Shown: piece by piece, positions 1 to 64,000 of the stretch | Numbering within the stretch: position 1 is the first letter of the stretch | Layout: each line of letters opens with the position of its first letter | Origin: a virus | Taxonomy: Duplodnaviria > Caudoviricetes | Direction: 5' to 3' (one strand) | IMG/VR virus record: IMGVR_UViG_3300032038_000010 | Span: 72,946 to 136,945 of that record | DNA: 64,000 nucleotides | Notes under the pieces: generated by a model | The model's database searches: none | Told to the model about the DNA's origin: nothing | What the model saw: only the letters and a program-made list of their open reading frames with translations | Translations under genes and position numbers: made by a program

Positions 1-378
1 CAGCTCTTTGCTATCTTGTAAAATACCAAGTCCGCCATTAATATACGGAGTAATTAACCAATCATAATTATAAAGATAAGCCATATATCTACAAAGTCTT
101 GAATAAATACCGCTCGTTTTATAAAAGAAATTAGATATTTCTCTCATAGCTTTAAGATCACCATGGCTTATTGCTTTTAGAACGTATGTTTTATCTCCAT
201 ATTTTGGATTGACACGCTTTAATTCACCTACATTTACTGTAGCATCGTCTAATGTTTTAATTCCCACTCTAATTTTAGAAAAATCAGTTGGGACACCAGC
301 GTAATTAGTTGGTATATTATTATCTGCAAGGCGCATATTAAAACCTTTTTTCTTAATCTCTTCAATACGATTAATCAA
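1..378 (-). CDS. Probable portal protein, N-terminal part (runs off window)
   Basis: TTG start at 378 after a GAGGTG RBS; open to the window edge. ISNFFYKTSGIYSRLCRYMAYLY resembles portal N-termini of SPbeta-like Firmicutes phages (recalled). Confidence 0.5.
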   Translation of the reverse strand, partial: MINRIEEIKKKGFNMRLADNNIPTNYAGVPTDFSKIRVGIKTLDDATVNVGELKRVNPKYGDKTYVLKAISHGDLKAMREISNFFYKTSGIYSRLCRYMAYLYNYDWLITPYINGGLGILQDSKEL

Positions 379-459
379 AATAACACCTCACATATCTATT
401 ATATAATATAGTATAACATAAATTTTGTTGAAGGTCAACTAGAAGTAATTACAAGAGCA

Positions 460-816
460 TTAATAACCTGCTCTTTTTAATATATAACTTAAATCTATTC
501 TTCCCTCATCAGTATACGGAATTGCAATTAGAGTATATCCATGAGCTTTACAGTATTCGCGTTTTTTCATATCATTATATTGCTGTTTACGTAATCCATC
601 CCAACCACCAAATTTTGACTTTGGCTCATAATGTTGTATACCTTGATATTCAATTAAAAAATCAATGTCTCCGTCATCATCAAACACACAAAAATCAAAA
701 CGTAGCGGATGCCCAGTAGCAGATACTAAGTCAGGGAAGATATACTCTTCTTGAAAATCCAATCCCGCATCTTGTAGAATTTCAAAAATTTTAATTTCTC
801 CTCGACTAGCTTTCAT
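460..816 (-). CDS. PD-(D/E)XK / Vsr-like endonuclease
   Basis: SRGE...EY.F.DL...LRFDF...IEYQGIQHY...D..K..YC motif; same family as the C-terminus of 9939-10838. Confidence 0.7.
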   Translation of the reverse strand: MKASRGEIKIFEILQDAGLDFQEEYIFPDLVSATGHPLRFDFCVFDDDGDIDFLIEYQGIQHYEPKSKFGGWDGLRKQQYNDMKKREYCKAHGYTLIAIPYTDEGRIDLSYILKRAGY

Positions 817-941
817 TGTAATTCCTCCTTACTGATAATATATCAAAATAATATTGTTTTCATTATCCTCTTTTGTCCCTTGAATTTTTTAAAAAAATAT
901 AATATAATTTATATAGGAAAATAAGAAAGAGGTGCTTAGAA

Positions 942-1727
942 ATGAAACGCTATGTATTTTCAGATATACATGGTTCAAAAGACTTATGGAACCAAATAAA
1001 ATCTTATGTAAATAAGGACGATTGGCTTTATTGTCTTGGAGATGTGATTGATCGCGGTCCCGCTGGAGTTGAAATTTTTCTAGATCTATACAAGAGACCA
1101 AATACAATCATACTGCGCGGTAACCACGAAGATATGGCGGCCGCAGCTGTCCCGCCACTTTTAGCTGGCACTGCGCAGATGGATGGTAAGTGGCTTAATG
1201 AACATACTAAGCATGGCGAAATAGAAAATACTTATGTATTAGATTGGTATAATAATGGCGGTATTCTGACTTGGAGAGCTTTACAAAAATATTCAAAAGA
1301 AGAAATCCAAAAAATAAGAGATATATGGGCAACACTCCCAACTAGTTTTATAGTTTATGATGACCAGAATCATTGGTATTACTATCTAGATCATTGTGGC
1401 TTCACACCGAGCTCCCGCGCATATAGATTACCATATTGGGATCGTTTACACTTTGATGATGAATGGGATGATTGGGCAGATGGAAAAAATGTAAGAATAA
1501 TTCATGGTCACACTCCAGTGCAATCTTTTGAGTCTACCTTTTGCCCCAACGGATTTGTAAGATATACAACACTTCATCCAGAAGATGAGCGAATGATAAA
1601 TTATATTCCGCAAATAGCTGTCTACTGCGGAGGTCATAAAGTTGATATTGATTTAGCTGCTATTGATAGCGGTCGCACAATGCTCTTAGATTTAGATAAA
1701 TTTGAACCTATATATTTTACGACTTGA
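942..1727 (+). CDS. Ser/Thr protein phosphatase-like metallophosphoesterase
   Basis: SDIHG, GDVIDRG, RGNHE and HGHTP motifs. Confidence 0.9.
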   Translation: MKRYVFSDIHGSKDLWNQIKSYVNKDDWLYCLGDVIDRGPAGVEIFLDLYKRPNTIILRGNHEDMAAAAVPPLLAGTAQMDGKWLNEHTKHGEIENTYVLDWYNNGGILTWRALQKYSKEEIQKIRDIWATLPTSFIVYDDQNHWYYYLDHCGFTPSSRAYRLPYWDRLHFDDEWDDWADGKNVRIIHGHTPVQSFESTFCPNGFVRYTTLHPEDERMINYIPQIAVYCGGHKVDIDLAAIDSGRTMLLDLDKFEPIYFTT

Positions 1728-1752
1728 CAAAGTAAAATTTTTTAGATATAAT
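1724..1752 (+). promoter_or_regulatory. Sigma-A-type promoter
   Basis: TTGACA-17-TATAAT. Confidence 0.75.
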
Positions 1753-1798
1753 ATATATGAAAAGAAAAACAAAAAGCCACAAATATTTAATAGAACGT

Positions 1799-1838
1799 GT
1801 GAGAGAGACGCTTCGCGTCTCTCTCACTTTACTTTTTT
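1799..1838 (+). terminator. Intrinsic terminator
   Basis: 13-bp stem GTGAGAGAGACGC/GCGTCTCTCTCAC followed by a T-rich tail. Confidence 0.7.
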
Positions 1839-1884
1839 ATTATTTTTTGATATAATATTTTTATAAAGAAAGAGGTGATATGTT

Positions 1885-2178
1885 ATGAATAATTTTACTA
1901 TTAGCAAATTTTATTGTACGAAATGTGGACATGAGGGTATTTCAATTCCAAGAAAAAATCAAAAGGTTAGAGAACCTGGACATTTAAAGAAACTTTTTTG
2001 TATTTATTGTAATAAAGAAGTAAATCATGCGGAGTGCCGCGGATTTGGTAAATACAATTATGAAGATTTCTTAATTGAATTTAAAGGTGGAAATTTTGAT
2101 GAAGAAGGCAATAGGAAAATGCCTTGGAAACAATTCGTAGCGAACTATTATAAACAAGAAGGTGATTTAAATGGGTAA
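1885..2178 (+). CDS. Zn-ribbon hypothetical protein
   Basis: CTKC...CIYC; GAGGTG RBS. Confidence 0.7.
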   Translation: MNNFTISKFYCTKCGHEGISIPRKNQKVREPGHLKKLFCIYCNKEVNHAECRGFGKYNYEDFLIEFKGGNFDEEGNRKMPWKQFVANYYKQEGDLNG

Positions 2179-2656
2179 ACTTATTCTTATGTGCGGCGTA
2201 CCTGGTTCTGGGAAGACTACTTTCTGTAAAAATCATCTAACTGAAAATGATGTTCATATTTCTCGTGATGAAGTAAGATTTTCTTTGCTTAAAGATGGTG
2301 AAGATTATTTTGCACATGAAGATACAGTTTATAAAGAATTTTGGAGACGAATTAATGAAGCTCTTGCTTCAGGTAAGAACGTTTTCGCAGATCAAACTAA
2401 TCTTTCTCCAAAAGCAAGAAAATATTTACTTAATAATGTAAATGGATATGATGAAGTAGATTGTCTTTGGTTTAATTGTTCCGTTCAATTTTGCTTAAAT
2501 AATAATGAAAAAAGAAAAGGTATTGGTCGAACATATGTTCCTCGTGGCGTAATTCGACGAATGGCAGCACAATTTATTCCGCCTACTCATGAAGAAGGAT
2601 TTACTCATGTTTGGATGTATTATCCAGAAAAACATTTAATAGGAGGTGAAAACTAA
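2171..2656 (+). CDS. Polynucleotide kinase-like P-loop protein (AAA_33)
   Basis: GVPGSGKTT, SRD and DQTN motifs. Confidence 0.85.
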   Translation: MGKLILMCGVPGSGKTTFCKNHLTENDVHISRDEVRFSLLKDGEDYFAHEDTVYKEFWRRINEALASGKNVFADQTNLSPKARKYLLNNVNGYDEVDCLWFNCSVQFCLNNNEKRKGIGRTYVPRGVIRRMAAQFIPPTHEEGFTHVWMYYPEKHLIGGEN

Positions 2657-3207
2657 TGGGAAAGATATGGTTGACATCAGACTTGCATTTTTCACATAAT
2701 CAAGATTTTCTTTGGCAGCCACGCGGTTTTGAAAATATTTATGAACATAATGAAACTATTATTAAAAATTTTAATGAAGTAGTTGGTTGGGATGATGACC
2801 TTTATATTCTGGGAGATTGTTTTCTTAATAATAATGAAGAAGGAATGAAGTGTATGCGGCAGCTGCCTGGTAGACTTCATATTATCTGGGGTAATCATGA
2901 TACATTAACTAGACAAACATTACTTTCAAATGAGCCTCGTGTAATTATACATGGATATGCTGATATAATTAAATATAATAATTATCATTTTTATCTTAGC
3001 CATTATCCAACAATAACAACCAATTTTGATGATGATAAAAAATTTAAAGCAAGATTATTTTCATTATCAGGACATACACATAGTAAAGCTATATGGCAAC
3101 CCGCATGTGAATCTAGTTATAATGTAGCTCTTGACGCTCATAATAACTATCCTGTTGATATAGAAACTATAATTAATGATTTGAAGGAGAAACATAATAA
3201 TGGATAA
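2656..3207 (+). CDS. Calcineurin-like metallophosphoesterase
   Basis: SDLHFSH, LGD, GNHD, SHYP and GHTH motifs. Confidence 0.9.
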   Translation: MGKIWLTSDLHFSHNQDFLWQPRGFENIYEHNETIIKNFNEVVGWDDDLYILGDCFLNNNEEGMKCMRQLPGRLHIIWGNHDTLTRQTLLSNEPRVIIHGYADIIKYNNYHFYLSHYPTITTNFDDDKKFKARLFSLSGHTHSKAIWQPACESSYNVALDAHNNYPVDIETIINDLKEKHNNG

Positions 3208-3460
3208 AACAAATATCCCTGTAGTAATATTTGCTATTATAGGCATAATTGCACTATTTATTTTTCTTCCATTTCTTTGCTTTGCTGGAGGATGGATTAC
3301 TGGATGGCTTATTAAATTAATTTTCGGCAATACTTTTTGTAATGGTCTTGCTCTGATTGGAATTCATATTGCTCCTTCTCAGATTCCTCTTTTATGCGGT
3401 ATTATTGGAGTAATTGGAAGCTTTTTCAAAAATACTATTAATACAAATAAAAAGGATTAA
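3200..3460 (+). CDS. Small membrane protein
   Basis: Long hydrophobic segments; translationally coupled to the upstream gene. Confidence 0.7.
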   Translation: MDKTNIPVVIFAIIGIIALFIFLPFLCFAGGWITGWLIKLIFGNTFCNGLALIGIHIAPSQIPLLCGIIGVIGSFFKNTINTNKKD

Positions 3461-3462
3461 TT

Positions 3463-3897
3463 ATGAAATCAGGCATTAAATTAGTATATTCTGATTATAA
3501 TGAAGAAACAGGCATTTCAATAGTCAGAATACAGACTCCATATGGAGTATTTAAAGGTAAAGCAAGGCTCAATCCGAAAGATGCTAATATTGCTTCTCAT
3601 TATGAAGGATGTAAATATGCAGAAATGCGGGCTTATATTAAATATTTTAAATTTATGATTAAAATAAAGCGAACTGCTTATGACGAATTACAGAAACTTT
3701 ATAATCAATTAAAATACAGTACACCCGCAGTCGCCCAAAATGATATTGTTCTTAATCTAATTAATGATTATATGACCGATTTAAATAATACTATCCAATC
3801 TTATAAAAAAGCTATTACAAAATATACAAACAATATTACAAAATCTATTAACGAACGAGAAACAATTCTCAACCGTATTAAAAAAGGTCAAAAATAA
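3463..3897 (+). CDS. Hypothetical protein with coiled-coil C-terminus
   Basis: 144-aa ORF within the operon. Confidence 0.7.
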   Translation: MKSGIKLVYSDYNEETGISIVRIQTPYGVFKGKARLNPKDANIASHYEGCKYAEMRAYIKYFKFMIKIKRTAYDELQKLYNQLKYSTPAVAQNDIVLNLINDYMTDLNNTIQSYKKAITKYTNNITKSINERETILNRIKKGQK

Positions 3898-4039
3898 GTA
3901 ATCATTTGCATTTAAAAATTATTACATATAGAGTAATAGGCTTAGGTAAGATATTTACTATAGTATTTTACCTAAAATTTTATATATGGATTTCTCCTCT
4001 TCCATATATTGATACTAGAAAAGGAGCATGATAATATAG

Positions 4040-5275
4040 ATGCAACACTATTTTTATGATACTTGTGCATTATTAAATCATAGCAAAATGATTTTTGAAC
4101 AATCAAAAGAAAAATTTTATATTAGTAATTTAACATTAAAAGAACTTGAAAATATTAAAACTTCTTTTAATAAAGATGCTGAAATAAAATATAAAGCAAG
4201 AAGAGTGGCACAAGAATTAATTACTTATGAAGATAAATATGAAGTAATTAATTATAAGCAAAGCTATGATGAACAATTAAAACAATACGATGTATTATCT
4301 GATAATATGGACAGTAGAATTATTTTAACTGCATTGGCAACAAAGGATTGTATCTTTGTAACTGATGATCTCTATTGTTCTCAAATTGCAAAATCCTTAA
4401 ATATTCCTGTTAAATTTCTTTTTACAGAAAATGACAATTATAAAGGGTATACAATTATTACTCCAAAGGATGAAGATGAAATGGCGTATACTTATAAGAC
4501 CATTTTTGATAATCCATCTGAATTTAATTTAAAAAATCATGAATACCTTTTAATTAGAACAGATGAAGGTATCGTTGATAAATATATTTTAATTGACAAT
4601 GAATTAGAAAGATTAACAGATTTTATTTCATTTGATAGCACCCAGTTTGGTAAGGTTAAAGCAAGAGACGCTTATCAAGCTATTGCTATGGATAGTTTAA
4701 GAAGAAATAAAATTACTGCATTGCGGGGACCCGCAGGGAGTGGTAAATCATATCTAGCTATGTCCTATCTTTTTAGTCAACTAGAACATGGAAAAATTGA
4801 TAGAATTGTTATTTTTTGTAACACAGTCGCAACTAATGGCTCTGCAAAATTAGGATATTACCCAGGAACAAAAGATGAAAAGCTGTTAGATTCACAGATT
4901 GGAAATTTTTTAACTAGTAAAGTGGGAGACCGCATCCAAGTTGAGAAATATATGGGTGAAGGACAAATTATTCTACTTCCAATGTCTGATATTCGTGGTT
5001 TTGATACTACTGGTATGAACGCTGGTATTTATATTACAGAAGCACAAAATATGGATATTGAATTAATGAAGCTTGCTTTACAAAGAATTGGAGAAGATTC
5101 AATTTGTATTCTTGATGGTGATGATACTGCTCAGGTTGATTTAGGTATATATGCTGGATCAAATAATGGCTTGAGAAGAGTATCTCAAGTATTTAGAGGA
5201 GAAAATATATATGGAGAAGTAACACTTCCAAATATATATAGAAGCAAAATTGCAAAGATTGCACAGAAAATGTAA
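4040..5275 (+). CDS. phoH: PIN-PhoH family protein
   Basis: N-terminal PIN (YDTCALL, VTDD) plus GPAGSGKS, IRG and EAQN PhoH motifs. Confidence 0.9.
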   Translation: MQHYFYDTCALLNHSKMIFEQSKEKFYISNLTLKELENIKTSFNKDAEIKYKARRVAQELITYEDKYEVINYKQSYDEQLKQYDVLSDNMDSRIILTALATKDCIFVTDDLYCSQIAKSLNIPVKFLFTENDNYKGYTIITPKDEDEMAYTYKTIFDNPSEFNLKNHEYLLIRTDEGIVDKYILIDNELERLTDFISFDSTQFGKVKARDAYQAIAMDSLRRNKITALRGPAGSGKSYLAMSYLFSQLEHGKIDRIVIFCNTVATNGSAKLGYYPGTKDEKLLDSQIGNFLTSKVGDRIQVEKYMGEGQIILLPMSDIRGFDTTGMNAGIYITEAQNMDIELMKLALQRIGEDSICILDGDDTAQVDLGIYAGSNNGLRRVSQVFRGENIYGEVTLPNIYRSKIAKIAQKM

Positions 5276-5282
5276 TCTTAAT

Positions 5283-5319
5283 ATTAGCTCTAGGTGTAAA
5301 AGCCTAGAGCTAATTTTTA
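5283..5319 (+). terminator. Intrinsic terminator
   Basis: ATTAGCTCTAGG/CCTAGAGCTAAT followed by a T-run. Confidence 0.7.
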
Positions 5320-5339
5320 TACAAAAGGAGAACTAGTAT

Positions 5340-5774
5340 ATGTTATTATTCAGAAAGAAACAATATTACCAAAAACGTGCAAATAAAATGCGTAATACTC
5401 TTGAAAAATGGGATATTGAAAAAGAAACTCTTAAACAACAGGAAGAAATAAATCATGAATACCAAGAAATTAAACAGATAAATGCAAAAAAGAAAATGGC
5501 TACATCTAAAGTTATTTTATTCTTATTTATAGGAATGTGTTTATTTGGTATGTTTTTAACGGGATGGGCTACAATTCAATCTGTAACTATAGCGGCCGCC
5601 CTTGGTGTTATGCCAGACTTCGCCCCTATTGTTGCATTTATTGGATCCGTAGTAGCTCCAATTATTCCAATCTTTAGATATTATCAAAAATCAGAAAATG
5701 AAAATACTAAAGGTGGAATTGTTTATGATTCAGTCATTTCTAATAATGAAGATGACAGTAATGGAGTCGGTTAA
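5340..5774 (+). CDS. Putative holin (two TM helices)
   Basis: Two hydrophobic helices, YY.KS..EN..GGI.YD tail; directly upstream of the endolysin. Confidence 0.6.
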   Translation: MLLFRKKQYYQKRANKMRNTLEKWDIEKETLKQQEEINHEYQEIKQINAKKKMATSKVILFLFIGMCLFGMFLTGWATIQSVTIAAALGVMPDFAPIVAFIGSVVAPIIPIFRYYQKSENENTKGGIVYDSVISNNEDDSNGVG

Positions 5775-5826
5775 GAAATGGAATCTCACCTAATATGATT
5801 TTCAAAAGGAGGAGAAAAATAAAACA

Positions 5827-6648
5827 ATGGCAATCAATATAATTAAAAAAACTGGAACTCATGGTATGTATCATAAAGCAAGACAAATTAAATATCTTGT
5901 AATTCACTATACCGCTGGAGTAACATCAAAAGTAGGCGCAGCTAGGAATACTGCATCTTGGTTTTCAAATCCTAACGCGGGAGGAACTGCAGATTTCATT
6001 GTAGATGATGGTGAAATTGTGCAATATAACCCAGATCCTTTAAACTATGCTTGCTGGGCTGTTGGCGGCAGTAAGTACAATAATAAGGGTGGGAAGCTAT
6101 ATAAAGTAGCTACGAACATGAATTGTATTTCTATTGAAATTTGTAGCTCTAACAAAACAGGCAAAGCGACTACTCCGAATGATAAAAACTGGTATTTTAC
6201 TGATGCCGCAATTAATAATGCTATAAAGTTATCAAAATATTTGATGCAGAAATATAATATTCCAGCGAGCAGAGTAATTCGCCACTATGATGTTACTGGT
6301 AAGCTTTGTCCTGGCATTTATGGGTGGAATGCAAATTCTGGCTCTGAAGCCACTTGGAATAATTTTAAATCAAGACTTGGCGGCGGTGCCTCTGTAACGC
6401 CCCCTACTCCAGCTCAACCATCTGCTCAACCGGCTGCCGCAAATACTGTACCAAGTGGTTCATTTACTGTAGAAGTATTAGTAAATGATTTAAATATTAG
6501 AAAAACTCCTAACGGAGAAAAAACTGGTAAAGTAACGGGCAAAGGTAAGTTTACTATTGTTCAAACTCAAAACGGATGGGGACTGTTAAAATCTTATGCA
6601 AAAAATAAAAATGGTTGGATTAATTTGAAATATACAAAAAGGGTATAA
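5827..6648 (+). CDS. Endolysin, N-acetylmuramoyl-L-alanine amidase (Amidase_2) with SH3-like cell-wall domain
   Basis: VIHYTA, SIEIC, RHYDVTGKLCP; Pro/Ala linker; LNIRK...GW...GWI C-terminal domain. Confidence 0.9.
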   Translation: MAINIIKKTGTHGMYHKARQIKYLVIHYTAGVTSKVGAARNTASWFSNPNAGGTADFIVDDGEIVQYNPDPLNYACWAVGGSKYNNKGGKLYKVATNMNCISIEICSSNKTGKATTPNDKNWYFTDAAINNAIKLSKYLMQKYNIPASRVIRHYDVTGKLCPGIYGWNANSGSEATWNNFKSRLGGGASVTPPTPAQPSAQPAAANTVPSGSFTVEVLVNDLNIRKTPNGEKTGKVTGKGKFTIVQTQNGWGLLKSYAKNKNGWINLKYTKRV

Positions 6649-6656
6649 ATAATAAT

Positions 6657-6690
6657 ATGGGCTTATGCTTCTGCATAAGCCCATTTATAT
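6657..6690 (+). terminator. Intrinsic terminator
   Basis: ATGGGCTTATGC/GCATAAGCCCAT stem. Confidence 0.65.
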
Positions 6691-6815
6691 CCATTTTGCC
6701 CAACCTACCCCACAGGAATAGTTTATTATATTAATAGACTATTCCATTTTTTTTGTTTCTATTTTTAACAAAATTTTTATTTGGAAACATATAGAACTCT
6801 ATAATCTAAAAAATT

Positions 6816-6844
6816 TTGACAAATACAAAAAAATCTGATATAAT
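6816..6844 (+). promoter_or_regulatory. Sigma-A-type promoter of gyrB
   Basis: TTGACA-17-TATAAT. Confidence 0.75.
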
Positions 6845-6878
6845 ATATTTATAAAAATAATATAGAAAGGAATATTTT

Positions 6879-9850
6879 ATGGCTACTGATAAAACTCTAT
6901 ATACAGATAAATCGATCGAATCACTCAGCCCCTTAGAGTTCACCAGACTCAGACCTCAGGTGTATGCAGGTGACTGCTCATATAGCACACAGCTCCTGGT
7001 CGAAATTGTTTCTAACGCTATTGATGAGTTCCGACTTGGTCATGGTTCTAAAATTGAAGTTAATATAAATAAAGATATTGTTTATGTTCGAGATTATGGA
7101 CAAGGTTTTCTTGTCAACTCAATGAGAGACGATGGTAAGACTGTCCTTGAAGCTGCGTTTAGTATATTAAATACATCTGGTAAATATCGTGATGATGGAA
7201 CTTATGAAGGAACTTCTCTTGGTTCTTTTGGTATTGGTTCTAAAATTACGACTTTTCTTTCTCATCATACTGAAGTTGAAACTTGGAGAGATGGACAGAC
7301 TGAATCAATAGGCTTTACAGAAGGCGTTTTTAATGGCGATCGCAAGGTCGGCCCTTCAAAAGAACCGAATGGAACATATGTTCGGTGGCAGCCTTCAGAA
7401 GAGTTCTTCACGCATACTGAAGTTGAAATTGATAAAGTAAAGACACTTTTTAATACATTAGTTTGCCTTTGTCCTGGTTTAACAATTGAATTAGATTATA
7501 ATGGAAAGAAAACTACTTATGTATCACAGCATGGTCTCAATGACCTTGTAGATGAGGCTGTGAAAGATAAGGAACTTATTTCAAATCGTTTTAATATGAA
7601 TTTTGCAGAAGGCAAAAATAAGATGGATATGGTTCTTACATATACATCTAATTATTCTTCTACCATTATTCCTTATGTTAATACAGGCCTTACTGAATCT
7701 GGCCAGCATATTACACAGGTCAAAACAACACTAACTCGTGTATTTAATAAATTCTTTAAAGAAAAGAAATGGCTTAAAAATAAAGATGAAAACTTAACAG
7801 GCGATGATATTCAAGAAGGAATGTATATTGTATTTAATATTACAGCTCCTAACGTTGGATATGACGCACAGGTTAAGTCAAGAATTACTAAAATTGATAT
7901 GGCTCCATTTACTGGGATGTTATCTGAAAATCTTGAATATTGGCTTAATAACAATGAAAAAGAAATTAAGCAGATATTTGATAAAGCAGCATCCGCAAAG
8001 AAAGCAAGAGAAGCTGCAAAGAAAGCAAGAGAAAGAGTTCGTGAACAAGGTAAGAAGAAAGAAAAAGCACTCAAGTTCGATTCTAAACTTGCAGATTGCT
8101 GGTCTAAAGACCGCTCTAAATGTGAAATTTATGTTACCGAAGGTGATAGCGCTAGTGGTAATTTGAAAACTGCTCGTAACAATGAATTTCAAGCAGTATT
8201 ACCTGTCCGTGGTAAAATTCTTAACGTAAGGAAAGCTTCACTTGAGAAAATTCAAAAAAACGCAGAGATTATGACAATGATTGAAGCTTTTGGTCTTAAA
8301 GTTGATTTAAAGACAATGAAATTGACATATGACCCAGCTGATTTGAGATACGACAAGATCATTATTGAATCGGACGCAGATGTAGATGGTGAACCAAGTG
8401 TTAGTGCCAATGAAAAACTTTACGCTTAATCAGGCGGGTAATGCTTTTGGGCAAAACATATTTATGTGATCCATACGGATTTCATATAAATATGAAAGAG
8501 AAAAAGCATTGCTAACGGGGCATCCTAAACTATTAAGCATGGAAATCCCGTGGGAAACTTATATTTATCCATTTCTCTTTCAATTAAATATAAAAATGGG
8601 GGAGAAATACAATGATTGGTATTTATAAAATTATTGATAAAGATGACCCAACAAAATTTTATGTTGGTCAATCAAATGATATTGAAAGGCGTATTAAAGA
8701 ACATATCCAAAAATCATATAAACAATCACGAATCCCATTTGATGATTATATTAATCAGAGAGGGAAAGAAAACTTCACTTTTGAAGTTTTAGAAGAATGT
8801 TCATTAAATGAATTAAATGAAAAAGAAAGATATTGGATACAAAAATTAAATGCAACATCTTCTGGTAACAAATTTAATGGTGGTACTACTAATGTAATTG
8901 GAGAAAATAATCCAAGAGCAAAATTAACTGAAGAAGATGTAAAAATTATCCGTACTGCTTATAAAAATCATTTAAAACAAAAAGATGTATACGAACAATT
9001 TAAAGATAAAATTTCATTTGGATATTTTCAAAATGTGTGGCAGGGAAAATCTTGGTCACATATAATGCCTGAAGTTTTTACAAAAGAAAATAAAAAATAT
9101 TATATATACCAAAATAGTAATGGCTCTCAAGGAGCAAGCGCACAATTTACTGACGATGAAGTTATAACAATTCGTCAAAGATATGTAAATGAAAGCGCAA
9201 AACAAATTTACGAAGATTATAAAGATCGAGTAAAATATCAAACTTTTCAAGCTTTATTATGGGGAAGAAGTTATAAAAATCTTCCAATCTATAAAAAGAA
9301 AGAAAAGAAATGGATAAATATTTGAACCTGTATCGACTATCTCCTTTGCCTTCTGGGCGGGAGAGTAGGGCTGCTATTGATACGCAGTTCGAAATGGTTT
9401 CCTCTCTATCATGAGAGTAAAAGATAGTCAGTGCTAATGGAAACATTAGATAACACGGCCCATATCAAGAACCTATTTTATACCTTTATCTGGACTTTCT
9501 GTCCTCAACTAATCCTGGATGGTCATGTCTACGCAGGCGTGCCGCCGCTTTACAAGATTACAGAAACAAAAGATAAGTATGTATATCTTAAAGATGATGC
9601 CGCACTTATTGAATACAGAAATAATCATAAAGGTAAAAAGTACCAGGTTAATCGCCTCAAGGGACTAGGGGAGATGTCCGCAGACGAGACCTCTATCCTC
9701 GTAGAGGCCGATCAGAGAATTATTAGACAGGTTACAGTGGCAGACATTGATATTGCTAATAAACTGTTTGATGATTTAATGGGAACGGCAATTCTTCCTC
9801 GTAAAAAATATATTCAAGAACATTCAAAAGAAGCGACGTATAATGTTTAA
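6879..9850 (+). CDS. gyrB: DNA gyrase / type II topoisomerase subunit B, spliced (exons 6879-8390 and 9458-9850)
   Basis: EIVSNAIDE, DYGQG, TEGDSA, PVRGKILN; splicing restores DADVDG|AHI; RLKGLGEM in exon 2. Confidence 0.95.
8391..9457 (+). mobile_element. Group I intron in gyrB
   Basis: Exon ends in U and intron ends in G (TAACACG); core-like GCTAACGGGG, GACTATC and AAGATAGTC; contains a homing endonuclease. Confidence 0.9.
8612..9325 (+). CDS. Intron-encoded GIY-YIG homing endonuclease
   Basis: IGIYKI...FYVGQS..IERR..EH; GENNPRAKLT repeats. Confidence 0.9.
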   Translation: MIGIYKIIDKDDPTKFYVGQSNDIERRIKEHIQKSYKQSRIPFDDYINQRGKENFTFEVLEECSLNELNEKERYWIQKLNATSSGNKFNGGTTNVIGENNPRAKLTEEDVKIIRTAYKNHLKQKDVYEQFKDKISFGYFQNVWQGKSWSHIMPEVFTKENKKYYIYQNSNGSQGASAQFTDDEVITIRQRYVNESAKQIYEDYKDRVKYQTFQALLWGRSYKNLPIYKKKEKKWINI

Positions 9851-9938
9851 AATATTTTATGCATTTTTAGTCAAAATTGACAAAAATAGTCTACTTAATT
9901 TTAAAGTATATTAATAGACAAAGGAAGGAGAGTCAATT

Positions 9939-10838
9939 ATGACTAAAGAAGAATTTTGTCAACAATATGGATATAGTTTACAAACTTTAAAAACTAGTTT
10001 TAATAGAACTAAAGAATCCTTATCGCATAAAGGATACATATTAACAAGGGAGGGAAGTTGGCCAAATGCCAATTATACTGTAGTTGAAGATAAAAGTTTA
10101 ATTCCTCCTAAAAAAATTACATTAAGTACACGATTAATTGGACAAAGATTTGGACATTTAACTGTATTAAAAGATACTGGGAAAAGATTTTATCGAAGTA
10201 TTGTATGGGATTGTGTATGTGATTGCGGAAGACATCATGAAGCAACATCTAATAATTTAAGTGGTGGGCATGTTAAAAGTTGTGCTAATATGGATTGTCC
10301 TTATAGCAAAACCTATGATGATTTAACTAATCAAAAATTTGGTTTATTAACAGCTTTATATCCGACAAGTATGAAAGATGGATCTCATATGTACTGGATG
10401 TGCAAGTGTGATTGTGGTAATTTAAAAGAAGTATCTTCTAGCTCATTAAAATCTCATACAGTACAATCTTGCGGATGTTTAAAACAATCTGTAGGAGAAT
10501 TAAATATTAAAAAAATTTTAGAACAAAATAATATTAATTTTTGTGAACAATATACTTTTGCAGATTTAAAAAATAAAAAACCTTTACGATTTGATTTTGC
10601 TATTTTTAAAGACAATCAATTATTTAGACTAGTTGAATTTGATGGTATTCAACATTATGAAGAACAAGCATATTTTTCTCATTCACTCGCAGAAATTCAA
10701 CAAAATGATAAAATAAAGAATGAATATTGTCAACAGCATAATATAATTTTAGTACGTATTCCATATTGGGAACGAGACAATATAACTTTAGATATGATAA
10801 TGGGAGATAAATATATATATGGATCAACAACAAATTGA
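9939..10838 (+). CDS. Free-standing homing-type endonuclease (repeated Cys modules plus PD-(D/E)XK domain)
   Basis: Two GQRFG.LT...W.C.CDCG...SC repeats; C-terminal LRFDF...VEFDGIQHY; lies between gyrB and gyrA. Confidence 0.8.
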   Translation: MTKEEFCQQYGYSLQTLKTSFNRTKESLSHKGYILTREGSWPNANYTVVEDKSLIPPKKITLSTRLIGQRFGHLTVLKDTGKRFYRSIVWDCVCDCGRHHEATSNNLSGGHVKSCANMDCPYSKTYDDLTNQKFGLLTALYPTSMKDGSHMYWMCKCDCGNLKEVSSSSLKSHTVQSCGCLKQSVGELNIKKILEQNNINFCEQYTFADLKNKKPLRFDFAIFKDNQLFRLVEFDGIQHYEEQAYFSHSLAEIQQNDKIKNEYCQQHNIILVRIPYWERDNITLDMIMGDKYIYGSTTN

Positions 10839-13161
10839 ATTAAATCACGAATTGGGTGCTAACTTTATTGAATATGCTGCAGCCTGTAATACAGATAGAG
10901 CTATTCCAGACGCAAAATGCGGTTTGAAGCCAGTGGCACGCCGTATACTCTACGGAGCTCTTGAGGGTGGAAGAGTTTCATCCAAGCCTTATGTTAAGAG
11001 TGCTAGAATTGTTGGTGATGTAATGGGACAGTTACATCCGCATGGAGATTCTAGTATTTATGGAGCATTAGTAAGACTAGCTCAAGATTGGGTAATGCGC
11101 TACCCTCTTATTGATTTTCACGGTAATGTTGGTAGTATTGGCGGAGACGGTCCTGCCGCATCTCGATATACAGAAGCAAGATTGTCAAAACTTAGCGAAG
11201 ATGGATTGCTAATTGGATTAAAGAAGAAGAATGTTAATTTCGTACCAAATTATGATGAAACTATGGAAGAGCCTGAAACTCTTCCAGCTATCTTCCCTAA
11301 TCTTCTTTGCAATCCAAACAGCGGGATCGGCGTTGCTATAGCTTGTAACTGGGCGCCGCACAATCTTCGAGAAGTAGCTCAAGCTATTGAAGATTATATG
11401 GATGGGAAAACACCAGTTCTTCCTGGCCCTGATTTCCCAACGGGCGGTCAAATTATAAATAAGAATGATATTCCTAATATCATGGCAACAGGTCATGGTA
11501 GTGTTAAAATTAGAGCAAGATATAAAGTAGAAAAAAATCAAATTATTTTCTATGAAATTCCGTATGGAACTACTATTGAAGGATTGATTGCAGAAGTCGG
11601 TGCAGCTTGCGATAATAAAGAACTTGAAGGTATTACTGACATCCATGATGAAAGTAATAAAAAAGGAATTAGAGTTGTTGTAACTTGTGATAAAGGAGTG
11701 TCACCAGACGCAATAGTACAGAAAATTTATCAAAAAACTAATTTTCAGACTTCATTCTCATATAATCAAGTTGCTCTTGTCGATAAGACTCCTGTTGAGC
11801 TAAATCTGAAAGATTGCATTAAGATTTATATTCAGCATAATATTGATTGCTTAATTAAAGAAAGCAATTTTGATTTAGAAAAAGCAAAAGCAAGACTAGA
11901 AGTAGTTGAAGGACTAATTAAAGCACTCGAAGATATTGATAATATTATCGCATTAATTAAAAAATCAGAAAGTGCGGCCTCCGCTAAGACTATACTAATG
12001 GTTCAGTATAATTTTACTGAAAATCAGGCTAAAGCTATCCTTGCGATGAGATTAAGCTCTCTTGCTAAACTGGAAAAGGTTGAGCTGCAAGAAGAAAAGA
12101 AATCTCTTATTAGCCAAATTGAAGATTTAAATGACATTCTCATTAATAAAGAACGTCAGATTAATATTATCAGAGCTAGACTTGATACGCTAGTAAAAAA
12201 ATATGGCGATGACCGTAGAACAGAACTCGCTCAAATTGATATTAAGCCAGAAGATAAAGAAGTAGAAACTGTTATTCCTGAAGATGTAGTTGTTGTTGTA
12301 ACTAAATCTGGTGATGTAAAAAGAATAGCAAAAAATAGCTTTAAGACTCAAAGAAAAAATGGTAAAGGTGTAAAAACTTTAGATGATGTTATTCTTACAA
12401 CAATTTCTACTAATACTATTGATACACTAATGATTTTTACTAATAAAGGTAAAATGTTTAGACTATTAGTAGATAATATACCAGCAGGAACAAATGCTTC
12501 AAAAGGACAAAATCTTGCTACAATTATTAAGATGGACTCTGATGAGAGTATTTCTGCGGTAACCTCTTTGCATCATCAAACTAATGCAGAATATGCAATC
12601 TTCTTTACAAAGAATGGTTTGATTAAGAAATCTGCTTTAACTGAGTATAAAAACATCAAGAAAAGCACTGGTATTCAAGCTATTAAACTTAAAGATGGCG
12701 ATGAATTAGTTAATGTAACCTTTTTAAAAGATGAACCTGTGATTGTTATTACTAAGAATGGCTTTGCAATCAAGTTTGATACTAAAGATATTGCTGCAAC
12801 AGGTAGAGTCACAAGTGGAGTAAAAGCAATTAAATTAAGTGAAGATGATTCAGTTTTAATTGGATTGCCAATTAGTCCTAAAAAGAAATATTTAGCAATA
12901 GTATCAGCAAACGGAGTTGGAAAGAAAACAGATATTAATGAATTTCCACTTCAAGGCCGAGGCGGTAAAGGACTATTTGCTTATAAATCAGATAAACATA
13001 TTGCAGGCGCCGCATTAGTCGATGATACTGATAGCGTCTTGATTCGCGGCGTCCCTAATTCAATATGTATCGCAGCTTCAGATTTGCCTCTTGTGAGTCG
13101 AATTGGAATTGGTAATATCCTTATTAAGAATACGAATGTTACTGGTGTAATTAAATTATAA
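10819..13161 (+). CDS. gyrA: DNA gyrase subunit A
   Basis: GLKPVARR, HPHGDSSIY, AASRYTE (catalytic Tyr), GyrA-box-like QRKNGKG and pinwheel repeats. Confidence 0.95.
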   Translation: MDQQQIELNHELGANFIEYAAACNTDRAIPDAKCGLKPVARRILYGALEGGRVSSKPYVKSARIVGDVMGQLHPHGDSSIYGALVRLAQDWVMRYPLIDFHGNVGSIGGDGPAASRYTEARLSKLSEDGLLIGLKKKNVNFVPNYDETMEEPETLPAIFPNLLCNPNSGIGVAIACNWAPHNLREVAQAIEDYMDGKTPVLPGPDFPTGGQIINKNDIPNIMATGHGSVKIRARYKVEKNQIIFYEIPYGTTIEGLIAEVGAACDNKELEGITDIHDESNKKGIRVVVTCDKGVSPDAIVQKIYQKTNFQTSFSYNQVALVDKTPVELNLKDCIKIYIQHNIDCLIKESNFDLEKAKARLEVVEGLIKALEDIDNIIALIKKSESAASAKTILMVQYNFTENQAKAILAMRLSSLAKLEKVELQEEKKSLISQIEDLNDILINKERQINIIRARLDTLVKKYGDDRRTELAQIDIKPEDKEVETVIPEDVVVVVTKSGDVKRIAKNSFKTQRKNGKGVKTLDDVILTTISTNTIDTLMIFTNKGKMFRLLVDNIPAGTNASKGQNLATIIKMDSDESISAVTSLHHQTNAEYAIFFTKNGLIKKSALTEYKNIKKSTGIQAIKLKDGDELVNVTFLKDEPVIVITKNGFAIKFDTKDIAATGRVTSGVKAIKLSEDDSVLIGLPISPKKKYLAIVSANGVGKKTDINEFPLQGRGGKGLFAYKSDKHIAGAALVDDTDSVLIRGVPNSICIAASDLPLVSRIGIGNILIKNTNVTGVIKL

Positions 13162-13164
13162 TTA

Positions 13165-13199
13165 ATGGTGCAGTCTTAAGACTGCACCATTTTATTTTT
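13165..13199 (+). terminator. Intrinsic terminator
   Basis: Palindrome ATGGTGCAGTCTTAAGACTGCACCAT followed by a T-run. Confidence 0.7.
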
Positions 13200-13240
13200 A
13201 TCAAAAATTATTATATAATATATATATAGAAATAAGAGAG

Positions 13241-13828
13241 GTGATAAATATGATTGATTGTTTATATCAACCATTTAAACATTGGGCAAATAATAAAGCT
13301 ATTTGGATTTATAGTGATACTCATTTTGAAGATTCTGATTGCCATTTAATGGATTCAAATTGGATTACTCCAACTGAGCAAATCAAAATTTTAAATAGCC
13401 AAGCAGGTCGTAAAGATACTTTAATTTTACTTGGAGATATTGGAAATCCTGAATGGCTAAATAAACTTCATGCAAGCTATAAAATATTAATTACGGGCAA
13501 TCATGATAAAGGAACATCAATATATAAATCTTATTTTGATGAAATATATAACGGGCCACTTTTAATAGCAGATAAAATTTTACTTAGCCATGAACCTATT
13601 AATGGATTAGATTGGTGCCTTAATATACATGGGCATGATCATGGCTCTAATGGCGGCCGCGTTAATTTAAATCATTATTGTGTTTGTTCAAATACTGTTC
13701 AATATAAAGCATTAAATTTAAATAGTTTTATTAAAAATGGAGGATTGGCACATATTCCTTCAATTCATCGTTTAACAATTAATTATGCAACAGAACATAG
13801 TTTACATAAAGAGGTAGATAATGGATAA
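13241..13828 (+). CDS. Calcineurin-like metallophosphoesterase
   Basis: SDTHF, LGD, GNHD, SHEP and HGHDH motifs. Confidence 0.85.
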   Translation: MINMIDCLYQPFKHWANNKAIWIYSDTHFEDSDCHLMDSNWITPTEQIKILNSQAGRKDTLILLGDIGNPEWLNKLHASYKILITGNHDKGTSIYKSYFDEIYNGPLLIADKILLSHEPINGLDWCLNIHGHDHGSNGGRVNLNHYCVCSNTVQYKALNLNSFIKNGGLAHIPSIHRLTINYATEHSLHKEVDNG

Positions 13829-15746
13829 ATTAGAAATGGGAGCTTTGGTTAATAAACTTAATAAATATACTGAAGCTTATGATGCAGGAACACCTCTTAT
13901 TTCTGATAAAGAATGGGATGAATTATATTTTCAATTAGTGGAAGCAGAAAAAGAGACTGGAATTATCTTACCTAATTCACCAACTCAGTCCATTCATTTT
14001 CAGACTGTTACTAAACTAAATAAAGTAAAACATAATCATCCAATGCTTTCATTAGATAAAACAAAAGATGCTAATACAATTCAATCGTTCCTTGGAGAAA
14101 AAGATTGGATTGCTATGTGTAAAATGGATGGATTAACTTGTTCTTTAAAATATGAAGATGGAAAATTAGTTAGCGCGGAGACAAGAGGAAATGGAGAAAT
14201 AGGAGAAGATATACTCCATAATGCACTTTGTGTAAAATCTATTCCTCATAGTATTCCATTTAAAGATGAACTAATTGTAGATGGAGAAATAATTTGCACT
14301 TATAATAATTTTAAACTATTTTCTGAACAGTATAAAAATCCAAGAAATTTTGCATCGGGCAGTATAAGATTGCTTGATTCAAAGGAATGTTTTAAACGTA
14401 ATCTTGATTTTATTGCTTGGGATGCTATTACTAATTTTGCAAGTACATTATCTATCAAATTACTTATATTGCAATCTTATGGTTTTACTGTTGTACCAAG
14501 AATTATCAAAGATGATTCAATTACAATAGAAGACGCTATTAATGAACTTCAAGAAAGAGCAAATGAGTCATCATATCCAATTGATGGCATTGTATTTAAA
14601 TATGATTTAGTAACAGATTATAATGCGGCAGGCCGCACAGACCATCATTTTAAGGGTGGAATGGCATATAAATTTTATGATGAAACTTATTCCACTAATT
14701 TAAAATATATTGATTGGACAATGGGGAAAACAGGTATTCTTTCTCCTGTTGCTGTATTTAATCCAGTAGATATTGATGGTACTACTGTAGAAAGAGCTTC
14801 TTTACATAATATTAGTATTATGCAAGAAACAATGGGTATTCCTTATGAGGGAGAAGCTCTTGAAATCTTTAAAAGTAATCAAATCATTCCGCAGGTATAT
14901 TCTGCTGAAAAGAAAAATGATATTATACCTTTAGAGATACCTAAGATTTGTCCTATATGCGGTCAGCCTACTGAAATTAAAGAAGATGGTATTGCTAAAA
15001 TATTATATTGCTCAAATCCTAATTGTGAAGGTAAACTATTAAATCAATTAGACCATTTTTGTGGTAAAAAAGGATTAGATATTAAAGGATTATCAAAAGC
15101 AACACTATCTAAACTAATTGATTGGAATTGGGTGTCTTATTTTAAAGATATTTATAGATTAAATGAACATAAAAAAGAATGGATACAGAAACCTGGATTT
15201 GGTGATAAATCTGTTCAAAATATTTTAAATGCAATAGAAGAAAGTAGAAAACCAGAATTATGGCGAGTGATTGCGGCCGCCTCTATTCCAAATATAGGTG
15301 GAGTTGCATCTAAAGAATTAGCTAGTTATTTTAAAACTTATGCTAATTTTAGAAAAGCAGTTGAAGATAATTTTGATTTTACTCAACTAGAAGATTTTGG
15401 AGAAGTCGCAAATTATGATATTTTGAATTTTAATTATACAAATATTGATGATGTAGTATCTTATGCTTTTGAAATTCAAGACGCGGCGGCCGCCCCTCAG
15501 GAGATGTCGCTAGACAAGGTTCAGTTTTGTATCACTGGTAAATTACAGCATTTTAAAAATAGGGACGAATTAAAAGCAAAGATTGAGTCTCTTGGCGGTA
15601 AAGTAACTGGATCAGTATCAAGCAAAACTAATTATCTTATTAATAATGATATTAATTCAACTAGTGGTAAAAATAAGACAGCTAAATCTCTTAATGTTCC
15701 AATCATTAGTGAAGATGACTTCCTGCAAATGGTATCTTCTAATTGA
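13821..15746 (+). CDS. ligA: NAD-dependent DNA ligase
   Basis: KMDG, TRGNG..GED, NPRNFASGS, Zn finger, HhH and BRCT. Confidence 0.95.
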   Translation: MDKLEMGALVNKLNKYTEAYDAGTPLISDKEWDELYFQLVEAEKETGIILPNSPTQSIHFQTVTKLNKVKHNHPMLSLDKTKDANTIQSFLGEKDWIAMCKMDGLTCSLKYEDGKLVSAETRGNGEIGEDILHNALCVKSIPHSIPFKDELIVDGEIICTYNNFKLFSEQYKNPRNFASGSIRLLDSKECFKRNLDFIAWDAITNFASTLSIKLLILQSYGFTVVPRIIKDDSITIEDAINELQERANESSYPIDGIVFKYDLVTDYNAAGRTDHHFKGGMAYKFYDETYSTNLKYIDWTMGKTGILSPVAVFNPVDIDGTTVERASLHNISIMQETMGIPYEGEALEIFKSNQIIPQVYSAEKKNDIIPLEIPKICPICGQPTEIKEDGIAKILYCSNPNCEGKLLNQLDHFCGKKGLDIKGLSKATLSKLIDWNWVSYFKDIYRLNEHKKEWIQKPGFGDKSVQNILNAIEESRKPELWRVIAAASIPNIGGVASKELASYFKTYANFRKAVEDNFDFTQLEDFGEVANYDILNFNYTNIDDVVSYAFEIQDAAAAPQEMSLDKVQFCITGKLQHFKNRDELKAKIESLGGKVTGSVSSKTNYLINNDINSTSGKNKTAKSLNVPIISEDDFLQMVSSN

Positions 15747-15782
15747 AAGTTATGAAAAATTTTGATATAATATATTTAAGAA

Positions 15783-15965
15783 ATGAATAAGAGAGAACAA
15801 AAAAAAATCGCTAATCGAGTAGCGAAACTCGAAAGGAATATATCATTGGGCAAAAATGTTAAAGAAGCTCAAGCTGAAATTGAAAATATAATGACTACCC
15901 TTTCGATAGAAGATTTTATTTACATTGATAATTATATTCAAGAAATATTTTCATTGACAAAGTGA
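15783..15965 (+). CDS. Small hypothetical protein
   Basis: 60-aa ORF directly after a TATAAT box, possibly leaderless. Confidence 0.5.
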   Translation: MNKREQKKIANRVAKLERNISLGKNVKEAQAEIENIMTTLSIEDFIYIDNYIQEIFSLTK

Positions 15966-15982
15966 AAAATTTTTGATATAAT
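15954..15982 (+). promoter_or_regulatory. Sigma-A-type promoter
   Basis: TTGACA-17-TATAAT. Confidence 0.75.
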
Positions 15983-16070
15983 ATATATATAATAAAGGAA
16001 GAAAATTATTAAACTACTACTTCCAATATTAAAAACTACTAATAATAATTTTTTTAAGGAGAAAACAACT

Positions 16071-16349
16071 ATGGCACTTAAGGAAAATTCACGCAAGGTT
16101 TATGATTATGTTTCTGCACATGATGGCGAGGACTTTACAGCAAAGGATATTGCTGCAGCACTCGGACTTGATGCTCGTCAGGTAAATGGTATCGTTACTT
16201 CAGCTTTCCAGCGTAAGGGACTTATGGAGAGAGTTGAGGCAGAAGTTGAGAACGCAGACGGTACGCATGATAAGGTTAAGCTCGTTAAGCTGACAGACGC
16301 TGGCCGCGAGTTCGATCCAGATGCTGATCCTGAGAAGAAGGCAGAGTAA
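16071..16349 (+). CDS. Winged-HTH DNA-binding protein
   Basis: FTAKDIAAALGL..RQVNG...KGL...LTDAG; AAGGAG RBS; high-expression codon bias. Confidence 0.75.
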   Translation: MALKENSRKVYDYVSAHDGEDFTAKDIAAALGLDARQVNGIVTSAFQRKGLMERVEAEVENADGTHDKVKLVKLTDAGREFDPDADPEKKAE

Positions 16350-16416
16350 TATATAACATACATAGTATGCCAATAGGGTTGGGTTATATGACCCAGCCCT
16401 ATTATTTTATAAAATT

Positions 16417-17349
16417 ATGATAATTGTTTTAACAATATTGATTATAATATTAATCATATTGTTATTGAAAATGTGGCAAGATTTAAAACAAACAAAAGCA
16501 TTTAAAGCAAAATAGATTGCTGATGCGACCGCCGCGCAAGAACAATATGATAATCTTATAAAGTCAATTAATGATTTAAACCTTGAAAAGGTTAAATTAT
16601 ATAGTGAAATTGAAACTCAAAAGAAAAATATAAATTCAATATATGAATCTGAAACCGCTCGTATTCAATCTGAGATTGAACGATATAAAGATAAAGCTAC
16701 TTACGCTGCTGAAGAATATGTTAATTCATTAAAACAATCATATGTGAAAGCAAAGTAGCAGCATGACGCACAATTATTACAGTTAGAAGAGGATAAAAAA
16801 GAATCCGAATTAGCTTTAGATAAAATACGTCAATCTTTAAGCGCGGGGGTCCAAGCTAAATTAAGATAGCAAGAAAAACGCACTCAATTAGATTTTTATA
16901 AATTAAACATTACAAATACTGAACTACAAGATATACAATTACTAGAAAATGTAAAATTAAATTTACATAATCCGATAATTTTAAGTAAACTTATCTGGAG
17001 TACATATTTTCAAAAACAAACTAATGAACTATGTAATAGAGTAGTTGGTGTAGATAAAAAATGTGGTATTTATAAAATCACAAATATCAATACTGAACAA
17101 GTATATATTGGACAAAGTGTTGACATTGGTTCTCGTTGGAAACAACATATTAAGTGCGGTCTGGGAATAGACGCTCCCGCAACCAATAAGTTATATAACT
17201 CTATGCAAAAAGATGGAGTTTGGAATTTTTCTTTTGAAGTTCTCGAAGAATGTCCGAAAGATCAACTAAATGAAAAAGAAGCTGAATGGATTAATATGTA
17301 TCAAAGTGATAAATTCGGATATAATAGTACAAAAGGTAATAAAAGTTAA
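16417..17349 (+). CDS. Membrane-anchored coiled-coil GIY-YIG nuclease (3 recoded TAG: 16513, 16756, 16867)
   Basis: One frame with only TAG interruptions: N-terminal TM helix, coiled coil, then CGIYKITN...VYIGQSVDI..RW..H...GYN. Missed by the ORF track. Confidence 0.85.
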
Positions 17350-17360
17350 GGAGTTTAAAT

Positions 17361-17987
17361 ATGGTAGAAATTCCTACGATTGCAGATACGCTGCAGAAGG
17401 TAAAAAATAGTAAGTAGGCTTATAAAACATATGAAAATGCTATAAACAGTCTATCATATTGGAAGCGACATTTAATTCTTGGAGTAATCGAGGATGATAC
17501 TGGAGAATCTATTGAAAGTATGATTAAATTCTGGAACGCTCAAGATGATGAAGCTAATGTTCCAGTAGATAAAAGACAACCTATTTTACTCTTTGTTGAT
17601 TCACCTGGTGGAGATTTATCTGCTGCTTTTACAATTATTGATTCTATTGCTTTTTCAAAAACACCTGTATATACTATTAACATAGGCTGCGCATATAGTG
17701 GTGGTTTCTTTGTATATATTGCAGGTCATAAACGGTTTACCTATCCGCACGCATCTTTCCTTTACCACGAAGGAAGTACAGAAATTGGTGGAGACGCAGG
17801 TAAATTTCAAAACTTTTCTGATTTCTATAAAGAACAGTTAACTGAATTAAAAAACATAACCTTGAAATATACAAAGATTTCAGAAGAACTTTATAATGAG
17901 AAACGTCGAGATGATTGGTGGATTACTGCTGATGAATCTATTGAATTAGGCGTTAGTGATGAAGTTTTAGACCATTTTATATATTGA
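17361..17987 (+). CDS. clpP: ClpP-like protease (recoded TAG at 17415)
   Basis: AAGGAG RBS before ATG 17361; DSPGG, AYSGG, LYHE, DWW.TA.E..ELG motifs. Confidence 0.85.
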
Positions 17988-17996
17988 GGTTTATTA

Positions 17997-18668
17997 ATGA
18001 AATTTGAAAATACAGAAGTAATGAATTTTAAAGGGGCTTTCAGAGGATTGCGTAATCCTCTTGAGTCCTGGTCTAAATCAGATAGCTCATTTGATAATGG
18101 GATGACCATAATCGGAGAAAAAGACTTGAATCTGGCGCAACGCATGATTAAAGCTGGATCAAGTGATTCTAAATTTCTTCGACAGATTTTTGTGTCTGTA
18201 GACATCACGGGCCCGTTATACTGGCTCAAGTAGCTAGACACTTACAAAGTAGCGACTGTTGCTAATAGCACCTCAACGATGCACAAATTAGCGTCCACTC
18301 CTATTACAAAAGAATGTTTTGAAATGGGAGATTATAACAATCTTAAAGTATATGATAATGAACCATATAAAATTAATGATTATACTGATGATTGTTGGGA
18401 TGAAATAATTAATATTTGCGAAACACTTCGTCAAAGATACAATGAAACAAAAGACCAAAGGTACTGGAAAGAATTAATTCGTATCTTACCAGAGTCTTGG
18501 CAACAGACTAGAACTTGGACAAATAATTATGCGGGCCTCCGCAATATTTACTTTCAAAGAAAAAATCATCGTTTAACTGAATGGTCAAATGATTTTTGCT
18601 CTTGGATTAAAACTCTTCCCTATGCAGCAGAATTAATTACATACCAGCCAGAGAAATCTACTGATTGA
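17997..18668 (+). CDS. ThyX/Thy1-like flavin-dependent thymidylate synthase homolog (recoded TAG at 18231)
   Basis: KFLRQI.V.VDIT.PLYWLK*LDTYKV..VANSTSTMHKL...RKNHRL.EW; the two track ORFs are in one frame across the TAG. Confidence 0.75.
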
Positions 18669-18750
18669 TTTTTTAAAAAACTTTTGCTATAATATTTATA
18701 GAAAGTTAAGAAAGAACAGCTATTATTATTTTCTATTAAGGAGAAAACTA

Positions 18751-19680
18751 ATGAGAAAGAACACAAATCAGGAACAGATTGAAGGAAGAATTTATCAGCA
18801 TAATCTTCAGGAAAAGATTACTGGAGAAACCAGTAAGCATCCTGGAACACCATTTATTGCTGGTACAATTGATGTAGCAACAGATGAACGGGGACTCAAT
18901 ATTCTCACAGTTCATTATACATATGTAACTGAATCTACAAAGAATGGTAATAAGAACGCTTCTTATGCAAATCTCAAGAGGATCATTGATAATGGTAAGA
19001 CTATTACTAATGATGGCATTGAGAACGCATGGAAGGTAAGACTCACGCCTGCAATCGCACTGAATGATTTCTACCCACAGGGGCAGGATGATCTCGTATC
19101 TCAGCCTCGAAATGAGGGCGGTTTTGTATCTATTATTTCAGAGCTTCATCCAGAGGGAATCGAGAGAAATAAGTTTACAGCGGATGTCCTTATTAATAAG
19201 GTAGACCATGTTGATGCAGATGAAGAGAAGGGTATCACAGAAGATTTCGTTCGTATGAACTGTGCGGTATTTAATTTCCGTAATGATATTCTTCCATTTA
19301 CTTTCGTAGCAAAGAATAAGGATGCTATGAAGTATTTTGAAGGACTTGAACTTCCTTGCTATACTAAGGTATGGGGCAAGATTGTAAGCTCTACTCAGAC
19401 TGTTAGACATAAGACTGAATCTGCTTTTGGCGGAGACGCAGTTGATACAACAGAGAAAAGAGTTCGTGAGTGGGTTGTAACAGGCGCTCAGAAGGAGCCT
19501 TATGAGTTCGGAGAAGAGAATGTTATGACCGCTGATGAAGTTAAGGAAGCGCTTGCAAATCGTAATGTAATGCTTGCTGAAAACAAGAAGAGAAGCGAAG
19601 AGTATTACGCAAAGAACGGAGCTACTTCAACATCTTCCAAGACAGATGCGGCAGTCCCCGCAGGTGGATTTAATTTCTAA
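18751..19680 (+). CDS. Single-stranded DNA-binding protein (putative)
   Basis: OB-fold-like composition, aromatic C-terminal tail, position before the Sak4-like gene. Confidence 0.6.
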   Translation: MRKNTNQEQIEGRIYQHNLQEKITGETSKHPGTPFIAGTIDVATDERGLNILTVHYTYVTESTKNGNKNASYANLKRIIDNGKTITNDGIENAWKVRLTPAIALNDFYPQGQDDLVSQPRNEGGFVSIISELHPEGIERNKFTADVLINKVDHVDADEEKGITEDFVRMNCAVFNFRNDILPFTFVAKNKDAMKYFEGLELPCYTKVWGKIVSSTQTVRHKTESAFGGDAVDTTEKRVREWVVTGAQKEPYEFGEENVMTADEVKEALANRNVMLAENKKRSEEYYAKNGATSTSSKTDAAVPAGGFNF

Positions 19681-19756
19681 TTAATCACTATTTTATGTAG
19701 AGGGGATTATTGATAAAATAATCCTCTCATATTTTTCTATGAAAGGATGACTAATA

Positions 19757-20791
19757 ATGGCAGATATTAATATTTTTAACATTCAGCCGCATCAGGTTAG
19801 TCGTGATATGAGAGGATATTCCGTATTCTTCTACGGCGAACCAAAGAGTGGCAAGACTACCACCGCATCAAAGTTTCCAAAGAGTCTTTTGCTTGCATTT
19901 GAAAAAGGTTATAATGCGCTACCTGGAGTTATGGCACAGCCTATCAATAGCTGGGCAGAGTTTAAAAAGGTTCTTCGCCAGCTGAAAGAATCTCAGGCGC
20001 ATGAGATGTTTGAAACAATCATTATTGATACATCTGATATTGCGTATGACTATTGCACAAAATATATCTGTGATAATGCGCCTCGTTCAGATGGTGGATT
20101 TGGTGTTGACTCTATCTCAGATATTCCTTATGGTAAAGGATATGGAATGATTTCAAAAGAATTTGATTCATGTCTTCGTTCTATTGTAATGATGGATTAT
20201 GGTCTTGTTATCATTTCTCATGCAACCGATAAGACTTTCACTGATGAACAGGGTCAGCAGTATAATAAGATTGTTCCTACTCTTGACAAAAGAGCAAATA
20301 ATATTGTATCTCGTATGTGCGATATTATTGGATATTCACGTATTGTAACCGATAAAGAAGGCGTTGAATCTACAAAACTTTTTATTCGCGGTACTTCACG
20401 TTTTGAAGCTGGATCAAGATTTAAGTATACTCCAGATTATATTGATTTTAATTATAAGTCTCTTGTCAATGCTATTGGTGATGCTATCGACAAACAGGCT
20501 AAAGAAGATGGAGAAGAGTATTTTACTGATACTCGTAGCAATCTTTATGAAGATACTACTAAGAATCTTGATTTCGATGAACTTATGGCTACATTCAATA
20601 GCCTAGTTAAATCTATTACGGATAAGGCTTCTGATGAAGAAATGCAATCTTTTTGGGCGCCTCGTATTCAATCTATTACAGATAAATATCTTGGTAGAGG
20701 AAATAAGGTTAATAATATGTCAAGAGAGCAGGTTGAAGCTCTTTCACTTATCAATGATGACTTGTCTGAATTAATTAATTCAAAAAAGTAA
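19757..20791 (+). CDS. AAA_24 / Sak4-like ssDNA-annealing ATPase
   Basis: YGEPKSGKTT, LLAFEKG, IIIDT and IISH motifs. Confidence 0.8.
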   Translation: MADINIFNIQPHQVSRDMRGYSVFFYGEPKSGKTTTASKFPKSLLLAFEKGYNALPGVMAQPINSWAEFKKVLRQLKESQAHEMFETIIIDTSDIAYDYCTKYICDNAPRSDGGFGVDSISDIPYGKGYGMISKEFDSCLRSIVMMDYGLVIISHATDKTFTDEQGQQYNKIVPTLDKRANNIVSRMCDIIGYSRIVTDKEGVESTKLFIRGTSRFEAGSRFKYTPDYIDFNYKSLVNAIGDAIDKQAKEDGEEYFTDTRSNLYEDTTKNLDFDELMATFNSLVKSITDKASDEEMQSFWAPRIQSITDKYLGRGNKVNNMSREQVEALSLINDDLSELINSKK

Positions 20792-20903
20792 ATTCTTTAA
20801 TATATACTAGATTTTTTTAAGAGGAAGATAGATAATATCTTCCTCTTTACTTTTTTATAAAAATATGATATAATAAATATAAGAATGAGGTGATATATTT
20901 ATT

Positions 20904-21428
20904 ATGACAAAACATATTGTAATATGTCCATTCTGTAAACAATCTTTCGATGCACAACCCGAAGGAGAAAATAAAGAATGGATTAAAATCAAACGCCGTT
21001 ATGCTCATATGTCGTGTTATATTGATCATGAACAAAGCATGACTCAAGAGGAAAAAGATTTAAGAGATTTAGTAACATATATACAACAATTATTAGGTGA
21101 TGATTATGTATATATGAAGGTAAAGAAACAAATAGAAGAATATCATAATAAATTTCAATATTCATATACAGGAATGTTGTCGTCTTTAAAATGGTATTAT
21201 GAAGTTCAAAACAATAAAACAGATAAAGCTAATGGTGGCATAGGAATAATTCCATATATTTACAACGATGCTAAAAAATATTATTATAATATTTATTTAG
21301 CACAGCAGAAAAATGCCACTATAACAAACTACCAAGTGCCAGTGAAAGAAATTTCAATCCAGTCCCCTCGGATGTATGAGCGGCCGCCGCACTTATGGTT
21401 TGAAAATGATGAGGAGGATGAAGATTAA
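20904..21428 (+). CDS. Conserved replication-module protein (Zn ribbon, GGIGIIPY motif)
   Basis: CPFC...HMSC; immediately upstream of the helicase. Confidence 0.65.
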   Translation: MTKHIVICPFCKQSFDAQPEGENKEWIKIKRRYAHMSCYIDHEQSMTQEEKDLRDLVTYIQQLLGDDYVYMKVKKQIEEYHNKFQYSYTGMLSSLKWYYEVQNNKTDKANGGIGIIPYIYNDAKKYYYNIYLAQQKNATITNYQVPVKEISIQSPRMYERPPHLWFENDEEDED

Positions 21429-22972
21429 TGGCACAACCAAGATATGTTGATATTCCAGCTATTGTACAAGTCATTGGAAGCGTTTATCAAAACCCAAATC
21501 TATTAGATAATGAAGCGTATCATATTACAGAAGATGATTTTACTGAAAAATTTCATAAAGTAATTTTCGGTTCTATTTATAATCTTCATATGCTAGGCGC
21601 ACAAAAAATTAATATCAATACAATAGAAGATTATCTTGGACAAAGACCAACAAAATTAGCTATCTATAAAACTAATAAAGGGCCAGAATATCTGGAAAAT
21701 CTTCAAGAATCAACTCAGGTCGAGTCTTTTGATTATTATTACAAAAGAATGAAAAAAATGACTTTACTCCGTATGTATAATGAGCGAGTCGGAATGGATT
21801 TATCATGGTTGTATGATATTAATAATATTCTTGACATAAAGAAAAAACAAAAGCAAGAAGATTGGTTAGATAATACTCCTATTGAAGATATAGCTAATCA
21901 AGTTAATGATAAAATTGAACAAATCAAATCAAAGTATGTTGATAATGCAGATGACAGCTTTTCCGAAGCAGGAGAAGGTATTGAAGATTTAATCGTCCGT
22001 TTACAAAAATATCCTGAAGTTGGTTATCCTCTTTATGGTGCTTTAAATAACTCTATACATCGCGGCGCCCGCCTCGGTAAGTTATATCTTCGCAGCGCGG
22101 CTACAGGAGTTGGTAAAACTAGAGCCATGGTGGCAGATTGTTGCACTATTGGATGTGCAGAATTATATGATTCTACCACGGGTTCATGGATAGCAAATGG
22201 AACTAAAGAGCCAGTTGTATTTGTAACTACTGAGCAGCAGCTAGATGAAATCCAGACTATGATGTTAGCTTTTATAGCTAATGTCAATGAAGATCATATT
22301 CTTGACAACTCGTATGGAACAGATGAGTTAGAGAGAGTCATGCACGCCGCACAAATCCTCAAAGAGTCTGACATTCATATCAAAAGATTACCAGACTTCA
22401 GTTTGCAAGATATTGAAAACACAATTAAATTTAGTGTACGAGAATATCATGTAAGATATTTCTTCCATGATTATATTCATACTTCAATTAAAATTCTTAG
22501 TGAGATTAGTTCAAAAGCTAGAGTTCAAGGATTGCGTGAAGATAATATTTTGTTTATGATTGCGGTCCGCCTAAAAGATTTAGCAGTTGAGAATGGTATC
22601 TTTATTGAAACGGCTACTCAGTTGAATGGTGATTATCGAACAGCTCAAACTTACGACCAAAATCTTCTGCGTGGAGCAAAAAGTATTGCAGATAAAATTG
22701 ACGTAGGTGAAATAATGCTTGATGTATCTCAAGAAGATAAAGAAGCATTAAAGAAATTAATTGAACAAAATGGTTTTCCGATTCCAGATACTAAAATATC
22801 AATTTATAAAAATCGTAGAGGAAAGTATAAAGATATATTAGTTTGGTGTTCAAGTGATAAGGGCTGTTGTAAAATCAATCCTACTTTTGTAACTAATTAT
22901 CAATATGAATTACTAGATATTCCAGCATTAAAAATTACTGTTACTCCGAGAGAAGAGGAGTCCGCATTTTGA
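21428..22972 (+). CDS. DnaB-like replicative helicase
   Basis: SAATGVGKT, DYI, ATQLN, LRGAKSIADK and KNR motifs. Confidence 0.9.
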   Translation: MAQPRYVDIPAIVQVIGSVYQNPNLLDNEAYHITEDDFTEKFHKVIFGSIYNLHMLGAQKININTIEDYLGQRPTKLAIYKTNKGPEYLENLQESTQVESFDYYYKRMKKMTLLRMYNERVGMDLSWLYDINNILDIKKKQKQEDWLDNTPIEDIANQVNDKIEQIKSKYVDNADDSFSEAGEGIEDLIVRLQKYPEVGYPLYGALNNSIHRGARLGKLYLRSAATGVGKTRAMVADCCTIGCAELYDSTTGSWIANGTKEPVVFVTTEQQLDEIQTMMLAFIANVNEDHILDNSYGTDELERVMHAAQILKESDIHIKRLPDFSLQDIENTIKFSVREYHVRYFFHDYIHTSIKILSEISSKARVQGLREDNILFMIAVRLKDLAVENGIFIETATQLNGDYRTAQTYDQNLLRGAKSIADKIDVGEIMLDVSQEDKEALKKLIEQNGFPIPDTKISIYKNRRGKYKDILVWCSSDKGCCKINPTFVTNYQYELLDIPALKITVTPREEESAF

Positions 22973-24060
22973 AATATGATAAAGATGAAATAAAAAATTC
23001 ATTAACAATAGAGCAAGTAGAACAATTAGTAGCAGAACTTGGCGGCGAACCTCGCCGTCAAGGAAACTATTTAGTATGTGCTACTATATGCCATAATCAT
23101 CCAGGCGAAGGCTCACATAAATTGTATTATTATAATAACACAAAATTGTTTCGTTGTTATACTGAATGTGACGATACTTTTGATATATTTCAATTACTTA
23201 TTAAAATTCATAAACAAAATGGAGAAGATTGGACACTATATAATGCAGAATCTTATATAGTAAATTACTTCTCGCTTGATTTTGAAGAAGATTTTTTTGA
23301 AGAACGTTCAAATCTTCAAGATTGGCAAATTTTTTCCAAATATAAAGAAAATAATCAAAAATCTGATAGTAAAAAAATAATCAATCTTCAAACTTTTGAC
23401 GATGCATTTTTACATAATCTGCCGCAGCCGCATATTATTCCATGGGAAAAAGAAGGTATCAGTTATAACATTGAACAATTAAGAGGTATCAGATTTGATC
23501 CTGCTAATTATGGAGTAGTTATTCCACACTATAATATAGATAATAAATTAGTAGGGGTCCGCGAACGAACTCTAGTAAAAGAAAATGAAATATATGGAAA
23601 ATACCGACCAGCAGTAATAAATAGAAAAATGTATAACCACCCGCTTGGGTATAATCTTTATAATTTAAACAATAGTAAAACAGCAATAGCGGCACTCCAT
23701 AAAGTCGTAGTCTTTGAAGGCGAGAAGTCTAGTCTCTTATATGCGTCTATGTTTGGTCCAGATAATGATATATCTGTAGCTTGCTGTGGAAGTAATTTAA
23801 TTTCATATCAATTTAAATTACTTTATAATCTTGGAGTTAATGAAATTATCATTGCTTTTGATAGACAATTTCAAACCCTTAAAGATAAAGAATGGCAAGG
23901 TTGGACAAAGAAATTAAAAGATATACATAATAAATATGGCTCAATTGTGCAAATTAGTTTTATGTTTGATTTAGATAATAAATTAAATTATAAAGATAGT
24001 CCAATAGATCAAGGCAAAGATACTTTTATGTATTTATTTCAAAATAGAATACAGCTGTAA
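22969..24060 (+). CDS. DNA primase
   Basis: Zn finger (CHN...CYTEC) plus TOPRIM (FEGEKS, AFD, KDSP.D). Confidence 0.9.
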   Translation: MKYDKDEIKNSLTIEQVEQLVAELGGEPRRQGNYLVCATICHNHPGEGSHKLYYYNNTKLFRCYTECDDTFDIFQLLIKIHKQNGEDWTLYNAESYIVNYFSLDFEEDFFEERSNLQDWQIFSKYKENNQKSDSKKIINLQTFDDAFLHNLPQPHIIPWEKEGISYNIEQLRGIRFDPANYGVVIPHYNIDNKLVGVRERTLVKENEIYGKYRPAVINRKMYNHPLGYNLYNLNNSKTAIAALHKVVVFEGEKSSLLYASMFGPDNDISVACCGSNLISYQFKLLYNLGVNEIIIAFDRQFQTLKDKEWQGWTKKLKDIHNKYGSIVQISFMFDLDNKLNYKDSPIDQGKDTFMYLFQNRIQL

Positions 24061-24139
24061 GGAGATGTCATGAATTGACATCTCTTTTTTTTTATGTTAT
24101 AATAAAAATAGAAATAAAAAGTAAAAAGGACAGATTAAA

Positions 24140-25906
24140 ATGAAATATAAATTAATTAAACCTATCAATCCGCAGTATTCTACGGTTGAACAAATACTAA
24201 CTAATCGCGGCATCCCTATTCAAGAAATTCATCATTATCTTAATACAACAGATAATGATATTAATTCACCTTCTCTATTTGGAGAAGATAATTTAAAAAG
24301 AGGGGCGGCCGCACTTATAAACACTATCAAGTCAGATAATACAATGATTATTGTAGTAGATGCTGACTGTGATGGCTTTACATCATCTGCAATATTAATT
24401 AATTATTTACATGATTTATTTCCACATTGGGTAGAAACTAAATTATCTTGGTATTTACATTCAAGCAAACAACATGGATTGAATGATTGCATAGATTGGA
24501 TTATTGATAAACAATTTAATTTAGTATGTTGCCCAGATTCATCTAGTAATGACTATAATGAACATCAGCGTTTAAAGGAATTGGGTATTGATACGATCGT
24601 ATTAGATCACCATGAAGCAGATAAAATTGATGATAATGCAATTATTATTAATAATCAATTATCATCATATCCAAATAAAGAATTATCTGGGGCAGGTGTG
24701 ACCTGGCAATTTTGTCGTTACATAGATAAATTATTAAATACTACTCATGCCAATAATTATTTAGATTTAGTGTCTCTCGGCGATAATGCAGATATGATGA
24801 GTATGACTTCTTTTGAAACTAAACATTTAATTCAAAAAGGGCTAGAAGATGAAAACCTAAAAAATCCATTTATAACATACATGGCAGATAAGAATAGTTT
24901 TTCATTAAAAGGAAAATTAACTCCTATCAATGTTGCATTTTATATTGCACCATATGTTAACGCTATAGTAAGAAGCGGCACTCTTGAAGAAAAACAAGTT
25001 GTATTTGAATCAATGTTGCAATTTAGAGCTTTTGAACGAGTTCCTTCTATAAAGCGTGGGCATAAATTAGGAGATACTGAGTCAATAGTAGAACAAGCAA
25101 CACGAATTGCTACTAATGTAAAAGCTCGTCAGACAAAAGCTCAAAATGAAGGAATGTTGACTATTGAAAATATGATTCAAGAACAACACCTTCTTGACCA
25201 TAAAGTTTTATTATTCCTTATTGAAGCTGGTGCTATTGATAAAAATATTGCTGGATTAATTGCAAATAAAATAATGTCTAAATATCAAAGACCAGTTTGC
25301 ATTTTAACAAAAGTAAATGATGAAGGTACTATCTCTTATCAAGGCTCCGCTCGTGGATGTGATAAAACTGGAGTAAATAATTTTAAAGATATATGCAGTC
25401 AAACTAATGCTATTTTATATGCGGAAGGCCATCAAGGTGCTTTCGGACTCGGCATAGAAGAAGATAAAATTCAAGATTTTATAAATAGAACAGATGAAAT
25501 ATTAAAAGATATTAATGATGAACCTATTTATTTTGTAGATTATATTTATCAATCTAATACTATCAACCCTCAGAATATCTTAAATATTGCAGACATGGAT
25601 AATTTATGGGGGAAAGATATTAACGAAGCACTAGTCGCTGTTGAAAATATAAAAGTTACTTCAGATATGGTAACTGTATATTCAAAGAAAAATTTAACAA
25701 TTAAAATCAATTTACCAAATAATATTAGTGCGATGATTTTTAACGCTTCAGATGAAGAAGTAGCAAAATTACAAACTAATAATACAGGATATGTTGAAAT
25801 TAATCTTATAGCAAAATGCAATCGTAATGAATGGATGGGCAATATTACACCTCAATTATTTATCGAAGATTGGGAAACTACAGACTCAAATAAATACTAT
25901 TTTTAA
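24140..25906 (+). CDS. recJ: RecJ-like ssDNA exonuclease (DHH family)
   Basis: DADCDG, DHH, SGAGV, GSARG and GH..AFG motifs. Confidence 0.9.
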   Translation: MKYKLIKPINPQYSTVEQILTNRGIPIQEIHHYLNTTDNDINSPSLFGEDNLKRGAAALINTIKSDNTMIIVVDADCDGFTSSAILINYLHDLFPHWVETKLSWYLHSSKQHGLNDCIDWIIDKQFNLVCCPDSSSNDYNEHQRLKELGIDTIVLDHHEADKIDDNAIIINNQLSSYPNKELSGAGVTWQFCRYIDKLLNTTHANNYLDLVSLGDNADMMSMTSFETKHLIQKGLEDENLKNPFITYMADKNSFSLKGKLTPINVAFYIAPYVNAIVRSGTLEEKQVVFESMLQFRAFERVPSIKRGHKLGDTESIVEQATRIATNVKARQTKAQNEGMLTIENMIQEQHLLDHKVLLFLIEAGAIDKNIAGLIANKIMSKYQRPVCILTKVNDEGTISYQGSARGCDKTGVNNFKDICSQTNAILYAEGHQGAFGLGIEEDKIQDFINRTDEILKDINDEPIYFVDYIYQSNTINPQNILNIADMDNLWGKDINEALVAVENIKVTSDMVTVYSKKNLTIKINLPNNISAMIFNASDEEVAKLQTNNTGYVEINLIAKCNRNEWMGNITPQLFIEDWETTDSNKYYF

Positions 25907-26041
25907 CTGAGCGGCTTGATTGCGGCTGCTATTATCGTAGTCCAAGATTAAACATAGTCTTGGACTTTTTTAATGTGAATTTTACTTTTGAGAAAAAATA
26001 TAGTATAATAAATTATAAAAAGATAGTAAAAGAGGTTAAAT

Positions 26042-27214
26042 ATGATACTTACAAATAAACAAGAAGAAGGTCTTAAACTGGCTGTACAACGCCATAAAGA
26101 CGGAGAAAAGTACACAGTAATATCTGGATATGCTGGTACAGGTAAGTCAACCCTAGTGCGTTTTATTATCGACGCCTTAAATGTAGAGGAAGACAGAGTA
26201 TGTTATACTTCATTTACTGGCAAAGCAGCAGAAGTGCTCCGTAAAAAAGGTAATAGAAATGTATCTACATTGCATAGGCTTTTATATGAACATATCCCGC
26301 GGCCCGCAGGTGGCTTTATTCGTAAAAAGAAGCCTATGATTGATTACGATATAGTAGTCGTAGATGAGGTATCAATGGTTCCGAAGAGTCTTATGGAAGT
26401 ATTGTTTACTCATCCTTGTTATGTTATTTGCCTAGGCGATCCATTCCAGCTTCCACCAATAGATAAAGATGAAGATAATCATTTACTTGACCATCCGCAT
26501 ATTTTTCTTGATGAAATTATGCGGCAGGCCGCAGATTCAGAAATTATCCAGCTTACTATGAAAATAAGAAATAAAGAACCTATTTCTTTATTTAATGGTG
26601 ATAATGTTAAAGTGTTACCAAAAGATCAACTAAATACTGGTATTCTTACTTGGGCGGATCAGGTATTAGTTGCTACTAATGCTAAACGTCAAGCGATTAA
26701 TAACCAAATGCGTATGTTATATCATCATGGCGGCCGCCCTGAAGATGGAGATAAAGTAATATGTCTTCGTAATTATTGGGAAGATACAAATTTAAATGGT
26801 GATGCTCTTGTCAATGGCACTCTTGGTTATATTCATAACCCGTATGAAAGTTTTAATATGCTTCCATCATTTTGTAAAAAGCGACAAGTAGATACTCTTG
26901 AAGCCGAATTTGTAGCAGATGATGGCAACTCGTTTGGCGGATTACAAATGGATTTAAATATGATGCTCACAGGTGATTGCTCTCTTGACTGGCGAGATAA
27001 ATATAAACTTGGAAAAAATCGTAAAACGCAACATCTAGTGCCAAAGGAGTTCGTTTATGGATATGCTATAACTGGTCACAAAGCGCAAGGGTCTGAGTGG
27101 GATAAGGTTACGGTTCTAGAAGAAAAGTTCCCATTCGACAAAAATGAACATGCCCGCTGGCTATATACAGCTTGCACCCGTGCCGCGGATAAACTTGTAT
27201 TGATTCAACAATAA
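26042..27214 (+). CDS. RecD/Dda-like SF1 helicase
   Basis: GYAGTGKST, DEVSM, GDPFQLPP, HKAQGSEW and YTA.TRA motifs. Confidence 0.9.
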   Translation: MILTNKQEEGLKLAVQRHKDGEKYTVISGYAGTGKSTLVRFIIDALNVEEDRVCYTSFTGKAAEVLRKKGNRNVSTLHRLLYEHIPRPAGGFIRKKKPMIDYDIVVVDEVSMVPKSLMEVLFTHPCYVICLGDPFQLPPIDKDEDNHLLDHPHIFLDEIMRQAADSEIIQLTMKIRNKEPISLFNGDNVKVLPKDQLNTGILTWADQVLVATNAKRQAINNQMRMLYHHGGRPEDGDKVICLRNYWEDTNLNGDALVNGTLGYIHNPYESFNMLPSFCKKRQVDTLEAEFVADDGNSFGGLQMDLNMMLTGDCSLDWRDKYKLGKNRKTQHLVPKEFVYGYAITGHKAQGSEWDKVTVLEEKFPFDKNEHARWLYTACTRAADKLVLIQQ

Positions 27215-27230
27215 AAATTGGAGGTAAATT

Positions 27231-27503
27231 ATGATAAAAGGCAAACATCCAAACAAATTTATGTGGACAGCAGATAATTATAGATGGCAGAGAAATGATG
27301 GTACTATAATTAAAGGTTGCGAAAAATTTTTAGAATATAATGTTACTATCAATATGAGGGGACAAGCTGTTACATTAAATTTTATTTCAGATTATCCAAC
27401 TGAAGAAGTTATAGCGCAATTAGAAAATTTTACCTCTAATATGATCAATAATTGTCCCAATTGTATATGGAAAAATTATAAAACTAATAAAGAAGGAGAA
27501 TAA
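27231..27503 (+). CDS. Hypothetical protein
   Basis: GGAGGT RBS; 90 aa. Confidence 0.65.
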   Translation: MIKGKHPNKFMWTADNYRWQRNDGTIIKGCEKFLEYNVTINMRGQAVTLNFISDYPTEEVIAQLENFTSNMINNCPNCIWKNYKTNKEGE

Positions 27504-27505
27504 TT

Positions 27506-27658
27506 ATGGATGTAATTGCTTTTATAAATAAAATGAAAGATGTTTTTTCAGCTCTTCCTGATGAAGAAATAGATACATATAATGATTTATATAATGATGC
27601 TCCAACTGAAGAATTTATTGCATGGATTAATAGAAAGTGTGATGAATTGTGCAAATAA
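27506..27658 (+). CDS. Small hypothetical protein
   Basis: AAGGAG RBS; 50 aa MDVIAFINK... Confidence 0.55.
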   Translation: MDVIAFINKMKDVFSALPDEEIDTYNDLYNDAPTEEFIAWINRKCDELCK

Positions 27659-28110
27659 AAACTTCATATTTTTATCAAATCAGAAATTTTAAGCCGTGGA
27701 TGATACCTGTATCTACGGCTTTAAGTGATCCAATTTGGTACCGTCCGCCGCAAGGAAAAGAATGGTTTGTAGACAAACGAGGAGTAATTAACGGTTTAAA
27801 ATATAAACCACTTATAGTGCAATATGACTGTAATATGTTATGCCCTATATGCGAAGAAAAAGATATTTTAAAAGGTAATTGTTTTACAATGCTTGAATAT
27901 CGTAAGGCTCTTGATACAATAAATAAAGATACTATGTATAAAGCTTTTGAACATTGTATAAATTATTTTAAATTACCTTTTGATGATAATGAACCTATGA
28001 TAGTATTAATGGTACATGAGGCTCCACAAAATCCATGTAGTGAACGTATTGCATTACAAGATTATTTTAAATGTGAAGAATTAAAATATCCAATTGAAGA
28101 TAATTATTAA
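27649..28110 (+). CDS. DUF488-like hypothetical protein
   Basis: IKTSYFY...P.ST...P.WY...HE.P.NPCSER pattern. Confidence 0.55.
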   Translation: MQIKTSYFYQIRNFKPWMIPVSTALSDPIWYRPPQGKEWFVDKRGVINGLKYKPLIVQYDCNMLCPICEEKDILKGNCFTMLEYRKALDTINKDTMYKAFEHCINYFKLPFDDNEPMIVLMVHEAPQNPCSERIALQDYFKCEELKYPIEDNY

Positions 28111-28188
28111 TGAACCACAGTTGTGCTCATTTTTGACTTTTTGAGAAAAAAATGATATAATATTTATATAAAATAAAGAGGTATCAAT

Positions 28189-28599
28189 ATGAAAGAAGTA
28201 AAAAGAACTGAGCGCGGATGGGCTGGACATTTTTGCTGTTCTAGGGACTGCGCCTTCCGCAGAAATACTTTGCTTGAGTATAAAAATAAAAAATGGATAA
28301 TTTCAACAGTAGGTTTACAAATTTGCAGGCATACTATATCGCCCTATTGTAAAGAAGGTGATGTAATGACCATTGGATACAATCGTTGGTATGAAACAAT
28401 GGCATTTGAATCCCTTTATAATGAATATGATGACGCGGATGTTACAAAAGAGATTGAATTTGAAAGTGACTGGGGCATTTGGGGAGAGACATGGGAAGAG
28501 GTTATGGAAAAATATAATCAGCATCCTGATCTTGCAGCAAATGAAATGCATGAAAAAATTGTTGAAGAATTGATGGAGAAAATTAAAAATGAAATATAG
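28189..28599 (+). CDS. Hypothetical protein (ends at TAG; extends to 28617 if TAG is read)
   Basis: GAGGT RBS; RTERGWAGHF motif. Confidence 0.7.
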   Translation: MKEVKRTERGWAGHFCCSRDCAFRRNTLLEYKNKKWIISTVGLQICRHTISPYCKEGDVMTIGYNRWYETMAFESLYNEYDDADVTKEIEFESDWGIWGETWEEVMEKYNQHPDLAANEMHEKIVEELMEKIKNEI

Positions 28600-28780
28600 A
28601 TTAGTAGAAGAGAATAAATTAAGACGTTTAATTGAATCTGAGATGATATATAATGAACTTTGCGCTTGGGGAGTAGATAATTGGACTGGATTTGATGAAG
28701 TTAAATTTCCAGATATTGATGATGTTGAAAAAGAGTTAAATAAGTTTGATAAATTCGAGGAGCGTGATTCTGATGATTAA
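28589..28780 (+). CDS. Hypothetical protein (GVDNW motif)
   Basis: 63 aa, translationally coupled. Confidence 0.6.
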   Translation: MKYRLVEENKLRRLIESEMIYNELCAWGVDNWTGFDEVKFPDIDDVEKELNKFDKFEERDSDD

Positions 28781-28845
28781 ATCATTATATCCACAATTAC
28801 AAACATTGGATATACAGGATTTGATGTAAAAAGGAGGTGGTTAAA

Positions 28846-31800
28846 ATAAATACTCAGGATAGAATGGAAATACACTCTCATACTGAGTATTCCTAATGTC
28901 TAACATTAGGTTACTCGATTGTATCAATAAGCCAATAGATCTTGTTAATCGGGCAATAGAGATTGGTCTTAAAGGTATAGTAATCACAGACCACGAGACT
29001 CTTTCAAGTCATGTTAAATTAAATAAATATCAATTTGAGATTCAGAAAGAACATCCTGACTTTAAAATTGGATTAGGCAATGAGATTTATCTTACAGATA
29101 CAAGAGATAAAAATCAAAAATATTATCATTTTATTTTAATTGCAAAAAATAAAGAAGGATGGAAACAACTTCGTATTTTATCTTCGAGAGCATGGATGCA
29201 AAGTTATTATGATCGAGGATTCGAAAGAGTTCCGACTTTGAAATCAGAAATTGAAGATGTAATATTGAAGAACCCAGGCAATATTATTGCAACTTCAGCT
29301 TGTATCGGCGGAGAGTTATCATCTTCAGTCTTAGCGATGGAAAAGGCTAGACAAGTTGGAGATATAGCGGGAACCGCCGCAGCTTATAATCAAATTACAT
29401 CATTTATTGAGTGGTGTTTAAAAGTATTTGGTGAGGACTTTTTCATCGAATGTGCTCCTAGCGCAAGTAAAGACCAAATTATTGTAAATAAAAAACTTGC
29501 AGATATAGCAAAAGTATATGGAATCAAAATGGTAATTGGTTCTGACGCTCATTACCTTAAAAAAGAAGATAGATTTGTTCATAAAGCATATCTTAATTCA
29601 AAAGGTGGCGAACGTGAAGTAGATAGTTTCTATGAATATGCTTATCTTCAAGATGAAAATGATATTATCGCAAATTTGACTCCATCTATTGTTGACCAAT
29701 ATAATATTATGTGTCAGAATAGTATGGAAATATATGATAAAATTGAAGTTTATGATATTTTACATAATCAAGTTATTCCAAGAGTAGAAGTAAAAGATTA
29801 TCCTAAGAAAGATATTAAAGATGACAAGCATCCAATTTTATCTGATATGTATAAGAGTGATAATCAATATGAAAGATATTGGATTAATGAGTGTGCGGCC
29901 GCCCTCCGTCAGAAAAGACTGGATTCGAAGTCAGAATACTGGGATCGTCTTGAAGAAGAAGCAGATATAAAAAGAACGGTAGGAGAGAAACTGGGAACAA
30001 ATATGTTTTCATATCCTATTACACTCCAGCATTATGTTGATTTATTCTGGGAGTGTGGATCTCTCGTAGGTGCGGGCCGCGGTTCTAGCTGTTCAGGATT
30101 AAATCATTATCTTCTAGGTATCACTCAGCTTGATCCAATCCAGTGGAATCTTCCGTTCTGGAGATTAGAACTTTAAGAAATAGTCTCCCTTCATTGTGAA
30201 ATGAAGTATAAAAAATTTTGTGAACTCTATTACTCAGAGGTGTGAAAAGAACGTATAGTTTTAGTAGGAAATGACTGATTAATCTTTTTGCTAACCGGGA
30301 AGCCTGAGCGGTATGGCCGCAGGTAATCCAGTGCCAAGACTAGAAATAGTAAGGTGTAACGACTATCCGAAAGGAGTAGGGTGGAAGTTGAGTTACCATC
30401 CGAAGTGCAAAAATCTTTAAATATTTTCTGCCACATTGGACAAAACGGTAGAATTTAGTAATCTCAAAAATCATATTATAATAGAAAATATGAAAGGAGA
30501 TTACTAGCATGTTAATCTACAAAATAACAAATAAAATAAATGGAAAATGTTATATTGGTCAAACAATTAAATCTGCTGAACAACGATGGAAAAAACATCA
30601 ATCTCATGCTTTTGGTACTCATCCAAATGATATAAATAAAACTTTATATCAAGCGATAAGAAAATATGGATTAGAAAATTTCACTTTTGAAGTAGTGCAA
30701 GACAATATTGAGACTTTCGAGCAATTAGATAAAGCAGAAATATATTGGATTGATTATTATAATAGTTTTGTAAAAGGATACAATGAAACGTTTGGAGGGC
30801 AACAATATCATCAAATACTTCCAAACAAAGAAATAATTCAAGATTATTACAAAACTAGAAGCGCAAGAAAAACAGCTTTAAATTTTGGAATTGATCATTC
30901 TACTGTAGATGATATTTTAAATCAAAATAATATTCCAAGATTTACTTTTAGACAAGCAGCTGGTCAAAGAATAAAAATTTCAAAAGATGGTTTTGAGAAA
31001 GAATTTGATTCAGTTAAAGATTGCGCTGAATGGTTTGTTAATAATAAAATTTGCAAAACTGATAAAGTAGAAAGCGCTAGAGCAGGATTAAAAACTGCTC
31101 GCAGCGAAAAAGGTAATGGTTTCTACTATGGTTATTTTATAGAAAATATTTAAAGAATAAGATATAGTCTGTGCCATTAGAAATAATGGATAACACGATT
31201 TAAACAAAGATCGAATCGAATTAGGTGATATTGATATTGATATTTGTCCAAGCAAAAAAGGCATCATTCTTAAAAAGATTAAAGAAGAACGCGGACAAAA
31301 ATTTAATTCAGATGTAGATGAACTTTCAAGGGAAAATCTTGGATGTGTATTAGTTGCAACTTTTGGTACAGAAGGGACTCGTTCTACTATCTTAACGGCC
31401 TGCCGCGGATATAGAAGTGAAGAATATCCAGATGGAATTGATGTAGACACAGCACAGTTTTTAGCATCATTAGTTCCACAGGAAAGAGGATTTTCTTGGA
31501 GTCTTTCTGATGTAGTTTATGGTAATAAAGAAAAAGATAGACAAGCATCTGACTTGTTTATTAATGAAGTAAATCAATATCCAGGACTTCTTAATATTAT
31601 GATGGCTATTGAAGGTCTAGTAAATAAAAGAAGTAGTCATGCATCTGGTGTTATCTTCATGGATGAAGATCCATATGAATTTGGTTCATTTATGAGAACA
31701 CCAAAGGGTGAAGTAATCACAGCATTTGATTTGCATGATTGTGAAGCTATTGGTATGACAAAGTATGATTTTCTTGTAACTGAAGTTCAGGATAAATTAG

Positions 31801-33842
31801 TTCAAACAATTAAGTTCTTACAGGAATATGGAGAAATTGAAAAAGATTTATCATTAAGAGAGATATATGATAAATATTTTCATCCAAATGTAATTCCTAT
31901 TGATGATAAGCAGACATGGGAAAATATTAAGAATGGAACAATATTAAATATTTTCCAGTTTGACAGTGAAGTTGGTAGCCAAGCCGCAAAGAAAATTCAA
32001 CCTAGCACAATTTTGGAGTTGGCAGATGCTAATGGTCTTATGCGTCTTATGACATCTGAAAAGGGCGCAGAAACTCCTATGGAAAAATATATAAGATTTA
32101 AAAATAATCTTGATTTGTGGTATAGAGAAATGAATAATGCAGGACTCACAAAAGAAGAACAAAAAGTCCTTGAACCATACTTTAAAAAATCTTATGGAGT
32201 GCCGCCTTCACAAGAGCAATTAATGATGATGTTAATGGATAAAGATATTTGTAATTTTAGTCTTAAAGACGCAAATGCGGCAAGAAAAATTGTCGGGAAG
32301 AAACAAATGTCTAAAATCCCAGCTCTAAAAGAACAAGTATTAGCGCAAGCATCTTCTCCAGCATTAGGACAATATGTATGGAAATGTGGAATCGGCCCTC
32401 AGATGGGTTATTCATTTAGTATTATTCACGCTCTTGCCTATTCATTTATAGGCTATCAGACCGCGTATATTGCAACAAGATGGAATCCAATTTATTGGGA
32501 TACTGCATGCCTTATTGTTAATAGCGGCAGCCTTGAAAATGATGATATGGAATATGAAGAAGATGAAGATGGTGACATCATTGGAGCAGCTAAGAAAAAA
32601 GAGTCTGCAACTGATTATTCAAAATTAGCAAAAGCATTAGGTGAAATTATTGGTGCTGGTATCAATGTTAGTTTGATTGATATTAATAAATCTTCATATG
32701 GATTTGAACCTGATATTGACAATAATCAAATTTTGTTTGGTATGAAGGCATTAAGTAATATTGGAGCGCCAATTATTGAAAAGATTATTGAAAATAGACC
32801 ATATAATAATTTCAAAGAATTTTTAAGAAAATGCCCATTAAATAAAACTGCAATAATTAGTTTGATTAAAAGTGGGGCATTTGACAAACTTGAAGATAGT
32901 GTTGCTCAAAAGATGAATATTGAGCCACGGAAATTAATTATGGCATATTATTTATCTATTGCGAGTGAACCAAAAGCTAAATTAACATTACAGAATTTTA
33001 ATGGATTAATTGAAAAAGGTTTAATTCCAAAAGAATTAGATTTTGAAAAAAATACTTTTATTCTTAACAAGATTTTGAAAAAGAATAAAATAAAAGAGTA
33101 TTATAATGTAACTCCAGCAAATATTGATATTAATAAATTAATTGAATACTTTGGAGATATATTTGAAGTAATCAATAATCAATATTTAGTAAATCAAAAA
33201 ACTTGGGATAAAGTATATAAAAATGTGATGGACAAAGCTAGAGATTGGCTTAAACAAAATCAAAACGAAGTATTAAATCAATATAATACAATTTTGTTTA
33301 AAGAAACATGGAATAAATATGCTTCTGGTACAATTTCAGCATGGGAAATGGAAGCATTATGTTTTTATTATCATGACCATGAACTACAAAATATTGATAC
33401 TGCTAAATATGGAGTTATAGATTTTAGTAACTTATCAACTAATCCTGTGATAGATAGAACTTTCAAAAGAAATGGAAAAGAAATTCCGTTGTATAAATTA
33501 ACTAGAATTGCAGGAACAGTAATTAGTAAAAATGATGCAAGACATTCTGTAGCTTTATTGACAACATCAGGAGTGGTAAATGTAAAATTTACAAAAGACT
33601 ATTATGCACTTTATGGGCGGCAGCTTAGTCAAGTACAACCTGATGGAACTAAAAAAGTTATGGAAAAAGGTTGGTTTGTTCGTGGAACTAAATTATTAAT
33701 AACAGGATACCGCCGCGATGATACATTTGTATCAAAAAATTACAAATCTAACGGTGGGCATCAGTTATATAAAATTCTTAACGTCGAAGGTAAAAATATA
33801 ATAATTACGCATAACAGATGGGGACAAACAGATAATGACTAA
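28846..33842 (+). CDS. dnaE: DNA polymerase III alpha (DnaE-type); N-terminus interrupted by an 8-nt insert; spliced (exon 1 to 30165, exon 2 from 31198)
   Basis: PHP motif HSHTEYS/NIRLLD, TDHE, GAGRGSS; splicing gives FWR-Y-LNKDR..GDIDID; HASG, KYDFL, YSF..HALAY. Start is probably ATA 28846 after AAGGAGGTG, or ATG 28864. Confidence 0.9.
30166..31197 (+). mobile_element. Group I intron in Pol III alpha gene
   Basis: P1 GGAGAU/GUCUCC with U-G at the splice site; GACTATC and AAGATATAGTC; terminal TAACACG. Confidence 0.92.
30509..31153 (+). CDS. Intron-encoded GIY-YIG homing endonuclease
   Basis: LIYKITN...CYIGQT...RW..H...GYN.T.GG. Confidence 0.9.
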   Translation: MLIYKITNKINGKCYIGQTIKSAEQRWKKHQSHAFGTHPNDINKTLYQAIRKYGLENFTFEVVQDNIETFEQLDKAEIYWIDYYNSFVKGYNETFGGQQYHQILPNKEIIQDYYKTRSARKTALNFGIDHSTVDDILNQNNIPRFTFRQAAGQRIKISKDGFEKEFDSVKDCAEWFVNNKICKTDKVESARAGLKTARSEKGNGFYYGYFIENI

Positions 33843-34146
33843 TAACGTAAATCATCCTTCACATTATGAAGGTAACACTTCTATTGAATGTATTGATGCT
33901 ATGCGGCTTGGTCTTGGCGACCAAGCTGTATATGATTTTTGTTTATGCAACGCATTTAAATATATGTGGCGATACAAAAATAAGAACGGAGCTGAAGATT
34001 TAGATAAGGCTGAATGGTATATTAAAGAAGCCAAGAAAATCAATATTGACTTATTTAATCAGCCGCTTTTTTCACAGTCTGATAAGCAGCTTGGCTCTTT
34101 CACTAGCGTATTGACAGAGATTCGAAACAAGGACAAAAATAATTAA
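33835..34146 (+). CDS. DUF3310 (T7 gp1.7-like nucleotide kinase) protein
   Basis: VNHPSHY, IECID, NAFKY.WR...KNG.EDL.KA.WY. Confidence 0.85.
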   Translation: MTNNVNHPSHYEGNTSIECIDAMRLGLGDQAVYDFCLCNAFKYMWRYKNKNGAEDLDKAEWYIKEAKKINIDLFNQPLFSQSDKQLGSFTSVLTEIRNKDKNN

Positions 34147-34227
34147 TCTACTATATATGCTTTTCATATATAATAAGATTCCCATAGGAATCCAGAATTA
34201 ACATAATAATACTTAGGAGGATTCATA

Positions 34228-37200
34228 ATGTTGAATATTCAAAAAAGAGATGGGCGTATTGTCCCATTCGATCATTTTAAAATTGTAGATGCAGTATTAA
34301 AAGCTTTCCAGCAAGTAGACGGTGAACTCACTGATTATGCTTATGAAAAAGCTGGTAATATTGCTGATTATATTAAAGAATACGCAGAAGAAGCAAAACA
34401 TCCGCTTACAGTAGAAGAAATTCAAGACCTTGTTGAAAACGGCTTGATGGCTACAAAGCGCAAAGATGTTGCAAAAACATATATTAAATATAGAGAAAAT
34501 CGTACTCATGTAAGAGAAGGCAAAGCAGATTGGATGCAATTAGTTGCAGAAAAAGTAAAAGCAGCTAATGTTCAAAATCAAAATGCTAATGTAGATGAAC
34601 ATTCATTTGGCGGCCGCAAGGGCGAAGCTGATTCTGTACTGATGCGAAAAATTGCTCTTGACTATATTATGTCCGATTTAGCAAAGAATAATCATCTTAA
34701 TAATGAAATTTATACTCATGATTTGGATAGCTATGCAGTGGGTATGCATAATTGTTTAACTATTCCTTTTGATGATTTACTTGCTAATGGGTTTAACACA
34801 AGACAAACTGATGTTCGACCTGCAAGTAGCATAAATACTGCTTTCCAGTTAGTAGCAGTTATTTTCCAGCTTCAGTCACTGCAGCAATTTGGTGGTGTGA
34901 GCGCATCTCATATTGATTGGACAATGGTTCCTTATGTGAGAAAATCTTTTTATAAACACTGGAAAGATGGATGTAAATATATTTTAAAAATTGATGTTTC
35001 TAAATATGATGGTATTATTACAAATGATATGTCTATTACTGACGGATCATATAAAACTTTTGCAGGCGCTTATGATTATGCGATGGACATGACTATAAAA
35101 GAAACATACCAAGCAGTAGAAGGAATGTATCATAACCTTAAATAATTAGGGCGACTTAATAGTAATATTAAGAACTTAGCTATCTAAACGGGGAAACTCT
35201 TAAGGCAAAAGACAATCCCGTGCTAAATTTGTATCATCAAATAAAAAAGAAAGGAGGTATATAATGTATATAGTATATCAACATAAAAATAAAATAAATG
35301 GAAAAGTTTATATTGGTATAACAATGCAAGACCCAGAACGAAGATGGCGTCATGGAGAAGGTTATAAATCAAGTCCACATTTCTATGCAGCTATTCAAAA
35401 ATATGGATGGGATAATTTTGAACATAATATATTATTTGAGAATTTAACTAAAGAAGAAGCTTGTCAAAAAGAACAAGAATTAATTACAGAATTTAATTCT
35501 ATAAATAGAAAATATGGATATAACTCTACATCTGGTGGAGATGTATTCACTATGAACGATGAAACTAAACAAAAAATTTCTCAAGCAATGATGGGAAATA
35601 AAAATGGTTTAGGACATCCTTGCTCAGAAGAAAAAAAGAAAAAAATTAGTGAAGCTCAAAAAGGGAAAAAATTAACAGAAGAACATAAACAAAAACTTTC
35701 TGAAGCGGCTAAAAAACGACATACACCTTGTTCTGAAAAAGCTAAAGAAAATATACGAAAAGCTTCTCATAAAAAACCTGTTTATTGTGAAGAATTAAAT
35801 CAAGTTTTTGAATCAGTGCAAGAGTGTAGCCGACAATTAGGTATCCCTGCTACAAATATTTCAAAATTATGTAATGGAAGAGGTAAAACACTTAAAGGAT
35901 ACCATTTAAAATATTATGATGATACAATAAATGCCTAACGACTATCCCTATAAAACGGGGAGTAGAGTCAAGCGACTCGAAATGGTAGCCTCCTCTATTT
36001 AGAGGGCGAAGATATAGTCTAATCTTTATGGTGACATAAAGAAGTTCATAAGAGAACTGCATAAGATTAGCGACCTTATGTGAATATAAATGTAATACAT
36101 TACAAAGTAGAAGCGGTAATCAGCTGCCTTTTACTTCTATTAATTATGGTACTTGCACACTTCCTGAGGGTCGTCTTGTTATTAAAGCAATACTTGATAA
36201 ATCTATTGAAGGTGTTGGAAAACTTCATAAGACAGCTATTTTCCCTTGTGGAATATTCCAATGCATGACTGGAATAAACCGTAAACCAGAAGATCCTAAT
36301 TATGATTTATTTAAATTAGCACTTCGTTCTACATCACAAAGATTGTATCCTAACTATGTAAATGTAGACTGGTCAGTCAATGAAGGATATGACCGAGACG
36401 ATCCACGTACCTATGTTAGCACAATGGGATGTAGGACCTACAACGGAAGTGACATGAATGTGGACCCTGGAGTTAACTCACAGACAAAAGATGGAAGAGG
36501 CAATATTGCTCCTGTAACAATTATTATGCCTACTCTCGCGATGGAAGCAAAACAATATATACTTGACCATGATATTACTTATGTTGATGAACAACAACAT
36601 CAGCAAATTATCATTGATACTTTCATGGAAATTCTTGATAGAAAAATTCATGAAGCAAAAACAATCCTTGAAGAAAGATTTAATTGGATTTGCGCTCAAG
36701 ATCCATCTTCTGCAAAATTTATGTATGAAAATAAAACTATGCTTGGATATGATGGCAAAACAGTATTCAGTGCTATGAAACATGGAACATTAGCTCTTGG
36801 TCAATTAGGTCTTGCAGAAACGCTTCAAATTTTAATTGGTAAAAACCAAACAACAGATGAAGGAATGAAACTTGCTAAACAAATTGAATCTTTGTTTAAT
36901 AAGCGTTGTTTTGAATTTAAGCATGAATTACATCATACTGAACAATGGGGAGATTATTATCTCAATTATGGAGTATATTATACCCCTGCAGAAAACTTAT
37001 GCTATACTGCAATGAAAAAATTTAAAGATAAGTATGGTGTAATTGACAAGGTATCTGACAAAGACTTCTTTACCAATAGTATTCATGTACCAGTTTGGGA
37101 AAAAATTAGTCCTTTTGATAAAATTGATATTGAAGCACAATTAACTGGATACAGTAATGCAGGATGTATTACTTATGTTGAACTTGATAGTGGAACTAAA

Positions 37201-37485
37201 AATAATCTTGAAGCTCTTGAAACAATAGTAAATTATGCTATGGATAAAGACATTCCATATTTTGCTATTAATGTTCCTGCTGATACCTGCCTTGACTGCG
37301 GATACCAAGATGAAATTAATGATGAATGTCCTAAGTGCGGCAGCCACAATATTCAAAGACTTCGTAGAGTTACTGGATACTTAACTGGTGACTATAAAAC
37401 TGCATTTAATAAAGGCAAACAACAAGAAGTAGAATTAAGATATAAACATTCAAATAAATTAGCAAAGGATTTTTGGAAGAAATGA
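34228..37485 (+). CDS. nrdD: Anaerobic ribonucleoside-triphosphate reductase, spliced (exons 34228-35138 and 36093-37485)
   Basis: ATP cone, HNC, spliced YHNL|NTLQSRSGNQLPF, MGCR and RRVTGYL glycyl loop. Confidence 0.95.
35139..36092 (+). mobile_element. Group I intron in nrdD
   Basis: P1 CCU|UAA paired with UUAGGG (U-G at the junction); GACTATC and AAGATATAGTC; terminal G at 36092. Confidence 0.92.
35264..35938 (+). CDS. Intron-encoded GIY-YIG homing endonuclease with NUMOD3-like repeats
   Basis: IVYQH...VYIGIT; SEE.K.KISEA repeats. Confidence 0.9.
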   Translation: MYIVYQHKNKINGKVYIGITMQDPERRWRHGEGYKSSPHFYAAIQKYGWDNFEHNILFENLTKEEACQKEQELITEFNSINRKYGYNSTSGGDVFTMNDETKQKISQAMMGNKNGLGHPCSEEKKKKISEAQKGKKLTEEHKQKLSEAAKKRHTPCSEKAKENIRKASHKKPVYCEELNQVFESVQECSRQLGIPATNISKLCNGRGKTLKGYHLKYYDDTINA

Positions 37486-37958
37486 GACTTGCTGGATTAA
37501 ATAAAAATGATGTAGCCAATGGAGAGGGAATATGTGTTTCCCTCTTCGTTCAAGGCTGCCCGCATCATTGTAAAGGATGTTTTAATGAAGAAACCTGGAA
37601 CTTCAATGGCGGGATAGAGGCGCCACAAGATATAGATGATATTATATGTGATGCTATACAAGATAATGGAATACAGCGTAATTTTAGTCTTTTAGGTGGC
37701 GAACCGCTCGCGCCAGAAAATATTAAATTCTCTCGTCACATAATTAATATTGTAAGAGATAAATTTCCTAATATAAAAATTTTTGTTTGGACTGGATATG
37801 TTTTAAATGATTTAGTCTTAAATGAAGATTTGGTTAATATATTATCAAATATTGATATTTTAATAGACGGCCCCTTTAAACTAGAAGAACGTGATGTAAC
37901 ACTTAAATTAAGGGGCAGCCGCAATCAAAGAATATTACAAAGAGGAATTGATTTCTAA
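37482..37958 (+). CDS. nrdG: Anaerobic RNR activating enzyme (radical SAM)
   Basis: GCPHHCKGCFN, GGEPL, DGPF and RGSRNQR motifs. Confidence 0.95.
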   Translation: MRLAGLNKNDVANGEGICVSLFVQGCPHHCKGCFNEETWNFNGGIEAPQDIDDIICDAIQDNGIQRNFSLLGGEPLAPENIKFSRHIINIVRDKFPNIKIFVWTGYVLNDLVLNEDLVNILSNIDILIDGPFKLEERDVTLKLRGSRNQRILQRGIDF

Positions 37959-38023
37959 TCAACTTGATTTCTCTTAAAATTTTTGATATAATTAATTTAT
38001 AAAAGTAAGGAGAAATTAAGTGT

Positions 38024-38419
38024 ATGAATAAAGATACAAAAGTTATTGATATGGGAGCAACTGTTTATGATATAAATAAACAGCTTGTAAAAAAATTAAC
38101 TCCTCTTTCAGAATTAGAGCTGCCACAAAAGCAAAAGGCTCTTGAAGATTGGTTCAATATGCATTGTGATTGTTATGCTATGTTACTTTGTCATGAACAA
38201 AGAGATTATACTGTATTTCATATGTATGACAACCCGCCCGCTAATCCGAACCCCCCTGCTATTGCTGCAAAAGAGCTTATTGAGTGTCTTAAAAATAGAG
38301 GGGTAATTATTTCAATAGACCCAACTCAAGATGGAGCTTGGGAAATTTGGTTACAAATCGGAGATGAATCATATTGTTACTATTTGTTCCGATATGATGA
38401 TGCAGTAATAGAGTGCTAA
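38024..38419 (+). CDS. Hypothetical protein
   Basis: AAGGAG RBS; 131 aa. Confidence 0.75.
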   Translation: MNKDTKVIDMGATVYDINKQLVKKLTPLSELELPQKQKALEDWFNMHCDCYAMLLCHEQRDYTVFHMYDNPPANPNPPAIAAKELIECLKNRGVIISIDPTQDGAWEIWLQIGDESYCYYLFRYDDAVIEC

Positions 38420-38429
38420 AGGAGCAAAT

Positions 38430-38684
38430 ATGAGATTGTTTTTAAATATTAAGCCTTTTGCATTTACACAAAATGCTTATGTAATAGAAAATAATGAAAT
38501 TATAAAAGAAGAAACATTCAAATTAAAAGATATTAATAATTTCATTTTTTCTCATTCCAATCTTGAAGAAGTAGTTTTTGTAGGAGCTTCCAAGTTTGTC
38601 ACCAAATATGTTCACGAAGCAAAAGACTTTGAATCAACAAAATTTAATCATAATATAATTAAATATATAATTAAGGAGAAGTAA
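38430..38684 (+). CDS. Hypothetical protein
   Basis: AAGGAG RBS; within the operon. Confidence 0.7.
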   Translation: MRLFLNIKPFAFTQNAYVIENNEIIKEETFKLKDINNFIFSHSNLEEVVFVGASKFVTKYVHEAKDFESTKFNHNIIKYIIKEK

Positions 38685-38685
38685 A

Positions 38686-38931
38686 ATGGCATATCTAGTA
38701 AGAACAACAGAAGTGTATAGACTGGATTCTGAATCTTCTGCTAAAGCATTTATTGAAGAGCAAAAGAAAAATGGCTCTTATGAAATCGTTAAATATTCTA
38801 GCGAACTTCGCCAGACAAAAGTAAAAGGCGAAATTGCTGATGAATGGTATCGAGTTACTATTGTAAAATCATTTAATAATGAAAAAGAACCCACAGAAGA
38901 AATTACAGTACATTATGGAGATGAAGATTAA
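38686..38931 (+). CDS. Hypothetical protein
   Basis: AAGGAG RBS; within the operon. Confidence 0.7.
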   Translation: MAYLVRTTEVYRLDSESSAKAFIEEQKKNGSYEIVKYSSELRQTKVKGEIADEWYRVTIVKSFNNEKEPTEEITVHYGDED

Positions 38932-39362
38932 TGAATATTAAAGTATTAAACGATCTAGCAACAATTCCGACAAGAGGCAGTGAATATGCGGCGGGCCTCG
39001 ATCTGTATGCAGCAACGTCTGGACCTGTAGATATTGCACCGCACTCTACAGTAAAAGTAGGGACTGGTATTGCAGTAGAAATTCCAGAAGACAATTTTGG
39101 TGCTATATTCGCAAGATCTGGTCTTGCTACAAAACGTGGACTGCGTCCCGCAAATTGCGTAGGCGTGGTTGATAGTGACTACCGGGGCTAGGTAATTGTT
39201 GCACTCCACAATGATACTGATGAACTTATGACTATCGAAGCGAAAGAACGTATCGCGCAACTTGTAATTGTGCCTTATGTCGCTGTTGATGTAACACCTG
39301 TTGATGATTTAACTGATACACAGCGTGGTAATGGTGGTTTTGGTTCTACTGGGAGAATGTAA
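38931..39362 (+). CDS. dut: Trimeric dUTPase (recoded TAG at 39189)
   Basis: AGLDL, RSGLA and GVVDSDYRG* before the TAG; RIAQLV and [10 protein letters not shown] (motifs 4 and 5) after it. Confidence 0.95.
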
Positions 39363-39589
39363 TGAGAAAAGAAAAAACTATTACTTTGCATAATATTAAT
39401 GATATAACAACTTTTGTACGTTTAGCTACTCTTGTAGAAGAAGATATAGATGTACAAAGTGGGCGATATATTGTTGATGGAAAATCTATTATGGGGATTA
39501 TGTCAATTGATATTTCTAAACCGTGTAAAGTAACGTATCCAGAAGATGCTACTGCTTTTGAGGATTTTCTAATTCAATTTGAAATTTAA
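39362..39589 (+). CDS. HPr-like PTS phosphocarrier protein
   Basis: GRYIVDGKSIMGIMSID (Ser46 motif); 75 aa. Confidence 0.8.
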   Translation: MRKEKTITLHNINDITTFVRLATLVEEDIDVQSGRYIVDGKSIMGIMSIDISKPCKVTYPEDATAFEDFLIQFEI

Positions 39590-39591
39590 GT

Positions 39592-39620
39592 AAAAGAGAG
39601 GCGAAAGCCTCTCTTTTTTT
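39592..39620 (+). terminator. Intrinsic terminator
   Basis: AGAGAGGC-GAAA-GCCTCTCT followed by a T-run. Confidence 0.8.
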
Positions 39621-39825
39621 ATGCAATTTTAAATCAGTTGCCGTTCTGTAAGTAAAATTTTTCATTTTTAACCTTATCTTCATTAAGACAAAATTCGATA
39701 ATCTTTTTATCTAAAATTTTATATAATCATAGAACTAGTATTGACTTTTCAAAAATTTTATGTTATTCTAGAGTCAGAATAAAGAATACATAAGATTAAT
39801 CTATATGAAAGGATATAAATAGACT

Positions 39826-40320
39826 ATGATTATATTAGCATTAGATATTTCTACTCACAGTACTGGCATAGCTGTATTTGATGATACAAAATTAATACAT
39901 TATGAATGTGCAGTTGCATCTTCTACTAATACTTTTAATAGAATTGATAAAATTACAACACAAATTGAAAATGTTGTTGAAAAATATAAACCCACTAAAG
40001 TAGCTATAGAAGATCCATTACCAGCAGAGTCTGGCCATAATATGTCTACATATAAAAAACTTACCTGGGCGCAAGGCATTATTGGAGATATGTTAAATCA
40101 ACATAAACTGAATTTTGATAGGCTATATACTTCTTCAGAGTGGCGCTCTAAAGTAGGAATCGCAACAGGAAAAGGCCGCAAAAGAGAAAGCCTTAAACCA
40201 AAAGATATAGCAAAAGCTAAAGAACTATTTGGAGTAGAAGAAAATGATGATATTGCAGATGCGATTCTAATCGGTAAAGCATATGCAGACTAGGCTTGTA
40301 ATGAAATAAATTGGGAATAA
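39826..40320 (+). CDS. RuvC-like Holliday junction resolvase (TAG at 40291 probably read through)
   Basis: LALDIST.STG, IED, SEWR and DDIADAILIG motifs; next TAA at 40318-40320. Confidence 0.85.
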
Positions 40321-40375
40321 AAAGATGCGGGAGCCCGTCCAATGTATGGATATAACTGGCTCCCGCGATTTTTGT

Positions 40376-43066
40376 TTAACTAAAGAATAACATATCTCCA
40401 ATATTATGGCTATGTCTTTTTCTTTTTTTATCTTCCTCCTGCTTTATATAATATAGTCCATATATAAAAGCAGAGAATTTATCTTTAGGTATTCCTCTAT
40501 TACTTTGTTTCAGAATAATATTAACGCCTTCATTATCTTCAACAAGATTAAGCATTTGCTATTTTAATCTAGTTGTCAAATTGAACGGTACAAGATAAGT
40601 ATTTCGCTCATCTGAAGTCATCGTCTGTCCGCGCTTAGTCCCCATCAATTTAAGTTTAGCCTGCTGTTCATCAATTAAGAATTTAATCTTACCACTGCTC
40701 ATTTGAGTTTGTGCATAAGAATACGCTTCTGTATTAATAGGAGCATTAGCCTTCATTAAGAACATAGCGTCATTCTCAAAGTCTGGGCCTTTTGCTTTTT
40801 TATACTGATTAGCAACATCTTCATTAGTTCCGCCCTCAACCCCAAATGGAGGTAAATTATCTCCAGTCTCAGGATCAATTTGAGCTTTTGTCATAAAATC
40901 AATCAAACCGACACCAAGACCATTAGCATCAATAGATAATATTCTAGCATGATATTTATAATACAATTTCTTTAATTTAACTGCTTGTACTTCAAAGTCT
41001 TCTGCTTCATAAGTATATATATTAACTAATGATTTAAGCGCCGCCCCTTGCGGCTGAGGATAAACTTTAAATACACAAGCTTCTGTAGTACATCCGATAC
41101 GGCCTACATCAACCCCAATTACATAATAAGCATTTTTAGCATTGCGCGAACTGTACTCATATTCAGGCTGATTTAATGTTCTATGTTTATCAAACTTCTC
41201 TGCTGAATAAAAAGCATTTTCTGCATCACCAGACCAAATTGAACGATATTCTCGATCAAAAGAATCTTCATTATATGTACCTTGTAATTTTAATTGATCT
41301 ACAAAGTCTTCATCAAGAAGTCCTTCATTAACTGGTGTTTCATAAGTACCGCCAAGAATCATATATTTATCTGGTTCAATAACTGATTGAACAAAGATTT
41401 CAATTAGCTTGTCATAAGCAAAAGAGTTTTTCCAACCTGCGGTAGTAATATAAATTTGCGATTTATTAGGTAATTCAGTTCTATCTCTTGAACCGTCAGG
41501 TAAAAGTCTATCTACGTTAGTAGTAGGAATAAGAACTTCATTAAGAATATCTCCATCAATTAATACACATTCCTCAAGGAGAAGACTATTACGACGTTGG
41601 CCTCTAGAACTTTCTCTTGCTGCAAGAATGTCAATTTCTGAACCGTTTTTAAATACATAATGAACATCATCTTTTGTGTGCTTAGTTTTACCACGTTCCC
41701 AGTTAATTTCATTGGCAAGAGGTGGAATCAGCCGACAAATTTCATCTATCTTAGCGATGGTAATGGAGGCAGCCTGTTCTTTCAGGATTGTTATCATAAG
41801 GCTTTTTATCCTTATTTCTTATACTTGTTATTCGTATAAGCTCAGCATATCTTTTCATCTACGACTTTACGTTTAGATGTCGCGGCCTCGTGGAGGGATT
41901 ATACTTGTCAATCTCACCCTCTATGCGTTGCCCCTGACTCCTTATCTGCTAAAGAAGCCTTCGGTTCGGATTAGCATTTCAGCTTTCCCGCTTAATTCCG
42001 CGATTTAAAGGTTTTATATATTAAATTTCTTTAATATTGGGCAAATTAATATTTTTATGATATTGACTACCATTAGTAATAAAGTCTTGATAATGTTCAT
42101 ATTTTCTATCTAAATAAATATTACTATCTTTATATAAATAAGTAAGAAAATTATAAACATCTATTAGACTACTAAAAACATATCTTTTTGCTCCGTCTTC
42201 TCTATGGCAAATAAAAATTTTATTATTTTTATTAATATCTAAATCTAGGGCATTTAAACTGCCTTTAATAAAGTCTTCTGTTCCAATCCATCCAACTTGA
42301 AAACAACTAGACGTATTAGTAAACCATCCATCTCCATCAAAATATCCTCTTAAAAAATGTCTCGTTAATTCAGAAGGAACTTGTTCCTAAGTCGGATATT
42401 TTAAAATTAATGATTTTTTAGGAACACAGCCTTTATTAATTAAATCTTGTTTACATTTATCACTTCTAAAACTCATTCGATATGATTTAGAAGATTCTCT
42501 ATACCCAATTTTATTAGATATTCCCATAAAATTTCTAAATTTTTCAATTTGATGTAAATCTTTTTCTGCTAATCCCAATTCGATTTTATCTTCTTTAGAA
42601 CCAACAGAACCATCTGCGTAAAGAAAACCAAGCCAATATGCTTTTTCTTCTGTGTCAATATGCTCAAATTGTGTAAGGACGTTTTTTGTACTCATTTCGT
42701 ACTCCTCCTGTAAAAATATTAAATAAAAAGTTTACCCCCTGTACTAATCGCGGCGTGCTACCCTGGGTAGAACACTGCTCTTAGCATCAAGCCCATCATT
42801 GATAAGAAAGATTTAGAGAAAGCACGAGGGAAAGTAGCATACACAAAGCGATGCCGCATGATCACTCTTAAATAAACTCTTTGATAATAGAAGAATTTAA
42901 AAGTTGAATCTTCGCCTTTTATTTGATCAACAAATATATCTGGATAAGCTCGATAAAAAGAAATCAAATTCCGCATTTCAGGAAGAATTGCTCTAATTCT
43001 ATCTTCAGTTACGTCTTGCTGGACAATCTTATCATCAGATAGAGACAATAAATTAGCTAGACTCAT
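40376..43066 (-). CDS. terL: Terminase large subunit, spliced (exons 43066-42734 and 41782-40376; recoded TAG at 42758 and 40559)
   Basis: FPRAFSKSF (Walker A region), spliced TGG|KEQA, RGQRR, LEE, DREY, GVDVGR, IDANGLG; KDKFSA nuclease motif lies after the TAG. Confidence 0.9.
41783..42733 (-). mobile_element. Group I intron in terminase gene
   Basis: Exon ends GGGGGU; intron ends ...AAUCCUG; core elements including AAGATATGCT lie at about 41800-42000. Confidence 0.88.
42021..42695 (-). CDS. Intron-encoded double-motif LAGLIDADG homing endonuclease (recoded TAG at 42387)
   Basis: YWLGFLYADG and FLRGYFDGDG motifs on either side of the TAG; YL.RK tail. Confidence 0.9.
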
Positions 43067-44328
43067 GACTCTTCCTCCTCAGACTCGCCTGCATCTTTAG
43101 CGGCTTCCGCGGCTTTAAACTCCTCAAAGTCAGCCATATCTTGATCTGTGACTGGCACATAATTAAGTCCTTGAGATTTTGCTTCCTATCTGTCTCGCTT
43201 TTGAGACTCTTGAATCTCTTTCTTCTTCATGTAATCTTCAATTTCTCTTGACAGCGAAGGATCTTCTTTAACAAGATTACTATAATATTCTTTCATATCA
43301 TTAATATCTTTATCAACTATATCAAGAGGAACTTCAAGATTCCATTGAGGTATTTTTCCACCTTCTTTTTCACAAAATGCTACTACTTGACCAATAGCAT
43401 CAAAGATACCATCTTTATCGACCTTATTCTGTGCAGCGGTAAAGTTTGCGGATTTTCTTAAAGACTCATAGGTTCTAGTTAATTTAGAGAATCCATCTAG
43501 GTCTCCCATGTCAAGAGCCTGATTCATTTTAAGATTAACTTTGCAAATAGTAATCAATGTATTTTGGCTGTCTGGAGTTTCATCGCTGATACCAAATTTC
43601 TTAGCCATTTTAACATAATTACTTTCAAGCTGTACCCATTCGTTAGGCTTATAAAGGCGGCCCCACTTCATAGCAAGATATTTTTTATCATCATCTGTAA
43701 GGTCGGCCGCAGGATTCGGGAGGTCAGTCTCGCTAATGAAAGCATCCTAGTCCATCCGATTACCGACCGCCGCATCTATGTCTTTACTATCTGTTGGTGC
43801 AAGCTCCGCATTTTGTATCTCTGTTGGCATGAGAGTTTGATATTCCGCTTTAGAAATCTTACCTTCCGCAAGGTCATTCCGTAGTTTTTGTTCATACTCA
43901 TGCCGCTCTTGTATTTCTTCTTCTGTCTCTTTCCGCGCTTTTGCTTTATTCATTTCAAGAAGCATTTCTGTGTCATCCCAACCATAGCTAGTCCATGGTT
44001 TGATCTTCATAGCAGACAAATACTTACCTACGACAGAAATACCAGTTAGATTTGGATTTTTAGCAAAAGCGCGGTCTCTTAATGTATTCCACTTCTCTGG
44101 AATATAAGGAACATCCAAATCTTTCAAAATCCATGTAAAAGTTTCTGGGTCAAAATTATCTACATGCATAGTAAGACAACGCTTACACATTTTTGTCTTA
44201 CTACCATCTTTGTACTGATAAAAATTATTTGATTTGCTCCAAGTTCTTTCCTTTTCACAATAGCACATATCTTTTTCATCAGGGATTTGACCTTTTGGCT
44301 CGACTTTTTTAGTTTCTTCTTCAGCCAT
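43063..44328 (-). CDS. Conserved protein upstream of terL, terminase small-subunit candidate (recoded TAG at 43747 and 43186)
   Basis: Read-through of two TAGs gives one ORF whose TGA overlaps the terL ATG (ATGA); Cys cluster and KWG motif. Confidence 0.75.
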
Positions 44329-44334
44329 TAATTA

Positions 44335-45480
44335 TCAAACTCCTTTCACTAATTTAATTTGCTTATGCTTATTTTTTGCATTGCGGCAATCTTTACATAT
44401 AGAATAAAAGCCATCTTTACTTGTCTTATTTTTTGAAAAGAACATACTGTGAGCTAATTTAATTTGACCACAGCGTGAGCATCTCTTCCATTTACCCTTT
44501 TCTACATTGGTATAATACCAGGTCAAATAATCTTTTTGAGCGTGGTCCGCAATCATTTTAGGTATTTTTTTGCGCCAGAGAGACGAAAGATATTCAATGG
44601 AGTGCCGCACACCAAAATCTCGTTGAAGAAGGCTTTGTATTTCTTCATTAGTCTTACCATCAATTTTATAAATAACTAAATCATAATACATAGGATATTC
44701 TTCTTCAAGAGTCTAATCAATAAGATTTTCTAAATCAATAATTGCCCATTTAGCATCACTATTGACTTTATCCCAACTATCCATTTTTAGTTTAGAATAA
44801 TGACATAGCACTGCGCTTACTACATCTGGGTTGAGGAAACTGAAGCCTCTAACCTATAGAGTTCCATCTTCTTTAATTTTAATATCTTCTTCCCAAGACA
44901 TAGTAGAGAAGCTCTTGATGCCATTTGAATAAGGCATTGTAGGATGATAGGCTGCTTTAAGTACATATTGGTCTTTCCGCATTTCTATCATTTGCTTTTT
45001 CAATAAATATTTCTTTTTACCTGTTGCTAAATCGCATTGCTTTTCAATTTCCGCAATACTATCTCTAAGTTCTTTTAGCCCAGGTATTTCTGCGACATCT
45101 GTTTCAGTAATTCCAATTTTAGGTGTGAAGATAATATTTTTATCATTTGCAATCATATTATAAATACCATCTTCGCCATTTTCAAAAGTAGCAACTAAAC
45201 CTTCAAAAGACATTTCACGCTTATTGACAGTTACCATTCTATTCTAAGTAATAATCTTCTTTTGTTTACGTTCTTCTTTGTCCATAGCAAATACTATATA
45301 GTCAGATAAAATTTCTAAGTAACGTGGTGTTAATTTTTCTGAAGGAGTTTGCTCAATAATTTTTTTAACTAATTCATTGCGGGCAGCCGCTGTCTAGAGC
45401 TTATAGTCTAGTTTAAGTGGTTGATTAGACTCGTCTAATTCCGCATTAGACGGGGCCGCCGCATTATTATATTCTTCCAT
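44335..45480 (-). CDS. Hypothetical regulator with HTH-like region and C-terminal Zn finger (recoded TAG at 45394, 45244, 44854, 44713)
   Basis: Single frame from ATG 45480 (AGGAG RBS) with only TAG interruptions; CSRC...CKDC. Confidence 0.75.
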
Positions 45481-45549
45481 GCTTAAGTACTCCTTTTATG
45501 TTTATTAGCCTCCAACTTCAGGTAAGCCTTATTTCAATTCTATACTTAT

Positions 45550-45578
45550 AGTATACCAGAAAATTTTTGAATTGTCAA
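45550..45578 (-). promoter_or_regulatory. Sigma-A-type promoter of the terminase operon
   Basis: TTGACA-17-TATACT on the minus strand. Confidence 0.65.
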
Positions 45579-45658
45579 GACTCGATTAAACACTTTTGAC
45601 TTGAAAGTTACAAAAAATTATTATATAATATTTATATAAAGTAAAGGAGATAATAATT

Positions 45659-45835
45659 ATGAGTAAATATATTGATCCAAATAATCCTGGGTATGAAGAT
45701 CCAAGAGAACAATCGATTGGATGGCGTGGCGAAGGGCGGCCGCTTGGGATTAAAACAGAGGCGTGCCCAGTTGATGGACATTATTGTGAGCAGCCGCAAT
45801 GTGAGAACTGCAATTTTGAAGAGGTGTCTCAATGA
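45659..45835 (+). CDS. Small Cys-rich hypothetical protein
   Basis: AAGGAG RBS; 58 aa; ATGA overlap with the next gene. Confidence 0.6.
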   Translation: MSKYIDPNNPGYEDPREQSIGWRGEGRPLGIKTEACPVDGHYCEQPQCENCNFEEVSQ

Positions 45836-46269
45836 TTATTACATTAACTGGTCATAGACCGCCAAGATTACGGGGACAAGAGAAAGAAATCAAAACTTGG
45901 CTAAAAAATATTTTACATTCTTTTGGAGAAAATAATATTTGCATTTCTGGGATGGCTGCAGGGGCAGATCAATTATTTGCGTATACAGCAATAGAAGAAA
46001 ACAATAAATTATGGTGCGCTTGGCCTTATCATAAAAAGAATCGAGATTATGCAGAATATTTAGAAGATCATGCTGATAATATTATTTTTGTAAATCAAGA
46101 TTATAGTCCTGATTGTTATACCATAAGAGATAAATTTATGGTAGACCAAGCTGATATTGTATTAACTGTTTGGGATGGGAAACCATGGGGCGGCACTTAT
46201 AATACAATAAAGTATGCAGAACAGCAAAATAAAACAATCATTGAATATAGAGGATTAAAAAATGAGTGA
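45832..46269 (+). CDS. SLOG family (YspA/DUF1273-like) protein
   Basis: TGHRP, SGMAAGADQ, RD.FMVD, WDG...GGT..T motifs. Confidence 0.85.
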   Translation: MIITLTGHRPPRLRGQEKEIKTWLKNILHSFGENNICISGMAAGADQLFAYTAIEENNKLWCAWPYHKKNRDYAEYLEDHADNIIFVNQDYSPDCYTIRDKFMVDQADIVLTVWDGKPWGGTYNTIKYAEQQNKTIIEYRGLKNE

Positions 46270-46996
46270 AGCATTAAAAGCGCGGGCGGCCGCTCGTCAC
46301 CAAATGATACTGGACCGATTTGCGGGAGCGACGGCCGCAAGTATTAAATCAAGTAAAATTTATAAAGAAAATAGTGTATTTATTCCAAAGGGTAGCTGGG
46401 TTAATACACATACTGTCTTAGCTGATAACAACTCTGTGGGGGCGATTGATAGATACTCCGAAGGGCGGACTGCAGTCCTTAATTTTGCGAGCTTCCGCAA
46501 TCCAGGCGGCGGTTACATGCAGGGAATGATGGCGCAGGAAGAGGCACTATGTTTCGCATCTAATCTTTATGAGGTTTTATCTAATTTTGAAGATTATTAT
46601 GAAGAAAATCGAAAAGATTTAAATGGCGGGATGTATTATGATAGAGCTATTTATTCGCCTGATATAATCTTTATGTATCATAATAAACAAATTAAGTGCG
46701 ATGTTATTACCTGTGCGGCGCCCAATTTAAGAAACGCTCAAGGAGATAGAATAAGGAATCATAAGGTATTGGTCCAGCGCGCGCACTTCATTAATCAAAT
46801 AGTTGAAGATAATAATGTTGATACATTAATTCTTGGCGCATATGGATGCGGAGTTTTTAGACAGAATCCTTATGAAGTTGCGGAAATATTTAAGAATGAA
46901 TTTAAAAATACTACGGTAAAGAAGATTATTTATGCGGTTCCCGCAAATTTAAATGAAGAAAATTATTATGCTTTTGAAGAGGTGTTAAATAAATGA
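46262..46996 (+). CDS. Bacterial-type PARG macrodomain (TIGR02452/DUF2263)
   Basis: LNFAS..NPGGG...G..AQEEALC, ITCAAPN and LILGAYGCGVF.Q.P motifs. Confidence 0.9.
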   Translation: MSEALKARAAARHQMILDRFAGATAASIKSSKIYKENSVFIPKGSWVNTHTVLADNNSVGAIDRYSEGRTAVLNFASFRNPGGGYMQGMMAQEEALCFASNLYEVLSNFEDYYEENRKDLNGGMYYDRAIYSPDIIFMYHNKQIKCDVITCAAPNLRNAQGDRIRNHKVLVQRAHFINQIVEDNNVDTLILGAYGCGVFRQNPYEVAEIFKNEFKNTTVKKIIYAVPANLNEENYYAFEEVLNK

Positions 46997-47289
46997 TTAT
47001 ACAAGATTTACGATATGAAGAGTTAGTACCTTCTCCATATAAATATCTTGCTTTTGAATTACCTGTTGATAAAAAGGGTTAGTTATTGTATGATATAGAA
47101 CAATCAATGAGGATTCTTCAAGTAATTCAAGAAGGTACTGGGAAAAATTATGCTGGCTATTTTGCTATTATGCCACAAAATGTAATAAGAGAAATGGCTA
47201 AAGAAGATATTAAACAATATATTAAAGTATTAGAGAGGATGATAACAGATGGCGAGACGAACGAATGTTCTGAAGATGACAGCGACTAA
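46993..47289 (+). CDS. Hypothetical protein (recoded TAG at 47080)
   Basis: ATG overlaps the PARG stop after GAGGTG; in frame with the 47086 ORF across the TAG. Confidence 0.6.
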
Positions 47290-47663
47290 ATATAAGAAGA
47301 AAGCAAAAAATGCGGCGACCCAGGCGGTGTATATGGGACTGATCACTGATACCTACGGTATCAGTGATGAAGGTGTCGTATTCTAAAATTTTGAAGAGAA
47401 TACCGTATTCTGAAATCAAAAAAACTTTTGGAGAGAATTTTGCGCAGCACAAGTCATTTTTTCACTTTTTTAAAATTTTCTCCCGAAAATACACCCCCCA
47501 GTAGGACACTAGATGAACAATCTCAAACAAATTCTCTCTTCATCACGACCCGCCGCAAACAAGCCTAGCCGCACAGACTCAGCAAGGCTTGACCATCTAT
47601 TCTTTCATCGAACATTAATCAATAGAACAACACACAACACATAAACTATTTATTAATCAATAG

Positions 47664-47740
47664 AACAAACTAATTAAAATGATTACAAATAAAATAAACA
47701 AACTAATTAAAATGATTACAAATAAAATAAACAAACTAAT
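47664..47740. repeat. 33-bp AT-rich direct repeat (2 copies plus a partial third)
   Basis: AACAAACTAATTAAAATGATTACAAATAAAATA at 47664 and 47697, partial at 47730. Confidence 0.85.
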
Positions 47741-48017
47741 CAAAAGAAATACAATAACAATAGTACATACATAGTATTAGTCTCAGGCTCGCGGTCGGAT
47801 GTCGCGAGCCTCTTTTCATTTATTTGTAACATCTCACCATTTAATTGTTTGACTTTTGCACTTTTATTATACTATACTCGATCCTGAAATGTCAATAGGC
47901 AAAGTGTACAAATTTTATCTGCTATCTTTGTGCAACATTACCTATTGCATTTTTTTCTGCTCTGTGCTATACTATAATCATCAAGAGGAGATAACAAAGA
48001 AAAGGTTGGTAATAAAA

Positions 48018-48158
48018 ATGTTTAAACTTTGGATTGAATGGTGGGACACAGGTCTTAAGGTTGAGGACGAATTCGATACCTATGAAGAAGCAATCAAGGC
48101 AGAGAAGAGTTACTCTAAAATGTATGGATTCATCACATCAGAAATCACTAAAGAATAA
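48018..48158 (+). CDS. Small early protein
   Basis: 46 aa MFKLWIEWW...; follows a promoter. Confidence 0.6.
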   Translation: MFKLWIEWWDTGLKVEDEFDTYEEAIKAEKSYSKMYGFITSEITKE

Positions 48159-48244
48159 AAAAAATAAAAAAAGCACTTGACAAAATCATTAAAAAGTGCT
48201 ATACTATAATCATCAAGAGAGATAAAGAAAGTGAGGTAACACTT

Positions 48245-48415
48245 ATGATGAATGTTCACATTAACAATCTTAAAGAGTATGCAAAAGAGTATAAGTACAT
48301 TGTAGCAAAGGTTATTGATAATGAGCTTTGGTTTTGGGGCGCTTGGGACGACCTGCTTAAGGCTGAGAAGGTAGCTCATGAACTTGGCAATGCTGTTGTA
48401 GTAGCTAACACTTAA
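48245..48415 (+). CDS. Small early protein (ELWFWGAW family, paralog of 49957)
   Basis: GAGGT RBS; YKYIVA...ELWFWGAW. Confidence 0.75.
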   Translation: MMNVHINNLKEYAKEYKYIVAKVIDNELWFWGAWDDLLKAEKVAHELGNAVVVANT

Positions 48416-48648
48416 TCGTAAGAGTAAGTCGAAAGACTTGCTCTTTTATTGCCCTGGCGCGCTGGCGTCCGGGCCAGCGCGCTTTTCCATTATACCATAG
48501 CCATCGAGTTTTGTCAATAGGCAAATTGTACAAAGATCTGAGGGAAAAATATCCCAAAATTGGGCAAAAAATTTTTCAAAAACCGCTTGACTTTTCGGGC
48601 GCATGATGGTATAATTAAATCATCAAAAGAAAGAAAGAGGTAAATAAA

Positions 48649-48780
48649 ATGACAACTACTTACTACAGACTTAGATACAGAAATGGTGAACATGGTGCTT
48701 GGACAACTGATTATGAAAGAATTGTGAAAGATGCAAAATTCTTTAAAGCTGAAATTGAAACAAGAGAATTTAAGAGATAA
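48649..48780 (+). CDS. Small early protein
   Basis: GAGGT RBS; 43 aa. Confidence 0.6.
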   Translation: MTTTYYRLRYRNGEHGAWTTDYERIVKDAKFFKAEIETREFKR

Positions 48781-48858
48781 AAATCTCTTAAAACTCTTGA
48801 CAAGAGAAAAAAGATCGACTATAATTAAATCATCAAAAGAAAGAAAGAGGTATACAAA

Positions 48859-49026
48859 ATGACAAATTGCTTATACTGTAGAAATGCTGATACATATCCA
48901 TACATTGTAGCATCAGATGATTGTGAAGAGTTTGAAGAAAACTTTGAGCATCATTGGGAAATGATGGATGACATTGAGCGAGAAGAATATAACTCATACA
49001 TAGATGAATGTGAAGAGGATGAATAA
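48859..49026 (+). CDS. Small, highly acidic early protein
   Basis: GAGGT RBS; 55 aa, D/E-rich. Confidence 0.65.
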   Translation: MTNCLYCRNADTYPYIVASDDCEEFEENFEHHWEMMDDIEREEYNSYIDECEEDE

Positions 49027-49113
49027 ATCCCAAACATTTTTCAAAAAAGTGTTGACAAACAAATCAACCCATGATATAATAATTATAGAGTTAAGGAAAA
49101 GAGGTAAATAATT

Positions 49114-49296
49114 ATGTATAGATATTTTATTATGAGCGAGTCACTTGTTATTGAGGGTTGTACTTCTTGTGAGTGCAACACTTACCCATTAAGTAAGGAA
49201 GTGTGTGAGCGCAAGATGGCTCAAGCACTGAAGTCAATTGCACTTCATGGTGCTAGACGAGTTATTCGCTCGTGGATTGAAGAAGTTACAGAGTAA
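49114..49296 (+). CDS. Small early protein
   Basis: Promoter plus GAGGT RBS. Confidence 0.65.
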   Translation: MYRYFIMSESLVIEGCTSCECNTYPLSKEVCERKMAQALKSIALHGARRVIRSWIEEVTE

Positions 49297-49751
49297 CTTC
49301 TTCAAAAACAATAAAAAAAGTGTTGACAAACAAGATCCAATGTGCTATTATAATAATGTAAGGAAGAGAGGTGTTGAAAATGAGAAGTCCCCCTAATTAA
49401 AACCCACAAGTTCAGAATAGTGGCAACCTACCAGTAGGAGAGACCCACCGCGCTTCAGCCTATCCCCTTTAGGGCGCGAAAACAATTCAGGCGGGGTTGA
49501 GGACAAGGGGATGACCTCAACCAAGAGAAAGAGTGCGACAGAATAAGTTCGGCACTCTTTTTTCTTTGTGCGGGCGGCGCGTGCACTGGCGTTTCGCGCC
49601 GAAATTTCAGTATACCACATGAGCCACATTTTGTCAATAGGAAATTTGCACAAAAATTTTATCTAGTTGATCCTGAAATTTTGTGCAATTTTACCACTTG
49701 CTTTTTCTTTTTGTTTGTGTTATACTATAATCAGAAAGTGAGGTAAGTAGT

Positions 49752-49907
49752 ATGGCACAAGAAAAGATAGTCCTCGTAAAGGTATTATTAAATATTACAA
49801 GAGATAGACAAACTGTTTACAACTTTGTTAAATTTTGTAAACTTGCTAGCTATGAAAAATCTGTTGAATATTTTTTAAGAATTTCTAAAAAAGTGCTTGA
49901 CATTTAA
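49752..49907 (+). CDS. Small early protein
   Basis: GAGGT RBS; 51 aa. Confidence 0.5.
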   Translation: MAQEKIVLVKVLLNITRDRQTVYNFVKFCKLASYEKSVEYFLRISKKVLDI

Positions 49908-49956
49908 ATTAGAATCTGTTATAATATAATCATCAAGAGAAAAGGAGATACAAATC

Positions 49957-50112
49957 ATGATTAATAACCTTCCTACTTACGCTAATGAATACAAGTACAT
50001 TGTTGCTCGTAGAGTTGATGGAGAGCTCTGGTTCTGGGGAGCATGGAATGACCGCAACAAAGCAAATGAAGTTGCTATCGAGATTGGCGGTGAAGTGGTC
50101 ACAAATCAGTGA
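49957..50112 (+). CDS. Small early protein (ELWFWGAW family, paralog of 48245)
   Basis: AAGGAG RBS; shared motif. Confidence 0.75.
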   Translation: MINNLPTYANEYKYIVARRVDGELWFWGAWNDRNKANEVAIEIGGEVVTNQ

Positions 50113-50190
50113 CCACCAAATAAAAAAGAGTTGACAATTTAATCTTTATGTGATATACTTAAATCATCAAAAAAAAGAGAGGTAACAATA

Positions 50191-50436
50191 ATGACTTACA
50201 TTATTTCTATCAATGCTGGACACAATTTTGAAATCACTGGTGATGAAGCTGCTTACGAAGCTTATACAAAGGCTTGTGAATTTGCTGAAACTATCGGTGC
50301 GAGAGTTGATTTTCTTGATGCTGAAACTGGTGAAGTACTTGCATCATCTGACGATGATGAAGATTATGAGCCTGATGACATTGACTCAGATTTCGGTTAT
50401 GACCCTTACATAGGAGAATGTACTTACGATTGTTAA
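50191..50436 (+). CDS. Acidic small early protein
   Basis: DAETGEV motif and D/E-rich tail ending GYDPY.G. Confidence 0.75.
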   Translation: MTYIISINAGHNFEITGDEAAYEAYTKACEFAETIGARVDFLDAETGEVLASSDDDEDYEPDDIDSDFGYDPYIGECTYDC

Positions 50437-50656
50437 GCAAGGCACCCCGAAAGAGGCGCTTTTTTGTTTGCGGTGTGCCGCGGTGGGGCGCCGCGGCACG
50501 AAATTTCATTATAACATACCTGAGCTACTTTTGTCAATTGATATTTTGCACAAAAATATTCTTGAATTAATCCTAAAATTTGTGCAAAATTACTACTTGT
50601 ATTTTACATAGAAAGTGCTATACTATAATCAGAAAGAAAGAAAAGAGGTAAACAAA

Positions 50657-51103
50657 ATGATGAACGAAAAGATAATCGCTTTTGATATGGATGGGACTTT
50701 CGTAGACCTCTATGGCGTTGATAATTGGTTACAGATGTTACAGAATAAAGAAACTACTCCTTATGAGATTGCAAAGCCTATGTATGATATGAACGATTTT
50801 AACAAGGCTCTCAATCGGTTGAAAACAAAAGGTTTCAAGATTGTGGTGATTAGTTGGTGCGCAAAGGTTAATGATAAAGCCTATGACGCAAGAGTAAGAA
50901 AAGCAAAAAAGAATTGGTTAAAGGCTTATAACGTACCTGTTGATGAAATTCACATTGTAAAGTATGGAACACCTAAAGCCTATACAATTAAAGGTAACGC
51001 AATCTTAGTTGACGACGAAAAACCTAACAGAGATAAGTGGCATAGAGGTCGTACAATAGACGCAACAAAAAATATTCTTGAAGAGCTTGAAAAAATCGCT
51101 TGA
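50657..51103 (+). CDS. HAD-family phosphatase / 5'-nucleotidase-like (paralog of 52963)
   Basis: FDMDGT motif I; ILVDD motif IV. Confidence 0.8.
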   Translation: MMNEKIIAFDMDGTFVDLYGVDNWLQMLQNKETTPYEIAKPMYDMNDFNKALNRLKTKGFKIVVISWCAKVNDKAYDARVRKAKKNWLKAYNVPVDEIHIVKYGTPKAYTIKGNAILVDDEKPNRDKWHRGRTIDATKNILEELEKIA

Positions 51104-51158
51104 CAAAATCATAAAAAGATGATATAATAAAATCATCAAAAGAAAGGAAGAAAAAACA

Positions 51159-51395
51159 ATGACAAGAGAAGAAAAAATGGCAATAACAATACTAACGAGT
51201 ATGCGTGATGGCTTGCATGAAACAGGTAAAGATTTTCCGTATCGGGATGAGTGTATCCCATATATGAAAAAATCTTGTGACATGGCTATTGAAGCATTAA
51301 GACGACAAGATAGAATATTACAGATTCTTGATGATTGTGACCTTGAAGCATGGGAAATGTTGGAAAAGATAAAGGGGGTGATGAGAAATGACTAA
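51159..51395 (+). CDS. Hypothetical protein (MTREE...DMAIEAL type)
   Basis: Promoter plus RBS. Confidence 0.7.
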   Translation: MTREEKMAITILTSMRDGLHETGKDFPYRDECIPYMKKSCDMAIEALRRQDRILQILDDCDLEAWEMLEKIKGVMRND

Positions 51396-51606
51396 GACAA
51401 CATGGATTATCACCGACCCCGATGAAAACATCAAAACTGAGCTGACCTATTACCACTTTGGAAAAGAACCTAGGGTCCCAAGCTGGTACATGGAAAGGGG
51501 TAAGGTTTATGAAATTGAAATGATTGGGAGTTTCAAACTCCTCCGCACTCCGAAACTGTTTTTCAAGTGCCTTACCCATTTTTGCATCATGAAAGCCGCC
51601 AATTAA
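51388..51606 (+). CDS. Hypothetical protein
   Basis: Coupled ORF followed by a terminator. Confidence 0.6.
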   Translation: MTKTTWIITDPDENIKTELTYYHFGKEPRVPSWYMERGKVYEIEMIGSFKLLRTPKLFFKCLTHFCIMKAAN

Positions 51607-52066
51607 AATGGCGGTTTTTCTCTGTGCGGCGCGCCGCTCTCGCCTGTCGCGGCGCGAAATCTCCATTATACCACACGTTGCACCTTTTGTCAATAGGAAA
51701 AATGCACAAAAATTCATTAGACTAGATCCCGATTTTTTGTACAAAATTACTACTTGTATTTTGAAAAATTTTTTGCTATAATGTATTTACAAGGTAAGGA
51801 AAGAAAAGCACTTCACTTCTCGGCGGTTCCGCCACAAAAAAAACTTCAAAAAAGTGCTTGACAAACAAAAAACCTTGTGATATAATATAATCAAGAAGTG
51901 AGAGATAGAAATGAAGGTCATTGAGTTGACAAGTGCGCATAGCCAACCCAGACCTCCCCACCAAATAAAAATCTTAAAAAACTTCTTGACAAATAAAACT
52001 TAATATGTTATAATGTATTTACAAAGTAAGAAAACAACAAATCATTTTAAGAAAGAGGTGTTCTCT

Positions 52067-52417
52067 ATGGCAAACTCAAACAAGGTTACTAAGGCTCAAA
52101 TGTTCGCTCTTATCGCTGAGAAGGTCGCTGACAATCAAGAAATGGTTGACTTCCTTAACAAGGAAATCGAGCTTGTTAATAAGCGCAACGCTCGCAAGTC
52201 CTCTAAGCCTTCTAAGAAGGATGTTGAGAATGAAGCTATCAAGGCTTCTATCGAGGAAGTCCTGTCTAATGCCGAAAGTGGTATGACCGTTACGGAAATC
52301 ACCAAGGCTCTTGACGGTGACTTCTCTACTCAGAAGATTAGCGCACTGCTCCGTCAGATGGACGGCGAGGTTGTCAAGACCTACGAGAAGAAGGTTGCCA
52401 AGTTCACGCTTGCGTGA
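52067..52417 (+). CDS. Winged-HTH protein, paralog 1 of 3
   Basis: MTVTEI...STQKISALLRQ...VVKT.EKK...F; strong codon bias. Confidence 0.8.
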   Translation: MANSNKVTKAQMFALIAEKVADNQEMVDFLNKEIELVNKRNARKSSKPSKKDVENEAIKASIEEVLSNAESGMTVTEITKALDGDFSTQKISALLRQMDGEVVKTYEKKVAKFTLA

Positions 52418-52681
52418 CCTTCGCTCTTCGGAGGGTAACAATTGAATAATGTCAATAGGCAAGGTTCACAAAACCTTGCCTATTTTTTTGTGCAATTTTT
52501 TACTTGACAAATGAACTGCGGCGTGCTATAATGGCGGCCCGCGGTTGATCGCCGCGGGCTGTTTTTTGTCAAGTAGTAATAGTTCACAAATTTTCCATCC
52601 AAATTTTGTGCAATTTTACCTCTTGCATTTATCCCGTAATGTGCTATAATTAAATCATCAAAAGGAAAGAGGTAAACAGTT

Positions 52682-52912
52682 ATGACTAGACACTCTATTG
52701 AAAACCTTCAGTATTTTGTTCTTATGGCTCTTATTCTCGCTCAGTGTGTTGTGGGAGAGGCCTTCTATATTGGGCAGGGTATTTATTTAATAGCAAATGC
52801 GCTTTCAGTTTTTCGTTCTTTTGCTTTAAGGCGTCCCGCAAGTGATAAAGTTAAAGATGTCGCTTGTTTGGCTATTACAATCGGTTTGATACTTTTTAAA
52901 ATTTTTGCTTGA
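52682..52912 (+). CDS. Small membrane protein
   Basis: Hydrophobic segments; GAGGT RBS. Confidence 0.7.
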   Translation: MTRHSIENLQYFVLMALILAQCVVGEAFYIGQGIYLIANALSVFRSFALRRPASDKVKDVACLAITIGLILFKIFA

Positions 52913-52962
52913 CAAACTTTCTATATTATGATATTATAATTATAGAAAGAGAGGTAAGAGTT

Positions 52963-53415
52963 ATGGAAAAACAGTTAGTGCTTGATATGGACGGAACATT
53001 CGTTGATTTGTATGGCGTTCAAAATTGGTTGCCAATGCTCAAGGTAGAAAGTGTAGAACCTTACGCAACCGCTAAACCGCTTTATGATATTGATGTAATC
53101 AATGCTTTACTTAATATTCTTAAAGGCTACGGCTTCCGCATTATCGTTGTTTCTTGGACTGCTAAAAATGGCTCAAGAGCCTACAATCAAGCGGTTAGAA
53201 AAGCTAAAATTGAATGGCTCAAGGCTCACAAAATGCCGATTGATGAAATTCACGTTGTCAAGTATGGCACACCAAAATATCGACTTGTCAAGGGTAACGC
53301 AATTCTCATTGATGATGAAGAACCAAACCGCAATAGTTGGACAAGAGGAAAAGCAATCGACCCCACAGACGGGCTGATTGATAAATTGCTCGATTTGGTA
53401 CTCGAAAACTCTTGA
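52963..53415 (+). CDS. HAD-family phosphatase / 5'-nucleotidase-like (paralog of 50657)
   Basis: LDMDGT and ILIDD; shared EIHVVKYGTPK. Confidence 0.8.
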   Translation: MEKQLVLDMDGTFVDLYGVQNWLPMLKVESVEPYATAKPLYDIDVINALLNILKGYGFRIIVVSWTAKNGSRAYNQAVRKAKIEWLKAHKMPIDEIHVVKYGTPKYRLVKGNAILIDDEEPNRNSWTRGKAIDPTDGLIDKLLDLVLENS

Positions 53416-53472
53416 CAAAACCGCCGCAAGGCGATATAATAAAATCACAAAAGAACAAAAGGAGGTTCTAAT

Positions 53473-53613
53473 ATGACAGCAGTATCTTATGAAATCTACA
53501 ATGCGTTCGGAACTGTGGTTGAGGTTGTAAAGTCTTGGGAACTTGCAAAGGCAAGAGCAAAGGCAGTTGGAGGAGCTTACAAAATTATTTATACGCCAGT
53601 TAATGCATTTTAA
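53473..53613 (+). CDS. Small early protein
   Basis: AGGAGG RBS; 46 aa. Confidence 0.65.
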   Translation: MTAVSYEIYNAFGTVVEVVKSWELAKARAKAVGGAYKIIYTPVNAF

Positions 53614-53820
53614 TGCGGGCGCCCGCTCAGAAATCACTCCTGGGCGGGTTTTTTGTGGCTCGCGACCGGGCGCCGCGAGCCATTCTTTCATTATAGCATA
53701 CCTATACCACTTTTGTCAATGGTAAATTTGCACAAAAAATTTCTTAATTTAATCCCAAAATTGTGCTTGACATTTTTCTTATCTTTTGTTATAATGTATT
53801 CAGAAAGTGAGGTAAGGCTT

Positions 53821-54069
53821 ATGAACAATATTAAACTCATTAAAAGCGATAATAATTATAGATTAGAGTTATGGGGCGCAAGCACTAAACACCCTGATGT
53901 TGTTTATGATATGGAAAATGACATCAAAGAAGGGCGGTTTTGCCTTTGCCCTTATGAAGAGAGCAAAGAGTGGAACTTATACCAGTGGGTTCTCTACTGC
54001 GCAAGCCGTACAATGTGGAGAACAACAGCGATTCAGTTAGTAGAGTATGCGAATATTTTACTGAATTAA
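53821..54069 (+). CDS. Hypothetical early protein
   Basis: GAGGT RBS before ATG 53821. Confidence 0.65.
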   Translation: MNNIKLIKSDNNYRLELWGASTKHPDVVYDMENDIKEGRFCLCPYEESKEWNLYQWVLYCASRTMWRTTAIQLVEYANILLN

Positions 54070-54438
54070 TTTTAAGAGGGCGGGCGACCGCTCTCTTTTT
54101 TGTCGGTCTGTGTGCGGCCGCCCACAGACCGAAATTTTATTATAGCACACCTAGCGACATTTTGTCAATAGGAATTTTGCACAAATATTTTCTTGATTTG
54201 ATCCTGATATTTGTGCATTATTACCAGTTGACTTTTACAGCTGACCGCGTTATAATGTATTCAGAAAGTGAGGTAATATTTATGAAGATTATCCCTATTG
54301 TAATTAAGCGCAAACTAAAAACAGAAGTCAATCTTGATGAATTAAGAAAAAACTTTTAGAAAAAAATCAAAAAATGCTTGACAAGGCTTCAATTATGTGT
54401 TATACTAAAGTCATCAAATGAAAGAGAGGTTAAAATCC

Positions 54439-55134
54439 TTGGATAAAAGAATTAGTTACAAAATTGTGCTTGATACAGAAACTTGCCCTATTGATAAAGA
54501 CTTTCAAGGGGTTGACCCTTCTAATATGTGGGTGTACGATTGCGGTTGGGCGGTTGTTGACAAGCGGGGGAATGTTTACAAAACAAGGTCTTTTGTAAAC
54601 GCTGACATTTTCCTTGGTGAAAAGGACTTGATAAAATCGGCTTACTATGCGAACAAAATTCCTAAATATTGGGAAGAAATCAAAAGTGGAAAGCGGATTT
54701 TGACAAGTTTCTACAATATCCGCAAGGCTCTTTTGGAAGATGTGGAAATGTTTCACGTGAAACAAGTCTACGCCCACAATATGCGGTTTGACCTTGGTAC
54801 ATTGAACGTAACAGAACGCTGGCTCACAAAATCAAAATATCGCTACTTTTTTCCCTATGGCGTTGAAATCTGCGATACGCTTAAAATGTCAAGAGATGTA
54901 ATCGCTACAATGCCAACTTACAGAAAATTCTGTGAAGAAAATAATTACTTCACAAAAAATGGTCAAGTTCGGCTTACTGCTGAAATTATTTACAGATTTA
55001 TTACAAAAGATAATGACTTCACTGAAAAACATACAGGGCTTGAAGATGTGATGATTGAGAAAGAAATTCTTGCCTACTGTTTTAAACAACATAAAAAAAT
55101 GCGCCGTTTATTATACGATAAGCAGGCCGCATAG
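54439..55134 (+). CDS. DEDDh 3'-5' exonuclease
   Basis: LDTET, AHNMRFD and HTGLEDV motifs; TTG start after GAGAGG; ends at TAG before a terminator hairpin. Confidence 0.85.
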   Translation: MDKRISYKIVLDTETCPIDKDFQGVDPSNMWVYDCGWAVVDKRGNVYKTRSFVNADIFLGEKDLIKSAYYANKIPKYWEEIKSGKRILTSFYNIRKALLEDVEMFHVKQVYAHNMRFDLGTLNVTERWLTKSKYRYFFPYGVEICDTLKMSRDVIATMPTYRKFCEENNYFTKNGQVRLTAEIIYRFITKDNDFTEKHTGLEDVMIEKEILAYCFKQHKKMRRLLYDKQAA

Positions 55135-55727
55135 TCAAGAGGGCAGGTTGCACAAAAAGCGGCCTGCCTATTTTATTACTTTTGCCTATTGACTTTTGGC
55201 GGGCCGCGTGTGACCGCACGCGGCCGAAATTCCATTATACCACACGCTGAGCCATTTTGTCAAGCGATTTTTTCAAAAATATTGCACAAATTTAAATCCT
55301 AAAATTTGTGCAATTTACCTATTGTAAAAGCAAAAATTTTTTGCTATAATGTATTTACAAGGTAAGGAAAGAGAGAGCGCCAAGGCTTCAAGTAAGTTTC
55401 TGTTTGTGGGTATACCCCATGGGTAGGGTGCTGAAAGAAGTACACCGCAAAGGAATTTCAAAAAAAATTTCAAAAAACTCTTGACAAACCAAAAAGTAAA
55501 TGCTATAATGTATTTACAAGATAAGAAAAGGGGTGCTACTTAATGAATAAGTGTTGTATGTAAGCGCAACAAGAGTTGCAAGTAGTAGCGGTAAATCCGA
55601 TTGTAAATCTACTTGCTTGAAGAATGAGCGCAACGACATAAAAAATTTCTTCAAAAAAACTCTTGACAATTAAAAACTTCTATGATATAATAAGTACATA
55701 AGATAAAAAAAGAAAGAGGTATTATTT

Positions 55728-56072
55728 ATGACAAAGGTAGAAATGTTTAACGCAATCAAGGCTGTTTCAGAGGTTTCCGCAAATGCTGATATGGTGGCTT
55801 TTATTGACCACGAAATCGAACTGCTTTCCAAGCGTAGCGGTAAGAAGTCTGAAACCAAGACTCAGAAGGAAAACAAGGGCATCAAGCAGGCAATCCTTGA
55901 GGTTCTTGCTACTCTTGACGCTCCTGTGACTGTATCTGAACTCATCAAGGCTGATGACGTTTTCGCAGACCTCTCCAATCAGAAGATATCGGCTCTTCTC
56001 CGTCAGCTGATTGAAGATGGCAAGGTCGTCAAGACCACCGAAAAGAAGGTATCACGCTTCGCTCTGGCGTGA
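55728..56072 (+). CDS. Winged-HTH protein, paralog 2 of 3
   Basis: TVSEL...SNQKISALLRQL...VVKT.EKK. Confidence 0.8.
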   Translation: MTKVEMFNAIKAVSEVSANADMVAFIDHEIELLSKRSGKKSETKTQKENKGIKQAILEVLATLDAPVTVSELIKADDVFADLSNQKISALLRQLIEDGKVVKTTEKKVSRFALA

Positions 56073-56346
56073 GCCTGCCACAACTGAATAATGTACACAC
56101 CCCTACAGCAATGTAGGGGTGTTTTTTGTGCTTGACTTTTCGGGCGGTTCGCGGGCGGCCGCCGCGAACCGAAAACTCCATTATAACACTAGTCGGTCAT
56201 TTTGTCAATAGTAATTTTGCACAAATTTTCAGTATCTAGCCTCCCGAAATTTCGTGATTTTTACTATTGATTTTTTTTATTTTTTATGTTATAATTTATT
56301 TACAAAAGATAAAGGAGAGCAATTATGTATCGGAAAGGAAACAAAA

Positions 56347-56493
56347 ATGATAGAAAGTTTAATTAGAGAGCTTTATAGGTTTCAAGATACGTTAGCTGAA
56401 TTTGTTCCTTCTGAAATTTGGCAATCATGGGCGGAGAATAATGAAAAAATAATTTTGTATTTAGAAAAAAAATATGAGAAAGAAAAAGATTAA
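56347..56493 (+). CDS. Small early protein
   Basis: AAGGA RBS. Confidence 0.5.
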   Translation: MIESLIRELYRFQDTLAEFVPSEIWQSWAENNEKIILYLEKKYEKEKD

Positions 56494-56573
56494 ATCTTCT
56501 TCTTTTTTTAAAAAATACTTGACAATACATTCCGCCTGTGGTATTATAATTACAGAAAGAGAGGGAAAGCGTT

Positions 56574-56912
56574 ATGGTAGACTTTGAGAAACTCATTCAG
56601 ACTATTATGAAAGAAGCAGAAGCAGACGGCGAGCCTGTAACCTATGAAGAAGCCAAAGAAATGGCGGAAATGGAAGTCAAGGCAAAGAAAGAAGTCAAGA
56701 ACGTCGTTCAAAGTGGCAAGAAGCGCAAGCCTAGCACAAGAGAGCGCAAGGTTGATGAAGAAAAGGGCGCAATCCTGCGTGACATCAAGGCTTTGCTTGA
56801 AGAGTTAGGCGCAATTAATACAGAAATGAAAACTGAAACAGAAGTAAGTTTTAGTTTCAATGGAAGTGAATATTCTGTGAAGTTGACAAAACATAGACCC
56901 AAAAAGGCTTGA
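56574..56912 (+). CDS. Hypothetical early protein (paralog of 58124)
   Basis: RERKVDEEKG...DIK.LLE.LGA...KTETEV.F.FNGSEY.VKLTKHRP. Confidence 0.8.
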   Translation: MVDFEKLIQTIMKEAEADGEPVTYEEAKEMAEMEVKAKKEVKNVVQSGKKRKPSTRERKVDEEKGAILRDIKALLEELGAINTEMKTETEVSFSFNGSEYSVKLTKHRPKKA

Positions 56913-56969
56913 CAAAAATTAAGCCTTATGATATACTTTAATCATCAAATGAAAGAGAGGTTAAAGCCA

Positions 56970-57164
56970 ATGTTTACAACTATGAATGATAGTGTATTTA
57001 CAACAAGACATAATGAAGTAATGGACGCTTTGCTCTTCACTTATGCGAAAGCCCACCCCGGAATCATACAGGCGGATGGCGAGGGTGGTTATAGGCCTAT
57101 GAATTTATGGGGGAAGTTAATTCTTGAACACTTGCGAGATTGTGATTTGATAACAGAAGTATGA
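56970..57164 (+). CDS. Small early protein
   Basis: GAGGT RBS. Confidence 0.6.
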   Translation: MFTTMNDSVFTTRHNEVMDALLFTYAKAHPGIIQADGEGGYRPMNLWGKLILEHLRDCDLITEV

Positions 57165-57520
57165 ACCTACACAGCAGGGCGACCGCGCCCTACTGTTTTG
57201 ATGCCTCGCGATCGGAGGTCGCGAGGCGAAATTTCCATTATAACACACGCTGCAAAATTTGTCAATAGTAAAATTGCACAAAAAATTAAAATATTTTATC
57301 CTAAAATTTGTGCATTTTACCTATTGTAAAAGTAAGAAATTTTTTGTATAATATCTATAGAAAGTGAGAGAGATAAAAGGAGCGAAGGTCAAGGCGCTCA
57401 AAAAAATCTCAAAAAAAATAAAAAAAGTCTTGACAAGCAAAAGAAAAAATGCTATAATGTATTTACAAGGTAAGGAAATAACTCCTTATCAAAATCAATC
57501 AAAAGAAAGAGGTGTTTCTT

Positions 57521-57868
57521 ATGACAAACAAGATTACTAAGGCTGAGATGTTCGCACAGATTAAGGCAGTTGCAGGTGTAGCACAGAACGCTGATATGGT
57601 AGCGTTTCTTGACAGAGAGATTGAGCTTGTCAACAAGCGCAATACTCGTAAGTCCTCCAAGCCGTCCAAGACACAGACTGAGAACGCTGGCATCAAGGAC
57701 TCTATCGCAGAGGTTCTCGCCAACGCTGATGGTGGTATGACTGTTACAGAGATTGCAAAGGCTCTTGATGGTGACTACTCCACTCAGAAGGTGTCTGCTC
57801 TGCTTCGTCAGATGGACAACGTAGTTAAGACCTATGAGAAGAAGGTGGCTCGTTTCACCCTCGCCTAA
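57521..57868 (+). CDS. Winged-HTH protein, paralog 3 of 3
   Basis: Very similar to the 52067 product. Confidence 0.8.
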   Translation: MTNKITKAEMFAQIKAVAGVAQNADMVAFLDREIELVNKRNTRKSSKPSKTQTENAGIKDSIAEVLANADGGMTVTEIAKALDGDYSTQKVSALLRQMDNVVKTYEKKVARFTLA

Positions 57869-58123
57869 GAGGCACAACAACTGAATATTGTCAAGGGGCA
57901 AGGTATACAAACCTTGCTCCTTTTTTTTGTGCAAAATTACTACTTGACAAATTTAATCAAGAGTGGTATAATCGGTGGCTCGCGGAGGGACGCCGCGAGC
58001 CATGATTTGTCAATTAGTAATACTAGCCAAATTTTTCATTTGACTTTTGTGAAAAATTACTACTTGATTTTTTCCCAAAATTTTTGTATAATACTTATAG
58101 AAAGTAAAAAAGAGGTGATAAGT

Positions 58124-58516
58124 ATGACATACAATTTCAATGGCAAGACACTTAATATCCCCGATACTGAGATTGAAAAGTCCATGAAGTGCCTGGAACT
58201 TACTAAAGATGAGGCTATTCAGCTCTGGCTTGAAGACAACGACTATGAAGTGAATGAAGAAGTCGAAGAACTCACCGCCAAGGCAAAAGCAAACAAGACA
58301 GACCGAGTACAGGCATCCGCAGGCAAAAGAAAGAAGGCTGAGAGAGAGCGAAAAGTTGATGAAGAAAAGGGTCGTCTGCTAGGTGATATTAAGGTACTTC
58401 TTGAGGGGCTTGGTGCTGACATCCACAGCGTAAAAACCGAAACTGAAGTCGCTTTTGCCTTTAATGGTAGCGAATATACTGTAAAACTCACTAAACATCG
58501 CCCTCCCAAGGCATAA
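58124..58516 (+). CDS. Hypothetical early protein (paralog of 56574)
   Basis: GAGGTG RBS; shared C-terminal domain. Confidence 0.8.
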   Translation: MTYNFNGKTLNIPDTEIEKSMKCLELTKDEAIQLWLEDNDYEVNEEVEELTAKAKANKTDRVQASAGKRKKAERERKVDEEKGRLLGDIKVLLEGLGADIHSVKTETEVAFAFNGSEYTVKLTKHRPPKA

Positions 58517-58723
58517 AGCCTCTCTTTTCAAGTCAAAAACCGCTATTTTCGGCGGTTTTTGGCTTATTTTAGGCTCTTGGTGTCGGCTTTTCGGTCGAAA
58601 AGCCGACAATTTATCTATTTTATGCAAGTTTTACATATTTTTTGAGCGATTTTTGTGCAAAATTACCACTTGCAATTCTCCCATAAAAGTGCTATACTAT
58701 AATCAGAAAGTGAGGTAAGACTT

Positions 58724-58939
58724 ATGAATACAGCAACAGTAGAAATCATAAAGGTTTGTCCCTTCTGTGGCAAGGTTAATCATCTGATTGTCAATCAAGA
58801 AATGTATAATCGTTGGATTGATGGAGAACCTATTCAGAAAGTATTTTATATGGTAGATGCCTCTGAGCGTGAATTGCTTATAAGCGGTATTTGTCACGAC
58901 TGTCAGAATGACTTTTTTGGAGGTGAGGATGATGAGTGA
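58724..58939 (+). CDS. Zn-binding small protein
   Basis: CPFCG...RELLISGICHDC. Confidence 0.75.
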   Translation: MNTATVEIIKVCPFCGKVNHLIVNQEMYNRWIDGEPIQKVFYMVDASERELLISGICHDCQNDFFGGEDDE

Positions 58940-59144
58940 AACAACAAAAATTAGAATCAAGATACTGAAGGGAATGAACGCCTACATCCTTGATGTGATA
59001 GGCGATGAAGATGTATTTGATGATTGGTGGACGAACGGCGTGCCAGACTCGCCTAGTGAAGAAGATTATGAAACAATAGCAAGTGATGATAACTCTTGGT
59101 ATTATGTCGTCAAGGTATTTGCTCGGTGTTGTGGTTATGAATGA
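58929..59144 (+). CDS. Hypothetical protein (W...GVPD motif)
   Basis: Coupled ORF. Confidence 0.7.
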   Translation: MMSETTKIRIKILKGMNAYILDVIGDEDVFDDWWTNGVPDSPSEEDYETIASDDNSWYYVVKVFARCCGYE

Positions 59145-59885
59145 TGCGGCGGCCCCCGATAGGTAATGCTATCGGGGGCCGTTATTTTTTGCGGCACGCT
59201 TTTGGCTCTGCCAGTGCCGCAAAATTTTATAAAAGTCAACCCTACATATTTCACAAATCGAAACCCAGAAAATTGTGCAATTTGCACAAATCCCGAAACG
59301 TCACTATGCTTCAAGCTCTGCTCGAAGCATTATATGGCTTGGCCTCATGGAACGGCGCGCTGCCGGCCGTAGCTGCGCCGTTTTTCCGACCCTAGGCCTA
59401 TATGCACTTTTTATATGGATGCTTGACTTAGATGTTTGGACTCCCGCTCTCCCGAAACTGAATATATGGCAGCAGGAGCTTGACAAATGAAAAAATTTTT
59501 GATATAATATTAAAAAAAGACTCTCAAGCTGCCGCTTGAGAGTTAAATGCTTCTGGTTCTATTGTATATATACTACTTATATGTATGGATTAGGCAAAAA
59601 TGTATCCCCCTATTATTATATCAAAAATTAAGTAAAAAGTCAAATCGGCATTTTCTGCTTAGATTTTTTAACCCAACGATTCAATCTTCAAAATGACAAA
59701 AGGAAAAGCACAGAGCTTAGTAAACTAAGCTCTGTGCTTAATAAAAATCTACTGGGAGGCCGCAGAAAATATGAAATTCAAGAGCAAGTGATAACGGTAA
59801 CGGGTGAGTATGCGGCAGCCGCATATAAGGTTAAGTAAATTTGCCAAGATTTTTTGACGAACGATTATTTGTTCAAAAACGCCAA

Positions 59886-59925
59886 ATTTTTGCTCCTGCT
59901 GCTCAAGAGGCAGCAGGAGCAAAAA
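59886..59925. terminator. Bidirectional terminator
   Basis: TTTTTGCTCCTGCTGCTC/GGGCAGCAGGAGCAAAAA. Confidence 0.75.
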
Positions 59926-59931
59926 TAAAAA

Positions 59932-60306
59932 TCAGTTAAGAGAGTCAATGAAAGCCTTTAAAGCATCCACTCCTTTATCTTTATCATTATCATGGACTTT
60001 ACTAGTCTTAGACTGGGCCTGCGCAACGATCCTTGCAAGAGTCTTAAGCTCATTTATCGTGCAATCATATTCTGCGGGCGCGTCCTTAGTCTCTATCGTG
60101 CCAGTTGCAATCTCAAAAGCAGTCATAGCATAGGCTAGATCCTCGATACATTCATGAAGGTCATAATCATCTGCGCTACCCCAGTATGCATTCCAACCAG
60201 GATTATCCTCATCTACCTGATACTGAGCACGAGCAAGCAACTTGATAATATCCTTTGCGGAAGTGCCGTTAGATAGCTCGTCATATAGTGTGTCATATAG
60301 TGACAT
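59932..60306 (-). CDS. Hypothetical protein
   Basis: AAGGAG RBS; 124 aa. Confidence 0.7.
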   Translation of the reverse strand: MSLYDTLYDELSNGTSAKDIIKLLARAQYQVDEDNPGWNAYWGSADDYDLHECIEDLAYAMTAFEIATGTIETKDAPAEYDCTINELKTLARIVAQAQSKTSKVHDNDKDKGVDALKAFIDSLN

Positions 60307-60451
60307 AGTGTTCTCCTTATTATATGGGTTGATTGGTTACTTTCGTTAATTATATTATATCAAAAATTTTTGCAAGAGTCAAAGGGCAACGTTTAGGAGT
60401 TAATTTATGGACATTACTTGACTGGTCCAGCGGCACCGCACACACGTCATA

Positions 60452-60600
60452 CATACTGCATATTATATCATATTCATACTGCATATTATATCATATTCAT
60501 ACCACACATACTGCATATTCATACTGCATATTATATCATACATACTGCATATTATATCATACGCATAGCATATTATATCATATTCATACTGCATATTATA
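60452..60600. repeat. Imperfect tandem repeat of CATACTGCATATTATATCATA
   Basis: About 7 full or partial copies. Confidence 0.85.
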
Positions 60601-61075
60601 TATAATATAGTACATACTATACTATATATACCGCGTATAATACATATATTATAATTATAATATATATAATATTATCCCCATCACATACTTTTATATAAAG
60701 TTATTTTAGGTACTCTTACTATCGCATCAAGTATTTCAATCGGTTTAAACTGTTCATTAATTTTCTCAGTTAAATAATTCCTTCTTCTCTACTTTTCCAA
60801 ATCAAACCATATAAAATACCTTCTTTATGTTCTTCTTGCAATAGTAAAGTAGCATTTACAGTCCCCCTACTGCAATTATATGCCCCCATTAATAACTTAC
60901 CTACAACCCCAATAGTACAATTATAATTATCTCCCCTCATCAAAATATTCAGTATTCCCCCTATTAAATTCATACGCCCCCAATATCCATTTCTCTATAC
61001 CCTCCATATGCGGCCGCCCCCGATCAATTAAGGCGACCCCCAAAATTACCATCTACCAGCGGCGCTCGCTCGTAA

Positions 61076-61345
61076 AATTCAACTTTTTCAACTGAGAATT
61101 CAGTTGAAAATTCAGTTGAATTTTTCTGTTTCAATTTTCAGCTTATCTTTATCGGTTTTCTGATTCAGTTGAATTTAAGTAAAATTCAACCAAAATCATT
61201 TAAAATTCAACAAAATCAAGTATTTTTACACAAAAAATTCAACAAAAATTCAGGTCAACCGCCTCGGGTCATCTGAATTTTTTACTGAATTTTATTAAAA
61301 TTCAAATTTTTCAACACCATTTTCAGTTGAATTTTTGCTTGAATT
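61076..61345. repeat. Cluster of AATTCAAC / TTCAGTTGAA repeats
   Basis: Many copies in both orientations, extending into the 3' end of the adjacent gene. Confidence 0.65.
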
Positions 61346-61804
61346 TGAATTTAAAAATTCATCTAACCCTATATCATCTGGAAATAACTCATCTGAATGA
61401 TCTAGCATATCTCCAGCTGTTATTTCAGCTCCTGCTTGTTTCCAACCTTCATTACTATATAACTGTCTATCTTTAGCACCAAGAATCCTATTCAATTCAG
61501 GAACCTTCATCCCTCTTTTTCTACCTTGATAAGCAGCTTTTCTACTATATAGACTTTTCTTATTTTTAGCAACAGCTTTGTTATGCTTATTAATTTTAGC
61601 ATAAGTATTCTGCATATTCATAACTTGCGGAGCTACTAATTCATAAAACATATTAATCTTATCATCATCAGAAGTTGGAATATCTCCACCATAAAGACCA
61701 TAATACACCAAATTGCCAAAAGCTTCAACTTGTTGTTCTTTTGTCCAATTTCTGGTAGTATCAGTCCATTTCTTCATAATCTTAACACTATCTATATCAT
61801 TCAT
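61295..61804 (-). CDS. DUF6291-like protein (replication-initiator N-terminal-like)
   Basis: AAGGAGG RBS before ATG 61804; EQQ.E.F..L..YGL.G.......I.M.Y.LV.PQ resembles DUF6291 (recalled). Confidence 0.5.
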   Translation of the reverse strand: MNDIDSVKIMKKWTDTTRNWTKEQQVEAFGNLVYYGLYGGDIPTSDDDKINMFYELVAPQVMNMQNTYAKINKHNKAVAKNKKSLYSRKAAYQGRKRGMKVPELNRILGAKDRQLYSNEGWKQAGAEITAGDMLDHSDELFPDDIGLDEFLNSNSSKNSTENGVEKFEF

Positions 61805-61988
61805 GGCGGCCTCCTTCAAAAATATCATCTAATGCCGCCTGAAGTTCATCAGTGCGTTTATAAGCCCAGCAAATTCTATTTTTATGCTTTCTATCTATCT
61901 TCTCAAAATCTGGCTTTATATTATAATCCGTTTCAAGACGAACTCTAAGCCACATTGGGAAAATATATCTATATAAACTATTTTCCAT
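61797..61988 (-). CDS. Small hypothetical protein
   Basis: 63 aa, coupled. Confidence 0.6.
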   Translation of the reverse strand: MENSLYRYIFPMWLRVRLETDYNIKPDFEKIDRKHKNRICWAYKRTDELQAALDDIFEGGRHE

Positions 61989-62073
61989 GTCATACCCTCA
62001 TTCCTCCCGCATTACACTTCAACTCTTTAACTTCTTTAACTTTACACATGACTTTTACACGGGATTACTTTCA

Positions 62074-62334
62074 TTAATAACCTTTATCTAACAAATACTC
62101 ATTTAATCTTTCAGCCTTATCTGCTGTCAGATTTCTAACTCCTCCAGTAAACTTATATATCACATCAAGCCCTATCTCACATTCTTGAGCAATCACTTTA
62201 TATGATATATTAGTATCAACTTTATAAATCTTTAATCTATGTAATAATTCTTTTTGATCCATTCTATCATCTCTCCTTGCGGTTGTCAGTTTTTTTCTTT
62301 CGACATATATTATAAAAAATAAGCCTAAACACAT
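62074..62334 (-). CDS. XRE-like HTH protein (true start probably about 62262)
   Basis: ISYKVIAQECEI....IYKF..G.RNL pattern. Confidence 0.65.
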   Translation of the reverse strand: MCLGLFFIIYVERKKLTTARRDDRMDQKELLHRLKIYKVDTNISYKVIAQECEIGLDVIYKFTGGVRNLTADKAERLNEYLLDKGY

Positions 62335-62485
62335 TTACTTACTTTGTCCAACGGCTTCTTAAAAAATTTTTCCCCCATTCCGCCCACTTTTCCTCAAAAT
62401 TCGTCCTATCTTCGTCGTAAATACGTCTTTCCCGACTTTACAATCTCTCTCTCCGAACTGGGAAATTTACTTAATCCCGCTCATT

Positions 62486-62674
62486 TTACATATATGCAGC
62501 GAAATCAATCTTAATCTTATTCTCGTGTCCCTTAGGACAATAGAACTTGTTATTCCATGTGCGGCACTCCCTCTGGTAGTACCACCGATTGCAGACCTCA
62601 CAAAAGCAAGTTCCAGCCACAATGTGGCCCTTTACCTGGACCGCCGCATCTCTAGTAATACCGCTTACTTTCAT
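62486..62674 (-). CDS. Small Zn-finger protein
   Basis: CEVC...CPKGH. Confidence 0.6.
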   Translation of the reverse strand: MKVSGITRDAAVQVKGHIVAGTCFCEVCNRWYYQRECRTWNNKFYCPKGHENKIKIDFAAYM

Positions 62675-63021
62675 TCTGTATACCTCATCCCATCAATAAA
62701 TCTCTCATGTGCATCTACTACTTGCTCAAGACCATAAACTTTATTTGAAAGGTTTTCATACTGAATATCATCAAGTGGCCGCAAAATCTTCACTATTTCA
62801 TTGAGGCTGGCCGCAATGTCTTCAAGATAAGGTGCATCACTTACCTGCACTACCATTCCCAAATGACGTTCTTTTCTCAAACTCTTCAGCTCTCTAAGCC
62901 ATGCCGCAAGCTGTTTATGTTCATCACCACATTTATCTCCACAATGCTGAGATGCAACTTCTTCACAATGCTCAATAGCGTCATCAATGTTTCTTTCAAT
63001 ACCGATTGTCTTGATTGCCAT
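62671..63021 (-). CDS. Hypothetical protein (EH.QLA.WL.ELK motif)
   Basis: AAGGAG RBS. Confidence 0.7.
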   Translation of the reverse strand: MAIKTIGIERNIDDAIEHCEEVASQHCGDKCGDEHKQLAAWLRELKSLRKERHLGMVVQVSDAPYLEDIAASLNEIVKILRPLDDIQYENLSNKVYGLEQVVDAHERFIDGMRYTE

Positions 63022-63185
63022 GTTAGTTCTCCTTTTGTATACAATACTTCATTTTTTACCTTATATATATTATAACAAAGATTTTATCCTTTTGCAAGAG
63101 TGACGCCAACCAAGGGCGGCCGCCTTGAAAATTATAAAAATTTATCATATAATAAATATAGAAAATAGAAAGGAAGTGTAACATT

Positions 63186-63467
63186 ATGACATTAAAGAAA
63201 CTTTTAAAGTACCTCGACCCTCTTACGGATATTGTAGTGTGGTCTAATTTTGATAAGGGTACACCTGACTATAACGATGAGCCTGAGTTTGAGGGTTCTG
63301 TAATGGATTGCCCTTGGTATCTTGCAGATTATAAACTTGTTGAAACAAAAGAAGCAACAGATGGTTATGATGGTATGTGGGTTGCCTATGATACAAATAA
63401 AAATGGCGCCACTATTCCTAAACTTATTCTTGAAGTTGATATGAAGGCGGATCTTAATGATAAGTAA
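63186..63467 (+). CDS. Hypothetical protein
   Basis: Promoter plus RBS. Confidence 0.7.
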   Translation: MTLKKLLKYLDPLTDIVVWSNFDKGTPDYNDEPEFEGSVMDCPWYLADYKLVETKEATDGYDGMWVAYDTNKNGATIPKLILEVDMKADLNDK

Positions 63468-63909
63468 AGCATTTACTTGTAATTGCGGATGCGGGAATAC
63501 TCTCGTCATTCATATTTTTGACGATAGTATTTCCTTGTTCTTTGCGGAAGCTTGTGACCATAGAGCCGTTAGAGATTTCTTCGATTATATCAAAGGACAT
63601 AAGTGTCTTTCAGATGTGCTCTTAACTGATAACGATTTTGATGAAATTGCTAATCTTTTAACAAGCGTCATTTGCGAAAACACACCCGTAGAAAATTATA
63701 GCCATATTAAATTTAATTATGATAAAGACTTTGGCTATTCAATTGAATTATATAATGACGACAAGTTTTGGCATTTCTTAAAGCATCCTGGTTATGTATA
63801 TAGCCTTGAAATCAATAGAGAAATGCAGTTATATATTTTGGGAGAGATTGCGGCGGCTCGCGCTAAGAAGGCGTCACATACCACGGCTGCCGCAGGAATA
63901 GGAGATTGA
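63457..63909 (+). CDS. Hypothetical protein
   Basis: 150 aa; CNCGC motif. Confidence 0.65.
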   Translation: MISKAFTCNCGCGNTLVIHIFDDSISLFFAEACDHRAVRDFFDYIKGHKCLSDVLLTDNDFDEIANLLTSVICENTPVENYSHIKFNYDKDFGYSIELYNDDKFWHFLKHPGYVYSLEINREMQLYILGEIAAARAKKASHTTAAAGIGD

Positions 63910-63910
63910 T

Positions 63911-64000
63911 ATGAAGATTATAAGTGAAGGTATAAACTATCGTATTTTCGACTCGTCTATTCAGACATTTAACCAAATCCCTGCAGGAGTTTATTCTGTT
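63911..64000 (+). CDS. 5' end of a gene (possibly AAA ATPase), truncated by the window
   Basis: AGGAG RBS; MKIISEGINYRIFDSSIQTFNQIPAGVYSV. Confidence 0.45.
   Translation, partial: MKIISEGINYRIFDSSIQTFNQIPAGVYSV

Follow-up and report, generated by a model that had tools for sequence, protein, structure and literature searches.

Homologue columns and codon substitution patterns support the reading of TAG as glutamate, not glutamine, in the 136,945 bp (~137 kb) genome of a tailed phage of gut Firmicutes (record IMGVR_UViG_3300032038_000010), a distant relative of Phass-1 and the large Enterococcus phages. The substitution patterns show glutamate to be the amino acid evolutionarily equivalent to TAG, and with a probability of roughly 0.8 the best explanation of the whole is that TAG is a sense codon for Glu that would be read by a Glu-charged phage tRNA(CUA), the residue being deduced from those patterns. 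The window referred to below is the whole stretch of 64,000 nucleotides analysed (genome positions 72,946–136,945), and positions are those of the window except where the genome is named. The original prediction listed 17 in-frame TAGs in intact genes of the window, and the ORF table bears this out, all 17 lying in ORFs that are open solely with TAG readthrough.

Plus-strand TAGs: 16513, 16756, 16867, 17415, 18231, 39189, 40291 and 47080
Minus-strand TAGs: 40559, 42387, 42758, 43186, 43747, 44713, 44854, 45244 and 45394

ORFs of 100 aa or more cover 83% of the genome once TAG is treated as sense, up from 65%, and a greedy ORF set contains 215 in-frame TAGs (166 internal, 14 in the last 12 codons and 35 in the first 30 codons). 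The same TAG codons recur in two independent assemblies (31 in common with ENA ERZ27291660 and 25 with Logan SRR32996355) and so are not assembly errors. Readthrough products are full length compared with homologues, with conserved or matched sequence 3′ of the TAGs, as had been claimed, in the dUTPase, the terminase and the LAGLIDADG_3 domain. TAG is therefore found in frame in essential, otherwise intact genes whose downstream sequence is conserved, and it works as a sense codon in some of the phage's genes. An origin in G-to-T sequencing errors of GAG, or in pseudogenes, is hardly credible given the recurrence of the codons in assemblies from other samples, their clustering in particular genes, the conservation 3′ of them in dUTPase and terminase and, as originally stated, the lack of any comparable internal TAA or TGA (none in the checked full-length genes, against ~166 internal TAGs genome-wide).

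The decisive sites for the identity of the amino acid are in the reverse transcriptase (RT) and tail genes, at genome 30–60 kb and thus outside the window. In the diversity-generating RT the TAGs fall on invariant Glu positions in the fingers region: among 119 homologues residue 128 is E in 119/119, residue 123 is E in 105/119 and residue 269 is E in 90 and D in 21, and both invariant TAG sites are E in the solved Bordetella bRT (8ub7) also. Column likelihoods, calibrated on known residues with the true E, Q, K, D, N, S, T, R and A classes each recovered, gave E +13.6 versus Q −0.9 nats for the RT TAGs and E +29.1 versus Q +3.5 nats for the tail-protein TAGs, and the TAG columns have the profile of true E sites and differ in this from true Q sites. 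The alignment of TAG sites with Gln that goes with table 15 was not found, E exceeding Q by 14 to 51 nats.

Codon alignments were made with four related lineages from independent assemblies. In the pooled data the TAG partners are GAA/GAG 94 times and CAA/CAG 18 times. The closest relative (L009, 88% aa identity) has E 16, Q 4 and D 3 times opposite TAG (E best, Q −51 nats), and a clade at 62% identity has E 23, D 11 and Q 7 times, matching the true-E-site profile (Q −29 nats); over four comparisons the margins against Q were 51, 29, 18 and 42 nats, and the reciprocal test, with the relatives' TAGs set against this phage's sense codons, again gave E. Against a standard-code Enterococcus phage (27 sites at 37% identity) no signal was obtained. 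As a control in the same alignment, the TAGs of Phass-1 were assigned to Q (12/44, next best −11.8 nats) and those of this phage to E; as TAG=Gln is the published assignment for Phass-1, the method does separate Gln from Glu. The claim of Glu rather than Gln is supported by column and codon-pair likelihoods together.

The size of these margins, the E-type column profile, the invariant Glu positions of the RT and the return of Gln for Phass-1 by the same method make ordinary code 15, in which TAG would be glutamine as in Phass-1 and crAss-like phages and E-rich columns simply the places where TAG arose, very unlikely, even though the entries for these genes in public protein databases have Q for TAG, the phage encodes both tRNA-Gln(CUG) and tRNA-Gln(UUG), the 18231 column tolerates Q in 13% of the family and relatives have Gln at a minority of sites (~10 of ~88 informative ones, for example window 45394, genome 43308 and genome 68814). 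The Gln partners bear also on ambiguous decoding, in which TAG would be mostly Glu and partly Gln at sites that must tolerate both, either because Glu-tRNA(CUA) is amidated in part or because tRNA-Gln(CUG), which the phage carries, reads UAG through a first-position G.U pair. Q partners in L009 (4/29) are above the ~1–2% at true Glu sites, so that Gln may be inserted to some extent, and E and Q both occur among the relatives at several sites; however, the single transition TAG -> CAG could alone explain the extra Q partners, the Q share in the 62% clade (10%) equals that of true Glu sites and TAG is used where Glu is invariant, so we regard ambiguous decoding as unlikely.

Taken alone, the sites in the window make a modest case for Glu. 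On the plus strand they are in the following genes.

16417..17349, plus strand: GIY-YIG group-I-intron-type endonuclease gene, TAG at 16513, 16756 and 16867
17361..17987, plus strand: ClpP-like protease, TAG 17415 in an N-terminal extension, Pfam CLP_protease at residues 70–204
17997..18668, plus strand: phrog_6721 protein (PHROG match E 8e-58), TAG 18231
38931..39362, plus strand: dUTPase (Pfam dUTPase E 4e-30), TAG 39189 in the motif DSDYRG-TAG-VI
39826..40320, plus strand: RuvC-like resolvase (Pfam RuvC), TAG 40291 nine codons 5′ of TAA
46993..47289, plus strand: 98-aa ORF, open only with TAG readthrough, TAG 47080

The endonuclease has Pfam GIY-YIG at residues 215–303 and matches NCBIfam TIGR01453; its homologue in lineage L065 has 16 TAGs, that at 16867 being common to both, and an Ala aligned to 16756. 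The standard-code ORF of the ClpP-like protein is 17520–17987, and should translation truly start at 17520, as it may, TAG 17415 would be upstream of the gene. At 18231 the consensus WKEFDTYKV of the original prediction proved sound: homologues read ..WWKEFDTYKV.., with E in 131/150 and Q in 19/150 (13%) representatives, one of the Q sequences having a genuine CAR codon under table 11, and relatives L064–L066 have E. The 'ThyX-like' label for this gene was dropped, as no search of Pfam, NCBIfam or PDB matched ThyX. The dUTPase product aligns with solved dUTPases through the C-terminal GGFGSTG motif, and the consensus DYRGE agrees with GAA at 39189 in relatives L029 and L030 and with E in three (T in the other) of the four best PDB alignments. 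The position aligned to 40291 is TAG in both L029 and L030, i.e. TAG is conserved across three lineages, and this codon may be read through as sense, with the TAA as backup, or act as a leaky stop. PHROG and NCBIfam searches gave no family match for the 98-aa ORF.

The minus-strand sites belong to the terminase, YonG-like and sigma-factor-like genes and to an endonuclease ORF.

40379..41782, minus strand: terminase large subunit (TerL) exon 2, TAG 40559
41783..42730, minus strand: putative intervening sequence in the terminase gene, the gap between the two TerL alignment blocks
42021–42695, minus strand: LAGLIDADG endonuclease ORF within the intervening sequence, TAG 42387
42731..43066, minus strand: terminase large subunit exon 1, aligned to residues 1–114 of the L029 TerL, TAG 42758
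43063..44328, minus strand: YonG-like protein (phrog_3314, PHROG match), TAG 43186 and 43747
44335..45480, minus strand: sigma-factor-like protein with a C-terminal zinc-ribbon/HNH-like tail (phrog_5767, E 5e-51), TAG 44713, 44854, 45244 and 45394

A tblastn search with the uninterrupted 581-aa TerL of L029 matched exon 2 at 79% identity over residues 114–581 (468 residues), the homology including 60 residues after TAG 40559. This codon aligns to Ala in the L029 TerL and to TAG, GAG and GCA in three other lineages; the five TAGs of the L029 TerL align to D, E, E, E and E of this phage. Position 42758 is uninformative on Glu because its column holds Ser, Ser, Ser and Ala in four relatives. The Pfam LAGLIDADG_3 match is at residues 111–130 of the endonuclease ORF, 3′ of TAG 42387. 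Orthologues of the YonG-like protein in relatives carry Pfam YonG_N, and four relatives have GAA (twice), TAG and CCT at 43747 and GAG, CAG, TTG and GCA at 43186. In the sigma-factor-like gene the four relatives have GAT, GAA, GAT and GAT at 45244, CAA, CAG, GAA and CAA (Gln in 3/4) at 45394, GAG, TTA, CGA and AGA at 44713 and AAG, GAT, CAT and GAT at 44854. The motif IIT-TAG-NRM, at first placed in the terminase, is actually in this gene. The Glu consensus given in the original prediction held at several sites (18231, 39189, 43747 and 45244).

A search for a tRNA with the anticodon CUA yielded one candidate, which has a Glu-like D arm and A73 and is not Gln-like.

Genome 23216–23289: candidate tRNA(CUA), within the phage tRNA array and outside the window

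Its minimum-energy fold is an exact cloverleaf with the loop CU-CUA-AA, and among the phage's own tRNAs tRNA-Glu(UUC) is its nearest match. The identity set of E. coli tRNA-Glu consists of U11-A24, U13-G22..A46, no residue 47, U34 U35 C36 A37, G1-C72 and U2-A71. On Glu versus Gln identity the outcome was divided: the D stem (G10.U25, U11-A24, C12-G23, U13.G22), A46 and the 4-nt variable loop (AGAA) give the augmented D helix of tRNA-Glu, but the acceptor has neither G1-C72 nor U2-A71 and the anticodon is not UUC, C1-G72, G2.U71 and CUA taking their place, and just U35 and A37 are kept of the anticodon-region set. G73 and a first pair with U1 or A1 are common to the four tRNA-Gln genes of this phage and Phass-1 and to the three Phass-1 suppressors; these Gln marks (G73, weak U1-A72/A1-U72) are absent both from the candidate and from the tRNA(CUA) of a relative (L024), which tells further against code 15. 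The L024 tRNA is syntenic, is detected by ARAGORN and shares C1-G72, G2.U71 and A73 with the candidate, pair 6-67 differing by a compensatory change, although its overall similarity is not clearly nearest to tRNA-Glu. It should be noted that ARAGORN, and Rfam at E<=1, missed the candidate itself, that its T loop (GGCAGCA) and its D loop (without GG) are odd and that its folding energy is no better than that of shuffles (z −1.0). The suggested GluRS, and likewise GlnRS or release-factor genes, were looked for in the phage genome and none was present.

If the preferred reading of TAG as Glu is right, UAG would be read by this phage-encoded tRNA, which the host glutamyl-tRNA synthetase would charge with Glu, as expected from the tRNA-Glu type D arm, the 4-nt variable loop with A46, and A73. 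The charged tRNA would escape GlnRS and the Glu-to-Gln amidotransferase, and so stay Glu, as expected from the strong C1-G72 pair and from having neither a weak U1/A1 first pair nor G73. Genes with internal TAG would be completed only after the suppressor is made, gating late functions as in other recoded phages, and TAG-terminated genes would gain merely a short tail because TAA or TGA follows the terminal TAG.

TAG is carried by the tail module, the diversity-generating RT, the terminase, the sigma-like gene, the dUTPase and the homing endonucleases, at 15.3 per 1000 codons in TAG-rich genes (tail, RT, terminase), and no internal TAG is found across ~35 kb of replication genes (window 942–15746 and 18751–38931). 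TAG thus concentrates in structural and presumably late genes and is missing from those presumed early. Glu codons number 55.6 per 1000 in TAG-rich genes, 70.9 with TAG added and 68.1 in TAG-free genes; Gln codons are already higher in TAG-rich genes (42.3 versus 33.9 in TAG-free genes). In several genes the first stop is a TAG that is soon followed by a backup stop; one such gene lies in the TAG-free replication block.

28189..28617, plus strand: gene with first stop TAG 28597, then TAA six codons on

A related phage contig was binned with a 'Ruminococcus sp.' MAG, and the host itself might read TAG as Glu, the phage merely sharing the host code with no phage-driven switch. This is improbable in view of the patchiness of TAG (none internal in the replication genes, 15 per 1000 codons where TAG is abundant), the TAG-first stops with a nearby backup stop (one such TAG being kept in three lineages), the phage's own tRNA(CUA) candidate and a relative (L032) whose long ORFs, 2740 codons in all, contain no TAG in frame.

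The nearest known system is Phass-1 of the proposed Phassvirus group (PMC10607447; GenBank OQ749652; NCBI 'Caudoviricetes code 15 clade'), for which TAG=Gln is published. Like this phage it has a genome of ~136 kb, in-frame TAG in terminase, tail and other genes, tRNA(CUA) genes (here one candidate) in a large tRNA array and no dedicated synthetase. Homology extends to the structural proteins (a 679-aa tail protein is 32% identical over 98% of its length; 7171 codons align at 37% identity), with no similarity at the nucleotide level. In Phass-1, however, TAG behaves as Gln both in our test and in the paper, and its suppressors have G73 and a U1/A1 first pair in contrast to A73 and C1-G72 in the candidate here. 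We therefore think it probable, from sequence comparison, that a clade of large gut and rumen Firmicutes phages uses TAG as glutamate via a diverged tRNA-Glu-like suppressor, with glutamine in the Phass-1 sister lineage. In crAss-like, Lak and other recoded gut phages TAG=Gln has been shown by metaproteomics (PMC9523058), and suppressor isotypes Gln/Trp/Ile/Tyr have been predicted in recoded phages (PMC10879173). They share with this phage the concentration of TAG in late and structural genes, early genes compatible with the standard code, a phage-encoded suppressor tRNA (here a candidate) and backup stops behind terminal TAGs, but differ in the amino acid; neither a Glu isotype nor TAG=Glu in any phage was found in a literature search. 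Nuclear codes with UAR=Glu occur in peritrich ciliates and Blastocrithidia (NCBI tables 30 and 31; PMC12153298). UAG is glutamate there too, via a tRNA-Glu-derived tRNA with a stop-matching anticodon, but they are eukaryotic and genome-wide and reassign UAA also, whereas here a virus would use such a code in a differently coded host. Amber suppressors made from E. coli tRNA-Glu by changing the anticodon to CUA, in suppressor-tRNA collections of the 1990s, insert Glu, reportedly with mis-insertion of some Gln. Those were engineered, whereas here a natural, diverged candidate tRNA is apparently used for ~166 codons.

Every known assignment of TAG in phages is glutamine, annotation pipelines hard-wire table 15 and in large public collections each TAG in this clade's proteins is stored as Q. 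If the reading of TAG as Glu is true, the code 15 translations in public databases would put Gln at Glu sites, catalytic ones included, so that ~1.5% of residues would be wrong in the late proteins of a phage clade widespread in gut and rumen, and errors at invariant acidic enzyme residues would affect structure prediction, function calls and protein expression. The code would be one not described for any virus. The route to it would be simple, a tRNA-Glu body with a CUA anticodon escaping the Gln pathway, and would put a natural Glu-inserting amber suppressor on offer. Within a single phage group, one stop codon would have been taken over on two or more occasions, with different amino acids assigned to it, and as two related lineages would then disagree over what a codon means, the codes of phages would show more plasticity than has been assumed.

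All 17 of the TAG codons named in the original prediction are in frame, and the ORFs that carry them depend on read-through of TAG to stay open; the read-through products match homologues at full length and, as the original prediction had claimed, conserved motifs lie downstream of the TAGs. Over the whole 136,945-bp record, long-ORF coverage rises from 65% to 83% once TAG is taken as sense, and the curated ORF set contains 215 in-frame TAGs, of which 166 are internal. TAG is carried by tail, diversity-generating (DGR), packaging, sigma-like factor and homing endonuclease genes, and is densest in a minus-strand block outside the window (genome 30–60 kb), where the DGR reverse transcriptase (RT) gene has 13, three tail protein genes have 21, 22 and 23, and the gene for a 3140-aa protein has 20. 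Internal TAG is entirely missing from some 35 kb of replication genes (window 942–15746 and 18751–38931). Sequencing error, against which the original prediction had argued, and gene decay are excluded because independent assemblies from other samples have identical TAG codons (31 in ENA ERZ27291660 and 25 in Logan SRR32996355). In 14 genes (e.g. window 28597 and 40291) TAG falls within the last 12 codons and is followed by TAA or TGA; that of the RuvC-like gene (40291; orthologues in related loci L029 and L030) is a TAG in each of three lineages, as if there were selection for a leaky stop or a short conditional extension. Recoding differs across the clade, since two relatives with about 58% protein identity have, over the sigma-like/YonG/terminase/head region, no in-frame TAG (L032, ENA ERZ28653713 scaffold_1379) or very few (L031, GCA_020860045.1 contig JAJBVB010000042.1, binned with a 'Ruminococcus sp.' MAG). 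In another related locus (L065) two GIY-YIG homing-endonuclease genes (1143–2111 and 9601–10323) carry 16 TAGs in 322 codons and 6 in 240, neighbouring replication genes carry none, and our residues aligned to these TAGs vary (A, E, D, D, Q, W).

The genome is one contig whose two ends carry a 180-bp direct repeat; the window is the final 64 kb of the contig, and the G+C content of the virus record is 32%. Among the genes are those for DNA polymerase III alpha, anaerobic ribonucleotide reductase, helicases, ClpP, dUTPase and the DGR RT, together with a terminase gene in two parts, a long tail module and about 19 tRNA genes in an array. No close relative was found at the nucleotide level among GenBank phages, nor any relative in IMG/VR with the 879-aa tail protein as query; the 679-aa tail protein has 32% identity with Phage Phass-1 and about 29% with 134–142-kb Enterococcus phages. 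Orthologues of window genes (L029–L032, L064–L065) contain Pfam families that take their names from proteins of Bacillus phage SPbeta (YonG_N, YonD_N, YonB, YorF and YorH), which hints that SPbeta-like phages may be distant kin of this group. Between window 47300 and 64000 ORFs of at least 100 aa are scarce under any stop-codon reading; as relatives have a run of many genes of 40–150 aa at the equivalent place, the stretch probably holds small (early) genes and is not non-coding DNA. Two of the genes used below are laid out as follows.

Window 43066–42731 and 41782–40379, minus strand: terminase large subunit in two exons, with about 950 bp between them containing a LAGLIDADG endonuclease ORF
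Genome 31843–33078, outside the window, minus strand: DGR-type RT (phrog_1423; 8ub7-like), 13 TAGs

The terminase gene is uninterrupted in relatives (581–589 aa) and the intervening DNA is probably a group I intron. The RT gene adjoins tail-fibre genes and is absent from some relatives (compare L006 with L007).

Because the public collection stores the proteins of the relatives with TAG=Q (P0001 and P0121–P0360; L006–L009, L020–L023, L029 and L030), their DNA was fetched and codons were compared, the codon-pair likelihoods using substitution profiles estimated from the alignments being tested. In the closest relative (L009, 88% amino acid identity) the sense partners of our TAGs are E at 16 of 29 sites, Q at four and D at three, and the likelihood is best for E (Q −51 nats). 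The corresponding counts for a clade with 62% identity are E 23, D 11 and Q 7 out of 72, again with E best (Q −29 nats), and true Glu sites in that clade have very nearly this profile of partners (E 0.39, Q 0.10, D 0.10). Run the other way round, with the TAGs of relatives set against our sense codons, the test gives E as well, as do the TAGs of two further lineages (E 10/17 with Q 18 nats behind; E 23/39 with Q 42 behind, the latter from a bovine metagenome); five terminase TAGs of a relative face D, E, E, E and E in ours. Pooled TAG partners number 94 for GAA/GAG and 18 for CAA/CAG. In the comparison that covered the two further lineages some codon pairs come from wrong-frame ORFs, and the relatives are partly non-independent, as many database sequences come from the one 62%-identity clade. 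The GAG share of the Glu partners is weakly raised in L009 (12/22 versus a 32% background, p = 0.02), with no such enrichment in the more distant relatives.

The method separates Gln from Glu, since one and the same alignment, that of our genome with Phass-1, gives different answers for the two related lineages: the TAG sites of Phass-1, assigned to Gln in the literature (PMC10607447), are called Q (12/44, next residue 11.8 nats behind), whereas our TAG sites are called E (Q 8.3 nats behind). Enterococcus phage VRE9_4, which has the standard code, was too distant (37% identity) for its alignment to favour any residue at the 27 sites compared. Composition agrees weakly with Glu: TAG-rich genes have 55.6 Glu codons per 1000, rising to 70.9 when TAG is counted as Glu, and TAG-free genes have 68.1; Gln is already higher in the TAG-rich than in the TAG-free genes.

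The original prediction had proposed a tally of homologous residues at the TAG columns, and in the RT and the 679-aa tail protein this tally favours Glu. Of 120 database homologues aligned with the RT, 119 were counted; in the one left out, which is 96% identical, all TAG sites appear as Q, and the simplest explanation is that these are the same TAGs entered as Q. Residue 128 is E in all 119, residue 123 in 105 and residue 269 in 90 (D in 21), and E is also commonest at residue 214; the solved Bordetella DGR reverse transcriptase (8ub7) has E at both 123 and 128. Among 21 TAG columns of the tail protein E dominates in 11 and D in four others. A position-weighted, pseudocounted column likelihood was calibrated on known residues of both proteins, columns under true E, Q, K, D, N, S, T, R and A all being assigned correctly, and it places the TAG columns at E in the RT (+13.6 nats versus −0.9 for Q) and in the tail protein (+29.1 versus +3.5). 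In the tail protein Q is spuriously enriched at true-E columns, which would follow from the clade entries being stored with TAG=Q if TAG is Glu.

Inside the window the sites sort as follows, the per-site analysis being confined to the curated gene set.

In-frame TAG sites in the window (window coordinates) and their homologue columns
18231, 39189, 43747, 45244: Glu-leaning
40559, 43186, 44713: partly Glu-leaning
45394: Gln-leaning
42758, 44854: mixed or Ser/Ala, uninformative
16513, 16756, 16867, 17415, 42387, 47080: no usable homologue column
40291: near-terminal TAG followed by TAA; TAG in three lineages

At 18231 the motif given in the original prediction is present in homologues and the column (150 cluster representatives) has E in 131 and Q in 19. 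These Q entries are not all hidden TAGs, as one that was checked is a real Gln codon, and judged by its column the site is one where Glu is favoured and Gln tolerated. Of the four best PDB alignments for the dUTPase, three have E at the TAG. We consider it improbable that TAG in this phage is read partly as Gln. On these comparisons the meaning of TAG is settled by the whole genome, the window alone being insufficient.

A full-genome search for a tRNA with a CUA anticodon, as the original prediction had advised, gave a candidate at genome 23216–23289. ARAGORN and Rfam report no CUA tRNA in this phage; an anticodon-loop scan brings up one within the tRNA array, next after tRNA-Tyr, and its odd T and D loops account for the misses. 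The minimum-energy fold is an exact cloverleaf with C1–G72, G2·U71 and 7–66 unpaired in the acceptor, then U8 and C9, a D stem of G10·U25, U11–A24, C12–G23 and U13·G22, anticodon loop CU-CUA-AA, a 4-nt variable loop (AGAA), a 5-bp T stem and discriminator A73; the T loop (GGCAGCA) and the D loop without GG are both unusual. Its closest match among the phage's own tRNAs is tRNA-Glu(UUC). An 8-bp acceptor with extra bases, initially given by RNAfold, was rejected since the tRNA of a relative places the start of the canonical register at 23216. A non-canonical T loop, GGCAG(C/G)A, without D-loop GG is shared with tRNA-Pro(UGG) (genome 23651–23723) and suggests an altered elbow contact; the relative's orthologues of both have normal TTCGAAT loops.

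The relative concerned belongs to the 62% clade and has an ARAGORN-detected tRNA(CUA) at the equivalent place of its array (order suppressor, Pro, Gln, Gln, Arg, Cys, then a DUF2828 gene). It shares with ours C1–G72, G2·U71, the 7–66 mismatch, A73-CCA and U11–A24, and differs by a compensatory G–C to C–G change at pair 6–67; overall similarity assigns it no isotype (top matches Cys, Asp and Gln). Its array (L024) has odd tRNAs (4387–4462, 4658–4730 and 7804–7874): C33 replaces U33 in the CUA suppressor, in one tRNA CUA lies within an anticodon loop of 6 nt, and a CCA-anticodon tRNA has A33. All four tRNA-Gln genes of these phages have G73 and a first pair with U1 or A1, as do all three suppressors of Phass-1, unlike the C1–G72/A73 of ours, so that these marks divide the suppressors in agreement with the meaning that the proteins indicate for the codon. 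The determinants of E. coli GluRS include the D-arm features of the candidate and do not include its acceptor pairs. An exact anticodon-arm search of IMG/VR returned only unrelated canonical suppressor tRNAs, and a degenerate tRNA(CUA) pattern had no match in IMG/VR or JGI metagenomes; its one match in GTDB genomes, in Finegoldia, is due to chance and is not a tRNA.

Taken at the level of sequence, the comparisons show TAG to behave as a sense codon that selection treats as Glu and that is confined to a subset of genes. The phage itself has no GluRS, GlnRS or release factor gene (a check that the original prediction had also suggested) and we infer that its tRNA(CUA) would be charged with Glu by a host enzyme; the Glu would not then be converted to Gln, because the tRNA lacks the marks of tRNA-Gln. 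Completion of the TAG-bearing genes would depend on the presence of the suppressor, and the TAA or TGA close behind the terminal TAG in 14 genes may limit the damage of read-through. Decoding of TAG as Glu by the host itself seems unlikely, since neither the replication block free of internal TAG nor the terminal TAGs agree well with it. The column and codon-pair likelihoods rule out pyrrolysine, Asp, Lys and Ala.

No phage with TAG=Glu was found in the literature, within an incomplete coverage: the meaning given is Gln in the Phass-1 paper (PMC10607447) and in a stop-codon annotation paper, and Gln together with Trp, Ile and Tyr isotypes in a theta-ribozyme paper (PMC10879173). UAR=Glu is known in some protists (PMC12153298). 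If TAG is Glu in these phages, the public protein entries of the clade hold Gln at Glu positions.

Follow-up and report, generated by a model that had tools for sequence, protein, structure and literature searches.

Few departures from co-linear decoding are as rare as programmed bypassing. As natural cases, the papers cited here accept T4 gene 60 and its homologs, the yeast mitochondrial byps and, as a candidate, phage phiHau3. The gene 60 bypass lies within a MobA homing-endonuclease element (bioRxiv 10.1101/2024.12.09.627546, 10.1101/2022.08.31.505936), and a current model holds that pairing of the exiting mRNA drives it (bioRxiv 10.1101/2024.12.09.627546). In the terminase gene of Streptomyces phage phiHau3, two 10-nt inserts are bypassed at UUA, and the junction peptide of one site was detected by mass spectrometry in E. 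coli (PMC10732093). The Magnusiomyces byps comprise, according to a review, 81 instances of short inserted blocks in various mitochondrial genes, with up to 12 per coding sequence. Shorter counterparts of gene 60 have, in the words of a 2016 NAR review, "long been presumed", with no natural stop-hop known. Synthetic "stop-hops", engineered constructs described as low in efficiency, were obtained in E. coli (Weiss et al. 1987, summarised in PMC5009743), and the same summary knows of no natural in-frame stop-hop. Finally, in a 70S system, forward (+1) shifting on CUUUGA is promoted by an upstream hairpin that refolds next to the E site (PMC6321510).

We analysed the 5' end of a dnaE gene in a 64,000-nt stretch of Caudoviricetes phage DNA (hereafter the window; all features below are on its plus strand). 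The gene encodes an SPbeta YorL-like Pol III alpha, and it probably carries an orphan copy of a short programmed bypass cassette, or stop-hop, a reading that is inferred with comparative support and without joined-peptide data. An extended Firmicute-type Shine-Dalgarno sequence, AAGGAGGTG (28831-28839), with counterparts upstream of dnaE in all relatives, precedes a first open reading frame (ORF1, 28846-28893, assigned by frame and homology) that reads ATA(28846) AAT ACT CAG GAT AGA ATG(28864) GAA ATA CAC TCT CAT ACT GAG TAT TCC, or I-N-T-Q-D-R-M-E-I-H-S-H-T-E-Y-S, and contains PHP metal ligands 1 and 2 (HxH). Its start codon is uncertain and non-canonical. The best-placed candidate, which remains only possible, is ATA 28846, located 8 nt after GGAGG and homologous, codon for codon, to the ATG start of two interrupted relatives (L037 and L040); GTG 28837 and ATG 28864 are the other in-frame candidates. 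The last codon, TCC (Ser, 28891-28893), is the putative take-off codon and is followed directly by the stop TAA (28894-28896). A second frame runs ATG(28896) TCT(28899-901) AAC(28902) ATT AGG TTA CTC GAT and remains open as far as 30176; its ATG (28896-28898) overlaps the stop as TAATG and could serve as a restart codon under a rival reading discussed below. The 8 nt that would not be decoded by a new tRNA (28894-28901) consist of the 5-nt gap TAATG and the landing codon TCT (28899-28901). Skipping them restores E-Y-S-N-I-R and repairs PHP motif I, with AAC 28902 as the resume codon of the main dnaE frame. One protein is divided between two frames, HSHTEYS / 8 nt / NIRLLD, where about 71 relatives have a continuous motif. 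The existence of these 8 nt in the window genome rests on one assembly only, plus the presence of the whole cassette signature. An earlier note, made by reading this DNA without any comparison, had placed both frames, TCC, TAA, ATG, the landing TCT and two stems, and had claimed that an 8-nt skip restores the continuous PHP motif; all of these coordinates held to the base, and so did the claim.

The same codon is interrupted in other phages. Including the window, 16 distinct dnaE genes carry inserts of 6 nt (TAAACT, TAGTCT, TAATCT), 7 nt (TAAATTT, TAACTCT, TAGCTCT, TAGTGCT), 8 nt (TAATGTCT, TGATGTCT, TGATGTCA) or 9 nt (TAAAAAGCT, TAGGTATCT, TAGGTGTCA) at this position. Identical inserts were found in independent metagenomes (L036 = L042 = L021; L037 = L047; L216 = L218). 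The first codon of the insert is a stop in 16/16. Since 13 of the 16 genes were recovered by a search pattern that demanded a stop after a Ser codon (any TCN allowed), this feature is unbiased in only the four distinct cases recovered by homology alone, and in all four the stop directly follows the take-off codon. The inserts represent all three frames, so that no single frameshift or readthrough rule fits them, whereas a hop fits each; only a hop yields the H-x-H-x3-S-N-x-R-x-x-D spacing in all 16 genes. The take-off codon is TCY in 16/16 interrupted genes versus 6/68 uninterrupted ones, in which the Ser codon at this position is TCA in 20, TCG in 15, AGY in 27 and TCY in 6, and a scan for an AGY take-off codon returned no case. 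The landing codon, i.e. the codon preceding the resume codon, is TCT in eight genes, TTT in three, TCA and GCT in two each and ACT in one. It is therefore UCN in 10/16 and near-cognate in 6/16, and it never differs from the take-off codon by more than one mismatch. A single tRNA-Ser can, by the established rule of G34 wobble, read both UCC and UCU.

A second signature shared by the interrupted genes is a stem-loop upstream of the gap. In the window, its 5' arm AATACTCAG (28849-28857) and 3' arm CTGAGTATT (28883-28891), the latter ending on the first base of the take-off codon, enclose a 25-nt loop, as supported by folding and covariation; the stem has a free energy of -13.8 kcal/mol (z = -3.5 in a shuffle test). 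A stem of 7-11 bp linking the start-codon region with the codons just before take-off is present in 16/16 interrupted genes and in 0/~71 uninterrupted ones. Its duplex energy ranges from -9.5 to -11.7 kcal/mol in 16/16 interrupted genes versus -1.3 to -8.3 kcal/mol in the control rows (72 rows, one of which is a mislabelled copy of the interrupted L048), and the two sets of genes separate completely (Mann-Whitney p = 5e-10). The register is fixed in 16/16, the 3' arm lying at -10 to 0 relative to the take-off codon. Aligned on the stem, 94.1% of cells are paired, compared with 81% after shuffling (0/500 as high) and 28-46% in slid controls, and both sides changed at three pairs (CG/AU/UA, CG/GC and AU/UA), demonstrating covariation. 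These changes were counted on a trimmed alignment (A3), in which one gene, L137, is still partly misaligned; MAFFT on the full 95-nt regions threw the 5' arms out of register. Two uninterrupted genes have no significant fold (L002, z -0.3; L024, z -0.4), as opposed to the window (z -4.0) and the interrupted L093 (z -4.7). Because 15 other distinct relatives are interrupted at this site, each with its own matching 5' stem, the insert of the window is more than a chance event. The earlier note had proposed aligning related dnaE 5' ends; this alignment was positive, giving a stop-led 6-9-nt insert at the same codon together with a covarying stem.

The take-off codon and the stop are also embedded in a second hairpin, CCTAATGT-CTA-ACATTAGG (28892-28910; -7.8 kcal/mol, z -5.1, 0/200 shuffles as good). 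This hairpin, with an 8-bp stem (arms 28892-99 and 28903-10, loop CTA), takes in the whole stop codon together with two take-off-codon bases and the first landing-codon base. The earlier note had described the two stems as competing, and this claim failed: the core stems, which abut at 28891/28892, are compatible and form a joint fold (28840-28925, -22.1 kcal/mol, z = -4.0), and only a GAGTA/TACTC extension would compete with the 5' stem. In L093 the same architecture is built from a different sequence, TCTTAGGT/ACCTAAGA, with a perfect 8 bp. The take-off hairpin is strong in only 4/16 interrupted genes, and we conclude that it is not a family-wide requirement.

The two His residues ahead of the gap supply ligands 1 and 2 of a nine-ligand PHP metal site that is otherwise intact. 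The family retains all nine PHP ligands, with HxH before the gap and D6, H31, E61, H76, C134, D215 and H217 invariant after it, a pattern that agrees with Table 1 of PMC3666897. The HxH is kept upstream of the gap in all 16 interrupted genes, where its His codons vary synonymously between CAT and CAC, and none of the ~71 uninterrupted relatives compared has an indel between HxH and LLD. Against a profile of 71 uninterrupted N-termini, the hop product of the window scores 113.8 bits, the frameshift product 107.0 bits and the restart product 92.6 bits; in 15/16 interrupted genes, the hop product surpasses the frameshift or readthrough product by 6-9 bits and the restart product by ~20 bits. The nascent chain before the gap is 12-18 aa long, and its RFEVHSHTxYS segment is an ordinary conserved N-terminus that is present in uninterrupted genes too.

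Apart from the gap, dnaE is intact over ~1300 codons. The first part after the gap (28902-30164; Pfam PHP and DNA_pol3_alpha) completes the PHP domain, begins the Pol III alpha palm and is 70% identical to residues 16-445 of the uninterrupted L002 protein. The second part (31200-33842; Pfam, tblastn) encodes palm, fingers and HhH and has no in-frame stop or TAG. Between them lies an intron-like insertion of ~1035 nt (30165-31199; tblastn, Pfam GIY-YIG) with a GIY-YIG homing-endonuclease ORF (30509-31153); tblastn alignments with the L002 and L008 proteins skip from 30164 to 31200 with one residue lost, and an Rfam search of 28000-34500 at E up to 1 gave no match, including in this 1-kb insertion. 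The window phage recodes TAG in its late genes. No tRNA-Ser or suppressor tRNA helper was found among the 13 tRNAs of the record, which is 89% complete, and none in the window. A different recoding site occurs in the same gene family: in 8/80 relatives, the classical +1 site CTT TGA C lies five codons past the hop position, and the heptamer is assigned to L222, L226, L238, L243, L274 and L284 only. This RF2-type heptamer is not found in the window, which reads TTA CTC GAT at that place. As the +1 class shows only a weak tendency towards a 5' stem (p = 0.04), we do not claim one for it.

In the relatives, the interrupted state is associated with homing endonucleases. An ORF for such an enzyme ends within 250 nt of the site in 6/16 interrupted genes and in 0/68 uninterrupted ones, and remnants or more distant copies in three further interrupted genes bring the number to 9/16; these upstream ORFs were missed by Pfam and recognised by PHROGs and tblastn. 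In the gene tree, the interrupted state changes at least 6-8 times (at least eight changes are needed, six of them forced by well-supported branches), and the interrupted L216 is sister to the uninterrupted L024, at 0.08 and 0.09 substitutions per site. None of the window ORFs at 27649-28780 matches a nuclease, tblastn with the nucleases of the relatives detected nothing at 26000-29000, and four paralogs of these nucleases are located elsewhere in the genome, none of them next to the dnaE gap. The cassette of the window is thus an orphan copy, since no nuclease gene lies next to dnaE. Most probably, the insert arose as part of a homing-endonuclease cassette that disrupts the target of its own nuclease, located in the conserved DNA of motif I, the nuclease gene beside dnaE having since been lost from the window genome. 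A sharp recombination boundary around the cassette could not be resolved, as identity profiles only rise gradually into the gene.

In the bypass reading, ribosomes would initiate at the strong Shine-Dalgarno sequence, translate ~16 codons and then stall, peptidyl-tRNA-Ser being paired with UCC (28891-93) in the P site while UAA occupies the A site. The anticodon would release before the release factor acts, the mRNA would slide by 8 nt, and the same tRNA would re-pair at UCU (28899-901), decoding restarting at AAC 28902. The predicted product is one continuous chain, ...HSHTEYS-NIRLLD..., in which the nine PHP metal ligands are complete. The 5' hairpin would probably drive and rectify the slide. 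Its 3' arm covers the 9 nt immediately before the take-off codon and could zip with the arm near the start codon only as these bases exit the ribosome, i.e. after a forward move of about the 6-9 nt seen in the gaps. This driving role is a model, because the 3' arm is inside the ribosome at take-off. The second hairpin (28892-28910), which like that of T4 gene 60 contains the take-off codon and the stop, should aid dissociation and impede access of the release factor. In the absence of read, RNA or protein data, the hop, how efficiently it occurs and what each element contributes are all inferred. Several observations weigh against a bypass: the non-canonical ORF1 start in the window, the six near-cognate landing codons, a take-off hairpin that is strong in a minority of the genes, the lack of a nuclease gene beside dnaE in the window, and the low efficiency described for synthetic stop-hops. 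The bypass, which the earlier note had guessed from one sequence, is supported by the relatives, and this support is comparative, not experimental.

The earlier note had also likened the locus to T4 gene 60 on the basis of matched codons, an adjacent stop and stem-loops, and all three features are present in the window. In both systems, two ORFs specify one essential replication-related protein, one tRNA reads the take-off and landing codons, the stop lies directly 3' of take-off, a hairpin contains the take-off codon and the stop, and a 5' stem-loop is found upstream. As with gene 60 and MobA, the insert sits in highly conserved DNA with a free-standing homing-endonuclease gene alongside in many relatives, the bypass is kept but the nuclease lost in some copies, and the host-gene tree shows several recent gains. 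By contrast, the two systems differ in gap length (6-9 nt in dnaE, 50 in gene 60), in the matched codon (Ser UCY versus Gly GGA), in the gene (dnaE versus a topoisomerase subunit gene) and in the hosts (Bacilli-type Firmicutes versus gamma-proteobacteria), and there is no sequence homology. The dnaE 5' stem abuts the take-off codon, whereas the gene 60 stem-loop lies 9 nt upstream, and the dnaE cassette has no GAG mini-Shine-Dalgarno 6 nt before landing. With the dnaE site only 12-18 codons from the start, there would be little room for a long nascent-peptide signal of the gene 60 type.

The other systems resemble the dnaE locus in part. Two relatives (L048 and L137) have exactly the design of the synthetic stop-hops, and a third (L040) has the same design with a near-cognate landing codon; unlike these constructs, the dnaE cases are natural and conserved, with several gap lengths and a dedicated stem. 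The phiHau3 terminase shares the short coding gap in an essential phage gene, the landing codon and a proposed stimulatory 5' stem-loop, but its trigger is a rare sense codon, UUA, with a limiting tRNA and not a stop, and its gene, host and proposed lysis-lysogeny logic differ. Decoding at the +1 site CUU UGA C of prfB (RF2) is likewise slowed by a stop in the A site, with forward movement favoured by a duplex that forms just behind the ribosome (PMC6321510, PMC3639245); the window, however, has no CUUUGA, would require a +8 move to a non-overlapping codon, and has no Shine-Dalgarno-like stimulator. As in the Magnusiomyces byps, short non-coding inserts in conserved genes would be removed at translation, but the byps are mobile elements resembling GC clusters, in another translation system.

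The main rival for the window is termination-reinitiation, which we consider unlikely. Ribosomes would stop at TAA 28894-96, release a ~16-aa peptide and restart at ATG 28896, making a polymerase that begins M-S-N-I-R without the two His ligands of motif I; this enzyme would have no proofreading unless the free peptide complemented it. In favour of this reading, stop-start overlaps occur at the same place in the window (TAATG), in L216 and L217 (TGATG) and in L221 (TAG-GTG), gene callers would take 28896-30176 as the ORF, and spontaneous 70S sliding and re-initiation on polycistronic mRNAs are known (PMC11194080). That these four genes have an ATG or GTG placed exactly for restart looks more than accidental, and this is a weak point of the bypass reading. 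However, 12/16 variants lack a canonical start codon (ATG, GTG or TTG) at the gap or beside it, so that restart, the alternative raised in the earlier note, is ruled out as a general explanation; in the window alone it remains possible. Restart is further opposed by the conservation of HxH upstream of the gap under synonymous change, unexpected for a discarded peptide, and by the invariance of all nine PHP ligands otherwise. It leaves the Ser-like landing codon, the TCY take-off codon and the insert-only 5' stem unexplained, and the sole Shine-Dalgarno-like sequence before ATG 28896 is a GAG at 28885-87.

Conventional recoding with extra residues is very unlikely. The window would need a +2 or -1 frameshift (leaving S-M-S-N or S-L-M-S-N), the 7-nt variants +1 shifts, and the 6- and 9-nt variants readthrough of the stop. 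The connecting frames are free of stops inside the inserts, the CTT TGA C site is used in the same gene family, and late-gene TAG recoding could read the in-frame TAG variants. Against this, three or four different mechanisms would be required at one site, tRNA-Ser is unable to re-pair in the +1 or -1 frame (UCU to CUU, UCC to UUC), and the in-frame stop is TAA, which is poorly read through, in L040, L137 and L037. Two to three extra residues would be placed between ligands 2 and 3, a region without indels in the ~71 uninterrupted relatives, the profile scores are 6-9 bits below those of the hop product, and Ser-like landing codons are not predicted.

An unrescued lesion or an artefact is likewise very improbable. 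The 8 nt would then be an assembly error or else a recent scar, left for instance by nuclease repair or by a template switch that duplicated ACATTAGG in inverted orientation, with dnaE inactivated or truncated as a result. In line with a quasi-palindrome template switch, CCTAATGT exactly matches the reverse complement of 28903-10, and the window is a single assembly whose exact cassette pattern matches no other IMG/VR contig. However, the window has the covarying 5' stem, TCC take-off and TCT landing typical of the whole class, the remainder of dnaE is intact, equivalent inserts recur across independent metagenomes, and L093 has its analogous perfect hairpin with another sequence. RNA-level excision, by a self-splicing intron or similar, is not supported, the insert being only 8 nt long and without an Rfam match in the region searched.

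One contig, L302, considered as a second copy of the window cassette, was a false match; a near-identity search of cultured phages gave no match, and short-query blastn with the window and L093 cassettes gave chance matches only. No culturable interrupted example was found, and five cultured or GenBank-deposited relatives (Geobacillus GR1, Phass-1, Enterococcus VPE25, Staphylococcus DH5 and Enterocloster CB457P1) appear uninterrupted; in four of the five, the match begins 33-66 nt inside the annotated CDS, and DH5 has no annotation to confirm it. We found no published report of such a dnaE gap in the literature searched.

If the hop occurs, gene callers will give N-terminally truncated polymerases, or polymerases without the PHP metal site, for these phages. 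The 16 natural variants, with their different gap lengths (6-9 nt), stops, landing codons and hairpin sequences, form a ready-made mutational series, and the minimal system of ~90 nt at the very start of an ORF should suit reporters or in vitro work. The cassette could address what drives forward sliding, notably the pairing of exiting mRNA. A bolder reading, which we regard as unlikely, is that the dnaE 5' end is a release-factor-gated switch and not merely a tolerated scar. It is based on two unrelated devices, the stop-hop and the RF2-type +1 site. Each has become fixed on repeated occasions within the first 25 dnaE codons, and both would make polymerase synthesis depend on the slowness of stop reading. 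Given the recoding of TAG in late genes, such a gate could link the amount of replicase to the termination state during infection. Were this true, the TAATG restart could set the ratio of proofreading-proficient full-length enzyme to enzyme without HxH, and the upstream refolding hairpin would be a general natural stimulator of forward motion for bacterial ribosomes. Finally, the locus provides a second, independent link between a bypass insert and a homing endonuclease, suggesting that recoding is a general tactic of selfish DNA, which could thereby disrupt its own target within an essential motif without harm to the protein.

The window covers 64 kb at the right-hand end of a 136,945-bp IMG/VR virus record. 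On its plus strand, a strong Shine-Dalgarno sequence (SD; AAGGAGGTG, 28831-28839), read from the sequence, precedes a frame encoding I-N-T-Q-D-R-M-E-I-H-S-H-T-E-Y-S, which ends with TCC at 28891-28893 and is immediately followed by the stop TAA (28894-28896). A second frame of 426 codons starts at the ATG at 28896, overlapping the stop, and reads M-S-N-I-R-L-L-D, with its TCT codon at 28899-28901; Pfam detected in it a PHP domain followed by the beginning of the Pol III alpha palm. When 8 nt are taken out, the continuous motif HSHTEYSNIRLLD is obtained. An earlier note had proposed that ribosomes hop from TCC, the take-off codon, to TCT, the landing codon formed by the last three bases of the insert, and resume at AAC (28902). 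All its coordinates held on re-reading of the window, confirming the observation itself, and the bypass interpretation is supported by comparative evidence. We consider that ribosomes probably do hop the 8-nt gap, although this rests on comparison and direct proof is missing.

The true start codon of this 5' ORF is unclear, several in-frame candidates being present at 28837-28866. ATA 28846 lies 8 nt past GGAGG and matches, codon for codon, the ATG start of two related loci (L037 and L040), and ATA AAT ACT CAG is kept throughout one clade of relatives (L036, L100, L133, L162, L209). GTG 28837 lies within the extended SD, and ATG 28864 corresponds to a position inside the protein (the F or M of RFEV/RMEL). 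A near-consensus promoter with a TG extension (TTGACT-17-TATAAT, 28133-28161) precedes two small ORFs of unknown function (28189-28599 and 28589-28780) located upstream of dnaE and likely co-transcribed with it; uninterrupted relatives have instead an extended -10 promoter immediately ahead of dnaE.

The alignment of related dnaE 5' ends, suggested by the earlier note as a check, came out positive, as the insert recurs and the stem co-varies. Of 26 homologous IMG/VR loci, a further two have an interruption at exactly the same codon, L004 (TAT TCT TAG TCT AAT) and L021 (TAT TCT TAAATTT AAT), and searching viral contigs, species genomes and metagenomes with sequence patterns brought the count to 16 distinct interrupted sequences, window included, two of the cases lying within MAGs labelled uncultured Bacilli. 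The inserts comprise 6 nt (TAAACT, TAGTCT, TAATCT), 7 nt (TAAATTT, TAACTCT, TAGCTCT, TAGTGCT), 8 nt (TAATGTCT in the window, TGATGTCT, TGATGTCA) or 9 nt (TAAAAAGCT, TAGGTATCT, TAGGTGTCA). A second sample of 80 loci, picked by homology only, contained 68 uninterrupted genes, 3 hop-type genes, 1 gene cut by a contig end, and 8 with a different device (CTT TGA C).

Every insert opens with a stop codon (TAA 9, TAG 5, TGA 2; n = 16). The search pattern demanded this stop in 13 cases; it is also present in the 4 distinct cases that came from homology alone, and no homology-sampled locus was interrupted at this codon without it. All 16 interrupted genes have TCT or TCC as their take-off codon, with search patterns that accepted any TCN; in uninterrupted genes, the same codon is TCA (20), TCG (15), AGT (15), AGC (12), TCT (4) or TCC (2). 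The three bases ahead of the resume codon (TCT 8, TCA 2, GCT 2, ACT 1, and TTT 3 in one lineage) all belong to the Ser box or are one mismatch away. Insert lengths span all three frames, and three of the in-frame inserts use TAA. In every case, the hop product restores the invariant H-x-H-x3-S-N-x-R-x-x-D spacing. Scored against a profile made from 71 uninterrupted N-termini, it exceeds the frameshift or readthrough product by 6-9 bits and the restart product by ~20 bits in 15/16 genes. All nine PHP metal-binding residues (ligands) are retained across the family in the order H, H, D, H, E, H, C, D, H, which is the canonical pattern of Table 1 of PMC3666897; they were also assigned by alignment to the Taq enzyme 2HPI. 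Ligands 1 and 2 form the HxH upstream of the gap, which is kept in 16/16 interrupted genes with synonymous CAT/CAC changes, indicating purifying selection on a segment that restart would discard.

The strongest comparative evidence for bypass is the 5' stem. In the window, it pairs 28849-28857 with 28883-28891 (-13.8 kcal/mol, z -3.5), and the entire 28840-28925 region has a folding energy of -22.1 kcal/mol (z -4.0). All interrupted genes have such a stem: the 9-11 nt up to and including the first take-off base form a helix with sequence located at the start codon or immediately past it, the 3' arm covering the codons T-E/H-Y and the loop spanning 15-31 nt. Duplex energies range from -9.5 to -11.7 kcal/mol in 16/16 interrupted genes versus -1.3 to -8.3 kcal/mol in 72 control rows, without overlap (p = 5e-10, not corrected for phylogeny; the control rows include one mislabelled copy of the interrupted L048). 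Four helix types were found (AATACTCAG/CTGAGTATT; TACTCTG/CAGAGTA; ATAATGAGT/ACTCATTAT; AATGTTCAGT/ACTGAATATT). In the in-register stem alignment, 94.1% of cells are paired, compared with 81% when shuffled (0/500 as high) and 28-46% in slid controls, with two-sided changes at three pairs. The fold is not significant in uninterrupted relatives (z about -0.3). The stem is confined to genes with the insert and changes together with the adjoining codons, from which we infer that decoding across the gap is under selection.

The 3' hairpin of the window is a perfect 8-bp helix (28892-28899/28903-28910; -7.8 kcal/mol, z -5.1) that encloses two take-off-codon bases, the stop and the first landing-codon base. 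The earlier suggestion that the two stems compete failed, as the hairpins at 28849-28891 and 28892-28910 abut. L093 has a 3' hairpin of the same design with another sequence (TCTTAGGT/ACCTAAGA), and L048 and L216 have a strong hairpin beginning at the landing codon instead. The remaining interrupted genes show only 4-6 bp at this position, and hence the 3' hairpin is real in the window but lineage-specific.

In the mechanism we propose, the ribosomal P site would hold UCC and the A site UAA, with release slow enough for the peptidyl-tRNA-Ser to unpair; the mRNA would slide 8 nt, the tRNA would re-pair with UCU, and AAC would be decoded next. The 3' arm of the 5' stem would be inside the ribosome (-8 to 0) at take-off; a slide of 6-9 nt would place it at least ~6-9 nt behind the P site, approximately at the position of the 5' stem-loop of gene 60 (9 nt 5' of take-off). 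Zippering of ~-10 kcal/mol could then pull the mRNA forward and prevent its return, a role that we infer and regard only as a possibility. It is compatible with the proposal that pairing of the exiting mRNA drives forward bypassing (bioRxiv 10.1101/2024.12.09.627546), and with the stimulation of a +1 shift on CUUUGA by an upstream hairpin refolding beside the E site in a 70S system (PMC6321510).

The serious rival for the window is restart at TAATG, by reinitiation at ATG 28896. The same layout exists in L216 and L217 (TGATG) and in L221 (TAG GTG). However, 12/16 interrupted genes have no start codon at the gap, and restart is therefore not a general account; it also leaves the TCY take-off unexplained, as well as the landing codon, the stem and the HxH conservation. 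We judge it unlikely as the explanation, although hop and restart may both occur. Frameshifting or readthrough leaving extra residues is less likely, since the lengths cover all frames and +1, +2 or -1 shifts as well as stop readthrough would be needed at one site. An unrescued scar or an artefact is also less likely; several inserts were found identical in contigs of different metagenomes and are thus not assembly noise. Bypass remains the favored reading.

A second device was found in 8/80 relatives (six distinct sequences), in which one added T turns the L-L-D codons, located five codons past the hop site, into TTA CTT TGA C. CTT TGA C is identical to the heptamer at which RF2 (prfB) frameshifts by +1, and reading on in the +1 frame recovers D-C-I-N-K-P without added residue. 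The matches start at L222:497, L226:1501, L238:1439, L243:1501, L274:1501 and L284:1501, with TTA CTT TGA C(or T) lying ~10 nt ahead of each. These loci lack an SD-like stimulator, and an upstream stem is only weakly enriched (p = 0.04). Because hop inserts and CTT TGA C both occur there, the first 25 dnaE codons appear to have repeatedly gained stop-dependent forward recoding. The phage also recodes TAG: each of its late or structural frames on the minus strand contains 13-23 in-frame TAGs (20 in a 3150-codon frame and 23 in 1616 codons, outside the window at genome 31843-60468), and in-window TAG frames lie at 16357-17349 (4 TAG), 43063-44331 (2) and 44335-45495 (4). Replication genes, dnaE included, have no in-frame TAG, and the 13 tRNAs identified in the record, which is 89% complete, include no suppressor. 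This tRNA cluster (genome 17578-25806, outside the window) includes tRNA-Ile(UAU), reading AUA, Leu(UAA) and Arg(UCU), and contains no tRNA-Ser.

The nearest named relatives of the polymerase are SPbeta YorL-type DnaE enzymes (~40% identity). Uninterrupted IMG/VR relatives (~1320 aa) match 28896-30164 and 31200-33833 at ~70% identity with one residue missing between the blocks, indicating that the gene is otherwise intact apart from the 8-nt gap and an intron-like insertion of ~1035 nt (30165-31199) splitting the palm domain. This insertion encodes a GIY-YIG (plus NUMOD-like) endonuclease (30509-31153; Pfam GIY-YIG) and matched no group I or II intron model in Rfam. The dnaE frame is cut at similar or other positions in several relatives, making dnaE a hotspot for selfish elements.

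A gene tree of the 420 residues that follow the site requires the interrupted state to have changed at least 8 times, well-supported branches forcing 6 of these changes, and L216 (interrupted) is sister to L024 (uninterrupted). The window protein clusters with uninterrupted L002, L003 and L005, yet the gene carries a 5' cassette of the kind seen in the distant L036/L209/L162 clade, suggesting cassette transfer by recombination; no sharp boundary could be resolved in the identity profiles. PHROGs searches detected HNH/homing-endonuclease ORFs immediately upstream of dnaE in L048, L040, L093, L036, L100 and L216, and ~600 nt upstream in L137, and tblastn found nuclease remnants in L162 and L209. 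An adjacent nuclease (end <=250 nt from the site) accompanies 6/16 interrupted versus 0/68 uninterrupted loci. The genes in L036 (3029-3931), L100 (same) and L216 (9018-9908), approximate limits of ~900 nt aligned by tblastn, contain only ORFs of 61-104 aa under table 11, and are pseudogenes or have recoded stops. No nuclease gene adjoins dnaE in the window, which we interpret as an orphan cassette copy. Four paralogs of this nuclease family (one partial) lie elsewhere in the phage genome (window 472-807, minus strand; window 10080-10802, plus strand; genome 27473-28192 and 63356-64186). The pattern follows the logic of MobA/gene 60, in which the insert shields the element from its own nuclease and bypass is retained in some phages after nuclease loss (bioRxiv 10.1101/2022.08.31.505936).

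That preprint does not mention polymerases, and we found no description of dnaE bypass in the literature searched; according to a 2016 review, no natural stop-hop was known and shorter counterparts of gene 60 had long been presumed (PMC5009743). On comparative evidence only, the window case likely represents a new short, hairpin-assisted form of programmed bypassing.

Follow-up and report, generated by a model that had tools for sequence, protein, structure and literature searches.

The early region of an uncultured cattle-gut phage carries ten minus-strand consensus promoters at 47.8-57.3 kb of the window (the whole 64,000-nt stretch of DNA analysed here), and each of the accompanying hairpins is part of a ~170-bp cassette that closes a block of early genes. 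Our favoured reading, held tentatively at a probability of about 0.45, is that the cassette would act as a block-boundary insulator, halting read-through by host RNA polymerase by means of programmed polymerase collisions; the production of small regulatory RNAs is a less likely purpose. In order, a cassette consists of a canonical terminator, a ~27-nt GC palindrome, a reverse promoter, TTGCACAAA/TTTGTGCAA elements and a forward promoter, and from their sequence the cassettes are predicted to split the early region into ~12 transcription blocks. Each block starts at the forward cassette promoter, which has a weak -35 and a TG-extended -10 with a TTTGTGCAA element 8-9 bp upstream of the -35, continues through one to three genes with a perfect promoter for each and no internal terminator, and ends with the canonical terminator, the palindrome and a perfect gene-less promoter aimed back at the block. 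Predicted plus-strand terminators were confined to block ends, bar one weak 6-bp match inside gene 54439-55134. Paralogues were found among the genes of the blocks.

The first-pass annotation had described ten minus-strand promoters that face no ORF, and all ten were recovered, with -35 starts at 47895, 48517, 49637, 50537, 51693, 53719, 54168, 55263, 56208 and 57265. Nine match TTGACA/TATAAT at 12/12 positions and one (49637, TATACT) at 11/12, and a TG extension is present in 9/10. Counting both strands, 22 perfect TTGACA-17/18-TATAAT sites lie in 47700-58100 against 0.0073 expected from Markov simulations, and the same pattern occurs at only four sites across the other 45 kb of the window. 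In 9/10 reverse promoters a GC stem of 7-13 bp begins 6-9 nt past the -10, in agreement with the earlier description of promoters reading within about 10 nt into a hairpin; the exception is promoter 47895, whose hairpin (47785-47811) lies ~55 nt downstream. Past the hairpin 9/10 reverse units run, as had also been noted, into the reverse complement of the upstream gene's terminator (z-scores -2.4 to -5.2). All seven stem pairs quoted previously were found in the sequence, and the two plus-strand versions with a promoter in front of the hairpin (52504-52563 and 57944-58003) are real. Genome-wide, all pure-GC hairpins without a T-run adjoin a -10 box in the 47.8-58 kb region. The promoters and hairpins of the array are thus far above chance. 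The features are listed below (coordinates, strand, description).

47866..47895, minus: reverse promoter 1, TTGACA-18-TATAAT, no TG; atypical, hairpin ~55 nt downstream
47785..47811, unstranded: GC hairpin 1, GGCTCGCG/CGCGAGCC; plus-strand T-run, so doubles as a plus-strand terminator
48489..48517, minus: reverse promoter 2, 12/12 with TG
48456..48483, unstranded: GC hairpin 2
48420..48445, plus: canonical terminator of gene 48245-48415
49609..49637, minus: reverse promoter 3, TATACT
49575..49601, unstranded: GC hairpin 3, 7-bp stem, 27 nt in total
49528..49560, plus: terminator of the non-coding unit begun at promoter 49323
50508..50537, minus: reverse promoter 4
50474..50500, unstranded: GC hairpin 4, GTGCCGCGG/CCGCGGCAC
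50442..50459, plus: terminator hairpin of gene 50191-50436
51665..51693, minus: reverse promoter 5
51630..51656, unstranded: GC hairpin 5, 27 nt
51591..51620, plus: terminator of operon 51159-51606
52504..52532, plus: co-directional promoter, -10 abuts hairpin (0-4 nt)
52533..52563, unstranded: GC hairpin followed by T-run, plus-strand terminator-like
53690..53719, minus: reverse promoter 6
53655..53683, unstranded: GC hairpin 6, GGCTCGCG/CGCGAGCC
53621..53649, plus: canonical terminator of gene 53473-53613
54139..54168, minus: reverse promoter 7
54103..54132, unstranded: GC hairpin 7, CGGTCTGTG/CACAGACCG
54074..54097, plus: canonical terminator of gene 53821-54069
55234..55263, minus: reverse promoter 8
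55202..55225, unstranded: GC hairpin 8, GGCCGCGTG/CACGCGGCC
55141..55169, plus: canonical terminator of gene 54439-55134
56180..56208, minus: reverse promoter 9
56145..56171, unstranded: GC hairpin 9, CGGTTCGCGG/CCGCGAACCG, 27 nt
56097..56122, plus: canonical terminator of gene 55728-56072
57237..57265, minus: reverse promoter 10
57202..57228, unstranded: GC hairpin 10, GCCTCGCGA/TCGCGAGGC
57171..57196, plus: canonical terminator of gene 56970-57164
57944..57972, plus: co-directional promoter, -10 at 2 nt from hairpin
57975..58003, unstranded: GC hairpin, GGCTCGCGG/CCGCGAGCC, weak T-rich tail
48587..48615, plus: forward cassette promoter, divergent partner of reverse promoter 2
53767..53795, plus: forward cassette promoter, partner of reverse promoter 6
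54228..54256, plus: forward cassette promoter, partner of reverse promoter 7
55322..55350, plus: forward cassette promoter, -35 TTGTAA, partner of reverse promoter 8
56267..56295, plus: forward cassette promoter, -35 TTGATT, partner of reverse promoter 9
57324..57352, plus: forward cassette promoter, -35 TTGTAA, partner of reverse promoter 10

One account, that the hairpins are only plus-strand gene terminators and the reverse promoter-like sites functionless, is barely credible. Plus-strand T-runs do follow the hairpins at 47785, 48456 and 52533, and promoter-less copies in related phages often have T-rich tails, but in most units the gene-strand sequence 3' of the hairpin is GAAATTTCC, with no U-run, and most hairpins already lie downstream of a canonical terminator. 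The T content of the tail does not rise where the canonical terminator is absent upstream, which means that the hairpin is no ordinary back-up terminator. Moreover, 9/10 of the -35/-10 pairs are perfect and pairs of this kind are found in over 100 independent units elsewhere.

A search of related phages, as the first-pass annotation had proposed, revealed the same module in gut and rumen phage contigs of IMG/VR, at no fewer than 119 loci. The hairpin starts 7-9 nt after the -10 in 91 cases and 3-5 nt after it in 42, against ~0.5 per position elsewhere. Spacing goes with orientation, 7-9 nt being the rule for antisense promoters (90/96 such units are antisense to the local genes) and 0-5 nt for co-directional ones (41/50). 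Hairpin length peaks at 27 nt, and a divergent forward promoter is present in 96/102 units, lying 40-69 bp behind the reverse -35 in 65/96. GC hairpins of 27 nt are also present at sites of this type that lack a consensus promoter, and some stem-loops in relatives sit around the -35 box. Convergent-pair units are found as well, and neither they nor the co-directional units have an antisense target. An RBS and start codon follow only 8/179 hairpin promoters compared with 677/1071 other promoters, and the first 400 nt of the ten putative reverse transcripts in the window contain just two SD+TTG combinations, both weak and opening 37 and 7 codons. The promoter-hairpin units are non-coding.

Gene-less perfect promoters might be polymerase sinks that titrate host sigma-A holoenzyme away from host genes at takeover, and the density of 22 perfect promoters per 10.4 kb, with ten array promoters lacking a gene, fits such a role. 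However, a sink needs no hairpin at a fixed distance, no fixed polarity and no block-end location, and 13 perfect gene-driving promoters in 46-60 kb already serve as such, so that this role is improbable. Among known phages, the host-takeover module of Bacillus phage SPO1 resembles the array in its small early genes, many strong host-type promoters and position near a genome end. When its first 14 kb were scanned, no reverse promoter-to-GC-hairpin unit was seen, and just one co-directional promoter had a hairpin after it.

The array had originally been read as a possible source of abundant RNAs of 35-90 nt. A family of promoter-to-hairpin cassettes holds, since both elements are real, conserved and non-coding, and the predicted transcripts begin with the hairpin. 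Small RNAs of defined length are not supported, because the reverse RNAs lack a terminator; only the 52504 unit has a hairpin and T-run after its own promoter. Within the array no minus-strand terminators were predicted apart from two weak matches at 55314 and 56637, and the upstream terminators are not bidirectional, as the 8 nt preceding their stems contain only 1-3 A.

It had further been suggested that the RNAs are decoys for defence proteins. In this reading small 5'-triphosphate hairpin RNAs would be decoys or mimics for host defence or RNA-processing proteins, e.g. mimics of CRISPR repeats. Such RNAs would be small, structured, strongly expressed and made from many copies, and the 52504 unit is a complete promoter-hairpin-T-run mini-gene. 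Yet the 112 hairpins carry 103 distinct 5' arms, which makes mimicry of any single host RNA impossible, most units have no defined 3' end, and Rfam covariance models gave no match in the window at the gathering score (at E<=1 there was a single match, STnc260, at chance level). Decoys are therefore improbable.

What is conserved is the pairing, as had been observed in the first-pass annotation. Between close relatives 22 stem changes are compensatory, 7 produce G-U and 7 are breaks. A gapless alignment of 24 units has 99.5% of its cells paired, with 55 cells changed on both sides against 15 in shuffles. The only conserved stem sequence is a CG step at stem positions 6-7, and both C-G and G-C are seen at most positions. 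These patterns indicate that selection acts on pairing rather than on stem sequence. Among 1454 pairs of the GC-hairpin stems there are, in small counts, 5 G-U as read from the gene strand and 4 as read from the reverse, while the canonical terminators of the same loci (2541 pairs) have 28 G-U against 9 A-C; per pair, G-U is 3-fold rarer in the GC hairpins (p=0.010, again on small counts). The stems are strand-symmetric, near-perfect Watson-Crick palindromes, and this symmetry fits an element that would need to fold in the RNA of either strand.

The main rival, possible but doubtful, is that the RNA is the product. It would be non-coding, capped by a 5'-terminal GC hairpin that guards against 5' exonuclease in Firmicutes, antisense to the preceding block's last gene at its 3' end and terminator and, like lambda OOP, able to tune or shut off that mRNA by forming a duplex that RNase III cleaves. 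In 91 units the stem begins 0-3 nt downstream of where transcription is expected to start, the predicted reverse RNAs fold as a 5' hairpin followed by an antisense-terminator hairpin, and the units converge on the upstream gene. The loop-adjacent first pair is G-U in 36 cases on the reverse-strand RNA against 14 on the other, although the reverse strand is G-rich. Lambda OOP is likewise short and non-coding and has a constitutive promoter of its own that converges on an early gene's 3' end; it carries its own terminator and yields a defined 77-nt RNA, whereas the units here have no terminator, number 10-12 per genome and bear the hairpin at the start. Without a terminator the length of the reverse RNA is undefined, and the promoter would act simultaneously with its target. 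Nor does an RNA product sit well with the convergent-pair and co-directional units, the equal scarcity of G-U on either strand of the stems or the existence of the same hairpins without a promoter. Fixed polarity, block-end position, the divergent partner promoter and the strand-symmetric palindromes point instead to a boundary or insulator role.

The nearest described elements are the PeSL (promoter-early stem-loop) cassettes of the T4-type phages RB49 and phi1, which end transcription arriving from upstream and mediate gene shuffling (Arbiol et al. 2010, PMC2839356; Comeau et al. 2014, PMC4122927). Like PeSLs, the cassettes here recur between the genes of an early ORFan-rich (hyperplastic) region, with 12 units in 47.8-58 kb, and combine a strong host-type (sigma-70-type) promoter with a GC-rich stem-loop in a fixed place relative to the promoter boxes. 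The co-directional units at 52504 and 57944, and the relatives' stem-loops around the -35, share PeSL logic. However, the PeSL promoter is co-directional and drives a downstream ORF, a rule followed only by units with a 0-5-nt spacer, whereas 10/12 units here point backward and are gene-less. They also differ in their back-to-back promoter pair with TTGTGCAA elements and in a hairpin length fixed at ~27 nt, mostly without a U-run; the phages are TAG-recoded with Firmicutes-type hosts, not T4-like myoviruses.

PeSL cassettes provide a precedent (PMC2839356) for a function at the DNA level, in which the ~27-bp palindromes and their backbones would mainly be recombination or shuffling sites, or cruciform or origin-type elements, with the promoters as mere neighbours. 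The palindromes are perfect as DNA and fixed at 27 nt in total, and their central parts resemble decayed palindromes, with G-U and A-C both above shuffles. Besides the paralogues within blocks, gene order at the cassettes differs between the window and the relatives L030 and L025. Such a function leaves unexplained the 7-9-nt and 0-5-nt spacing to the -10, the polarity rule and why the promoters are perfectly conserved. No connection to an origin or recombinase was found, and shuffling could be a by-product of any repeated cassette. We consider it unlikely.

A functional parallel to the proposed insulator is collision-driven bidirectional termination in E. coli, which requires polymerases that converge, a hairpin to set the place where they collide and further polymerases trailing behind (Wang, Watters, Ju and Liu, bioRxiv 10.1101/2022.10.23.513370). 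The array shares with it predicted converging transcription over a hairpin that can fold in both RNAs (G-U 5 against 4 in the 1454 pairs) and no strict need for U-runs, and high initiation on both sides would supply the trailing polymerases. The E. coli case involves two real convergent genes, a measured effect and E. coli polymerase, whereas here one side is a predicted gene-less promoter 7-9 nt from the hairpin and the polymerase is of Firmicutes type.

In the proposed mechanism host sigma-A RNA polymerase would fire often at the reverse promoter, with the hairpin as the first 30 nt transcribed. The nascent hairpin may hold this polymerase in place, so that it collides head-on with a polymerase that has passed the block's terminator, and a palindrome folding in both RNAs would fix the site of collision. 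Trailing polymerases from the strong promoters on both sides would then dislodge the collided complexes. Several points speak against it, among them the gene-strand tail without a U-run and the differences from the E. coli case. A polymerase sitting on the reverse promoter occupies most of the hairpin DNA, making the geometry of the encounter uncertain; a stem 7-9 nt from the -10 forms the extreme 5' end, as is also expected of a functional RNA's 5' stabiliser; and nothing limits the entry of reverse transcripts into the upstream gene, which would cost that gene's expression. The co-directional variants fit PeSL logic. At 52504 and 57944 the -10 abuts the stem, so their own transcripts would begin inside it, and read-through from upstream would meet the entire hairpin, along with the T-run at 52533.

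For these phages the outcome of programmed collisions would be that the heavy flux of one block is kept from the next, which has a separately controlled promoter. The conserved cassette backbone may have an additional role as a PeSL-like shuffling module, providing homology for the exchange of blocks between phages.

A consensus scan of 46-60 kb found 90 promoter-like sites, compared with 39.8 +/- 6.8 in shuffles, and 23 of the 90 were 12/12 consensus promoters. Perfect TTGACA-17/18-TATAAT sites numbered 22 in 47700-58100, where 0.0073 were expected, as against 4 in the remaining 45 kb. The first-pass annotation had described ten minus-strand promoters that face no ORF, nearly all of which read almost at once into a GC-rich hairpin, and all ten were present where it had placed them. 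In nine of the ten a GC stem of 7-13 bp was found 6-9 nt past the -10, the exception being the promoter at 47895, with its hairpin ~55 nt downstream. The first 400 nt of the putative reverse transcripts contained no credible ribosome site or ORF, and allowing TAG read-through opened nothing convincing. It had also been proposed that these transcripts usually reach the terminator of the upstream gene, and they would indeed begin with a GC hairpin at the 5' end and continue through an A-rich linker into the reverse complement of that terminator, the predicted folds having z-scores between -2.4 and -5.2. Two plus-strand versions of promoter plus hairpin were recovered as well, and the observation of a promoter-hairpin array is confirmed. 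Across the entire 137-kb genome, a contig of 136,945 bp whose last 64 kb form the window, every pure-GC hairpin lacking a T-run adjoins a -10 box within the array region. Sites referred to individually are as follows.

Individual sites in the array
47640-47760 (approximately): AT-rich tandem repeat, ~34 bp, spotted by eye immediately upstream of hairpin 1
47785-47811: hairpin 1
47895, minus strand: reverse promoter of hairpin 1
52504, plus strand: promoter with hairpin
55263, minus strand: reverse promoter of cassette 8
57944, plus strand: promoter with hairpin

The convincing genes of this early region are all small and on the plus strand, and almost every one comes with a promoter of its own and a strong ribosome site. 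The hairpins belong to a cassette of ~170 bp, of which there are ten copies in the array.

Parts of the cassette, in gene-strand order
1, gene strand: canonical terminator of the preceding gene
2, both strands: GC palindrome, 2-3 nt beyond the terminator
3: spacer GAAATTTCC
4, opposite strand: reverse -10, then reverse -35
5: TTGCACAAA, ~30 bp, TTTGTGCAA
6, gene strand: forward promoter 8-9 bp past TTTGTGCAA, weak at the -35 and TG-extended at the -10

In this layout both of the back-to-back promoters therefore have a TTTGTGCAA element to themselves, at about -45. The region is divided by the cassettes into about 12 blocks, each of which starts with a forward cassette promoter, continues with 1-3 genes that have perfect promoters and A-rich upstream regions, and ends in terminator, hairpin and reverse promoter. 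Within blocks no terminators were predicted except one weak 6-bp match inside the gene at 54439-55134. Our preferred, still tentative, reading (probability about 0.45) is that hairpin and reverse promoter form a putative boundary or insulator element, because they sit at the ends of blocks in fixed polarity, because the promoter is perfect, has no gene and is paired with a constant divergent partner promoter, and because the palindrome is strand-symmetric. That the reverse promoters drive the leftward minus-strand terminase operon was set aside because 2 kb of plus-strand genes intervene.

Several other features of the region were recorded. In every divergent pair, TTGTGCAA half-sites precede the -35 of the two promoters by 8-9 bp, ~45 bp upstream of each cassette promoter, and one of the sites, TTGTGCAAATTGCACAA (59273-59289), is a perfect palindrome; the half-sites are probably the operators of a regulator. 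Candidate regulators of the cassette promoters are three ~115-aa paralogues (52067-52417, 55728-56072 and 57521-57868), whose winged-helix-like Pfam matches are sub-threshold only; ten early proteins gave no Pfam match above threshold. Another paralogue pair (50657-51103/52963-53415) is HAD/NT5C-like, and further pairs occur at 56574-56912/58124-58516 and 48245-48415/49957-50112. At 49323-49565 a perfect-type promoter precedes only a six-codon ORF (MRSPPN), followed by a GC-richer stretch of ~160 nt, apparently a structured RNA, with no Rfam match, and then a terminator. The forward cassette promoters at 51753-51860, 55322-55480 and 57324-57430 have ORF-less leaders of 80-130 nt reaching to the next promoter, and GTATTTACAAGGTAAGGAAAG is common to several such leaders. 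A second six-codon ORF (MNKCCM) lies at 55543-55563.

A pattern built from the cassette backbone detected the same module at no fewer than 119 IMG/VR loci, many of them on 50-200-kb gut or rumen contigs. Spacing was analysed for 1250 distinct strong promoters among the matches listed, and the first perfect GC hairpin began 7-9 nt past the -10 in 91 and 3-5 nt past it in 42, compared with ~0.5 per position at other distances; such a hairpin occurs at any place in 4.4% of random 90-mers. Two kinds of unit were apparent among the matches listed: where the spacer was AT-rich and 7-9 nt long (consensus GGAAATTTC), 90 of 96 units were antisense to the local genes, and where it was GC-rich and 0-5 nt long, 41 of 50 were co-directional with them. 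Both kinds often flank one hairpin in these matches as a convergent pair with -10 boxes 36-38 nt apart, an arrangement also present in Phass-1. A divergent forward promoter accompanied 96 of the 102 units among the matches listed, 40-69 bp behind the reverse -35 in 65 of the 96. Some relatives have 27-nt hairpins without any consensus promoter. A ribosome-binding site and start codon followed only 8 of 179 hairpin promoters, compared with 677 of 1071 other promoters (again among the matches listed), and the hairpin promoters are non-coding units. Promoters that lead to no gene might serve as polymerase sinks, as the first-pass annotation had suggested, a role we regard as less likely than that of a boundary.

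The sequence of the hairpin is largely free. Among the matches listed there were 103 distinct 5' arms in 112 hairpins, with both C-G and G-C at most stem positions, whereas total length peaked at 27 nt (46/112) and stem and loop lengths traded off (r = -0.48). Stem changes between close relatives comprised 22 compensatory double changes, 7 to G-U and 7 breaks. Loop sizes vary, so that MAFFT and RNAalifold misaligned the stems of the 11 window units, and anchored counts were used instead, together with a gapless alignment of 24 units from the window and from related loci (L006-L122). In the latter 99.5% of cells pair, a figure that is partly circular because the units were chosen as hairpin formers, and 55 cells had changed on both sides compared with 15 +/- 3.3 in shuffles. 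At stem positions 6-7 the 24 units also share a CG step that hardly varies and has its mirror image at 21-22, and C-G and G-C are preferred at positions 1-2. The hairpins are rich in rare-cutter-like words (CCGCGG, TCGCGA, GCGGCCGC, GGCGCGCC). Stems as diverse as these exclude mimicry of any one host RNA. As for the suggestion of defence decoys, itself one of the less likely readings, the hairpin RNAs might be the product: each genome, with its 10-12 perfect promoters, would fill the cell with tiny 5'-triphosphate GC hairpins of free sequence and fixed 27-nt length, saturating or blinding a host factor that reads structure (an RNA-sensing defence or a 5'-end-dependent RNase), and so constitute a structure-only decoy family in gut phages. 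This we consider improbable.

The stems are near-perfect Watson-Crick palindromes without strand bias: in 1454 pairs among the matches listed, G-U was counted 5 times for the gene strand and 4 times for the reverse strand. By comparison, the 282 canonical terminators of the loci among these matches showed the usual one-strand signature (28 G-U vs 9 A-C, p = 0.0026), and their G-U rate was 3-fold above that of the GC hairpins (Fisher p = 0.010). Such symmetry would fit an element obliged to fold on both strands, or one working as DNA; DNA-level roles, for example as shuffling sites, are less likely than insulation. A loop-proximal asymmetry of 36:14 G-U toward the reverse RNA among the matches listed might mark this RNA as the folding strand, but it is also the G-rich strand, and G-U and A-C are both enriched centrally. 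Over all central positions of the 27-nt elements in those matches there were 63 G-U and 49 A-C, both ~1.6-fold over shuffled partners; longer perfect palindromes decaying from the middle outward would fit this enrichment.

The main rival to an insulator, though less likely, is that the units produce hairpin-capped antisense RNAs acting on the upstream mRNA in the manner of lambda OOP, and the stem at the extreme 5' end has the appearance of a 5' stabiliser. Defined reverse RNAs of 70 nt were not supported, there being no defined 3' end. Minus-strand terminators were not predicted in the array except for two weak ones, one at 56637 and one at 55314, which is the TTGCACAAA/TTTGTGCAA repeat in cassette 8. 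The upstream terminators have 1-3 A in the 8 nt that precede their stem, a background level, and when tested they were not bidirectional; a closed mini-gene of promoter, hairpin and T-run is seen only at 52504. Nor is the GC hairpin an ordinary terminator, since the U-run is absent on the gene strand and the T content of the tail is unchanged; a back-up terminator was rejected because the tail is not more U-rich where no canonical terminator precedes (4.2 vs 3.7 T/9 nt). Rfam gave no match at gathering or E-value thresholds, and no tRNAs were found. Bovine-gut metatranscriptome runs contain 5-19% of the sequence words, which is not evidence of habitat or expression. Contigs encoding an 81-aa early protein amounted to one ENA contig (136,689 bp) and zero RNA-derived contigs.

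There are precedents for the parts of such an insulator. Head-on polymerase collisions have been measured to stop read-through between convergent genes of E. coli, where a hairpin element traps polymerases from either side and sets the collision site, and trailing polymerases free the collided complexes (bioRxiv 10.1101/2022.10.23.513370). There the opposing genes converge by chance, whereas in the array a dedicated gene-less promoter sits at the hairpin. The phage would supply the opposing polymerase itself, directly at the hairpin, and we infer that pausing there would be followed by head-on collision and release. PeSL cassettes, known from T4-type phages (PMC2839356), have promoter and stem-loop packed together, such that transcripts from upstream meet the whole stem and those of the promoter itself begin within it. 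The co-directional units have the same packing and may follow the same logic. In the relatives L122, L027, L042 and Phass-1 (L125) many early promoters carry the -35 hexamer in the loop of a GC stem-loop of the type GGGG-TTGACA-N-CCCC, a PeSL-like fusion of terminator and promoter. No description of the module was found in the Phass-1 paper (PMC10607447) or by full-text literature searches. Near and distant BLAST searches against cultured phages revealed no relative with the module; Phass-1 and two uncultured contigs from faeces were the only matches, and these were weak. The reverse promoter-to-GC-hairpin unit was not found in Thomasclavelia phage TR-TP1 or in the first 14 kb of SPO1. In the SPO1 stretch just one promoter, a co-directional one, has a hairpin after it.

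If the insulator reading is true, these phages dedicate a gene-less promoter to supplying an opposing polymerase, and terminator, both-strand hairpin and convergent promoter together make a compact natural transcription insulator. Programmed polymerase collision would then apply to a purpose-built element as well as to genes that converge by chance, the PeSL idea would reach Firmicutes phages, and a portable insulator part would be available for Gram-positive synthetic biology. For annotation, the many antisense consensus promoters do not point to overlooked genes. The module occurs widely among phages of gut and rumen, at 119 loci or more, and should its RNAs instead prove functional in their own right, they would constitute a large new family of phage RNAs.
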